The position numbers were made by a program, and so were the translations under genes. From NCBI GenBank assembly GCA_003971905.1, contig RSEE01000033.1, positions 434,001 to 498,000 on the forward strand: a stretch of 64,000 nucleotides of DNA. The letters run 5' to 3'. Below, in pieces: positions 1 through 64,000 of this stretch. Source of the stretch: Moniliella sp. 'wahieum' (lineage: Eukaryota). The notes beneath the pieces are model-generated. The model was not told the origin of the DNA, searched no databases, and saw only the letters and a program-made list of their open reading frames with translations. Every line of letters begins with the position of its first letter. Positions within the stretch are counted from its first letter, which is position 1.

Positions 1-1072
1 GAACCCGCGTCTGGGGGAGTACAAAATGCAAGGATCGAATCCGTTTCTCACCACCCGGACCCTTTGGCAGAAGGCGTAAAGCTTTTGGCGGACGGGGGGT
101 CGCTGTCGGATGCTACACTCTTATTTGAAGCCGCTGCCCAAGGAACACTGTCATCACTTCTGGTACGCCGGAGGAGATAGCTCGGGTCACTCGGGAACGA
201 TCGGAAGCATGGCGCCGGCTCGGCGAGGCACATGCGATGAACGAGATGGAGGTGTCGGCGATTCGAGCGTTGGAGAAGGCAGTGGAGATTGATGGCACTA
301 ACGCGGAGGCCTACATCCCCCTGGCCGTGTCGTATATCAACGAGGGTTATGATGTAACCGCATGGCGCACGCTCACACGATACATCAACCTGGCCTACCC
401 CCATCTTAACACGCCTGCAACTCAAGCAGAACCTTGGGGAGGGCTAACGAGGCGACCAATCTGTTTCTTCAAGCTGCCCGCGATGGTGCTGCGAAGGGGA
501 TCGTGGATGCTGATGTGCAGGTAGGATTGGGCGTGTTGTTTTTTCTAATCAATCGTACTCCCAGGCCAAGGACTGCTTCCAATCGGCATTGGAAGTGCGG
601 CCGGATGACTTTTTGCTGTGGAATCGGCTGGGTGCAGTGATGGCTAACTCGGGCAACTCGGAGGAAGCTATCTCGGCGTACCAGCATGCTCTCGAGCTGC
701 GTCCTACTTTTACACGTGCGATCTACAATCTCAGTGTGTCATGTACGTTCATGCCCCCCGAAGCGTTTTCTGTTCCGTTGCTCACTGATCCTACTTTCAA
801 CCAACACAGGCCTCAACTTGGGTGCCCATCACGAGGCTGCCGAGCACCTGCTAGCTGCTATTGCACTCCAACGCAACACACAACTCCCACAAGTCCCCGA
901 GGAGGAAAACCAACGGGGATTCTCTTCCATTCCGGACGATTCCATGGAGAGCCAAAGCCTCTGGTCGACGCTGCGCCGTATCTTCGTTGGAATGGAGCGG
1001 ATGGATCTGGCGAGCAAAGCACACGTTGGCACTCCGCTCAGCGAGTTCCAGTCGCTTGGCTTTGAATTTTGA
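1..1072 (+). CDS. PEX5: Peroxisomal PTS1 receptor Pex5, C-terminal TPR region (5' end outside the window; frameshifted)
   Basis: Pex5 TPR motifs across frames: [89 protein letters not shown] intron 743-809. Stop at 1070-1072. Confidence 0.93.
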
Positions 1073-1155
1073 GTGAATGGCCTCTGCCCTGATGGCCTGA
1101 TGACGAGGTCATTGGCAACTTCATTTGCGAGCAAGCATCGACGCATTAGTACACG

Positions 1156-1295
1156 GCGACCACCACCTTTGGGAGCGCCCCTTGCGACCACCACCTTTGG
1201 GAGCGCCCCTTGCGACCACCACCTTTGGGAGCGCCCCTTGCGACCACCACCTTTGGGAGCGCCCCTTGCGACCACCACCTTCGGGTGCACACCCG
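1156..1295 (+). repeat. 28-bp tandem array (GCGACCACCACCTTTGGGAGCGCCCCTT) x4 plus one diverged copy
   Basis: Exact copies start at 1156, 1184, 1212 and 1240; diverged copy at 1268; no spacers. Confidence 0.95.
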
Positions 1296-1319
1296 GTGAC
1301 CACCACCCCGGCACCGCCC

Positions 1320-4300
1320 ATGGTGTTGCGCACCCGTATGGCGGATCCCCCCGAGGAGGTCCTGGCGCCCGAGACGCCCCCCTCCCCGGGAGCCCCGCCC
1401 CCCGCTCCCGCCCCGTCCCCCACACCCGCCCTTTCCCCCACGCCCGCCCCTTTGGCCCCAGAGCACCAAGTGCCGGTCGATGAGACATTCACTCAACCTG
1501 AGCAGATGCCTGACCACGTGACCGGCGCCGGCTTGCTGCCACCTGGGGTCCTGGCACGTGACACGCCCGCCCCGCCCGCCGCCACCCCCACCCCCATCCC
1601 CACCACCCCCGTCCCCGTACCCACCACCCCAGCCCCCCCGCCACCGACTCACCCCCCAAGCGCGAGTATCATTGCTCCCTTTGCACGAACCCTGGCCACA
1701 ACAGGGCCCGCTGCCCCCGCAACTCCGAAGCCAGGAACCCGGTGCCCGAAGTACCGGGTCAAGGCACGCCCCTCCTCCCCAACCCCCAACTCGCCACCCC
1801 CCGGCGCCGCAGCCCCCGGCTGGGCTCCGAACAGCCAACCAATGGCTACGGCGCCGAGACCCCACGCCCCACTACCCACGCCCGCGCCGCGCCCCCGCGC
1901 AGACAGCCCCCCCCGCCGCCGCCACCCCGACCCCTCAACCCCCCGCGCCCCCGCACACCGCCCCCCCGCCGCCGCCGCCGCCCCCACCACCACCGCCACC
2001 AGACGACCGCGCAACCCCTCGACCGACACGGGGGCCGACCTCCTTCCCCGTTTGACCGCCCTGGCCGAGCGCCCAGGCACACGCAATACCGCCACACCTG
2101 AAGCGCCCTTTCCTTCAGATGCTCGGCCGTTTGGCGGACGCTTACTTGCAGGAGCCCTCGTCGGCACACCTGATGGATATTCTAGCGGTGCCTAAGGAAG
2201 TACTCCGCCACCACAACAAGGACAATAACCTCATCGGGACGTACCCCAACAGCGCCTGGCAACTCCCTCCCCCCCCGACTTCTCAACGCGCGAGGCACTC
2301 GACCCAGTCACCAAGGCCGACCGCCTCATTCGGGAGGGCTGCCTCAGCCGCGCAGCAAGTACCCTCGTCGGCCAATCCACCATTGCCCCTCTCACCCCGA
2401 GACCCAGGCAAGCCTGGAAAAGCTCCACCCCGTTGGAGAGGCGAACCCCTTCAGCCTCGGCCCGGGCACAGCCTTTGGCAACACCACCACCCGCACTCGT
2501 CCCACCCACACAGGCCGCGTGGTACCGCCGGGCACCACCCTCACCGACACGACGGACAGTGGCCGTATCGTGGTGGACTTGGACGAAATCGACTTTGTTG
2601 CCTTGATTGCCACGTTCAGAATCGACGTTGGGGCAGGTCTATCCGGGTGACCCAGCCCCTCCTACGAACGGCCCTTGAATGCAAGCGCTTCGTCGCCTTT
2701 CTCACCGCCCTCACCAAGAGTATTTACCACGGCACCCCCAGGACGCGAGCTCCTGTTGGCCTCCCGCCTCACCCCCCTGGAGAAGGCATCGGGAGGCATC
2801 CGCCCCATCGCCTGTGGGGAGCTGATCTACCGCCTGTGCGCCAAGGCCATCGCTCGAGCGATCGCCCCCAACAGCTGGCTTCTCCCCACCCAGTTGGGAG
2901 TAGCATCGCAAAACGGGGTGGAGCCTATCGTACGGATGGTCGAGCGCATGACAGCGCCAGGCGGGGAGAACGATGCGGAACTGGGCGACTTCAGCCACGT
3001 CGCCATGCTCGACTTTACCAACGCCTTCAACACTGTGCGCCGTCGCACACTCGCCAAGGCGCTCCATGCCTACGCCCCCCATCTCCTCACGTTGGGCCGA
3101 TGGATCTATGGTTCCCCCACCCAGCTCTGGGTCGCGTCGGGCGGAAATGAGACCAACGTCCTGTCGGCAGAGGGCGTACGGCAGGGCGACCCCCTCCCCC
3201 CTTTTTCTTCTCCATCGCAGTGCGGCCCCGCTGGAGAAACTGGAACAGGACCTGCCGCCGGGGCACCTGGTGATGGCATACCTGGACGACATTACGATCT
3301 TCGGTCCAGGGCCAGGCATTACCGGCCTAGCCGCGGAGATTTTGGAAGACGACGCGTCAGGCCTCAAGCTCACTGCGCAAGTGTGTCGAGCGGGACCGGG
3401 ACCAGATTCGGGTGGATGGTCTGCAGGTTCTGGGCACTTGTGTGGGAGGGGTAGACTGTCGTCGATCGTGGCTCCGGGCCCAACTGGCCAGTCTGAGGGA
3501 GAACATGCCTAAGTTTGATGGCATCACCCGCCAGGGACGCCTCTTACTATGGCGGCTCAGCACTCAGACCAAGCTGCGCCACCTGCTCCGCACCATGCAG
3601 ATGGAAGGAGAGCTAGACGACGTGCTGGCCGAGATTGATGCCTTCATCTGTACGGAGTTCAGACGGATCCGGGGCGACGAGGATCCCCAAGGTGCCAAGG
3701 ACGACCACTTCGACATGCTCATGAGCCTGCCTCTTCGGCTGGGAGGATGTGGCAGCCCGCTTTACTCGTATATTGCGCCCCACGCCCGTGCCGCGGCCAA
3801 CGAGGTCAACGACTATCTTATTACCACTTATGTTGACCGTTCGGGACCGCAAACGGCAAGGGCCAACGCATTTACGAAGCAACGCCAGCGCTGCCGCGAG
3901 ATGTGGGAGCAAAGTCGACAGGAGCTGCTCCAGAAGCTGGACGCTGCCGATGGTCGTCATGTGGTTGAGCACAGCAACCCGCTGAGCCACAACTGGCTCT
4001 CCGCTATTCCATCCGTCCCGTACCTCAAGCTCTCTGACCAGCAGGTCCAGGTTGGTCTCCAGCTCCGCACGCTGTGCCGCACCACGCGCAGCATGTGCAA
4101 GTGCGGCGTCATGTCCTCGCTGGAACACATCATGTCCTGCACCCGCACCCAGGCCAAGTTTGGTGCGTTGCATGAGGCAGTGCGGGAGCCCATTCTCCAG
4201 CTCCTCCGCTCCATCCCCGACACCCACGTCCACAACGAACCTATGGTGGAGGAAGAGGATGGGACGAGGCGCGGACGGAAGGCACAGCGCACCGATTACC

Positions 4301-4736
4301 GCGTGATGGGGCCCGGAGCACTGGGAGGAACCGGAATGGAGGTAGACCACACGCTGCGCGACACGGGATCGCAGGAGGCGCAGAGCGCGTACCGGCGGGT
4401 GGTGCATGAGAGCACTGCGTCGCCTTTGGAACGCCGGGAGAAGGAACTGCTTCGGCTGCTTGAACAAGCAGAATGCGACAAGAACGCCAAGTACCAGGGA
4501 CGCACTCAAGAACCGTTTTTCCCCCTGGTTTTGACGACGCGAGGATACTACGGCACCAAGACGGCGGGCAAGTTTTTGCGCATTGGAAGGAGTTGGCTAC
4601 TAAGTCTCAGTGGAAATGGTTCCTCGCTCGTATGTCAACCACGTTCCTCCGTGTCCACACGCGCTTCCTAGGGTACGGGACCGGATGGCGTGAGCCGGAG
4701 GGTCCTGATATCCTGGCGATCCCCCTGGTCCCTTAA
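1320..4736 (+). CDS. Retrotransposon polyprotein (RT, zinc knuckle, RLE), broken by several frameshifts
   Basis: RT: LTPLEKASGGIRPIACGELIYRL, QLGVASQNGVEPIV, LDFTNAFNTVRR, GVRQGDPL, MAYLDDITI. Knuckle: CKCG..EHIMSC. RLE: RTDYRV..EVDHT..KNAKY..FFPLVLTTRG. Stop at 4734-4736. Confidence 0.9.
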
Positions 4737-5333
4737 TCTTGGTGGCGCTTCCAAGTAACCCCCGCAAGATGAACGGTTCGGTTTAGACGTAGCGTTCCCC
4801 CTGTCCCAGCCTTAAGCTCTGTCAATGGAATGCACACAACATTAGGTGTCCGTGCTGTCATTTTTCCAACAAATGTGTTTACTAACGCAGTCTTATTGGC
4901 GGGTAGAATGACTTCTGGGGTAGGTTTGCCTAGAAGGCGTAGTTTCAAGTTTCACAGCATCTGATATTGATGCATGATGCATGATGCCTGGTGCCTCCCT
5001 TTACATTTCACCGGCGGGTTGATTTGTTGATAGGACGACACTGGCGCCCTGCTTTGAAGGACCCTTGTGGCTCTACGTAACTAATTAGTAATTCGACCTT
5101 GGATGCGGCACAGGAGCAGTGGGCGGGGAGGAGGTCCTCGTCACCGACGTCATCGGCCCTCCCCTTGGCGGCGATACAGCACTGCGGACCACACCCGCCG
5201 CCTGTGATCGAATCGACGTAATCTTCTTGCTCGACGATTGAATCTTGTTTGCCTGGCGCCCTTGGGTTTAAAACCTCAGCACTACGTCCAGCAGTGCCCT
5301 TCCTCCTCTACCACCACCTCTCTTTTGCCTCTC

Positions 5334-5774
5334 ATGCCTTTCGCTCCCGGTGACGCCAAGAAAGGCGCTGGCCTGTTCAAGACGCGCTGCGCTCAATGCC
5401 ACACCCTTGAGGCGGGTGGGTCCCACAAGGTCGGACCCAACCTGCACGGTGTGTTCGGCCGCCACTCGGGCCATGCTGAGGGCTATGCCTACACTGAGGC
5501 CAACAAAAAGGCTGATGTGCTCTGGGACGAAAACACCATGTTTGACTACCTTCTCAACCCCAAAAAGTACATTCCTGGAACCAGTATGTTTTACACTCTC
5601 ATATCTATCCGTTCCGTCTCACAGACAACCCCCCAAGGCGCTCTGGCGTCCTGTTATCTCTCGCTTAGATTAAACTGACCCGCCTTCTACGTATCAGAGA
5701 TGGCCTTTGCCGGTCTCAAGAAGGAGAAGGACCGCAGCGACCTGATCACCTACCTCAAGGAGGCGACGGCGTAA
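5334..5774 (+). CDS. CYC1: Cytochrome c
   Basis: [19 protein letters not shown] (CxxCH) ... [29 protein letters not shown]. Intron 5584-5697 (GTATGT...CTGAC...CAG). Confidence 0.98.
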
Positions 5775-6213
5775 GTTGGTGCAACAGATTGCCCTGTTGT
5801 TACAGCAGGGCATGGCATCTATACTTAGTTCCCATCAGTTCGTGGCGCACGTCTATACATCCCTTCACCACTCTTTTTCCCCGTTAATGCTCTGTGCACT
5901 TCGGGGCCGTAGATTGCCTGTTAGACAGACCTCATATCTCAATCAAGTTGTGCTAGGCCACGAACCTTGATCGTAGAGGCGATCCTTTATACCCGGTTAC
6001 ACTACGGCTTACCACTCCTAGTTGGACGTTTTGCTACCATGGCCGGATACTATGAGTTTGCGCGCGGGGGCAATGCCAACTTGCGCGCCGTTGTGACCTT
6101 ATGATAAAGGCAGATATCATGGCCGATTCCTTCATCTTCGTTTGGCCATACGGGGACTGTTCATGGACCAGTGGTGTTCATGCCGTGATCTCATGTTGGA
6201 GGGAGAGAAAGCG

Positions 6214-6859
6214 TTAAGCAGTAGAGGGAGGAACACGATCCACTTTCAAGTCACGAATCTTGCCGGTAGGAAGATCGTAAATCCAACCATGGACGGTGAC
6301 TTTAGGGGTAACCTTGCCTGTAATAGGCGAGGCGGCCCCATTCCAGTTGGCCTGGACGACTGGTGAGGCCACAACATTCTCCACCTGATCAGCGACGGAA
6401 GCCTCGGTAACCAATTGAGCCCAGGTATGCTCGTCCACATCAGGGTGCTCTTTGCGGATCTTGTTTGCCAAAGCGGAGAGAGGGCCGAGGTAACGAGCTA
6501 GTGGTGTTTGCTGTTCGGCCGTCTCGGATTTGGGTTGGGAAGCGGCGACACAAGCTGCGTGCACACACACCACAGGAGGTATGGCCCACAATAACAATGT
6601 GCTCCACGGCAAGGCCTTGGATAGCGTACGTCAAGGCCGCCAATGTCGTGTCGTCGACAGGCGAAACTTGAGCCGCAATGTTGCGCACGACAAAGCAGTC
6701 GCCAGGCTGAGACCCTGTCACGCTTCCTTCGGGCACACGCGAGTCCGAGCACCCGATCCAAAAGACCTTGGGCGCTTGACCCTTGCTAAGTGTAGCCAAC
6801 AGCTCGGGAGGGGCGGTGGTGGCCCAGGTAGCGTTGCCTTGGAGGAGAGTAGCGGCCAT
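6214..6859 (-). CDS. NCE103: Beta-class carbonic anhydrase (one frameshift near 6570)
   Basis: GQAPKVFWIGCSDSRVPE, FVVRNIA, HIVIVGHTSCG, and VHGWIYDLPTGKIRDL in the adjacent frame. Confidence 0.93.
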
Positions 6860-7343
6860 AATGATGCGGGTTCAGGGTTCAACAGGTGTCAGGAGAAGTG
6901 GTGGTGAGGTGGAGGTGGGCGAAGGAGAAGGGAAGTCGAAAAGGAGAGAGCGTCGGAGACCGTTTCGTCTACCACTTTAAGATCCTGGGCGCAGCCCTCA
7001 GAAGCTCAGGGGGGTTTGCGCGTTACATTATCAATCCAGTCAATTAGGGAGGCATCCGGTTACTGGGACCGACCGGTAATGGAGGGACGTGGCGATGGAT
7101 CTCGATCAGTACCAGGACAATATGTACTCTTCAGTACATACACACTCACAGGACTACACATCAATAATCGATCATCGGTCGTCGAAGTGGGGCACAGAGG
7201 CCCGAGGCCTGAGGATGTATCGGCACACGGACACTAGCCTGCTGCCTTAAGTGGATTCCCAGCCACATAGGGGGATATATAAGTGGTGGTATGTATGTTG
7301 CAGGGAAAGCCATATCGCACGGCATCTCGATATGCGGCATCCT

Positions 7344-7623
7344 TCATCGACTCATCGATCATCGATCATCAAGCTTCAAGCTTCACAAGCTTCAAGCTTC
7401 AAAAGCCTCAGACCCTCACAGGCCTGAGCCTCAGGAGCTTCAGGCTGACATGTGACACATGTGGCCTCAGCCTGAGAGTCTCGGGTCGGCCACGCAGGCT
7501 TGAGCCTTGAAGCTTGAAGCTTGAGCGCCATGCATCATGCACATGCGCCTCCTCGAGAGTTGCTAATTATAACGGCAAACTGGATTAATCGAATTAATCA
7601 TCAATCATTAATCATCAATCATT
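7344..7623. repeat. Mosaic of 7-bp-period palindromic arrays (TCGA, AGCT, CATG, TTAA cores between TNA triplets)
   Basis: TCA-TCGA-TCA-TCGA-TCA at 7352, TCA-AGCT-TCA-AGCT-TCA at 7369, TGA-CATG-TGA at 7446, TGA-AGCT-TGA-AGCT-TGA near 7508, TCA-TTAA-TCA at 7605. Confidence 0.85.
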
Positions 7624-9479
7624 GGGATTCCCAGTGGAGCCTGTGGAGCCCCACGTGCGCTTTTTCAGATATGGGAAAGTGCCTGTGGCCGGAGCTCTGG
7701 CGGAGATTCACTTCTAGGCTCAATATGTTGTGGACAGGAACAGAGCCTGACTGAGGCTTCAGTACCTCAGTTGAGGCCTGACTAGTAGCCTGACTAAGCG
7801 CACACAGCAAATCTTGTGTGCAAAGAGCCCGCAGCCGACGGGCTGCTGAGCGCGCTGAGCTGTACCGCCATGAAAAAAGGGGCGTATGTGTGTACGTTGT
7901 ACGGTTATGATCGAGATCGCATGCACAGGCACCGGACAGATTAGTCGAATGGCTGCGCCAGTGCTGCTCCCCCTGGGGCCATCTGGGTTTCAGGGGTAGC
8001 GGGCTACGCAAGTAGAGAGAGGCACCTTGGACGCGCGCGAGACGCGTGAAGCTTGTGAAGCTTGAAGCTTGAAGTACGAGGCTGAGGCGTAAGATCTAAG
8101 ATCTAAAGCGCTCAATAGGAGACCCCTTTTCCACCACACGTTGTACGCCACATCAGTGCATCAGATCTCAAACAGCGCTCGCCGGCACCGGCCTCATATG
8201 TCTTGCCGCCGGCCTCGGAATTCGCTCGCTCGCACAGCCGGTTTTCGGAGCGGTATATGCTCGCGTGACGCGACCCGCGTTAACAACGTTAACGTATGGC
8301 AATGAATTATGAGAAGGAGAATACAGTAAGGGGCCCCGCGGACGCGAAGACCATCCGGTCGATGGACGTTCGTTGAACCCATACCTAGTACTCACGTGCT
8401 CAGCATTAGCCAATTCGTGGAGTATGGACTTTGGCGCGTCTTGAAGGTGAATGAGATCGCCTGAAAAGAGCATTTGAAGTTCAAAAGATAGGCAGTTGTG
8501 GTAGCATGGAACGGCACCGGATGCCGGTGAATCGCTCGGGGGTTCCTGGGACGCGGCTCAGCTGAGTTGAGCGCTCCGGCTGAGCGCTGTGTTAGCATAT
8601 ATGCGGCTCCGAGAATGGCTTTGCTGGTAGGCAATGGTGTGTGCCACAGGAGTATGGCATCCACATGATGCATGATGCATGATGCATGGCGCACACGCCA
8701 CACCGGCGCAATGTGCACATGCCACATGTCACTTGGCCAACGATCATCGCAATCACACGACCGATAGCCATTATATAGTCACCGATCAGATCGATTATCC
8801 CCAATCTTACCGCCGTTTTCCACGTACACGCACCCGCCACATCATCATGATGAGAATGCGATCGTGAATCATGCATCACGCATCACACATTGCACCTGGC
8901 GCTGTTCTATCCGACTCTGCCCTTTTATGTTCTGCCCCTCCCGGGCTCCTCCACTGCAATCGATCCATCCCCTTCTCTCGTTCTCTTGCTGGTTCTCATT
9001 CTCATTCTCTTTCTCTCTGTAGACCTTGTCCTCTTTCACAGTCTGTTGAGCCACTGGGTGGCTCGTGCTTTCGTCAACGTCCCTTCAGTTCCTCCTCAAA
9101 AGCCTAAGAATTCCGTTGTCTCCTCTCTCTCATGTTTTGCCTTGTTCCGTAGCTTAACCCCTGGTGGCGACTGGCGGCTTGATGTTCCTCTGCAGGCGTG
9201 GCTGATTAATGATTGGCTTAGACCGATACCACCCCCAGTGCGATTGTATCACCCTCGAGGAACATCCGAACTCCAGGTCCTATAATATCTACGGTAGTTC
9301 TTTGGCCAGGTCTGCGTTTTCAGGGTGCGCCGAACCAAAGACGGAAAGGCCCGAGTGAGAGGCGTCGGAAAGCACAGCTGTGGAAGGGGCGGAGGCGAGT
9401 TGTTTGGGGTCCTTGGGGCGACCGATGCTCCACCGTTCCACGATCCACCCACAGCGTAGGTTATGGCATCGGAGGCGTC

Positions 9480-11060
9480 ACGCGTCACGCGTCACGCCTT
9501 TTCGACTTCATCAATGCAGTCTTCGCTTCCCTTGTGCACACAAGTCTTGCAAAGTGTCGCCATCTTCATTCAGATCCCCCGAACGCTCCAGAGGCACCAT
9601 CACTTGGCGATGGTCCGTATACGCCTCGCATTCCCCAAACTCCGCGTCTCGTTCTCTTCCTCCATCGTTGTGATTTGGGTGTGTTCGGGGGACTGATGTG
9701 GAACGCAAAATCAGATCAGCTGCACACAACCTCGTGCAATGCACCAAACTTATTGGACTGGGTGCGTGCGCAAGCCAAGATATGTGTTCAGGCGGAGGAC
9801 ATCAGACCCACACGTGCACTTGAGTGACGAACAGCACAGGGTATGGAGCTAGAGACCAATCTGAACCTGCTTATCGCGGTGAGCTCGAGGCACTCTTGGC
9901 TGCTGGTATTGAGGAAAGCCAAGCGTAGATGAACGCATTGCTGTGTTCGATTACATTGTGACTATTGCATCCATGGAGAGCTTCTGGAGTAGCTGCTTCC
10001 GACTCTTCTCCCACATCTTCTGATAGCGCTTCAATGCGCTGCGCCGTAAATGTGTTCGTTGTGTATGCGTCCATGATGGGGGGGGGGGGGGGGGGCGACA
10101 AAAGCGATAATAAGACCGTCGTTGACTTGACCTCGTCGGCCGCAGCACGCGCGGGGGGCGCATTGAACGAATGTTGCGGGAAACCGCATTCTTTCATCCG
10201 AATAAGGGGTACGCTCATGCGCTCATGAGCATGTCAAGTGATTGTCCTTCCTACCTTCGCGGTTTCGTCCCCTCAGAGCAGGCGTTGAAACTCCGTTCAG
10301 ATTTTATAAATGCGTCGATCTCGTCGCCCTCCATCTACATGATACGCAGCAAGTGGCGCAGTTTGGTCCGAGTACAGTACCACCACACAGGAACTGAAGA
10401 GAGTCGCCCCTTAAGGGTGATGCCATGAAAGTGAGGCATGTCCTGCTTCAGGCTACCCAGCCACGATCGGCGGCAATCCTCACCTCCCACGCAAGTGTTG
10501 CCCACAGGACCACAAGGACCCGTCCTTCCGAATCCGGTCCCGATCCCGTTCGCCACACTTTGGTGTGCAGCCTGACGTGTCTTCTTCCAAAATCTCCGCT
10601 GCACGGGCGGTAATGCCCGTCTCTTGTCCGAAAATGGTAATGTCCTCCAGGTACGCCGTCTGCCCCGGCTCAAGCTTGGCCTTCAGCTTCTCCAACGTTG
10701 GCCGTACTGCCATGGAGAAAATGAACGGGGATGGTCAGTCGGACACACTCTGACAACAGGACGCCCTTTTCATTCCCGTCCGACGCAACCTAAAGCGTGG
10801 GGGTACAAGAGATCCACCGGCATAAAGAAAGGAAATGAAGAGCACAACAGTACTGGGGCAAGTTGGCTAGTGTGTGACGGCGCACAGTCATGAAAGTGTC
10901 GGTGAAATCGAGGATGGCGACGTGGCTGAATTGGCCCATCGCTCTGGGTCCTCCTCCCCAGTTGCCACTGTAATGCGATCGACCATCCGCACGATGGACT
11001 CCACTCCATTACGCGATGCTATCTTCAGCTGAGTGAGGAGAGGAGCCTTATGGGCGGGGA
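9480..11060 (-). mobile_element. Old, heavily decayed copy of the CRE-like retrotransposon (RT to RLE remnant)
   Basis: Minus-strand peptides match the intact copy: AYLEDITIFG..GITARAAEILEEDTSG, TCVGGEDCRRSWL, TKLRHLLRIM, ARAAADEV, VIEHSN..WLSSIP, TDHRQVM. Many stops and indels; ends approximate. Confidence 0.85.
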
Positions 11061-13453
11061 CGGTGAGTGGTGTTGGGGGTTAGATCCCTCACCCCTTTTT
11101 GCAACGTATTGAATGTCGATCACATTTCATCCGCTTCGTTGTTATTACCCGTTCACCATGTGCCACGACTCTGCTCCTCCACCCCTCCACAACAGGGGGA
11201 AAAAGGAGGGCAAGGAGGCCGTGTACAGCTACATGGTCGGGGGGGGGGGAAGGGGATGTTTGGCCCAAATCCGGACGCCACGGATGTGGAGCCACGGCCT
11301 TCATTACCTCTCACCCACAGGCTGGCCGGAGGCCATCCCGTCTACAGCGACTGCATTTCGGCGCGGGGCCAACGGCTTGTTCAATTGTTCAAGCAAGAGC
11401 ACCGCAAGCCGCTAGAGCTGGAGGGACCATTGAATATATCACGTGTATCCCTCCGTGCAGTGGGAGGTAAGCTGAGCCTGTGGCTCTTCTACTCTGTAGT
11501 GCTTTCTTTTGTGGTTGTAGGTGTGTATACCAGAGTAGTATCAAGTGAAAAAGATGGGACATTGGAGGATGCAGTACGGCTGGTGGCCCACAGTCTCTTT
11601 TCGAATGGAAAAGCAGGACCGTTTCCCGCGTGCACCACATGCCTTTCTCCTCGATGCGCTTTTTTGTTTCTCCACTGGATGTGATGGGGATCGAGGTGGT
11701 ACAGGACTGGGGGACAACCTCTTGCCGCGTGGTCGTCTTCCCATTGATCAGATGGCGTTGGTGTTGCTCAAGGTGACTGTCAAGGATGCATTACACTCTT
11801 TCGACTGCTTGGACAGTATATATATGCCATGGGAACACCGTGTTTTGATGTGGATGCTAAGATTACCAAAAGGCCATAACCTCCGCCCCCCTTGACAGCC
11901 TTGTATGGGGGTTTCCCGTGGCCATTTCTACCCCGATTCATCTCCACTGTCTTCCCATGTGTTACGTACTCCCACACCCCGCCCCCTCTCATACTTAATT
12001 TTGGGTACACTCTTTAGTGTGGAGCTATTTTCACGAGAGTCGCTAATTGGGAGATGACTATACCTTTTTAAGCTCGGCGATTCGAACCTAGGGCATAGTA
12101 GAAGATACTGCGGAGCCTACACGGGCAGACACAACGACATGTGACATGTGAGGTCGATTAAAGGGCCTTAGTATACGTAGCCGCGGGGATATATGCCGCA
12201 GAGCAGAGGGAGCGTCCCGGTGAATAAGAGTGGTGATGCCTATCAGACGGAGGATGGGGTAATCGGGGCGTTGCTCTACATCTGGACTGTGGGCATACCC
12301 AAGAATCTCAAAGTATACGAAGAGAGCCCGCGGGCGCGCCGATCCCCTTTTTCCAACTATTAAATTCCCACAGACCCCCCCCAGCAAAATGTGGGCCGTC
12401 TCGCAACGGAGCCCGCGCATTTCAACTATCTGCGGGCCAGAAGAGGCGAGAACTAGTCGTCAGGCCGCTAGAGCCTCTATCCTCCTCCGTTTGCTTGCTG
12501 CCAAGAAAGCTTTGACTAACCTGACGCTCGAAGGAAGAAGGGCGTGCGAATAATATATAGCTGCAATGGGTCAGCTGCAGTGCCTCTCTATGATCATGTC
12601 GATCGATTGCGGGCGAGAGATAGGCGTTAGTGGTAGGAAGCAGAACAGGGCTACAGGAGAAGGCGTTAGTCGTTGGCTTACGCCGGTACGCGCGCATCAG
12701 CAGTCCTCGGAGACCGCGGAGCCCTGGGCTAATGAGGCCGTAAGTGCACCGCAATCGGGGAAGCCAGTCACCGTCGCAACACTCCACTGGGCAGATTTTT
12801 CTTCCTCTATTAATAAACCAGCCAGGGATCCCCTATGGATCCCCCATCCTATGACTGTCACTTACGCAACCACATATTGTCGATAACGCTCTATGACGAT
12901 CATCCCGGCCATCTCGTCCCCTTTTGCCGCTCTGGCCTGCGGACCGTCTCCACGAAAAACCATTTTCTCGCCGTTATTGATGTCAAAAACCTGCTTCGGG
13001 TGAGGAACGGATTGAGATCAATATTCAATGAGATCATCCGCGCACCATAGGCTGTTGATGAGAAAAGAGGAGGAGATGGAGGTTGTGGTTCTGAGGAGAG
13101 GTACAGGAGGCTATGAGAAGGGTAGGGCCTTATATAGACGAGGGTACCGCGGAGCTGAGGAAGCTTCCGGGCGGAAAGAGAGGGGTGATGACTATCACGC
13201 AGGATGGCGTGATTGGGGCATCGCCCCAACATAGGCTCCTGAGACTGGTCTTAGAATTACAGATCCTAGTGCCAAAAGGCTGGACATGCATGATTGCATG
13301 ATACGCCTTCTTCGGTTCCTATATTGACTTAGGCCCGTGGGTGCGGCCATCATATCCCGTTTGGAAGAGCAAATAGAGGGGGGAGCCATACAGTTTATCT
13401 CGAAAACAGAGCTGACGCCACAGCGAGTGCTCTCTGTCTCTCAGCATCGGGCT

Positions 13454-13487
13454 TGATGCATGATGCATGATGCATGATGCATGATGC
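13454..13487. repeat. (TGATGCA)n array, nearly five units
   Basis: Direct read. The same unit forms arrays at 4968, 8666 and 61348. Confidence 0.9.
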
Positions 13488-14367
13488 TTATACTAAGGTG
13501 TTGAAGCGTTTAACGTTTATTGAGGCTGAGGTCGTTTTGAGGACGTTGAAGACGATGATCGATGAGGCCTGGGGCCTGAGCTTGAAGTCAACCCTGAGCA
13601 CTGAGGTCTGAGGGGTGGAAGACGCCTACTTGATATAGAAGAGGAGAGAAGTGATGCATGGGCGCGTCCGCACTGAGAGAAGCCGCATATCATATGGGCT
13701 GAGATGAAGTATGAAAGAGGAGGGAGGCACAGTGTAATTTTCAATTGCGGCCCCGCCTGTGTTATAGTCTGGGTAAGACATAGTCAGTAATGGGCCGCCG
13801 CACAGGAACCAACAACGCCTCCTGCAGTGGCTGGTGTATCGACGTGTATCTCTATATTCGCTGCTTCTTCGAAACCAAAGCCCCTGTCATGTATACAAAG
13901 CCATTCAATCATCGATAATCAACATCCTTGATCACGTCGATCACGATCGATCAATACTATGAAGCTGTTCCCTCCGCTTCTCTTGATGATCGAGTTGATC
14001 ACATCGAGATCATCAACGGCCGTATCTCGGGCATATGAAGTCTGTCCAGAGCTGCTTCGCGCTAAACTTCTCGCTCCCAGCAAGCGTTATTATAACCTCT
14101 ATCGCCGGCCCTCCTCCCTCCTTTCCCAACCTTTATCTCCTGTTTTCCTGATTTTTCAACAGCGCCACAGCACTATAGTAGTCCTGCTTTCACGCCGCGG
14201 CGTCCTCACATCTTCACTTACTCTGGCGACGGTCACCCAACTGATCTCCGAGACCACTATTACATTTTCGCCGTGGGGACAAAAGTGAATAAAACCCACA
14301 CTCACTACTATACACACCCCACGCTTTTCTGCCGCACAACTCGGCCTTTCTGGTGGATACGCCAAGT

Positions 14368-15709
14368 ATGGCTTCGTCTCCCTCCCATGACATTGGCTAC
14401 ATCTTGATTGGCACCATGGTGGGACTTGTACTTCTGGGCCTCTCACTGGTTCAGACCTGGCTCATCTTGACCACCTATCGCAAAGAACCCTGGGGGCTCA
14501 AAGCTGTGGTGATTCTGGTGGCTATACTCGATGGCATTAATACTGTCGCTGCGTGCCAAGCGAGCTACTCTTGGTTGGTGAGCTACTATGGCCAACCTGA
14601 AAAACTCGCCAAAATGGTCCTTGGCTTTCTCGTTGCGACAGAAAGCGAGGCGCTGACGGCGTTTGTCTGCCAATTGTTCTTTTGCTGGCGCGTTCACCAC
14701 CTTCGGCAGCAATGGTGGCTCACCTGCCTGGCTGTCTTTTTTGCTGTGGCGGGGTGTTGTGTGGGACAGGAACAGTAATTGGCTGTGCGATCCTCCATAC
14801 GTTTGATCAGTTGACCAAACTGAAGTCGATCGTCCTCATCTGGTCTTCCTGCCTCGTTACGTGCGACTTGTTAACCACCATCACCTTGACTCTCTCGTTG
14901 CGTAAGGCCATTACTGGTTTCAACAAACCGACATGAGCATCGTCAAAGTCAAGAACTTAATCTTGCAAACGTCCGCGCTGGTCATGTCCATGGACTTGAT
15001 GCACCTCATCATTGTCGCAGTTCGCGTAAGTGCTTCCTCCACCTCTTTTACGAGCTTGTGTTTCCTGTTGGACTCTAATCCGTTTACCCGTCTGTATATT
15101 GAAAGCCGACGTACACATTGCACCTTACCGTCAACTCGTTTGTAGCCAAGCTATACGCCAACTCGCTCCTTTCGACCCTCAACACCCGCACCATACAATC
15201 ACGCCTATTGGGGCAAGATTCGTCTACTGGGAGCAAGGTTGCCACTAGAAGTCGTAGGTTCAGTGGAGACGAGGGAAGACAAACTGGTTTAGAGGAGAGC
15301 AGGCATTCCCCCTCCCTGAATTGCATCGACCTGATATGCACCTACCTCTTTCCCAACGTCGGTCCCACAACGAACAAGCCAATGCAATACCCGAAGAGGT
15401 AAACCCAAACGACGAAGTGGTGCAAATCACGACAGTACAGAAATGTTTGTCAGCTCGAGGCCGGAGCTGGTCCCTCCTTCCATGTTTGCTTCACAAGACG
15501 TTGAGTTCAACCATTTGAACAGGCAGCGGAAACCAGAGGACGAAGAGAGCGTTCTGGGACAGTACGGAATGCCGGGACCAGCGCTCTCCCATCCCCAGCA
15601 CGGAAAAGAGCCATTCACAGGATGCTTTCAGGCCATCTGCTTCTCTCTCGTCGTCGTGGCAAGAAGAAAAAAGCTGAGTGAGGGAAGAGTTGGAGAATCC
15701 GCCAATTGA
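14368..15709 (+). CDS. Multi-pass membrane protein, DUF6534-type basidiomycete family (frameshifted; 3' end uncertain)
   Basis: ILIGTMVGLVLLGLSLVQTW, CQLFFCWRV, CDLLTTITL..LRK..TGF, KLYANSLLSTLNTR. Probable intron ~15026-15105. Confidence 0.75.
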
Positions 15710-16372
15710 CGCTTATAACGAAAAATATTCTGCCCTCGGATTGTTCCGTATAATACCTCAACTTGATTCCCAGTGTACCCCCCCTCCCCCTTCGTTTCCC
15801 CCAGAAAAGGGGTGTGGCCATTCGTTTCCCCTTCCTTACAAGAGGGACCCTTTCTGCTGAATCCATCTGTCTCGATCATTGCCTGACCTTATAATTTTGG
15901 GGGTAGTACTACTTACTCCTATAGGATATATACCTACAATATACACCGGTCGACGAGAGTGGACACGCCGCGCTTGCCCGACTGGCCTGACGATAGTAAA
16001 CGGTGAAATATGATGTTGGGACCATCAATTCCACAGCGGTAGTAGGCTACGACGCCTTTTATCCCCGGATCACTCTTCCTTTCTCCCCTCTTTGACCTTT
16101 CCGACCTTTCCGACATCGACACGTATAGTTTGCACCGACTTTTGTTCACCCGCCCCCCTCGTCACGCGTCAAGGTAGGCTCTCAGTCTTCAACCGAAACT
16201 ACCACACCACCTCCTTTTGGCATTGCTCTACTACTAATATTCAACGATGTTCCAGCAATACAGTTAGGTTTCCTTTTCGCGGGTTTGCATGTGAGAATAA
16301 GACTACTTACTGTACCAAGCTCGGTTTAAACCCGGTAAGACTATTGAAAAGAGTATTCTACAGATCACGTCT

Positions 16373-17236
16373 ATTTCATTGACAGAGCTTAAGGCTGGGA
16401 CAGGGGGAACGCTACGTCTAACCTAACCGTTCATCTTGCGGGGGTTACTTGGAAGCGCTACCAAGGTTAAGGAACCACCAGCGGGATCGCCAGGATATCA
16501 GGACCCTCCGGTTCTCGCCATCCGGTCCCGTACCCTAGGAAGCGCGTGTGGACACGGAGGAACGTGGTAGACATCCGAGCGAGGAACCATTTCCACTGAG
16601 ACGTCGTAGCCAACTCCTTCCAATGCGCAAACAACTTGCCCGCTGTCTTGGTGCCGTAGTATCCTCGCGCCGTCAAAACCAGGGGAAAAACGGCTCTTGA
16701 GTGCGTCCCTGGTACTTGGCGTTCTTGTCGCATTCTGCTTGTTCAAGCAGCCGAAGCAGCTCCTTCTCCGGGCGTTCCAAGGGGGTTGCGTTGCTCTCAT
16801 GCACCACCCTCCGGAACGCGCTCTGAGCCTCCGCGATCCCGTGTCGCGCAGCGTGTAGTCTACCTCCATTCCTGAGCCTCCGAGTGCTCCGGGCCCCATC
16901 ACGCGGTAGTCGGTGCGCTGCGTCCTCTGTCTCCTGCCATCTTCCTCCACCATAGGTTCGTTGCGGACGTGAGTGTCGGGGATGGAGCGTAGGAGCTGGA
17001 GAATGGGCTCCCGCACTGTCTCATGCAACGCACCAAACTTGGCCTGGGAGCGGGTGCAAGCCATGATGTGCTCCAGCGAGGACATGACGCCGCACTTGCA
17101 CATGCTGCGCGTGGTGCGGCACAGCGTTCGGAGCTGGAGACCAACCTGGACCTGCTGGTCAGAGAGCTTGAGGTACGGGACGGATGGAATGGCGGAGAGC
17201 CAGTTGTGGCTCAGCGGGTTGCTGTGCTCAACCACC
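16373..17236 (-). mobile_element. 5'-truncated young copy of the CRE-like retrotransposon (knuckle, RLE, full 3' UTR)
   Basis: Colinear with ~3961-4831 (VEHSNPLSHNWLSAIPSVPYLKL...EGPDILAIPLV) and ends in the same CCCAGCCTTAAGCTCTGTCAATGAAAT terminus. Confidence 0.95.
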
Positions 17237-17844
17237 GATTATATTAAAATCGCCCCGATCTGCACACTTTTACATCAGCTGACCGGTGCCACGTTCCAGC
17301 CCGCCCGCAAGCATCGGTGACATTACGTTCCCTCTCCAGCGTGGAATGGTGGCCCGGGAAACGGTGGCTAAGGTGGCGACGCAGCACAGCTGGGGCTGAC
17401 CGGGCCGTAGGCCCGGTGCCCTCCTTGTCATATATACTGTTGTCCTTTTTGCCGATCAACATTCTACCACTATATTACCACAGCACTAGGCCCCATCAAA
17501 ACCCGCATTTTGCGTCCTCTTCCAACAAGGCAAAGAGAGAGTCCTACCTAAGGACATAGTCCGTTGGGGAGAAGAGAGAAAGAGCGACAGAACAGAAATG
17601 GGGGTAGTGTCCACAGGTTGGTAACAGAGTAGGTATACTAGAAAATCCAAAGAAAAGTCCCCAGACGCGCAGCGCTCACTACTCCTCTAATTCTTGGACC
17701 GTCAAGGCATGATGCCGAGTAAGCGAGAGTTTGAGCATCATGCCCACCGCATATGTCAGCGGATTGAGTGGTCGATGCTGGTACTGGTGGCAAGCCGCGA
17801 TGTACATTTTGCCCAAATCTTGGGCCAATGAGCCAGAGTACTTG

Positions 17845-20800
17845 CTAGACATTCGCATGAATTTCGCGAGGGGGCACCAGCTCGGACATCCATGGCTGAA
17901 GTAGCTTCTTAATCTCAACACGGGCCGTCTTGATTTCGCCGTACAACTCTACCCGGGATAGCAGGGTAACCCTGCATCATAGGCCAGATAATTCTTTAGA
18001 CGAGCCAAATCTGACATGAAAGACAGGTTACAGGTTAGTACGTTGCTTATTTCCTGCACACCAGTGATAAAAGTGCGTACCATGGGGGTGTCCACAACCT
18101 GCCAGCAGTCTTGCCCCTGTTGCTGCTGCTGCTGCTGCCCAGTCTCCTGTGATGTAGAGAAAAGAGGGATGAGTTACATTCCTGTTTAGAGGAATGGGGT
18201 ATCTTCTTGTCGCGCGGGTGATGCTCAGCTGCATCCTCAGTATCAACCCGATTCGTGTCATTATCCTGGTGTTCTTCAGGGGACACGGGCCTGGCTTCAA
18301 ACCCAGGGAGCGGCTTTCCCCAAATATACACCCCAAAGCACCAGTGGTCCTGTTTCGAATGGGATATACTCATGCTGGGATGATCAAAGATCCAGTATTC
18401 ACGATGCTCTCCATCGCGTCCCAGGGAGCGGAAACGAAGGTCATAAACGCGTTCGAAATGGAACCTTGTGACCTCGGTCTTTTGCAAGAGGAAGATGCGT
18501 TCGCGAAATTGCCGATGCATGCTTTCTCGCTTCGTTCGATCCTTTTTTGACTCCCCTTCGATTTCTTCAAGGCGGCTGGTCAGGGGGTAGAGCATGGGAA
18601 ATTCAGTAAGAGGGTACTTGCTCCGAATCGCATCCAACTCCTGATCCAGTTCCTCGATTTGTTCCATTCGATCGCCAGCCCGGTTGTGGATGGCCTCACA
18701 CAACACAGGGTGTTGCAGGGCGACCACTATGAGCGACTTGAGCAAACTAATTTTGCGTTCCAGTCCGGGTGGTCTCGGTGGAAGAGGCAATAATGACTGA
18801 TCAGGTTCTTCAAAAGTAGCAGTAGTGATGATGCCGTCTTCAGATTCTTCGATCAATTCTTGCCCTTCTTTTGCCGTTTCGAGCTCAGACCGTCGCCCAG
18901 ACTCCAGATCGGAGTCAGTTTCCGACATTGGCATGCTCTCTTGAGCATTCGGAGAAGGTGGCGGAGTCAAGTCGGAATCAGGCTCACTCCACATTCCAGA
19001 TTGTACAAGCTGCGCCTCGGTGTCGTCCAAAGGTACAATGGCAGGTTTGTGTTGCACACTCTGGTTTTCGTTTGGAAAATGATCGGGCAACTCGGTAAGA
19101 TCCGAAATTTCACTAATAGAAGGGCTGGGAGAGAGAGACTTGTCGTGTGTGTTGGCATGTCGAGAGCGGGTTAAGGGTCTGGTGGGCCGTTTCCAAATCG
19201 GGTTAGACCCAGCGTTCGGATGTGAGGCGAATGCCGATGATCGCGGCGAGTCGGGCCAAGGGAAGGGGACTGGTGGCGAAGACGGCGCGAACGGCGTTGG
19301 CCGTTGCCGGAATCATCTTCTTCCGACAGGGCCTCGCTCAAGCGCTCATTCGAGTTGTGCTGATGTGAACCAACGCTCCTCCTGGGATGGGGACTGGTGG
19401 CGAAGACGACGCGAACGACGTTTGCCACTGTTGGAATCGTTGTCGTTTTCCGCCATGCTTTCGCTCAAACGCTCATTCCAATTCTGCTGACTTGAGGGCA
19501 AGTTCTCCTGCTCCCACATGTCGTCATTGCTGCCATCACGAAGTTGGTCCGGGTCGAGCCGCGGGTGTTTCCGCAAGACTCGTCCGGTTTGTGTGATATG
19601 CGTGGGAGAAGAGCGGTCATCTTCCGAAGAAGATTCACACTTTTGGTCTTCAGGTTCACGTGGAGGCTCAGCTCGGTAAGATCTTCGATCTGAACGTTGT
19701 ACGTCTTGATAATATTCGCCAGTTCCTCCCAAAGCTGAAACTCGGTCACTTTGGCCACCGGATCCTGTTTTCCACGGGATCGTTTGCCACCTTTTCGCTT
19801 CGAAGGCTGTGTGGTTTGGACACCCAGGCGCGAGCGCAGGCTGTTGACAAAGTGGGACCACATGAGGTTGTGTAGTGCTTGAGCCGGCTTGCTCGCCAAC
19901 TCCTGGCCCCCGTAAAGTTAGGGATAGAGAGCCTGTCTGGGACTGAGCTGAGTTGTTTGTCAGGAAATCCACATATGACGGCCACAATATGGGTAAGGAG
20001 CGTGTCAACCACATCATGGCTCCAGCTTTCAAACACATTGAGTGAATGCAAGACACGCATCGGGAGGCCAAGGTGGAGCGAAAATGAATCAACGCCTCAT
20101 AAACTTCCACTCGCGCCATGACGTTGTTATATGGCAGTTCGGTCGGTACCGGAAAAGACACCGGCAACGGTGGCGCGAGTTCCGGTTGGATAGGGTCATA
20201 GTGAGAGAGGATTTCGTGCGACTTGACCAAGTTTCGCCGGTCCAAGACTGGGACATTCGAAGCCATACGACACTTTGGGCATTGCAACGTATATACGACC
20301 CGTCCTGATTGGTAGTGCTGCTAAAGGCCGAAGAAAATGGGGCGAGAGTAGGATCATTCCCAGCAACCTCCCGCAAGTAGTCTCGACAGAAGACTTGGTT
20401 GCAGGACCTACCGTGGAGCGGGGAAGGCCTGCAACTAAAAAGGGGGCGGGAGCAGGCGTTGCTTGATGGCCGTCACACCAACCAGGTAGATGAGCAAGTG
20501 CGATGGTTGGGGGGAGGAGGAGGAGGCTGGAGGAGAGCGGGTGCACGAATGGGGCAGGGGGGTGAAAGGGGGGATTGTCGCGGTTCGGAAGGGAAGCAGC
20601 CGCATTCATCCCCAAGGGAGCGAACGCTGTTGGAGATACTGTGGAATGGGCGGTGGTACAGGCGTTGGTGTTGGGATAGTGGGGAAGGCCGCGAGAAGGG
20701 GGGAACATGGGCCGCGTGGCGGGCGTGGAAGGACATGTTGGGTGCTTGTGCAGGCATGGCCATATTGGGTGGGTGGGAGGGTAGGCAGCCAAAGGCGGGC

Positions 20801-21115
20801 CGGGGGCTCTGCCCGAGCTGAAAGCGCGAAAGGAGTCCGAGTCCGAGTGGGAGATGAGCATGGCAGCGTCGCGTGGCGCAGCCGGAAAGACGAGGGCGGG
20901 AGGTGCGAATGCATGCCCGAGGGAGGCGCTGACCACGCCGGCGCCGGCGCAGGAGCAGGAGCAGGAGCAGGAACGGGAGCGGCGTGTCGCGGGGTGGCCG
21001 TGCTGCGGGTAAGGAGGAAGGGCGGGGCGGGTACATGCGCACGAGGCTCGACTGGCGGGGGCAGCACAGCACGAGGTGGTGGCCAGAGAATCAGAGCGGG
21101 TGCTGGGTCGCCCAT
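17845..21115 (-). CDS. Probable WHIM/WSD (DDT-associated) chromatin protein; frameshifted, boundaries approximate
   Basis: WHIM1-like LERKISLLKSLI; WSD-like RFRSLGRDGEHREYWIF and WQVVDTP..DLARLKNYL across an intron at ~18011-18080 (TACTAAC branch point); DDT-like MARVEVYEALIHF; Pro-rich N-terminus. Confidence 0.55.
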
Positions 21116-21762
21116 TTACCAGCCACTGCGCGCTTGCGGCGCTCGTGACCGCGTGACAGAAGTGACGTCACGCGTCGCGCGTCCCGCCGCTACCGAATTG
21201 AAATGTCGCAGCGGGCGTTCCTAAGGCAGAAGGCGAAATGAAATGGCTTGAGGCGCCCCAGCCCTGCCGTGGCTACCGGTTAGCCCGCCGCGCCGCACCA
21301 AAGACTGCCATTAATGGGGTGGGGCGCCCGCACTTTGGGCATGCCTTCTTGTCTGACAGGCTAGCTGCTCCTGCTCGCCTCCCCATACGTCGTTGCGAGC
21401 TGGACAGCATCTGTGTTGGGCGCCCTTTGGTATTTGACGCAGCCAGGTGCTAACTACCCCGCCCCCCGCAAAACAGAAAACAAAAACAAAAACAAAATAA
21501 ATTCCAATTCCAACGCCCGAGCCAAGCCAAGCCACCGAGCCGGTGAGCCACCGCCATGCGAAGCAGGCCAGGAAACAGTCGATCGCAATCCCATTTCACG
21601 TACAGGACCACCCCTCAGCCGCCGCAGCAGCAGCGCCACCACCACCACTGCCATCACCACATTGAGCGCCCCCGCTCTATCTGGCCCACAACACGGCGCA
21701 TCAGGGGCTGCGCATAACTCTTGTGGCGACGCTGCCCCCGCCCGCTCGCTCACTCTCCGCCC

Positions 21763-24700
21763 ATGACGCCCACATCGGTCGCTGCGCCTCCCAAGCGCAA
21801 GTGGGAGGACCTTACCGTGCTTGATGCACTGCCCTTTCCCCACACCAAGCATCCCCGTCTCGCCGACCCTTGTCCGCCTCAAACCCGACACACCCTGTCC
21901 CTGCACCCTCTGCCGGTTCGCCTGCCGTGATCTCTCCCCCGGCACCGACCAGCATCGCCTCGGCTGCCACCACGCCCGCGGTCCAAATACCTCGTCGCCA
22001 ACTCAATTTGTTTTGGCCCGCCCATCATCCCCCCCCCCACCGCCACCGTCACAATCTCGCATACCTTCCCACCAAAATAATTCTCCGCGCGCTGCTCCAG
22101 CCGACTCTCCCACCCCATCATCTGCCGCCCGAGCTCGAGCGCTCGCATTGATGCGGCTCGTCGATGATGTCCAGAACGAGCCGGGTATCGCTGCCTTGCA
22201 AGACGATCGAGGAACCACCGAAGGTGGCATACCGGCAACAGCCAAGCATCTGGTTGCTTGGTCTTGTGATGACCTCATCGCCTTTGCTGACACTCGGGAG
22301 GCCGCCCCACCACACCCCCCTCGACCCTGTATTTCGCTCGTCCCGGCTGTGGTACATAAGCACCAGACTCCCTCTTCTTCACGGTCACCGGTACACCCTT
22401 CTTTTGCTCATCGGCTTGATCCGCCATCACTGCATTTCAGCTCAGCGCCATCGACGCATGGGACACTAATGAACCGACTGGGACAGCACTTCCCTTTGAC
22501 CCTCAACGAGGCCCCCTGTCGGGCCTGCTTGAGCCGACTCAGTACCTTCTCCCTTCCCATCCGCACAGTGAGACGCATAACCTCCCCGCCACTGCGCACC
22601 AGGGGACAACCCCAAATTTCCCTCATCCAGCGTTGGATTCATCCGCCCTAGCAGGAGCTAGGTTAGTGTCTTTCAGCCCTCAGGCCGCACCTTGGTCGCT
22701 TATTTCCCGCCTCGTCATGCCTGCACCCACATTCCCCTTGGTCGCCTTTGTATTTGGTCTCGAGGCAAGTCGGGGGCGCAGAACGATTGGGCGCTGGTTC
22801 AGCAGTTGGTATCCAACACATCTTGTTTGGCCACAGCTTCCTTTGCCTCTCCGGTTCTGCTACATGACCCCGCCTTTGGGGAACTTTTTGGGGACCCGCA
22901 ATTGGCGAGTGGGAATGAACACCGTGCCTCAGCCCGCACCGCAGTGAGGCCTTGGTCAAGACCAATGAGGCGATCGACCAATTGTCGGACGAACCTATGG
23001 AGCTCTGTTGGCTTGGTCTGGGCCGGCGACCTATGCTAGACCCATTTTATCTGCACCATCGTCACGCACGCCTGTCCGAGGGCCGCAGTTCCTTTCCGCG
23101 GTCGCAAAGGGGAGAAGAAGAAGCGTTTGTTCTTGTTGGATCGCACGGGAAGGTGTATCAGTTCCATCGCCTGGCGCGATGGGCAAGGAAGGGAACATGC
23201 CCTCGCCTTTTCACCATCATCGAGGCCAGTTTATTGGGCGCCTCCTTGCATCTTCCCAAGTGCCGGGGGCGGTGGACGCGCCCCTGTCGTCGCCAAGAAG
23301 CTACGTGAATGCAAACTCGGAGTTGTATGCGCCTAGAGAAGTGGTACGGTGTAGCATTGCACTGGTCAAGGAGAGCAACTCGCTCTTGGTCGCGCTGCAA
23401 ACACGAGCACTACCCCTCATCCCTATCTACCAATACGCCAGGCGATCCTCGTGAGTTGACTCCGGCATGCTCTTGTCTTGATACTCACCCTTCTTTCTTG
23501 TAGCATTAGCTTTTGCATGAACCACGACCTTCCTGTGGGCATCGGCGTTGGCGGCGGAGTTGACGGAACAGTATACCCAACCAGTCCCACTCCATTGATC
23601 CATGGGAGGAGGCCATCTGGTGACCGAGGTCAAGCTCACATGGTCTCTCGATGGGGCGGGCGGCGGCATTATGCGTACCTGTCCTCTTGCCCCAGTCTGG
23701 CCAATCTCGTTTGCGATTGCCACGAACAGTCGAACGCCCCTCGTGCGGAAACGACTCGCTCGAGTCTTCCTCCTCGCCCCTCATCCGGCAGTGCACCCGC
23801 AACATAATGTTGCGAAGACTCGGCGGTGCTGCTGGGTATCCAAGATATCCAGCTCGTCAACCTGCCAATGTCTGAGACCAGGGATGCATGGCCTTCCCCT
23901 GCCAACTCATCTGGCTTGGCGCTGTGTGTAGCGTTGAACACTGCCACTCCTGTCTCTCTGCCCGTACCGGACGGATCCTCCACGGAGAAACACGTCCCCT
24001 CGGAAAGCCAAGAGCCAGTTGCTGCATTGTCACCATCGGGAACGCGACTGGTTTCATGGGAGCTCAAAGCAGTGCAACCGCGGAACGAGCTGTCCCAAGC
24101 GTTCCATTATCTTGGTAACCACAGTCCCGTGATGAAGGAGACGTCGGATACAAATACCACGCTTCTTCCTCCCTTTTCCCAGGCCAGTGGCAACGAGGGG
24201 GAGGAGTCCGATTGGACAACAACCTATTGAGCGACAAGGAACTGGACAAGGCGGTTGTACACTTTCTTCCGCTCCCCAGTGGTTTTGCGACGATGCGGTT
24301 CAATTTGTTCATGGTGTCGGACGAGGCGATGGTGATTCCGATAGGAGAGGGGGGCTGCTTCACCCGTGGTGCCCTTTACCGGACGTGGTCAGCGATGCTT
24401 CCCATTCTCCACGATGGCAGTGGTACATGGTCGTCTCGATTGTGTGCCTGCGTTCTCGAGTGACTTTAGCTTTTTTGCCCAGCTTAGCTCGAACGGTAAG
24501 CTTATCCTTCAGCGAAGTTGGCCTGATGTCAAGAAAGATCAGGGATCCCGTTTAAGGGAGCTGCAAGAGTCGAGTATGGCACTCTTGGCTCGGAGGCAAG
24601 GGGCGTCCTATCAAGATGTATGTCTGTTGCGGGACTTGACTAAGGCAGCCCAGGGCCACCGCGGAGCAAAAACGCTATTGGAGCTAGCCAGCATCGTTTT

Positions 24701-25869
24701 GTTCTTTGACCAATCTCAGAGGTTGGCACGAGCCAATGTGGAGCTACTTACCGCGGCGGAGACGGCGATGACGCCCAAGAGCGATAGATACTATGTCATT
24801 GACCATGTATGGACCTTGCTCCACTTTCCGAATGGGTTAGTGAACAACTCTGTTTCCTCTTCCCTCGCCCTGCTTCATGTTGAAGTGGAGGAGGATGCTC
24901 ATACTGCCCCCGGGGAAAGGGTGTGGGAGGAGGAGGATTCTTGCTTATGGGTACGCTCCCTTCTTAGCCCCATGGGGTGCGATCTATGGCTCCGGGCGGT
25001 GCGGCATGTCCTGGCGTTCCACCAGTCGCTCAGGAGGGGGAACTCCAACGCTCCGCCACAGGCGCAGGAGTTCATCGACTTGCTTCCCCCACGCTGCGCA
25101 GCCGGGCCGCCGGGTTTTCTGGACCACACGGCCAAAAAGTGAGTGTACAGCGGGTTGCGACGGAGCAAGCGGCGCTGGTGCCGCCCCTGACCAAGTCCCA
25201 TGGCTGGAGCCGGCTGTGCTTACAACTTTGCTTGATCAGGCCAAGGTGGTGTCGCACCTGCTCCTGCAACAGGCACGGCATGCAGTGCTCGACCTCGCTG
25301 CCGTGGCACAGACCTTGGAGGCTCAGAAGGCTGCTGTAGGCGAGGTGGTGGGCCTGTGTGGGACCCGCGGCCCAAGCAGACTGGGTCTGGCACCAACGCG
25401 CTGCCGCCGCTATTTCGCATACTAGCGCAGGCGGACAATGGGTGCATCCAAGATGGATTGGCGCTCCTGCTGGAGCCGCAGGGGGTGGGGGAAAAAGACT
25501 GGGACGTGGAGTGGATGCGGCCAGTGGACGCGCGCGGACGGACGCGATGCTGGATGCGCGAGGGGTGGGCGACCTGGCTGTGCGGCCGCCACCACGCGAC
25601 ATGCTGACCAAGGAGCGCTTGCCCTTGCGCCAGCCGTGGCCGTAGCGCCGGCCGTGTCCGCTGCGCCGGCCCTACCGGCGGTCACACCGGGCGGGGGCTT
25701 GGACGCGTTGGTACCCACGCCTGCCGCGGTGGCGGTGGCGAGGCTGCTGCGCCGACGGCGCAGGAGTATGCTGGGGATCTGCACCGCCTGTGGTGGACTG
25801 ACGCGCGCTTGGAGCGGCGGGGCGTTTGGGCCGGCGTGTCTGTGCGGGGGGCGCTGGTTTGGGCTCTAG
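21763..25869 (+). CDS. MED16: Mediator subunit Med16/Sin4-like (frameshifted)
   Basis: N-terminal HLVAWSCDDLIAFAD and C-terminal CTACGG...CLCGGRW, as in Med16. Length ~4.1 kb; intron near 23451. Confidence 0.65.
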
Positions 25870-26310
25870 CCGCCGCGGACGGCGCCACGGCCTCGGGCGG
25901 CGTTGTGTGCTGTTGCGGGCACCCCAATTCTGGCGCGGAGGGCATAGATGCCCTGCGCCAGCGTCGGCACGAGAGGATGCCAGGGGCAAATAACCCTTCA
26001 TCGAGTCGGTCATCGATAATCCGGTAATGCAATGGCATTCGAGAGGGTCACGTGGACAGGCTCATAGTCGGGGAACCGAAGCTACACGCTGCCGGGGTGA
26101 CCGGTGACCGGCCAGGTGACCACTGGCACGCTGCTTTTAAACTAGCAGGCCGGGTAATACGCGTCTGAGGTGGCCCCTGTGAGCCACAGACTCGCCTGTG
26201 CCTTTGTCGGGCGGTCCCCGACGCCACCACCGTCCCCTGCCACCCGCGCCCACCATCCAGCCCTCCTCCGCTCCACCATCTCGGCTCCCGCCCCACTCCG
26301 GCGCCCTCCG

Positions 26311-30505
<4,195 letters not shown>

Positions 30506-30821
30506 GCTCTATTACTTGGTACAACACCTATGTATATCGATGATACCCTCCCCCCTTTTTTCCCGCAGTCACACTGCTTTCTCCCTCCCCTTTTCGAGCG
30601 AGAGTGCAAGATAGGTCAAGTTGTATATCGTCTTCGGATGCTAGTCTAGATGCGAGAGAGACGAACGGAGTGGCTGCGCTGTGTGTAGCAGAGAAATGCT
30701 ATTATCCCTGTATGGTATGACTCCATGCCGTACTCAAACGGGCAAGTTTTGAACGCAGGATACGCGCGTGTTCCTCAAAAGGGAACAGGAACAGGGCGAT
30801 GACCAACATGTTTGGTTACGG

Positions 30822-31893
30822 TTACTGCGACTTGGAGGCCGCTGTGAGGCAGATCCGCGTCAGTTCGGCCTCTTTCTTTTTGACCCGGAGCAGGGTGAAC
30901 AGGACAGAGTAGACGATCAAGAAGCTGGCCAGCACACTGGCAGCTAGCGTGATGCTCTGCACCGGCCCATACACCGACTGATCGCCCCTGGGTAGCCTAA
31001 CCGACCAAGGACGGCTCCCACAGTGGGTCGGTAAACCAACAGGTCGCGCTCCTTGTTCGACAAGGGGCTGAGCTTGGGTGAGAAAAGGGCCCACTCAGGA
31101 GAAAGAAGGGCGTTTTTGACTGGGTCATAAGAAGAGTAGAGTGAGTGTGGGAGAAGGAAAGCAGAAGGTAGAAAGAGGAACACCTACCTGAGTATTCCCA
31201 CCCTGGCTTGGTCAGCTCCGGCCCGCCATCGTCCAAGCACGAATAGACGAGCTGAGGTTTGGGGAACTGGATCCGCTCGTAGTGACTTGTCTGGACTAAA
31301 TCCGACCAGCCTTGGAACGTGGTGGGGGGAAGGGACGGGACGGGGGGGAGGTACCGCGCGTGGAGGGGAAGTTCGAGGGTGTGGATCGTTTCGTTGGAGG
31401 CGCGGGGAGAGGGCCTTGCAAGTCAGGCAGGGAAACCCGAAGCACATTGAGCGTGAACTCCTTCTCCAACCCTTTGTTGTTGGATGCCGACGGATGGAAG
31501 GGCGTGTTGGCGCGGGGATAGGAAGCGCGGCGCGAGTGGTGGTGGGTCTGGGCTTGGGCCTGGCGGCGCCGGAGACCAGTGGGATCGGTCCAGCCCACGG
31601 CGTGCTCGAGCTCGATGGGTTGACGCAGATCAATTCCGCTGGCGGCTTGGCCAAAATGTCCACCGAGGTGAACGAGGCCCGGGGGTGAGGTTCTGTGGCG
31701 GGGCGATGGAAGAGGCGGCCAAGGCCAGCTGGTAGGGGTCGACAAACAGCGCGGGGGGCAGCTGGAGCAGCACATACAGCTCGCACTTGACGGGCTCAAA
31801 GCGCAGGTCGGCGTCGGAGAGCTGGAGGCGGATGGTGGGGTGCTGCGTGGGCTCTGTGGGTAGCGTGACAGAGGGGACGGAAGGGACGGCCAT
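30822..31893 (-). CDS. PBN1: GPI mannosyltransferase I subunit PIG-X/Pbn1
   Basis: HPTIRLQL..CELYVLLQLPPALFVDPYQL, a C-terminal TM helix (ITLAASVLASFLIVYSVLF) and a basic tail. Confidence 0.75.
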
Positions 31894-32202
31894 GGCGGAG
31901 AGGGTGGTGGTGGCGGCGGTGGGGGATTACAGAAGAGCCTAGGCGAACCCCCCAGCTGGGCAGCTAGCTGGTTGTGGGGCGGTGGGCGTCGTGTGGGGCG
32001 GCGCGTGCAAGTGAAAGTGCTGGCTGAAAGTGAAAGTTGCAAGTTGAGCGACGGAAGAACAGCCGATTCGGGATGCAACTTGAACGTTCAACTTGCCCAT
32101 TCTTGCAATGTTCATCCCCAAGCGTTTGTCATTAACCACAGTGCATATAGCCCCCCCTGCAGCAGCCTGGATCGAACCGAGCCCCGCTCAGCAGCCGGCT
32201 GG

Positions 32203-33739
32203 ATGCCGCCGCGGCTGGCCACACCACTCTCTCCGTCCCCTTCCTTCTCCCCCTCCCGCCCATGCGTCCGCCCGCACCGCGCCCCCCCTGCGCCGCAGCA
32301 CGCCTCTGCCGCCCTGTCCGCACCCCCCTCCTCGTGGCCAGGCCATGTCGCGCGCCTGCGGTCTGCGCCCCCGCCCCCGCCCCCGCCCTCCGCCCCTTCT
32401 CCATCTTCGCGCCTCCCTCCCAGTTTTCGACGTTTGGCGCATCCCCCCCACCCTCTCCAAGTATCTCGACATGACCCCTGCGCCCCTCACATTCAGTTCC
32501 CTTCTCCAGCACACCCCTCCCCCTGGCGAGCCCATGACCGCGGCCCAGATCCTCGAATCCGCCGAGTTCACCCGCAAGCAGCTCCCATCCGCCTCGCACG
32601 CCGTGTGGGCGGCTTCCGATCCTTGCCCTTTATCGTTGGCTCCAATCCCTACATACAGCAGATTGCACGCCTCTACTCCCAATCCTTTGAGACGCTCTCC
32701 AAGTTCCCCGAGATCCGCACCATCGACGACCACCACGAGTTCGTCCGCGTCCTCGAAGGCCTGGTCGAAGACCATGGCCCCACGATCCCCATCCTGGCTC
32801 GCGGGTTTCTTGAGTGCCGCCAGTACATGGACCCCTCCGAAATATCTGCCTTTTTGGACGCTGCTATTCATTCGCGCGTAGCCATCCGGCTTATCGCAGA
32901 ACAGCACCTTGCCCTCTCGGCCTCCTTCCATCACTCGAAGCGGTCCGAGACGCAGCCTTCGGGACTTCCCGCCCTGTCGAGCGAGTTGCAGCAAAATCAT
33001 TCCAACACCATCATTGGTGTCGTTGACACGAACTCAAACCAGCCGAATGATCCAAACCTGTGCCTCTTTTGTTCATGGTCTGTGCGAGTCCACACTTGGC
33101 GTTGCTCCCGAGCTGATCCTTGAAGGCGACTTGGACTCAACTTACATTGGCATTCCCGTTCATCTCGAGTACGTGATGACCGAGCTGCTAAGAACTCGTA
33201 CCGCGCCACCACCGAACACTGGCTGAAGCGCAATGATGCTGACTTGCCGTTGCCCCTGTGCAAGTCACCATTGCTCGCTCCGAGCGGCACCTTTCCATTC
33301 GCATTCGTGATCGTGTGGCGGCATTTCCCCCCAGATTTGCCGAATGTCTTTTCTATGCATTTACTACTACCGTATCCAACTCGACCGAGAGACCAGACGA
33401 CGCGATGGCCGGACCTTATGCCATGCAATCTCATGTGGGCGCTGCCGTCGATCCCTTTTGGGCGGGGACATGGTGGACAGGCCTAACCTCAGGACTGGGG
33501 ACACTTGCTGGGCTCGGGTATGGGTTGCCCATGTCCCGCATCTACGTGACCTACTTTGGTGGGGGTAGTGCGTTGGACATTGTTAGTCTGTATGGATATG
33601 TAAGCACTCTACTCTTCCCTTTCACCCTTGGACAGGGCCCGGGTATACTAACTCTGATTTTTCTCTGCAGGGGTGCGATACGTTTGTCAGTTGCAAGATG
33701 GATTGGGCCCCCGCCCAACAACCTCCTAACGTGACCTGA
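32203..33739 (+). CDS. Mitochondrial pyruvate dehydrogenase / branched-chain ketoacid dehydrogenase kinase family
   Basis: PIRLARRVGGFRSLPFIVGSNPYI, FLDAAIHSRVAIRLIAEQHLAL, IPVHLEYVMTELL, LAGLGYGLPMSRIYVTYFGG, SLYGY|GCDTFV. Intron 33600-33670; start uncertain. Confidence 0.92.
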
Positions 33740-33980
33740 TAGAGCAGAACGTTTTTCTTTTTCCACATTCATGTTGGGAGGATTCCTCGGGATTCACCGC
33801 TGCCCGTGAACTGTTTCTTCTCATCTGTCCCCTCCCCTATACTTGATGACTGGGTTCGGATCTCTTAGAAACACGTTCGGCGACTGCATCTCCATCTTCC
33901 ATCGACTCAGGGCATCATCCGACAGGAGACAATCTCGGTGTGTGTATTTGTAGATAATGACCAAGGAGGCGCGCTCCTCA

Positions 33981-34600
33981 TTACACCCCTAAAGGGAGAA
34001 GAAGAAAGAAAAGGCAGAGGTTAGCAGGCCAGTGAAAGGGAAAGGCACGGGAGGTTAAGGACGCACTCCTGGGTTTCGGCGGGCGGTTGCCGCCCACACG
34101 GAGAGGGGTACGGTCGCTCATCTGGACTACGCGGGACTTGACATGGGCCGCTTCCGGCGTGATCAAGGCACGGAAGAAGGCCTCGCGACCCTGGCCAAAG
34201 TTGTTAAAGTGAATCCCGATCCCCTGGACGCCCAGTGCTTCGCCTTCCTCGGCAATCTTGTTGAAGATGGCAAACGTGGCGCGGTATGCGGCCTCGTACC
34301 CGTTCCGCTGCGCACCCTTGAAGCCCATCATGCCACCCGAACGAGTGAGCAGAATGTGTCCTTCAACGTCCGAGAGGGTGACAATGGTTTGTTGCGGGTG
34401 GCCTGGATGTTGATGTTGTGGGTGTGGGGCGGCTGGGGCCGATAGGTGCGTTGAGGGCGCCGGATGGGCTGGGCAGAGTAAAAGCGCAGGGCTGCGGGCA
34501 CAGCGGCGCCGCGAGCGAGGAAAGTGCCGGGTGCAGAGACGGCGATGGCGGTGCGCACAAGGCCCGCAGACAGCGGCACGAAGGCAGTGCGGAGCAGTGG
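33981..34600 (-). CDS. Mitochondrial ribosomal protein uS11m (start uncertain)
   Basis: NIQATRN..TIVTLSD, SGGMMGFKGAQRNGYEAAY, FGQGREAF, DRTPLRVGGNRPPKPR, then a short terminal intron. Confidence 0.9.
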
Positions 34601-35476
34601 CCGGGCCGTAGTCGTAGTCGTAGTAGCCGAGGCAGCGGTGGACGGCCTTCCCGGGCCTGCCCAATGGGCCGGAAGAAGGTCGGGGGTTGCTTACGTACGT
34701 TCTTCGTGGATCGCACCCGAGGTCACGTGAGCATGATCCAGCGCAGTGCCGTCGGCCAGCTTTTTCTGTCGCTCTTGTCGGCTGGATGGGGTGCTGCCTG
34801 GTGCTGCCTGTGGCTGCATTTCGTCATCGACCTCCTCCAATCGACCGCGCCCACTCACCCTGCTTCCGACTGGGCGACGATGGGAAGAAGGACAGAGCAA
34901 TGTATACCACCAAAGACACCGCCCTTACCATCCACCCATCAGTGCCCCCTGCGCTGGTTGGTGCAAGCTTCCCAAGACACAGGGTGGTCCATAGGGGTAA
35001 CCAACTGTTCCGTTATAGCTACGTTACGCGTCACCGCCATCTGTGCATGCACACCAAACAATGGTGCTTGCCGGGACTTCCGCTGTTTGTCATCCCCCCT
35101 CCCCCCCTCCCTTCCCGTCCTTGCGTCCCGGCCGCTGTGTTCGCCCGCATTCTCTCAAACGGCCAAAAACGTATCCATCCCACCGACCCACTGATGCAAG
35201 GCCAAAGCAGGCCCAGGGCAAAATACGAGGACATAACGACCAATACCAATGAGTTGCGCTATGCTCGTGGCAAGCCGATACAGTACATACAGGCAATGGA
35301 TGGACCAAACTAAAGAAGTGGGCATCGAGGCGGGGTAAGAAGCGGATCACTGAACATGAACAACGAGGGAGCGAGCTGCTCGCTACGCCGGGGGAGGTCC
35401 CTTGTTGTTCCCACTTGGCTTGCCCCATGATTTGGGGTCGTTGGTGCGTGTGCTGGAACGAGATGGGCCCCAGAGC

Positions 35477-36943
35477 TTAGATGCCGTGCCTGTGGCACGA
35501 CGGCCGTCCATTCGCCCCGAGCCTGACTGCGGCTCTGTCTCGTCCGTCCTTGGCCCGCGAACGAGGCGAGGGCGATGCGGCCGGGCTGTCAGAAAGTTGG
35601 AGCGTGGCGACCGAGTCGGAAATGCCGATACTGTTGGTACTGCAAACCGAGTGGAGTGCTTCCTCCATCTGTTTGACACGTTCATTGGCCGCCGTCACCG
35701 CGGCATCCAGTTGTTCCAGTAGGGTGTGGGCATCTTCCCCGAGGGAAACGTCAGTACCAACATCTCGGACACCAAGTAGGAGAGGTAGAGGGAGACAACG
35801 TACCTTCTAGATCGGAACGCAACGCATCAACCTCCTCTTGGTCGACTTGACCCTCCCCAGCGGCTGGGGAAAAGGCGGGATTCAAGTAGGCTCCCCAGTT
35901 CTTCGTTTTCCTTTGTCAACTCTTCAACGCGCTGCAGCAACCGAAGTCCGAGAATGGGGGCCGGGCCCAACTCGGGATCCGGCTGCGGCTTGGTTTCGTC
36001 TGCGTCGTCCCCGGCATCCGCTTTCGCAGCTGTACCCTGCAAGGCCAAGACGGGGTTGAAGGCCAAGGCCTCAAGCTGAAGCATGTGACCCTCTTCCCGC
36101 TGTTCGTACGCCGCCAGACGCGACTCAAGCGCATCAAGGTACTTTTTTGCTTCCTCTGGCAGCTGAGCATGCACATCGCTCGCCAAGGGTTGGGGGCTGG
36201 AGGAAGAGGCGGAAGCGAGGGGAGACGGGAATGGACATAGGTGTTCATGGACACTTCCGATCCGGGACCCGGACCCGGACCTGCGTCAGCGCGAACACTG
36301 CTGTCGCTCCGGACAGCCGGGGAAGGGGTAAAGCGGGGCTGAGGCTGAAGACGCTGGGCATGAGGCGTCAATTGGCCAGTACTCGGTGTTGACGGCGGAT
36401 AGACAGGGTGTGCGTCGACATCATCTCCTCGGCCCCGGGGTCGGGAAGCAGGCGAGAAGGGCAGATGAGAGTAGCCTGGAGCGGCATCTTCCTCCGCCCC
36501 GTTAGCTGCAAAACGGGGCGGATGAGGGCGAGAAGAAGCAGTGCGCGGACCGCCGTTGTGGCCTCGGTCGTGGGAGCGTGGTCCGGACTGGGGGGGACGA
36601 CGCTGGTCGTGCTCGGGCGGGACATAGGGAAGGGCGTAGGCGTTGGGGCGCATGCTGACGCCAGGCATACCCATACCCATGCCCATGGATGGCTGGGGAG
36701 CATATCCGCCGGCGGGCATGGGCATCGAGGGCATGCCTGGCTGGCCGTACACGGGGTAGTACGGATACGGTACGCAGCATAGGGCGCAGCGGCGGCAGGA
36801 TACGCGCTGGCCGGCACGGCGAATGGGCCGGGCGGCAGGGCGGAGGGGGGAGCTGAGCCCGCACCAGCGCCAGCATCGGACATGTCCGGGGTGGCGTGGG
36901 AGCTGGGCATGGGCGCGAGGAAGGGATGGTTAGGCACCTCCAA
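35477..36943 (-). CDS. WTAP/Mum2/FIP37-like coiled-coil protein (candidate m6A writer adaptor)
   Basis: LQLEALAFNP...LGLRLLQRVEELTKENEELG resembles the WTAP-family AxxFTP..GKxLMAKCRxLxxENxELG motif; coiled coil continues after an intron near 35800. Confidence 0.55.
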
Positions 36944-37472
36944 CTGGCCGTGGCGTCTTCCAGCGGCCGCAAGATGCTGTCCCCCTTGCTATGGCGGACT
37001 GCCACCGTCGGCTGGCACCGGGCCGCGGCCGTCTGAAATTTCATATGGTCCTTTGGCTCGTTCCAGCCCTGCTTGTTTCGTGTTCCTCACCCGGATCCGA
37101 TCCAACACCAGGCCATCCATCCGCCGCGCTCTCCATACCGCGAGCGCACGAGCAATGGATGAACAGGCCAAAACGACAGTCGAAGGCGATAAATAAAGCG
37201 CCCTGCAGAAGCAAGCTTCAATCCCAAGTTGGCGCCCCGTCCTTTTCCCGTCAGTTGGACGAAAGAAACCAAATCGGATATCCCAAAAAAGTGCCTCTTG
37301 GCCGAATCGAACGACCGATCTTCTCATTATCAGCAAGGCACGAGGTCTTACTAGTGAGATGCTTTACCACTGAGCCAAAGAGGCGCTATGATCTCCTGAA
37401 GGTTAGAGCGTTGAACGTTGATTTTCGTATTCGCTTTTAGCGTACTATCTTCGTCGTCTCTCTAGATCGTCC

Positions 37473-37502
37473 ATTTCATTGACAGAGCTTAAGGCTGGGA
37501 CA
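37473..37502 (-). mobile_element. 30-bp solo 3' terminus of the CRE-like retrotransposon
   Basis: ATTTCATTGACAGAGCTTAAGGCTGGGACA is identical to 16373-16402. Confidence 0.85.
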
Positions 37503-38362
37503 AATTATTACCGCTCTCTATGTCTTCTTTCCCAGTCATTGTCCAGATGTACCAATTGTGATTGTGTGACGTCCCCTCCAAACAGCAAAAGTGGCGTTTG
37601 TTCAGTTGACTAGAGCTTCCGCGACTGTTGTTTTTTGTCGCAATACAGGGCCGAAGCCACTATACGCCCAGTGGTAAAACACGAAGAGGGCCCATTGTAT
37701 TTTCTGTGTATGGTGAAATTCTGGCAGAAGACATGTTATGGGGAGAGGTTCTTGCTTTACTTCGAGAGTCCTCTACTTGTTGCCGCTCCCCTTCTTATAA
37801 CCCATCAAATTTTGTTGAGTGCCAACCCCGTTTTTATTGTTAGTGTGTGCAAAACGAACCGGGAGTTGCAAAGAAGAAGCGAGCAACACATCACATATAT
37901 AGCCCCTCAACAGAGGACCACAAAATGCAAAATCAGCCACAAAGAAAGAGAGTGTGACATAGCAGGGGCGAGTGCTACAATCCTGGAAAGAACGATAAGG
38001 GGAGGGGGGACAAAAAAGAACAGAAGAGCAGATATGGGGGAGAGGGAGACGAGCACACAGGGGAGAAGAGCTGCCCGGTTTGCCAAGTAGTTCATGACCA
38101 CTCGCACGGGCCAAATATGGGAGGGGGGGGGGGGTAACAGGTATGACCGAGAAAGGCACAGACCGGCGTCCAATAACAGATACGTGTCCCACCCTTGCAT
38201 CCGGCCAGCGTTGAAGGAGTGTGGGGACAGTCACGGATATAGGCAGAGAGCGTGCAGGCCGTTTCAGGCTCGCGAAAACCCGTCATTTTTAAAGAAAAAA
38301 GAAAGGCCGACATAAGAGAAACAAAAGTGCATATATGTTAGCCAACATGAAAGGAGCTGTGT

Positions 38363-41300
38363 TCAGTGGGCCCAACCGTGGATAGAGAGGTGGCGATCGG
38401 CATCCGCCTGAGGTGGCAGGGAGGGGATGATGCCCGGGTCAAGCGCCCGAGCCATATTGGAGCTGTCCGGAAGGGTGCGAGGGCTGATCGCACTCCCAGT
38501 CCCAAGCGGCGAAGGTTGGGTCCATTCCGACAGTGTCGACGAGCGGAGCTCTTCGTTTTCTTCTCTAGCAAAGGGAAGAGACGGTGGGGTCAAAGCGGCC
38601 AAACTCCCCTGTTCATTGCGTCGACTCAGGGCACCAGACGATGTGGAAGGAAAATGGCCGTGTAGGCTTGGGTCAGCGAAAGGATCACTAGACGTATGCC
38701 CAGTGTGCGAAAAACCAGGTGTGGTGGTGTGAGTTCGCCGGGGAGTTCCCGCCTGTTCCAGAGAACCTTCGACCCCAGGCGAGTCGATGGAGGAATACTG
38801 GATTGCCGGGGCGTAAGCACGCAAAGAGGATGAGGCACCCAGGCTCCGCCTCAGCTCTGTAGGGGTGCCGTGGGCATCCCTTCCTTCGAGCGGGCGTGGA
38901 CCCGAGAAGGGAATGAGGTTCAATGCCCTCGCCGGTGTCGTAGGATTAGACGGAGGAAGGCCAAGAAGGTCGTCATGATCAGCCGGATCCAGCTCCCAAC
39001 GTTCGCGTAACCCAAACGACCTCACTGTCGCCGTACGTCCCACCTGGGTCCCGGACAAGCCAGCATCGGCATCGGGGGCAGAGAAGGATGCGATCGTACC
39101 TGTCCGCTGCAACCGATCGGCCCTATGCCAAGCTGCGGTCCCAACGGCGGCACCAGGCAAACATGGCTTCTTGCTCAGCTGGGGCAGGTTCTTCCGTGTC
39201 TTCCAGCACCATCCTCCTACACCCGCGGCAACGACTAGGATCACTCCTAACGCCGTGCAAACACCGATCAAAGCCTTGCGCACTCTTTCATTGCTTGAAC
39301 CACCCGGGCTGGTATGCAACTGGGAAGAGGAAGAAGAGTAGGTCCCTGCGGACGAGAGAATGTTGTAATTCTTGTCGATGTACGACGCCAGCTCCTTGGC
39401 CACCGCTGATGTCTGCTTGGTAAACAAATTGGAGGAACCGTTTTGAATAGCCGCCTGCAGCGGCCTCACCTGGCCAGAGGGGATGTAGCCAATGAACAGA
39501 GTTGATGCGTTCCAATTATTGGGAGAGGCCGCTTTGGCTGGTGTAGCGCTCTCATCATTGTAAGCCTGCAGAGCAGCAGTCGTCACGTTGGAAACGGGAA
39601 TGGACAAGGCCTGTGAATGGGAGAGAGTAACATCAGTCGTCTGTCATGCACAACAATAGGATACAGATCCAAACGTACAGTAGCCAATACAGTGGGCATG
39701 AACTGGAAGATTTGAGCTGGAAGCTCTCCCGCGTTGGGTCCGGCTACCGCCGACCAAGAGAGTTCATTGTCAAAGTGGATTGCCACCCTGATCGTTCCTG
39801 GCGGCTGAGTGGACGATCCCATAGGCTGGATCGACGTGGGTAGGGAGGGCACGCTGGACGGCGACGATGACGGAGCGCCCGAACTACTTGTGGGCGCAAT
39901 GCTTGTATCACTGCTCGAATCTGATCCACTGTTGCTGTTGGGCCCCTCAGTCGAAACACTACCCTGGGATGGAGTTGGGCTTGAGGTGGGGGTACTGTCC
40001 GACGTAGATGATAGAATCGACGAGTAGCCACTGGGGGATGAGGATGATGGCGGAACCAAGAGTGATGAAGTGGGGGCATAGCTGTAGGGATTGTAGGGGC
40101 TGCTGCTGCTGTTGCTGCCGCTAGTGATGCTGCTGCTGGTGGCGGTGGTGCTGCTGCTGCGGCTGACGCTGGCAGTAGAACGGTGCGTGCCACTAGCGGA
40201 AGAGCGTGATGGCAACACACTGGACAATGTCCTACTTCTGCTCATGCTGGTATGAAAGGAAAATGCACTGGAGCTTGAGGGGGTGGACGAAGCCGAGAAG
40301 GATGTAGACGAGTTCGATGTAGCCGAGGTCGACGTAGTCGAGGTGCTCGAGACAATGCCTGTGCTAATAGTGCCACTGGTAAGCCCACTTGATAGGAAGC
40401 TGGACGGGTGCCCGGAAGAGCCCGAGGGAGATGTGGAAGATCCCGGGGGAGATGTCGACCTGGAGCTGCTGGGGCTGATGGAGGAAGTGCCTGTTTGACC
40501 AAAGCTAGATGATGTGCCACTTGATAAACTTGGTACGGATGAAGAATGAGGCGGTGAGCCTGGCGAACTCGTGGAAACGAATGTCAACGTTGAGCTGTAG
40601 AAAGAGCCCGTTGAAGATGTACCTCCCAGCGAGTGCGATTGAGGAGGAGAGCTTGATGGCTGTGCCCCTGCATTCGTAGATGATGTCCCAGAACTGGCAT
40701 GGATACCTGTAGAGGAGTACACGCTTGAACTGGACGGTATCGCAGTGCCGGAGGTGACGACAGAAGAGGTGGACGCGGGCAGTGGAGACCTCGTTGTGGC
40801 AGAGGAGAAGGTAGAGCTCGTCGTCATAGTAGTAGAATGCCGACCCGCTGAGCTCACCATCGTGCTCGTCGGCGACCGCGACACCGTGGACGACAGGAGC
40901 GACACTGTGGACGACAGGACCGACGTGGGTTGACTAGCTGCTGAGATAGTGGAGGGTCGTATGCTAGATGAGGGTATACCATCCGAGGAGGAACCGTAGG
41001 TCATTGATGACAACGATGACGGCCCAACTGTTGACCCCACTCCAATTGAACTGGCGCCTGTCGGAGTAGATGTAGACGAGCCGTTATGCACAGAACGGCT
41101 GTGGGACTCGGACCGACTTGTTGTGCTTGAAGTGGACATTCGTGAGGTCGAGGTCGGTCTACTACTCAGTCCCGAACCCGATTCTTCAGAAGAGCTGCCT
41201 GAACCGAAGATCGACGTGCTGCTGGGAGGACGTCTGATACGACCTCGATCCCGTCGCGGAAGTCTGGTTCAAAGAGGCTGAACTGAATCGCCAAGGGAAG

Positions 41301-43177
41301 GAACTGCGTTGGCTGTTTGATTCAGATCCAGAAGTGATTGACGTGCTCGAAAGAGGGGTGAGCGAGAGAGAGCGAGAACGAGACCGCGATCGCGACCAAG
41401 AGAACGAGGACGACGGAGGAATAGACGTGCTAGGACGTAACGTCGGTCTAATCGAACCCGATGACAACTTGGGAGGTGCAGAGGTAGAGACGGAGTAAGA
41501 CGAACTGAAACTCGAATGGATGGTAGGTGTTGAGGAGCGCCACCACGGTAGATGTGCACCACTGGATCCATTGTTGCTCATTCCGCTTTGGGCAGGACTC
41601 GAACCTACTGTGGGACGCTCATCCCACTATTTCTCACAGACGAGAGTGGAGAGGAGGATGGGCGATGATGCGGCTGCGAGGTCAACGGTGACGAAGCCGA
41701 TGTGGGCGACGATAGGTTGGGCACATCCGTTGTGCTCGATTCTCCTCCAATCCCGGACAAAGAACCAGACGCCGATTGCGACGAGGGAGCATACGATTGG
41801 GAAGAACTCAATAGCCGCCATGATCCTGAATGCCTTGAACGAGTACGGCTGTGAGGCGAAGAAAAGTAATTGCTAGAAGACGGTGTGGCCGAACTGGCAT
41901 CCGAGGATCGCCGCCCCCCGACGAAGGCGAGGAGGAGTAAAGCATTGTTGAGCTATGATTTCGGAAAGGACTTTGCTTCAGACTCGAACTGGTCGAGGTG
42001 ACGGACTGCATACCCCGGGAGGACGATGGAGAGAAAAAAGACGAAGAGTGCCCCGACCCTGATTCCGAGCTGGTGCCTACTGAGGGAGATCCGCTTGAGG
42101 AAGCATAGGAGCGGGAGAAAGTCGATTGTGATTGGGATTGACGGGATGAAAATTGGAAAGGCTGGGACGAGCCGGAGCCGGGTTGGTAAGAGCTAGAGTA
42201 TGACATGGACGCAGTGCTGGATCGGACCCTGCTCGACCCATCAGATCTCGAGTCATGTCTGGATAATGATGACCAGCTTTCTGAAGACGATCGATGGCGA
42301 TGAGAGCTGGGCCAAGATTGAGACTTGGATTTCCAGCTGGTACTCGAAGTCGAGGGGGAAGAGTTAGACCACGATGATGAGGGAGAGGTTGACCAACTGT
42401 TCGACCCGGAGCCGGAAACGGAGGCATTCCTGCTCGACGGCTGCCACCTAGAGACAGAAGAAGGGGAAGTAGACGAGTAATGAGACCAGCTGAACCTGCT
42501 GCTGTGCCCCGAAGAGCCAAAGCCAGAGGGAGACGACTCGGTCGTGCTCGAGGGTTGCCAGCTGGAGACAGAAGAAGGGCGATGGTGTGAAGAAGTGGAC
42601 CAAGTGCTGGTTCCAGAACTCGAACTTGGGGTATCTATGCTAAAGGGATGCCATGTGGATGCGGAAGAAGGGACGTGGCGATGGGACGAAGTGGACCCGT
42701 TGCTTTGCCTTGAGATTGAACCTGGACCTGAACTTGTTGGGCCATCCGGGGGCGAGGAGGGTTGCCAGCTGGAGGCAGAAGAAGACGAAGGGTGGTGGTG
42801 GGACAACGGGGATCGGGTACTTTGCCCTGCGCCTGATGCATCGGATGACACGGACGCGGTCCGGTTGTCCCAGGGGATGGAGGATTTGGGATAATGGCGG
42901 TTGGATGTGGGAGAGCTAAATGTACTGCGGGATTGCGAGTCGTCGTTGGCATTGTCGTCGGTGTCGCTCGCGCCATCGGGGTCCAAATCGGAATCATGTT
43001 CGCGGGACCAGGCTGGGACAAGGGATGGAGTGTGGTTACGGTAGAGCCCCCAAGGCGATGAGGCAAGCTCGGCATGGCGATGACGGTAGGCAGGGTAGTG
43101 GGCTTGGTATGGGCCGTGGCGGCAGCAAGCACAAGCGCAGCTGCGGCCGCCGGGACGGTGACCAGGGAGACGCGCAT
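38363..43177 (-). CDS. MSB2: Signalling mucin, Msb2/Hkr1 type (frameshifted)
   Basis: Signal peptide MRVSLVTVPAAAAALVLAAATA, ~3 kb Ser/Thr-rich region, HMH-like AQIFQFMPTVLA...TLFIGYIPSGQVRPLQAAI, TM helix ALIGVCTALGVILVVAAGV, cytoplasmic tail. Intron near 39610-39675. Confidence 0.8.
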
Positions 43178-44906
43178 GCCGGTTGAGGGGACGAAGGAGA
43201 AGGAGGGGCGCAGGCCCACAGAGCGCTCAACACCGGCGGAGCAGAGGCACAGACCAGAGAGGAGCGGAGGGATGGGGCAGCGTCCAGCTCAAGTTCTCAG
43301 CCTCACGCCTCACGCCTCCCTCGCCCCCTCTTGGTGGACAGGCCCCCATCTACCATCGCCTCGCCCCATCCACTTCGGCTGTAACATGGATTGCATTGCT
43401 TGGCTTTTGGGCTGTCGAGCTGTCTGTGCACATAGGCACACCCCCAGAAAATGAGGTGGAGCAGCTCAGCACCGCGGTGCTCGCACGCTGCCCCCACACA
43501 CTGCCCCCGGGCCAGTCTCGGTCCTGCTCTATGTCTGGCATGTCACATTCACGTGTCACCGGTCACCTGTCACAACCTCCCTTTCCGAGATCGGAGCACC
43601 AGATCGCAGAGCGATGGTGCGCTGGCCAGGGCGCCGCCTCCAACCCTAGCACCCCCAAAGCGCCCTATACCTCGGAAGCTTGAAGCTTGAATTCCCGTTC
43701 TATGGGATGCCCTTATTGTGCCCTCCAGCAGTCCCCAGCTTCAAGCTTCATCCTTCATCCAACAACAGCAATGGGTGGTCCTACGCACCCGGCGCTGATC
43801 TGTGGATATGCGGTCGATGGCCACGCCCATGCCCGGGAGGCACACCCTATCAAACCTAAGGGGGGGAGGGCGAGAATACACAGTAAACACGCGTGGATCG
43901 GTACGTCGCGCCCGGCCTCCACAACTTCAATGTGTGGGCACAGACGGCGCATTGTGGGAAAAGAGGCGGTGGGAGGCGCAATGCAGCGATCTCGTTTTGT
44001 CGTGTCTCCGGTTCCGGTTCGTTCAATAGTGATTAACGTGGGCGAGGTGTCGTTGGCTAGTCGGCTCTGAGTACTGGGTATCCTCGTTTTGAGTTTCTGT
44101 ACAAGTATCATAGTTCATCGACTCTTTAGCTCCCCAACCTGGAGAGGATAGAACGCTGTGGTTCTCCGTTGGACGAACCGACCCACTGCACACATGTCCA
44201 GTGAAACGAAACGAAATGATGCGGCCGCGGTGCTCGTACAACCCACTTTTCATAGTTCCTCCCTCCTACGTGTCGTCGTCCCGACCGGGACAGAGATGGA
44301 TGGTCGACAACTAATGTCCACAGACTGTGGCCACTCGCTTGTTGCAGCGAGGTCAGGCTCAGGGGAGGGTCGTGGGTATGCAACGCGAGGCGCATTTTGC
44401 CTCTCTATTTCACTCATGTCGCCATTCGTGTCTGCTATTTACTTTGTCCGCTCCTTGGCATCAGTCACCAAGGTACCTAGCTCGTCTACGCAGCACGCGC
44501 CAAGCCGCCTTCCCAACACAGCAAGACCAGGCAGGACACAAGATGGAACGAAAGTGGCAGCTAGCGTGCAGGCAGGCCGGCACAGAAGCACAAACGGAGC
44601 AAAAAAGGAAAGAGGGGATGGGGTGAGGGTGGGGGGGGGGGAAGATATAAGCAGGCGCATATATACCGCCCCCTACTGAGCCAGCAGAGCCAAGAGAGGA
44701 GCAAGTAAGCGCATCGGTCGGTCGGCCGAGACTAGCTTGGCCGCACGCACCGAGATCCAGAGAGGAAAGCACGTCGTCAAGCGTCGCGGGGGGTATGGTA
44801 GTTTGGGTATTAGGGGGGTCGGCCCAGAAGGGAGGGCAAGAGGTAGGGGGTAGGGGCAGGGGGTAGGGGGGGGGGGGATAGAGAGGAAGGAGGCAGGTGC
44901 TACGTC

Positions 44907-47900
44907 TCACTTGGGCGGGACTGGCGGTGGCGGAAGCGGTCCGGTCGGGGCGGGGTGGCGCATGGGTGGCGCGGGACTGGGCGAACGAGACGCACTAGAC
45001 CACACCCGCACCCGCTGTCCCGCCGAATGGGCAGACGAGGCGGTAGTTGTCGTTGACGCGGGCGGGGAGGAAGCATGGGGGAAAGGGGGACGGTCGAAAT
45101 CGTTGCCAGAGCTCGCTTCTTCCTCGGCTTGTTCCGGTACAGGCGAGGGCACGGGATGCGAGGAAGGGAAGAGCACCCGGCTCGTCACTGTCTGCACCAT
45201 CGTCGGCGAGCTGAGCGAGCTGCTGGTCGGAGAGAATTGGCCCGAGGAGCGGGCATCGATCGAGTCACCACGGCGGTTGCTGTCCGACCGGCGGACACCA
45301 AAGGCGGCGCTCATCGAGCCTAGGCTTCCTTCGCCAGACGGACGGGAGGCGGACCCGGGGGAAGAGAGACTATGCTGTTCGCTCCAGGGCGACAGGCCCG
45401 AGGCAGAGGCAGCGACCAAGGAGCCAGCTGGCTCGTACGTCCCACTCGTCCGCTCGCTGTGGCTCAAGGAGGAGGCTCCAAGACTGTGGCCACCACGGGT
45501 ATGTCCCTGAGCACTCGTGTCGGACGAAGACCGCTCGCCCAAATGAATCAAGTCCAAGTCCAAGCCCGCAGGTATGGGCGCCGCCGTCTTGGGCGCAGGA
45601 CGAGAGGTGACCGTCGCAGTCTCGACGGGCGACATGACGGGTGAAAGAGAGGCATTCAAATTGCCTACAGGCGACGAGTGCGACAGCTCCCCTTCGTCTG
45701 CCGAGTCTTGGTCAATGGGGATGAACTGGGCCAAGGGCCGCGACGCCTGGTCGGACCATTCGGGCAAACTGGTGGAACTGGGGGCAGTGATTTGCATCAA
45801 GGGGTTGTGCTGCCCCATTGCTGAAGGCGTGTTGCCACGCACCGACAAAAGCGAGCTAGACCGCGACCCAAAGCCATGCACCGAAACCACCTCGTGGGGG
45901 CTGTCGGCCGGCACGTCCGGGTCCCCCCGATCCCATTCGTGCTCGTGATTATGAGTGCTGGGCGGAAAACTGAGGAAGGAGGCGTCCTCAGCCAGGGGCG
46001 TGGTCGTACGTGACAGGGGCAAGAACTCCTCGGGTGCCGGCGTCGCAGTTTCGTTCACCAGGGGTGTCCTCAGCACAAACGACCGTTTCGACCTCGGCCG
46101 TCGGCCTGAATCGACAGACCGACGCGACCGGTCCGAAGCGCCTGAGCCTTGGCGACGGGGCGACTTGGGCGTTGGCGGCTCGGCACTCTTTGCTCTCGGT
46201 TCCAATGGAGTGGGCGAGCGCATGCCCAAGTCCATCCCGGGCGAGGACACGGCCGAGTACATACTCCCCGTTGGCTCCGAAGGGGTGACCGTCTTGATGC
46301 GCAGCGGCAAGCCTCTGGAGGGAACCGGCTCCGAGTCGGTGGGCGTCTCTACAATCGATGGGATCGGAGTCGTCTGGGTGGATCGTTGCGTCTGGGTCTG
46401 GGTCGGGCTCTGAGGCTGATCCTGATGGGCCTGGATCTCTTCCTCCTCTCCCCGCTCGGGTGGGGATCTCAGCGGTAGACGAGCGGGCTTGGCACGCCTA
46501 CCTTCCCGAGCTCGAGCCAGCTCGTCCTCGTGCTGGATCTTGATCTTTTCAATCTCAGCCTGGTGCTCCTCTTGCAGATGAACCAGATGACTGACCAAGG
46601 TAGGGTGGGCGCGCTTGTTGGCCTCGACCTGGGTGTCGGTGGAAGAATGGCCAACGAGGCCACTCGGCTTTCGGCTTGCAATCTCCTCCAGCTGAGCCAC
46701 CTGGGCCTTGAGCAACTCGACCTGCATCTCGGCTTCCTGGGCACGGCTCAAGGTGTGAGCCGCGCTCTGTTGAGCCTCATGCAGCAACGCCTTGGACTCC
46801 AATGTTTCCGCACGGGCTTGCAACGCATCCGACCGGGCTGCTTCCAGCTCCGCTTGCAGCCCCATTGCCGCGCCGGCATGAGCATCCGCCCGACACCGCT
46901 CCTGGTCCAGTTGACTTTTGGCCTGGCTAGCCACCAGACGTGCTTCTTGCAACGACTTTTCCATCGCACGCATGTCCTGGACCATAACCTCCTGTGCTTC
47001 GGCGTACCCAGCTTGCAGCGCGTTCACTGCCCCCGTTTGTCGATCCAGCAGCTCCAAAAGCGCCGCGACCGCGGCCGATTCTTCTTTGCCCCCCTTGGGA
47101 GGTGGGATGTCCGGCGGCAGCGCCACGCCGCCGGCTGCCAACGAACTTTTCTTCCCTCCAGCTGACTTGGTGCTCTTGGTGCTCTTGGATCGTTTGGGCG
47201 TCTTGGGCGTCTTGGGTGTCTTGGGGTCCTCCTCCACCCAGGGATCCTCCTTGCCCTTGGACTTGCGTAGTTTGTGCGACAAGGTGCGGTTGTGCCGGTC
47301 GGCACTGGCTGGTTTGGCAGGCGAGTCGACGACACGCTTGTCGAGCAAAACGTTCATCATGCCCTCCAACGACCGTTTCTCGTTGCGCAGCGTGGACAGA
47401 ACCCGGATGACACCCGGGCCTTCGCTCGCCTCGCGCGCAGCGTTGGACCGGAAGCATCCGACCCGCCAGGCGCGGGGAAATCGAGGCGAGTCATGGACGA
47501 GTCGGGCGTATTGAGGGTAGAAGAAGCTTGGGTTGACGTTGAGCCACGGGCACGGTGGGTGAAGGAGGAATCCGAGTTGCTGTGGCTTCGTTGGCGCAGA
47601 TCGTGCGCTTCGACGGAAGACGCTTGAGCAGGTGCCGACCTGGGTGGCTCCGCCTCCTTGTCCTTCGATGAGCCCGACACGGAGCCAGGCGCCGACGAAG
47701 GCCGCGGAATGACAATCGGTGTCGGGGCCGCTACGCCCCGGCTTAGCATGCGTCCCAATACCGTGTCGGGATTGACCACGGGCAGGCTGGCAGAGCGTGA
47801 GGTGAGTATCTCCACCGCGTCCTGCTGCTCGTCCGACGTGGAGGCGCTGACTGGCCCGCGGGTCGATCCAGCCCTGCTATGCCCCGAGGACACTCGAGGC

Positions 47901-48949
47901 CGCGCGGTCGGCACCGACTCGCCCGACGCCGCGGGCGACGGGGTGCTGCGCCAAGGCTCGAGCGTAGAGTCAGGCCGGGCCTGCTCGTTTTGGTTGAAGA
48001 CGCTGCCCGAAGGGGACATGAGGTGGGCTGGCATTTCTTCCGCTCAGGCTGGCCTCGGGGCCGGAGGGGAGGGGAGAGAGACGGGCAGCTCGTAGCAGAG
48101 ATGGGCGCGCGGACCAGTTTGGTCGCTTGCATAATGTGCGTCGACCCCTCCTCGTCCGAGTCGGCCGTCCAGCCCGACTGGGTAGACATGGGACGGGCCT
48201 GCTTGTCGGGCGCATCGTTCCAGACTGAGTTTGACTTCTTCACGCTAGCGGGCTCCTCGGGGCGCCGGGAGGTTGAGGTGGAGGCGGGGGCTCGTGCTGT
48301 GGCTCCCTCACGGTCGGGACCGCTTGTGCTGCCAGGGAAGGCGGTGGCGGCTGGATGTGGGGCAAGACGTTGCCAGGCCCGGGGAACTGGAGGTAGATGC
48401 TGGGTTGGGCGGCGTTGGGGAACAGGTCGGCTACATCACCATGCCCTCGTCCTGGCCCGTTGCGCCGAAGCAGAGGAGGCAGCACCATCGTGCGGATGTA
48501 GAGGCGGACGGAGCCTGCTGCGCCCGGGGCAGCGGAGGCAGGTGCTGTTGGCACTGCGGGTGGCGGCCCTGGGCAGCGGGGCAAAGGCCCGTGCGGGGGT
48601 GCAGAGGGCAGCGGCGGCAGTGGCTTTTGCGGGCCGCGAGGCGGAGCGGACTGGCGGGCGCGAGCGCGCGGGCGGCGCGGGTGGAGCGAGTGGAGCGGGC
48701 AGAGCGGGCAGAACGAACGGAGGCCGCACGCACCGACCGACCGGACGCCACGGAGGGGGCGCGCTGGTCGGCGGGGGTTGGGGCGCGTCGGCGAGGACGC
48801 CGAGGGCCGGGTAGGCGAGGTGCTGGAGGCGGGCGGTGCCGGCTGGAGCGGCGGGTCTGGAGGGCGGTGTGGGAGCCATCGAGGGTGCGCTTGTGGCGGA
48901 CGGGGGCGGGGCGGTGCCAGGGGATGCCCATGGCGGCGACGGAGGCCAT
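44907..48949 (-). CDS. Large Pro/Ser-rich protein with a central coiled coil, function unknown
   Basis: 820-aa ORF (44907-47369) with a heptad-rich segment, continued upstream through overlapping frameshifted ORFs; start uncertain. Confidence 0.7.
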
Positions 48950-51599
48950 GGCGGCGCGCAGACAGGGGGGGTGGAGGGGAGTGGAGGGGGGGGAGCGAGA
49001 AGGAGGCGGCGACAGCGTCGGCGGCGCTGGACATGTCCAGTCCAGGGGACGCCCGCCCGCGCTCGGGCGGAGTGCGCTGTGGTGCGGCGGCCAGCCAAGA
49101 GCCACGCCGAGCGGCGCTGCGCTGCGCCTGGGGGCGCTGGACGCCGGGACGAGACAGGCAGCTGCCCACTGGCCACTTGCCGCCACCACTCGCCCCCTGC
49201 CTCGCTGCGCGCCACGCCCCACCAGGCACCCGGCTGCGGCCAGCCGCATCACCCGTCACATGCACACCCCATGCCCACCAGTGCCCGCCCTCATCACCCG
49301 TCCGTGCATCTCAGGCGAGCGGCGCCTCCCGCGGCTGCCCAGTCTGAGCCGCTGCGGGCGCGTGCCAGCACAGGCGCAGTGTCGGGGCCCGTGCCGATCC
49401 GGGCGCAGTGTGGCATTTGGGCTGGTGGATGCGTCTTGCTCGGGGTACGTACCTGCAGGCCCTCCTCTGAGCCGGGCGCTGGATGGCATGTTAATATTAT
49501 GACGTCCAGCCTCCAATCCAAGGGCAGCGTTAACACAATGGACTGTGCCGAGCTGGCATCCAATTTCCAACACCTCGGCCCACCCCCCACCATCTTGTCC
49601 ATCACCTCAACCCCCCATGCCGTCCAACGCCCTTGCCATGCATCCTCCTCTTCCAACCACGCCTCTCTCCGTCCCGTGTCCCTCCTCCCCCGTCTCGTCC
49701 CCTTTCTCTCTCTGCGGTATGCAGCGCTGCACACGGGCTTCTCGGCGAATTGCTTGCATTGTTGGATTACTATTGCTAGTTTACAAATGCCCTAACCTAA
49801 GGCCATCCAGTAACCGGTAGCCGCCCAAGCATCCCACCACAGACACCCCAGCAAGCCTCGCCCTCACTGTTCCGATCAGGAGGGCGGCGCTCTCAGCCGC
49901 AGTGCGCACACAGGCCCACACCATTCCAGTTTCTTGGCCTTTCTTTTGGCCCGAGCGCCCGCCGGCTGCGCAAACACGTGCTACGAGCTGGGCCGAGCTG
50001 GTGCGGCAGGCGTTGCGCTGCATGGGATGCATGCCATCACATGCAGGGTTGCCGGTTGCCCGGTTACGCGCTTGCGACGCCAGTCCGATCTCAGACTAGC
50101 GGCTAGTGATAGTGACTAGTGATGTGACTGGCGGCTGTCACGATACCATGCACGTGACTAGACTAGCACTGGCAAGCTGCAAAAGCGCATCTCAGAGGTG
50201 AGTCTCACCTCTCACCGCAGATCTCCACCCCCGCCCCGGTCCGCACCCACCGGCCACCACCGGCCACCACCGGCCACCACCCATCAACCACACCCGCCCA
50301 CACCTGACCACCCTGCCACGCCCCATGGGCCACCGTCATGTGCATTGTGCATTGTGCACGCCCCCGTGCACCTGCTTGTGTTGCGCAAGGTGTTTCGAGT
50401 CTTCTCACCTCTCACACCTCAGATCTTATCTCGCACCATTCTGTCTCTGCTGCTTGCGTGAGGACGGTGTACTAGCAAGCGTGTCTGCCTAGCCGCCTGT
50501 CGCTGAATCACCACCGTCACCCCCCCCCCGGCCCCCTCACAGTCCCTGGTGCATGGTGGCTGTGACCTTCTTTTCACGCTGGACGGTGTGGTTGACCTAA
50601 AAATTACCTGTGGCCGCGGGGTGGGCACATTCGTTGACCAGTGACCGTTGAGTGGCATGTGGACCTCCACAGTCCTCGCTGCTGTTTGGTTGAGCAAATA
50701 ATGAACGCTGTAGCAGCAGTGCGGTACAGCTGCACGGGCAACCAGCGGCAGGTGAAGACCAGCGTGGTATGGGTCTGGCCTGGAGGGTGGGAGATGCTAT
50801 GCGATGGAGGGGTCGATGGTCGATGGATGGATATGGGAAGTAGTTGAAGCGATGATGACGTCGATGAGGATTGATCTCTTGCTGGACGTGTAATACACAT
50901 TTACATGTTACATGCTCGATCGGCGAGGACGCGGGACGCAAGTAAAAGGGTAACCGCTTGAGCGTTGAGCCAGTCTACTACTGCCATCCATCATCTACCG
51001 CCGATTATAAAGATTCTCGATGAGCGATCATGATCAATTCCCCGAGGAGAGCACCATTTCTATCGATACATTGCCATTCATCCTTCTGATTCACCTGGCG
51101 CTGGGGATGGTTTTTTTTTTCTCTTCTTCAACCAAACGCAGTAGGCAGCCCCCCTTCTCGTTTTGCCGAGAGCAAAGAGCGAGGACGGGCGCGGTTGCGT
51201 GGGAGAAACAGAAACACGTTTGCTAACTGAAACTCGGAAGGTCATGCAGGTCATGGACGGGGGCGAGAGGCGATCCTGATGGGACATGAGCCGTAGGGCG
51301 CTGTTGGAGGCATTGCGGGGGGGCATTGAAGGTTTAAGTTAAACTCAACGATGAACGGATTCAACGTTGTGGGGCCCAAAGGTAAGACTAACCCGCGTCG
51401 TGTTCTGTCTTTGAGATCCAAGGGAGACGACGAGAGGGGAGATTGTCGCGAGGCAGAGAGAATTGCAGACTACAGGACGCCAAGCACTTGAACTGGCGCC
51501 TGGCGCCCATGAGAAAATAAAGAAAAAAGCAAAAGATGGTATCGCATACAGAGGAGTGAAAAGGCGGAAGCGCGCCGTTGCCGCCGATCTTGACGTGGA

Positions 51600-53838
51600 T
51601 CACTTGGAGCTGTGCAAAGGAATGTGGTGGAACTTGATCTCTTTCGACTGGGGATGGGGGTGGAGGTGGCCCGGCTGAGGTCCATGGGAGCAAGTAGGGA
51701 TCCCCTTGATCCATGCATCCCATCGTCCTCCTCGCCCTCGCTCGTAAGCCGGACGAGCGGGTACACGTTTGCGATGGTGGCAAGGTGGAGGAGCCGACCA
51801 AGCCACAAGGCACCGCGTCCTTGGCCTCACCAGGAAGGTAGGATAAGGGCGACAAGGCATCGGCATACCTCTTGCCCCGTAGCAACTCCCCTAGCGTACA
51901 CCGCTGCGCGGGGTCAATAGCCAACATGCGCCGAAGCGCCGGCCGCACTTCTTCGGGGCACTGGCTGAAGATCGAGTCCCGTGTGGCGGGCGAGGCAGGG
52001 GTGGGCGATGGGAGAGCGAGGGCGGGAGCGGGAGCAGGTGCGGGGGCAGGCACAGGCGCAAGCACCGCTGACGAAGTGTGCATGGGACCTGGGCTAAGAG
52101 AAGTGCAAGGTCGGGCCAGAGCATCCGTGGCCAAGCCGCGCTCAACGTGGGAAGTGGATAGGTGGCGGGCGCGTGTCCATTGCTGCTTGCCATGGTTCTC
52201 ATCGCCCGCATGGGTTCCCGGCGGAACGCCGAGGCGGCAGGGTGGAGGACCGCGCTTGGCTTGTCTCGGCCGGGGTTGCGACCACTGCCTCGACTCTCCT
52301 TTTCCCGCTCGCGTCGTGAGCTTCGTGGGCTTCGTGCTCGCCCGAAAGGAAGGCGGAGCGCTCGGACAGTTGGGGCGAGGTGGCTCGTGTGTCAGCGAGC
52401 GTGGCTTCATCCCCATCCTCTTCACCTGCCTCGTCTTCATCTGGGCCACTGGACTCGCCCCCGGTCATGCGCTCCTCCGATCCAAAGCCAGGCGCCGAGG
52501 CAGATTCCAAAGCACGGTACCCAGCCTCCGAAGCGGTAGGGATCGACCGCTCGCCCAATTCCGTGCCGGACATGCCTGGCCGTGTGGGCGCGAGGGAAGC
52601 ACGCATCAGGCTGGCGGATGAGACACCAGGGAGGTTAATGTAGAGCGTCGGACTGGCCTCAAGCGGTACCACGCTTTCAGCTGCGTCAGGGCAAGCCGGG
52701 GACAGGAGCGAGGTGGAAGCAGGGGGAAGCCAAGATAAGGGAGGGAGGTGGTAGGCCTGTCGTCTGTCTGTGGCCCGATGCTCGGGTCGGTAGCGTGGGC
52801 ATGTTGGTACGGTACGTCGGTGGCAGAGTGAGTCGCCGAAGCGGCACTGGAGGCACATGTTGTTCCGCTCACGCTCAAAATAGGGGGGCCAGCGGAGCTA
52901 ACCATCGCCGCCGAGGCCGGCGAAAGGTCGGCTTGGCGGGTGCCAGCCTCAGCCGGAGAGCTGGTAAGAAGCTCGGGTGTTCCTGCACAAACAGACGGTA
53001 GGACCGGTCGCGGCGCGCGTCGGGCAATTTCCAGGGGAAGCGACGGAGGTACATGCAAAGAAAAATGATAGCCAAGCTCCACACGTCAGTCGCCCTTGGG
53101 TCGTAGGAAGACTGACTCAACACCTCAGGCCAAATAAGGATCAGAGCCCACGACGCCCGTGGCGGGCAAGGTGGTGGTCGAACCTGGGGTGCGGAAGACG
53201 ATGGCAGTGCCAAAGTCAATAATCTTGACCACATTGTCTTGGGTCATGACGCAGTTGTCCAACTTAAGGTCACGGTGGGCGAGGCCCAAATTGTGCAGAT
53301 AGTCGACGCCATCAACAATCTGGCGGAAGATGCAGAACAGATCGGCCGAACTCATCTTGTTGGCCATGACCACCGAGAAGAGGTCGTACGGAGCATACTC
53401 TAGCACTTCGTAGTACTGGCCAGCATGTGTGAAGAGGTCGACAGTCTGGATGATGTTGCGGTGCTGGAGCGTGACGCCAACACAAAACTCGGCGGTGATC
53501 TTCTTGAGATAGTCGCGTTGGTTTTCGTTGGCACGGAGGGGGCGAAACTGTTTGATGGCAAAAACGCGACGGTCGTGGCGCTTGACGAGACGCACAGTGC
53601 CGCCTGCGCCGCTGCCGAGGACGTTGCCCCAGCTTCGGTACTGCTTGTGCAAGTTCTGGGCGCTGACACCAGCGGCGAGGGCAGGCGCCTCTCCGCGCCT
53701 AAACCTGCACGATGGAGGAGGGGGCAAGGACTTTTTGGCGAAGCGGTTGCGGAGACCAGAGAAGAGGCCGTCTGCTTTGGAGTGCCGGCTAGGAGGCGGA
53801 GGCGCAAGCGCAGGTGAATGCGCGGCAGTGGAAGGCAT
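51600..53838 (-). CDS. HAL/NPR-family Ser/Thr kinase (Hrk1/Sat4-like)
   Basis: [80 protein letters not shown]. Confidence 0.92.
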
Positions 53839-56566
53839 GGTGGTGGTGACGGTGGTGTGGTGGTGGTGGTGGTGGTTGGAGGGACAAGATAGATGAGGGG
53901 AGGCGGCGAGGGGGTATAGAGGCTGGATGCGCGTGGGAGCGGGCGAGGGGCTGAAAGCGTGGCCTTGGTACCTCCGAAAATGGCCGCGGCGCACGGGCTC
54001 CCGTGGGTCAGTCGCTGTGACTCGGCACTACCCGGTCATTAATCGTGAATCATGGCATGAATCATGAATGACGCGGGACGCGTGAGGCCGTCCAGTTGTG
54101 TGCCAGCTGCTGCGCTGCTGTCTGAGCGGCCCAGTCAGGCATGCAGCTGCCGCATCACCCATCTTATGCCCGGCACCACCCATCCTGCATCCAATGCACG
54201 CTGCTTGCCACGGCGCACCCTGCCTCGCCGCAGCACCTCGGCCGCCGCGGCGACGTTGGCCGCAGCGCCGGACATCCCAGTGCCTGCGGTGCGCAGGCGC
54301 TGGGCGCATGCACCCCCCGCAGCCCACAGCGCCACGCGCCACGCGTCACCCACCAGCCACACGCACGCAGCTCAGCCAGTGCCTGCCAGTGCCTCGGCGC
54401 TTATCGAGTGCTGCCATGCATCGTGATTAATTTCGGCTGCGAAAGATGCCAGCAGGGTTGGCCTGGGCTGCCAGGGGCTACCAGCAGTGCCAGCAGGTGC
54501 CAGCCCGCTGAACCCCGCGGCATCGGCGTGCGGCACTGGGTTGCACTGGGTGCAGTGGATGCTCGGTGCTCGGCCACCGGCCACCGACCAGCATCTTCCG
54601 CGGACACAGGCGGTTGCTACGGCGTTAAATCCTGTTACAACCTTATTTCGGCCCGACGGTCAGGGCACTGGGTCACTCTGGCCTCTGGAATTCAAGAGCC
54701 GCTGACTGGAAGCGTACCTAGTTGGTTCTCGCTCTGCCGCCTGAAGCTTGGTCAGCGGCTCAGCCTGAGCGCTCAGCCTCAGCCGCTCAGCATGTCAGCT
54801 AGTAACTAGCTAGTAACTGGTAGCACCTCGGGATGGTTAAAGTACGCTATCCGATGGCCGAGAATCAGATCTCAGATCCCGATCGAGCACGCAGGCACTC
54901 AGTTGCTCAGATCGACAAACACAGGCCCGCAATAACCTCCACCGTCGTTTCATTTCTGCGACGTCATGATTGCAATCCCATCGCACCCCGCGGAGACGGG
55001 TGTAGGATGTGCAACATCGATGATGCAATCAGCTGCCACCAGTCCATGGCCCATGCCACGTGTCACTCATGTCACTGGCACTGGTCACTGTGCCTCATGC
55101 TAGTCTGCAGCTCAGAGCAAAGTCACGAGCTTGTGCTCATTCATCATTGGCACTTAGTACTTAGTGACGCTTGAAGCTTGAATGAATCGCCCGCCGGGGC
55201 CAACCAACCTTGCGCAGGAGACGAGGAAACGGAGGGGAGGTCGAGAGAAAACTACATCGCTATATTCACTGGGGCCTTCACACATCACAGGCCCGCAAAC
55301 AAGCGCACCGCCGTGCGTGTTCTTTTGATCTTTCCTCTTCGGCACACAACCACACGCGATTCTACGCCTCTCCATGTGTCGCCTTGTAACTACGACCGAC
55401 GGAGGGTTTCCCCCCTGCTTGCTTCACTCGTCATCACGCGTCACGGGGCTAAGCCATGAAGACGCTACAGGACGCTTAGTACCCTATACTAGAGAGATAT
55501 CGGAACGCGATATGTGTGTGGAAACGCAATGACGAAGAGCAGGTGCTCCACATGCTGCTTGGTATTGAAGGCAGGACAAGGAGAAGCTTTTGTGGCCAAC
55601 GCCTAGGACGGCGCCCCTTCCCTTGGTCACGTCAAGCAGGAAGCAAAAAGTAAACAAAGGCGTGTACACGTGTCGCAATAAGGCACTACGAGGGTCACGG
55701 TACGACGGCGGGCTACACAGCTCGAGAGAATGCCGCAGCCTTCTGGGCTTGACTTCACGAAAGGAACGGGGTGAAATCGATAATGCAATGATGCGGAGCA
55801 TTTGTCCTTGTTTGTGGTCGCTCCCATTTCCAATTTCGTCGTCCCGAGCGTCTCGGGGATCCTTCCCTGTTCTTCGGCTTCGCACCATGTCCTCTGCTGC
55901 CCTTGCTTCCTCCCACCAACTATTCCTACACCCATTGGCTTAGTCCGGACTCTGGTCTCCTTCGCCTTAGCCCGGACTGGGACACATTCACCATATATGC
56001 TTTTTGGTCATGACCATAGCGGGCTCGACACCTCCCGCTAACGATCGAAAAAGCAAAAGCTGGAGATGGCCGGCGACGGAATTTCTCCCGAGGCAAGTAC
56101 CTTTTCCGTTCCCACCACTCACCAAGCACCACTCTGTTTCCCTATATCCAGCATGCAGGCACGAATAACCCCCACAGTAGGTCTGTTTTGGGCACCGGGC
56201 ACCGGTCACGACAATCAGACAAGAATAGGATAAAGAGAAAAAACTAAAACCACTGGGAGACTCCTAAAATGCGCCTCTGGACCGTTCCATCCAACTAATC
56301 TTATTCATCTCCCTTCCTGCTGACCTCCCCTTAACTTATGGAGGTAGATCACTTGTAGCAACTGCAAGATGGATTGTAAATGGACAGCAAAACCCAGCAA
56401 GTAACCAGTGAACGAAAAGAGGAAAAGAAAAGGAATGATAAAACGTGTGGACGGTAGGAGGCGTAACAGGATGTTTTTAGTGGGGTTTTAAAGGTAAGGA
56501 AAGGCAAGCTAGCCAACAAAAAAGTACCCACACCTCCTTCTCGGAGTAGGCGAGGGAAAGGCCGAA

Positions 56567-59500
56567 CTACGCGCGCCGGCCCAGACCGCCCGACACGTTA
56601 CGCCAAAAGGCGCGAGAGAGGGTAATGCCCCAGTGGTCAAAGGTGCGGGTGAACAGTTCGCACGCGACAAAGAGCACCGTGTAGCAAGGAAGAAGTTGAG
56701 CAGGATGGCGGCCCAGTAGGGATGCCGGCAGCAGCATCTTGAGTGTCGCCGCCGCCCCGACCGACCAAAAGACCGAGCCGTGCATGAGGTAGAGCGAGAA
56801 GGCGTTCCGGCCAAACACGTTCCAAAAGCGCAGCTGGAAAAAGGTGCGGACCGGTGTCGAGAGGTCACAGAGCAAAAAACGATATGACAACACGCAGTCC
56901 GTCAGTTTGGGCAAGTACCACAGCTGCTTTGAATTGACCCATTTGTTGGGCCCGCCCGAAACAAAGTTGGGGTGGATGCCCCATTCGTTTTGAACGTTGA
57001 TCACCTTGGCATAGTCCAGCCAGGTCAGGACGGCACCGAGGAAGAAAACGCCCCAGGCCAACGCATGGCCAGCTTGGCCCAACTTGGCCCGGTAACTGCA
57101 TCGCACATCCAAGTCGGCCAACATGAGGCCAAACAGGAAAAAGTAGTCAAACCGGTTCGCCCACCAGGAGAGTACAATGCAGCACGCGTAGAATGGGTAC
57201 CGCTTGGCCGGCGCCTTAATCTCGCGCGCGATCAGTGCGCACACAGCACACACGTCCAGGTGCACTGCACAATTACCGGCACCGTCCACAGAATACCCTA
57301 GCATAGTGCGTAACAAACGGCGTACCGACGGCGACTGCATCCACCATAGGCCAAGCCACTCGTCGATGAACACGCCCACATGTTGGAAGTCTTGGTAGTA
57401 CGACCAGATAGAGAAAGTACGGGAAGCCAGCTTCGACGTCCAGTAAAACGCTTGCTGTGAAACGAGAAGGGAAACAAGCGAAAAGAAGTCAGTATGCCTG
57501 TCATAATTGCGAAATGGACCATGAAAGTGCCATCGGCAACGAGCAGAGAGAATCGCGGATGTGCTTCAACGTACCACTTCAATCAGGAAATAGTTGATCA
57601 TGATGGCCGCCGTGATCGTCACGCCCAAACGAGGAACACGGGTTTGGATAAGTTGAGCCAGGTGCTGGAGGTTGCCACGGAACAGGTACCGGTTGCACAG
57701 CACTCGCCTCGGGCCGACAAACAGAAGATACCGACATTCAGACCACCGTTGCACAGGATGGGGCCGAGAATCTTGTAGATCCAGAACTCAAACCTGTAGT
57801 GCTCCCCCGACCCGGTCGGCTGAGTGGTAAATCCGTACTCGTAAATCAGGCAGAAGTGGTGAATGGACACGAGGAAGCACGCAAAGCCACGAAGACCATC
57901 CAGTACTCGACGCGCGCCGCTCCCGACGACGTGGTGCGGCCCTCACCCTTGGACACAAACATGGCCGCCTTCATCCGTTGCCAGTACGAGGTCGGCTCCA
58001 AATCTTCGATTGCCTTCTGGTCTTGCGCGAGGACCGCCGCGGGGGCCGCAGCCAGCTGACCGTGCGCGTTGGACTGCTCGCCTTGGGCGGGCGTCCAGTC
58101 AGCGATGGGGGTGACCCAAGTGACCGGAGCCGAAGAGCCATCTTCCAACATAACCGTCGGTGCACCCCATGCGGCAGTGCCGGCGCGCTGGCCCAACCCA
58201 TCATCGTTGAACGACAAGACGGAGCCTGCCATGGTGGGTGTGGCCAAGCCGGCTGGAGAACCACGTCCGGATTGGCTCGGCGTTACCCCGCTCGAGTGGA
58301 AACCACGGGTGGAAGGGAGCGAGGGTGCATGGTAGGCGATCGGCGCGCGCGGCGTGCGGGCGTGATGGGGGTCGAGGTACCAGAAAACGCCGGGGTGGCC
58401 AGACCCGAACGGGTCAGGTCCTGGTGGGACACTTGAATCTGAGGCAACACGTAGCCCGAAGCATTCGAGTTACCGGAGTAGATGGAAGCCGACTCGCCAG
58501 CGTAGTGCCACGCCTCGGCTGCCTTCTCATCCTCGTCTTCGTCCGATTCGTCGTCCGTGTCCATACCCCGATGGCCTCGGTCTCGAGGAGCATGTCGGGG
58601 TGCTCCCACTTGGCCATCGCTTGGCCGAAGGCGTGCTTGTCCACCTCGTCCACCGTCTGGTCATCCCAATCGGCCGTCTTGCGCACCGCCGTACTCGGCG
58701 TGGGAGGCACGCAGATTGGTGGTCAGGCGAGGAAATTGCCTCCTGGCGCGCGCCTCCTGTTCAGCATTGTACTTGGCATAAAAGGCGGAGCGCTTTTGGC
58801 GCGTGCTGCGGATCCGACGAAGGGTAGCGTGAAGAGTAAGGAAGAAGAAGATGCCTCCCGAAATGGCAGCACCGTAGATCGAGTACACGGGCACATGCCG
58901 CTTCTTGTGAGGGGTCACTGGCTTGACCGTGGCCGCCATGTCAAACACCGTTGACGCACGGAGCGTGTCATCGTCTGTCGACAGGTCGACGGTCCAGCCC
59001 CGGCCGCAGCACAGGCTTGGTTAATTCACCCGTCCGTTCGGGTAGCGACGAATTGAAGAATAGACGGGCGTAAATAATGTCGGCAGTGACTGAACCGTGA
59101 ATGGGAGGGCCTTGGGACTGGGTTGGCGATCCGTTGGACCAGTGCTTGTACGAAAAGGGGGCACCCTTGGCAGGTGTCTGCACCTTCTTGCCCGACCAAA
59201 CGTGGCTGTTGGAGGACTGGTTGGTGCCCGTGTTGGTAAAGGAGACCGACTTGGGCAGCCAGTCCATGCGGTACTCCAGTCCATTGCCATTGTGTCCGCC
59301 GAGTTTGAGGGAAGACTGGTTCCACAGCACCGGGGTGGGTCGACAGTGTTGGCAGTGTACGAGACCTGGAGGTTGCCCTGACCAGGAACATCGGTACTAA
59401 AGAAGGCCATCCGGATCAGTTCGGACTGGTTCCAGGCCACCTCGACATCCAGGTTGGTGCCCGTTGTACGCGCCGGCGGGGGGGTTGAGCATGGTGCGGA

Positions 59501-59937
59501 AGGAGCCATAGAGAATGTCGCGGCGACGAGTTTGCAGCTGCGATCCCAACTGATCCGGTTCTTGGTGTCGGCAGGGGTCACATCCATGCGCAAGCTAGTC
59601 CCGTTGGGGTCAGGTAGGTGTTGTTGGGCAAGACGGCGGAGCGCCAGGTCGCCGAAAAGTCGTCTTCCCATTCATTGATGCGATACGAGTTGATCCAGGC
59701 TTGCTGACCCGTACCAGCGTAGCCCGCACGGTCGCGTCCGTATCGGTCGGCATACTGCTCTGGTTAAAGACGATGTTGTCGGCGGCACTGGTCTCGTTGA
59801 AGTAGGTGATGAGCGCATCAGTCCACAGCTCGTTGGTGTTGGGTCGAGGTAGCCGCACTCGCACGCAGCACGTGCGCCCCCAACAACAGCCGAGGCACAG
59901 CGGCGACGACAGCCAGAGTCCGAGGAGCGCGGACCAT
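56567..59937 (-). CDS. Fusion: GH16-like domain, TM helix, linker, acyltransferase-3 membrane domain (frameshifted)
   Basis: ACECGY, YRMDWLPKSVSF, HWSNGSP..SQGPP, ARLFFNSS (fungal GH16 fold); TM YSIYGAAISGGIFFFLTL; RVEY(L)DGLRGFAC, GLNVGIF..LSAR, FLFGLMLADL, FGRNAFSLYLMHG (acyltransferase-3). Confidence 0.75.
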
Positions 59938-60814
59938 GAGGCTTCAGAAGCTTGAAGCTTGAAGGTGGGGGTAGGTGGGGTGGGGGATGGGGTGGCGGTT
60001 GTGATGAAGGTGTGCGCGAACAGCGGGTATAATAAGGGTCCACAGTTGATCGTTGAATCGTCCAGGTGGGGCTTGCCTCTATCCCTCTTTTGCTGTGGCT
60101 GGTGAGAAGAGGGGGAGGCAAATGGGCACTGCTACAATGGATGATGGCCAGGCGCAGTGGATGAGTCGATGAGGTCTGTGGTAGTATCATTGTGAACGTA
60201 GGATGGGAGGATCGGTGATGATACTGAATGAATTAATGATCGAATCAATAATGGATGATGGCTTAGATCTTAGACTGAGAGAGGGTGTCGATGATGTCGA
60301 TGATGCCTGGTGGGAGGGGGCTGTTGTGTGCTGGGGGGGGCGACGGTTACGAAGAAGGGCGGAGGCTGATTGAGTTTTGTGGCGCTGGGCCTCGCTGGGC
60401 CCATGGAGGCTGTGTGAATGTGAGCGAGAATGGCAAGTGGGCAGCGGGGGGGTGCGGGGGGATCACCCTGGGTGCGCATGCGAGATGTTGCTGTCGGAAA
60501 GAGCTCGGCTCATTGAAACATAGCACAGCACCACAGCAGCACAGCAGCCAACAGCGTCCCAGACACAGTTTGTCCCGTATGTTGGCTTGCTGGGGGGCGT
60601 TGCTCGATAAGACATGCGCAACACCAGTGTATTGCCGAAGGGCGAGCGCGAATGTTTCAGAGTTTGCGCTCCGAGCAAGTGAAAATTGCGCGGGCTGCGG
60701 GTAACTAGCAACTGGTATCCAGCACCAGGGTAACCTCTAACCGGTAACTGGCACCGGGCGACTCGGGATGCCCTCTGTTCTCTATACCCTCCTCTGGGTT
60801 GGTGCCAGCGCACA

Positions 60815-62630
60815 GGCTCAGCGCCTGAGGGCCGGTGCCACTCAGGCGCTCAGGCGCGCCCATGGCGCCTCGCGCCTCGCGCATCAGCGCCTCAGCCCCC
60901 AACGCCGCAGCCTCCTCGGCGCCTCAACGCCTCAACGTTGAACTACTCAGGCCTGAGAGGCCTGGACGTGTTGAACATTGCTGAACGTTGAACGGTTCAC
61001 GCCGTTCACGATCTCTTCACTGTAACCAAGAAGTAACCATATGATTGACAGAGCTTAAGGCTGGACAGAAAACGCTGCGCCTAAGCCGACCCGTTCATCT
61101 GACGTGTGTTGCTTGTTCTCGTTTGAACATTAACGTTAACGTTAAACGTTAGTAGTAACCGGAACCCCCCTATATTCTTTTGTGCGAATTGGCCTTGAGA
61201 TACTGAGAGTTGGAGCATCGAGATATCAATGACGCTCGTGAGGATAATCGATCATCGATCGATCATCTGATCATCGACCTCGACCTCTTTCCGATCAAGC
61301 TGATCGGCAAGCTACATAAAAGCGAGGGTCTGATTCAAATCGGCGCATGATGCATGATGCATGATGTATCGCGCCCGCATCACACAGTGTGTGTCTTCGG
61401 CGTGGAAACGAAAACCGTTCTCTCAATTTCAGTTTTGGCCGGGTCACAGCCGGGACCAAACTTTTCCCTAAGAGGCGTTGAACGTAGGCCTGACCTCAGG
61501 TGGGCTTCAAGCTTCACGCGTCACGTCTACTTGTCTGCTGTGTTGGCGAGAGGGGGTTGCACAAATGGGCGCTGCTGCAATCGGATGATCGATTGATGAT
61601 CGATGATGCATGATGGTCAGCCGGTCACCCGGTCACCGGTCAGATGCAGTGAGATGCGGACAAAAAAACTGTGACATGTGACATGTGTGTGACCTGTGAT
61701 TTAGTGGCTAATGCTAGTGATGCATGATGCAAGTGATGGTGGATCGTGTATGTAAATGTGGCAAGAAGAATGGGAGTCGATGATGCATGATGACTCGAGG
61801 ACAATGGGGAGGGGGCAACGCGGTGTGCTCTGACGTGCTAGGCGGGGGGGCAGATACGAAGAAGGGGACAGGACGTTTTGGTGTGTGGCGCTGGGTCCAG
61901 CGGAGTTGCGTGACGCGTGAGTACGTGAGTACTGAGACTGAGTGCGAACACTATGTGAACAAGGATGGCCAGTATTCAATGAGATCGATGATCGATGGTC
62001 GTCGATCGAAGAAGATGTTCAGCGGAAGTGGTCCCGGGGAAAGAGGAGAGCAAGGGGGCTGTGATGGATGATTGCGTGATGGTTATCACCGTAGCGTATG
62101 CGAGGTGCTGTTGTCCCGACGTCCGACAGATCTCGGCTCGTTCAAGAGCAGCGGAGGGCAGCACAGCACCCAGTGGCTTTTCCCAGACAAACTTTGTCCC
62201 GCGGGTGTTCGCTGGGACGATAAGGCGTTGGCTTACGGAGGGCGATATCGATAATCGATCGATAATCGATAAAAAAAGCGCTAGCATTTAAAACTCCATC
62301 CTGCAATTACCTAGATCCTCCTCTGGCTGCAAGAGGCTGTAGTATCGTCGTCGAGGTTCGATGTCAATGCAGGCTGCGTTATTAAGAGAAAAACTAATCC
62401 GGGTAAACAAAAGGGGGTGTGCGCCGCCTATATTGATGTGGCCGGAATCCTGATGCCAAAACGAAACGCTCGGCATCGTTAAACGTTAATCGTTAATCGA
62501 GTTAATCGAGCTTCAAGCTTCAAGCTTCAACTATCCAAGCTTCAAGCTTCAAGCTTCAAGCTTCAACCTTCAAACTATCCAAGCTTCAACCTTCAACCTT
62601 CAACCTTCAAACTATCCAAGCTCAGCTCGG
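60815..62630. repeat. Dense field of TNA-palindrome-TNA arrays
   Basis: TCA-ACGT-TGA at 60932, TCA-GGCC-TGA at 60947, (TGATGCA)n at 61348, TCA-CCGG-TCA near 61633, (TGACATG)n near 61673, TGA-GTAC-TGA near 61926, (AAGCTTC)n at ~62507-62590. Confidence 0.85.
61044..61115 (-). mobile_element. Diverged ~70-bp solo 3' UTR fragment of the CRE-like retrotransposon
   Basis: ATTGACAGAGCTTAAGGCTGGACAG..AACGCTGCGCCTAAGCCGACCCGTTCATCT aligns with the reverse complement of ~4755-4826. Confidence 0.85.
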
Positions 62631-64000
62631 TGTCAGCGCCGCATCATGCATATAGCTGTTCACAACGTTTTTTCACGCCCGGATCGCACCTCTTGGCGTT
62701 GTTCCGTCCGACACTCTCTTCCCTTATGTTCTTTCCCTAACGGGCTCCTCTTGGTAGGATCGATGCATCATTCTCTCCATCTCTTTCTCTGCGTAGAGAC
62801 CTTCGTCCTCTTTTTACAGCTTGAGTTCACGTTTTCTGAGTAGGCACAGAGTCTCGTCTGCTGCCTGAGCCCCATAAAATTCTTACACTTAAACGGCTGA
62901 ATGCCTGGTCTCCACTCCGAAACAGAAACTGCCCGTCCACCTCCTTCCAAGAAGAAGCTGAATGCGCGCACCGAAAAAGCATGCATGCGGGCCCCATTCC
63001 TTTTTAACCTGCCGAGGCTACCTGACGAGAGGAGTCCACAGTCCCAAGGAGGCAAAAGGATTCGTTATGGCAGCACCACAGAAGACTCCCGGCTTTTTCT
63101 TGATCTCTGACATTTCACTTAGTAGTTTCCATGATACCCTCGATCCCGCTGATGCCAACACCCTTACTTATTCTGAGGTCCACGATATCAAGGCTATCCC
63201 TGTTGTCCCGGTGTTGCCATGTTACCCACCGGCTGCCTTGCCTGATTAGTATATGTGAAAGCTAGACCCTAGAGTTGCCGCGCTCAGCCAGCAGGGCACG
63301 TGCTCATCCCCTGGTCCCACTGTTTGTACTGTCCTTTCGCCACCACCTCTCCTTCGCCCTTCCCTTTCTTCTCGCTCATCTCGTTACTTGATTATTACAC
63401 CTGATCGTCTGTAGTTAGAGACTAGGTGTCTCCAGGTCAGAGTCTTCACTTGCCCCTACTACACCTGGTCTCATCTCGGTCTCAGGGTCAACAAGGACCC
63501 CCAGTGAGATCAATAAATAAGGTTTTGATAAGTGTCGGTGTTCTGTTTTTGACGATCACAAGGAAGATATCAATGAAATCAGTATTCACGCTAAGCAATG
63601 GCCGCTGGACCTGCTTCTGCGACACCAATGGTGGCAGGATCCGGGCACAGGTGGCCTCACCCGTATGTTCTTGTACGGGGCGCAGGCCCCTTCCGCCCCC
63701 TGTTCTTTCTCCTTCTTTGCACCCACAGGGAGCGGCTATCAATGAGATGGCTCCTGCAGCGGGGTGAAGCCAGGTGACGAGATTTAACGATAACACATCT
63801 CATGTCCTGGCCCGCTTGCCGTCCGTGCGATGATGCTGTGCCTATAAGGGCGAAATTTGATGATGTCATTACTGCCAAGAACACATAAGGGAAACCTTCA
63901 TTCATTATTACAGCCGCCAGTTGCAACGGCTTTTCATCACCAAATGCACACTCAACGTACACAGCCAAGACGTGATGGCAAAAGTCTTCTTGGCAACGTA

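Follow-up and report, generated by a model that had tools for sequence, protein, structure and literature searches.

Gene-upstream 7-bp repeats in a basidiomycete genome follow one symmetry rule across 15 different cores

The arrays described here resemble several known systems. Most known promoter repeats are AT-rich, and they are not known to obey any symmetry rule; the unstable tandem repeats of fungal promoters, as in yeast, do not occur in coding sequence where their unit length is not divisible by three. Tc1/mariner footprints consist of TA, terminal bases and TA again. Duplication of TNA is the hallmark of the IS5/PIF-Harbinger superfamily, which typically has GG..CC termini, and promoters are preferred by many DNA transposons and by meiotic breaks. 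Templated mutation at hairpins and quasi-palindromes can create or keep palindromes of any sequence through base-pairing, and hairpin-promoted expansion favors slippage of self-complementary repeats; we know of no 7-bp ruler and no T..A requirement in these processes. Galileo, a member of the P superfamily, is described in excerpts of PMC4168063 as duplicating 7 bp of target at the odd palindrome GTANTAC and as having inverted termini made of tandem repeats, and transposon target motifs are stated there to be generally palindromic. G-rich heptamer tandem repeats of the bacteria Xanthomonas and Nostoc appear in excerpts of PMC4692102.

The repeats in the window, a 64-kb stretch of nuclear DNA from a Ustilaginomycotina-like basidiomycete, obey a rule of symmetry rather than of sequence. 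An initial annotation had proposed that they alternate TNA with a 4-bp palindrome, and all 17 of the ten-mers that it quoted are found where it placed them. The shuffle comparison that it set as a refutation test shows palindromic cores in excess and non-palindromic cores at background. TNA-[4-bp palindrome]-TNA occurs 83 times in the window, against 6.98 +/- 2.7 (maximum 15) in 200 dinucleotide-preserving shuffles, while TNA-spaced non-palindromic cores occur 124 times, against 115.5 +/- 10.7 in the same shuffles. When overlapping matches are merged there are 65 separate loci, against 7.5 +/- 2.6 (maximum 15) in 100 shuffles. The arrays are indeed far above chance. Thirteen of the 16 possible cores had been reported; 15 are present, and only TATA is absent from the window. 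The effective number of core types is 9.4, and the statement that symmetry is kept and core sequence is not therefore holds. Cores of the form WSSW are preferred (31 of 55, against 27% background), and GGCC is scarce.

T and A are the only constant positions. Each repeat unit consists of a self-complementary hexamer, A-N4-T, and a single free base. Palindromes of 6 bp with outer A..T are found at exact 7-bp spacing 33 times in the window (0.3 expected), against 1, 1 and 0 times for those with outer C..G, G..C and T..A. The middle bases of paired TNA triplets are the same in 68 cases, complementary in 8 and otherwise different in 7 (expected 2.2, 2.2 and 3.3), and 28 of the 41 single-unit loci have direct TNA copies with an identical middle base. 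The tally of middle bases (C 22, G 20, T 6, A 5) tracks background TNA frequencies. There are 131 same-N TNA pairs at 7 bp, where 36 are expected by chance, and 68 of them (52%) enclose a palindromic core. Different cores are joined in phase at 6 of 33 adjacent hexamer pairs.

The excess of period-7 repeats is linked to this grammar. Perfect period-7 runs of at least two units number 56 in the window (3.4 expected), of which 29 follow the grammar, 13 are one substitution away from it and 14 are unrelated; only 2.1% of composition-matched random 7-mers would fit. The 27 non-grammar runs are also in excess (about 3.3 expected), and runs of periods 8 to 11 more strongly so (9 versus 0.8 for period 8, 8 versus 0.2 for period 9). 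Runs of at least 17 nt make up 16 of the 29 grammar arrays versus 5 of the 27 others. Run lengths peak at 13-14 nt, most loci are short, with 1.4 to 2 units, and 17-nt runs with TNA at both ends are present. Perfect arrays reach 34 nt (4.9 units) and imperfect ones about 14 units. Copy number varies between loci, the longer arrays have no fixed end phase, decay proceeds via frameshifted variants, and the non-palindromic TCAACCT and several 8-mers have been amplified. With perfect arrays, higher-order repeats and amplified variants, the arrays behave as microsatellites. Single A-N4-T hexamers number 269 (166 expected). Inside the ten-mers there are 83 against about 7 expected, and outside them about 186 against 159, a small excess. 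Isolated odd palindromes NN-TSA-N'N' outside arrays show no excess (123 versus 129). These isolated seeds are at background, so there is no selection for the motif as such.

The loci are concentrated upstream of genes (Table 1). On an approximate map of the genes, based on Pfam hits together with long ORFs, the 11.2 kb of 5' flanks hold 44 loci and the 5.2 kb of 3' flanks a single one (binomial p = 1e-6). Their location is orientation-independent: 16 loci have TGA/TAA on the sense strand, 12 have it on the antisense strand and 7 are mixed. Multi-unit arrays had been noted only outside intact coding sequence; tested against Pfam-matched stretches, this holds, with none of the 29 grammar runs (at least 14 nt) overlapping one. 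Grammar arrays are not found in every promoter, and the upstream regions of PDK and mS11 contain chance-like singletons alone. The gene-upstream DNA that carries arrays is assumed to be nucleosome-poor.

Table 1. Positions and composition of the array loci in the window, with neighboring genes
Position	Array or cores	Neighboring gene or element	Further features
4968..4987	(TGATGCA) x2.9	between retroelement copy end and cytochrome c gene (5208-5675 +)	
7165..7623	mosaic cluster A; cores TCGA, AGCT, CATG, TGCA, TTAA	5' of carbonic anhydrase gene (6217-6871 -)	AGCT arrays in opposite orientation (7369-7402, 7506-7524) are arms of a long imperfect hairpin; fold of cluster DNA z = -5.6
7772..7790	TGA-GGCC-TGA-CTAG		two different cores joined in phase
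8042..8106	ACGCGT-G-AAGCTT junction, (TGAAGCT) x2.7, (TAAGATC) x2.4		
8664..8688	(CATGATG) x3.6		inverted partial copy at 8865-8885
9475..9497	(GCGTCAC) x3.3		unit is ACGCGT + C
12136..12151	(GACATGT) x2.3		
13454..13565	(TGATGCA) x4.9, then TTA-ACGT-TTA, TGA-TCGA-TGA-GGCC	upstream of membrane-protein-like ORF (14293-14778 +)	
26096..26111	(GGTGACC) x2.3	upstream of RecQ helicase gene	
43555..43760	three loci; cores CCGG, AGCT, AGCT	5' of long minus-strand gene (38366-43226)	
50110..50914	TGA-CTAG-TGA, TCA-GATC-TTA, (TTACATG) x2	5' of 989-aa minus-strand ORF	
54766..55445	five loci; cores GCGC, GATC, GTAC, AGCT, CGCG	5' of protein kinase gene (52878-54027 -)	
59947..59964	(GAAGCTT) x2.6		
60738..62651	mosaic cluster B, about 20 loci; cores ACGT, GGCC, TCGA, TGCA, AGCT, CGCG, CCGG, CATG, GTAC		different-core in-phase junctions at 61507 and 61597; 8-bp-period variants; inverted array pair 61244-61271 and 61580-61607
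62509..62622	(AGCTTCA) about x14		longest array; amplified non-palindromic TCAACCT; 37/44-bp higher-order repeats

The grammar is not restricted to this window. Four fungal metagenome contigs have it in weaker form (11 loci versus 1.2 expected in 28 kb), and protein hits identify one of these contigs as agaricomycete. Such a spread speaks for a cellular process that is widely shared rather than a lineage-specific element. The claim that no described process has this signature stands, as the rule was not found in full-text literature searches, and we know of no mutational or protein-binding process that accounts for it.

The explanation that we prefer, tentatively and at less than even confidence, is that the arrays are mutational products and not a sequence motif: a class of base-pairing-dependent 7-bp tandem duplications and microsatellites, confined to DNA upstream of genes, that grow through slippage. 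A short palindrome would gain a 7-bp tandem duplication, and ordinary replication slippage would then alter the copy number and give turnover in 7-bp steps. The range from 2 to about 14 units, the random end phases and the amplification of variant units themselves are consistent with slippage. A looped-out self-complementary unit or array may pair with itself, either by closing a TNA triloop with a 2-bp stem or by forming 6-bp stems with one N/N mismatch; this would stabilize the slipped intermediate and favor such units. Inverted array pairs may come from occasional strand switches. Since any core is allowed, recognition of the palindrome must be through base-pairing and not through a protein. 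The 5'-specific, orientation-independent location agrees with a process that works on promoter DNA in its double-stranded form. The folding of clusters into long imperfect hairpins (z = -5.6) also speaks for this explanation.

Some results count against this explanation. Hairpin stability does not account for the flank: an outer C..G or G..C would pair better, yet hexamers of these two kinds are nearly absent from the 7-bp-spaced pairs. A hairpin model does not account for the fixed period, and the odd-palindromic unit with a 3-bp stem that it predicts is found in none of the 8 period-9 runs. Slippage of single units cannot make in-phase junctions of different cores. Most loci have so few units that hairpin stability is about nil, and the model accounts for their origin only if they are remnants of longer arrays. 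Strict T..A flanks and a constant 7-bp spacing point to a further, sequence-specific step. Fold-back template switching, one of the causes first suggested, in the form tested predicts a complementary middle base, which is the minority class, but it could still explain the inverted array pairs.

It is fairly unlikely, but conceivable, that basidiomycetes have an undescribed DNA process acting in promoters. It would be a structure-specific enzyme or repair route that acts on a TNA-centered symmetric site or mini-hairpin, accepts any stem and adds one 7-bp unit per event. If so, recurrent programmed or meiotic breaks would have left their record in the genome as these arrays, and as a by-product the process would keep making new palindromic, potential dimer-binding sites 5' of genes. 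That the arrays are enzyme scars we consider unlikely. An enzyme would cut a symmetric TNA-centered site with a fixed stagger, and every event that was aborted or reversed would leave one more 7-bp unit in the manner of a target-site duplication. The enzyme could be a transposase, a tyrosine recombinase or a structure-specific nuclease that reads shape or a mini-hairpin instead of the stem sequence. The strict T..A and fixed 7 bp look enzymatic, the symmetry is centered on a base as in odd-length target duplications, and the loci are promoter-proximal and orientation-independent. The 7-bp duplications of the P superfamily, as described for Galileo in excerpts of PMC4168063, provide a precedent. 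However, independent reading of half-sites cannot give 52% palindromes at 9.4 effective core types, and no candidate element or enzyme gene was found within the window. Staggered cutting with fill-in, also suggested in the initial annotation, was not supported in the two variants tested: a 7-nt stagger centered on N predicts a phase seen in 1 of 9 two-unit (14-nt) runs, and a 3-nt stagger predicts TNATNA, which is not enriched (15 versus 10.2 in 5' flanks).

It is quite unlikely that the arrays are functional promoter elements kept by selection, whether as dyad sites for homodimeric proteins or as structural elements that exclude nucleosomes or form cruciforms. The restriction to 5' flanks (44 loci versus 1) and the preference for WSSW cores speak for such elements, and orientation-independent, palindromic, tandem sites are usual for dimer binding. 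Some hexamers match known fungal elements, such as ACGCGT, the MluI cell-cycle box. A single geometry across 15 cores speaks against function, as do the variable copy number, the decay by frameshifted variants and the barely elevated number of hexamers outside arrays. Many arrays are perfect and therefore young, and not every promoter has one, as the chance-like singletons upstream of PDK and mS11 show.

Transposon excision footprints are improbable. An IS5/PIF-Harbinger-type element would duplicate TNA and leave two bases from each inverted terminus, giving TNA-xy y'x'-TNA, and repeated visits would build arrays. This scenario would explain the direct TNA copies with the same middle base, the part of the original suggestion that was borne out, together with growth by 7 bp, in-phase joins of different cores, 17-nt runs bounded by TNA and the promoter location. 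On the other hand, the core diversity would require about nine or more families with distinct terminal dinucleotides, and GG..CC termini would leave GGCC, a core that is rare (3 of the 65 loci). The most frequent run lengths are 13-14 nt rather than 10 and 17 alone, array ends are not fixed in phase, non-palindromic variants have been amplified, and the grammar is shared with a distant agaricomycete contig. No TNA-flanked inverted-repeat element was found in the 64 kb: inverted 9-mer pairs with a matching 3-bp flank number 58 of 3316 in the window, against about 52 by chance, and two have TNA flanks, with arms of 9-11 nt. No transposase domain was found in the 242 ORFs of the window, and the only mobile elements seen there are copies of one non-LTR retroelement.

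Three other candidates were rejected: an array of binding sites for one transcription factor, already judged inadequate in the initial annotation, is excluded by core diversity because it requires one recognition sequence; independent recognition of half-sites by protein would give about 11% palindromic cores at the observed effective number of types; and a 7-bp target-site duplication left by a P/Galileo-like element would place two copies of a 7-mer centered on the free base around the element or its remnant, but no element was found in the window and 1 of 9 14-nt runs has the predicted phase.

The comparison with known systems shows partial likenesses. Like Xanthomonas and Nostoc heptamers, the arrays have period 7, are intergenic and contain several units, but those repeats, as presented in excerpts of PMC4692102, are G-rich, non-palindromic and bacterial; the organisms are unrelated and presumably the causes are too. 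The Galileo target is likewise a 7-bp odd palindrome centered on a free base, but in the excerpts of PMC4168063 it is a single sequence with an A-N-T center, while the arrays have a T-N-A center and arbitrary flanks, and no element is present in the window. Quasi-palindrome fold-back copying would flip the middle base, unlike the arrays, where the flipped class is the minority (8 versus 68). Tc1/mariner and IS5/PIF-Harbinger footprints share with the arrays a direct short repeat flanking palindromic bases and a fixed addition per event, but the cores here are too diverse for termini, no element is present in the window and the arrays extend to about 14 units. The arrays also resemble the tandem repeats and microsatellites of fungal promoters in having short head-to-tail units whose length is not divisible by three and which keep out of coding sequence, a gene-upstream location and variable copy number between loci. 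They differ from known promoter repeats in having one unit rule, an A-N4-T palindrome plus 1 nt, at an exact period of 7 and with 15 cores.

The short arrays of the window follow a common rule, or grammar, in which a TNA triplet stands on each side of a core that can be any 4-bp palindrome. This ten-mer pattern occurs 83 times, while 200 dinucleotide-preserving shuffles give 6.98 ± 2.7 occurrences with a maximum of 15. Merging overlapping ten-mers leaves 65 independent loci (7.5 ± 2.6 in 100 shuffles, maximum 15). Ten-mers with non-palindromic cores are at background (124 vs. 115.5 ± 10.7). The signal is very clean, standing about ten-fold above the shuffles with a flat control. The initial annotation had described arrays beyond chance and had singled out the excess of palindromic cores as the telling comparison; both are borne out, and all 17 of the examples it quoted are present where it placed them. 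Fifteen of the 16 possible core types occur, in keeping with its view that the symmetry is conserved and the core is not, and a single transcription-factor motif is excluded.

The unit is most aptly described as a 6-bp palindrome with A as its first base and T as its last, plus one free base. Such A..T hexamers are found at exactly 7-bp spacing 33 times (0.3 expected), and hexamers with outer C..G, G..C, or T..A 1, 1, and 0 times (1.8, 1.4, and 0.4 expected). The free base in the middle of TNA is C in 22 cases, G in 20, T in 6, and A in 5, mirroring the counts of TCA, TGA, TTA, and TAA in the window. Within a ten-mer the two triplets are copies in direct orientation, having the same middle base in 68 cases (2.2 expected), a complementary one in 8 (2.2 expected), and another base in 7 (3.3 expected). 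Cores of the type W-S-S-W (AGCT, ACGT, TGCA, and TCGA) make up 31 of 55 occurrences, compared with 27% of the 4-bp palindromes in the window. Despite this preference there are effectively 9.4 core types, and 6 of 33 adjacent hexamer pairs join two different cores in phase. Single A..T hexamers number 269 (166 expected) when those inside ten-mers are included; the latter account for 83 (about 7 expected), and the remainder, about 186 vs. 159, show little excess. Isolated odd palindromes NN-TSA-N'N' outside ten-mers are not enriched in the window (123 vs. 129), which rules them out as selected seeds, and a general enrichment of TCA and TGA is ruled out as a cause by their window-wide count (1849 vs. 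1998).

The seven-base period belongs to the grammar rather than to tandem repetition in general. Perfect tandem runs of at least two units number 56 at period 7 (3.4 expected), 9 at period 8, and 8 at period 9. The period-7 runs comprise 29 that obey the grammar, 13 that miss it by one substitution, and 14 that are unrelated to it; among random 7-mers of the same composition 2.1% obey it. Period-7 runs outside the grammar are also in excess, and the excess of runs at periods 8 to 11 is greater still; therefore the special status of 7 lies with the grammar.

The arrays are found upstream of genes. On a rough gene map, the 5' flanks of ten genes, 11.2 kb in all, contain 44 loci, and 5.2 kb of 3' flanks contain 1 (binomial p = 1e-6). 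Three gaps separate tandem minus-strand genes, and in these every locus lies on the 5'-proximal side; the two convergent 3'/3' gaps contain no locus. None of the 29 grammar runs (at least 14 nt) overlaps a Pfam-matched stretch, which agrees with the earlier impression that multi-unit arrays occur only outside coding sequence. Pairs of TNA with the same N in 5' flanks have a sharp maximum at 7 bp (94 vs. 8.9), with shoulders at 8, 9, and 11 bp and nothing extra at 3 to 5 bp. The strand carrying TGA or TAA is sense with respect to the gene in 16 loci, antisense in 12, and mixed in 7. This indifference to orientation rules out stop codons in all three frames and a strand-specific RNA signal.

Many arrays are perfect and their copy number varies, from 1.4 to about 14, so that they look like living microsatellites. 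Longer arrays end at any phase of the unit. The variant unit TCAACCT has itself been amplified three to four times, and there are amplified 8-mers, such as TCAGGCGC and GGTCACCC, that consist of a palindromic core plus one base. Runs reach 17 nt in 16 of 29 grammar cases and in 5 of 27 other period-7 cases. Run lengths have a second maximum at 13-14 nt (25 runs vs. 0.2 expected). Among runs of 12-14 nt, 19 of 31 begin or end exactly on a TNA boundary, where 2 in 7 are expected, a weak hint that the junction of triplet and core is important. Same-core arrays are often inverted relative to each other at distances of 60-350 bp, and two regions were found to fold as hairpins with differing clarity (see table).

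Base-pairing must underlie the reading or making of the palindrome, whether through self-pairing of DNA or through derivation from inverted termini. A dimeric protein or transposase with independent half-sites would, with 9.4 effective core types, give about 11% palindromic cores; the palindromic share is 68/131, with 36 of the 131 expected by chance, so this reading fails.

The arrays are probably by-products and not selected elements. As to their precise source, a mutational origin through tandem 7-bp duplications in promoters combined with slippage is tentatively preferred. The duplications would arise in promoter DNA, and slippage would then expand, contract, and erode them. Self-complementary units would be favored during slippage because slipped intermediates could pair with themselves. 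Hairpin stability fails to account for three features: the exclusive T..A flank, the lack of 9-bp analogues, and how short loci are born. Because of these gaps a sequence-specific enzymatic step is the second choice, itself rather unlikely. A functional promoter element defined by symmetry ranks after it and is doubtful. Transposon footprints, in which the cores derive from the inverted termini of elements excised from between TNA copies, are improbable. They predict that the TNA copies are direct and that cores are joined in phase, and to this extent the proposal in the initial annotation stands; however, the terminal diversity would require nine or more element families, a search of the window for an inverted-repeat element with TNA flanks found none, and the 13-14-nt peak is left unpredicted. 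Staggered cutting and fold-back template switching, its other candidates, are not supported: a 3-nt stagger with fill-in predicts TNATNA, which is not enriched, a 7-nt stagger centered on N predicts a run phase that is seen in 1 of 9 cases, and fold-back template switching predicts the flipped middle base of the minority class (8 vs. 68).

The window is eukaryotic nuclear DNA with 58% G+C, and its source is treated here as an Ustilaginomycotina-like basidiomycete because the best named relatives of its kinase ORF are all of the smut lineage. The top named relative is from Tilletiaria anomala (65% identity across 36% of the query), followed by Ustilago, Sporisorium, Malassezia, Exobasidium, Tilletia, and others, and two relatives with no name attached have 82% and 77% identity. 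ORFs match cytochrome c, beta-carbonic anhydrase, mitochondrial ribosomal protein S11, a protein kinase, a RecQ helicase (DEAD, Helicase_C, RQC, and HRDC in order), and a mitochondrial ketoacid-dehydrogenase kinase. The gene map was built from Pfam hits and long ORFs; the codon-bias signal was too weak for a full map. A single tRNA is the only RNA gene in the window. Among hexamers window-wide, the (TA)n types are over-represented (TATATA 11 vs. 1.2 expected, ATATAT 13 vs. 2.2), and GAATTC, TCGCGA, GGGCCC, and TCCGGA occur two to three times less often than expected.

A non-LTR-like retroelement family has four copies in the window, and close to its 3' end each of them has an identical 21-nt motif, ATTGACAGAGCTTAAGGCTGG. 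In every copy the distance from the 3' end to a grammar locus is no more than about 200 bp; a preference of both for promoter DNA may be the reason. The arrays are not retroelement 3' tails; similarity among the copies ends a few bases past the motif, 40-200 bp before the nearest array.

Features of the window and their positions
Feature	Position	Strand	Remarks
Retroelement, long copy	1104-4830	+	weak reverse-transcriptase match
28-bp tandem repeat	1156-1307		5.4 copies, 94% identity; in 5' part of long retroelement copy
C-rich low-complexity repeats	1380-2000		after the 28-bp repeat
Long imperfect hairpin	7340-7545		z = -5.6; 0/200 shuffles equally stable
Run of 18 G	10078-10095		surrounding region (8.1-12 kb) has no convincing genes
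Retroelement, 5'-truncated copy	16370-17240	-	93% identity over about 870 nt
tRNA gene	37291-37384	-	Rfam 51 bits; ARAGORN assigns no amino acid and reads the anticodon loop as 4 letters; probably contains an intron
Retroelement, short 3' fragment	37478-37498	-	about 90 bp from the tRNA gene
Segment of 28-38 nt, four copies	42428-42784		spacing 93/114 bp; within long minus-strand ORF, probably encoding a protein repeat
Retroelement, short 3' fragment	61044-61150	-	
Hairpin, fold less clear	61235-61615		z = -2.7
In-phase join of two cores	61507		TCA-AGCT-TCA-CGCG-TCA

All of these results come from the 64-kb window and some metagenome contigs. Scanning metagenome contigs with three TGATGCA units found at least 119 loci on contigs of very different G+C content, some with long arrays (loci L016, L023, and L036). 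Therefore (TGATGCA)n, present in many organisms that are not related to each other, is common far beyond fungi, but the full grammar is not. Other grammar is hardly present in all 69 loci of at least 1.5 kb among the matches listed (36 loci vs. 26.4), and among 180 further period-7 runs across 447 kb only 7 are of the A-N4-T type. Four contigs stand out among the matches listed, with 11 grammar loci in 28 kb (1.2 expected), and all are fungal by Pfam (fungalysin, a phosphatidylserine decarboxylase pair, and DUF6535). One of these, L046, has five loci within 860 bp, and every named relative of its proteins is from Agaricomycetes. Since these contigs were selected by carrying one array they are a lead and not a survey. 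That the grammar is present in a genome of the smut lineage and, in weaker form, on an agaricomycete contig suggests that it is not confined to one lineage, and it may be widespread in Basidiomycota.

If the origin is mutational, the grammar is a mutation signature without a known cause and would point to some step in the replication, repair, or recombination of fungal promoter DNA, to which the usual fungal genetics can be applied. If it is functional, it represents a new kind of promoter element, defined by symmetry instead of sequence. In either case fresh 6-bp palindromes, typical sites for dimeric regulators, are continually placed upstream of genes and could feed regulatory evolution.

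Full-text literature searches found no description of the rule; the initial annotation likewise knew of no described process with this signature. The palindromic (A)n(T)n repeats of mitochondria, as presented in the available portion of PMC7218506, are a different thing, and the accessible text of PMC13234504 deals with Microstromatales telomeres and has no bearing on the grammar. The objects themselves are promoter tandem repeats, which are of a known kind; the rule is the combination of direct T-N-A copies, a 4-bp palindrome of any sequence, and a period of strictly 7 bp. Among the closest precedents, elements of the IS5/PIF type make TNA duplications, Tc1-type elements leave excision footprints, and hairpin-driven repeat instability is a known process. 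A further precedent, going by the part of the article available, is the 7-bp palindromic target duplication of Galileo (PMC4168063). Each of these four systems has one or two features of the grammar, but never all of them.
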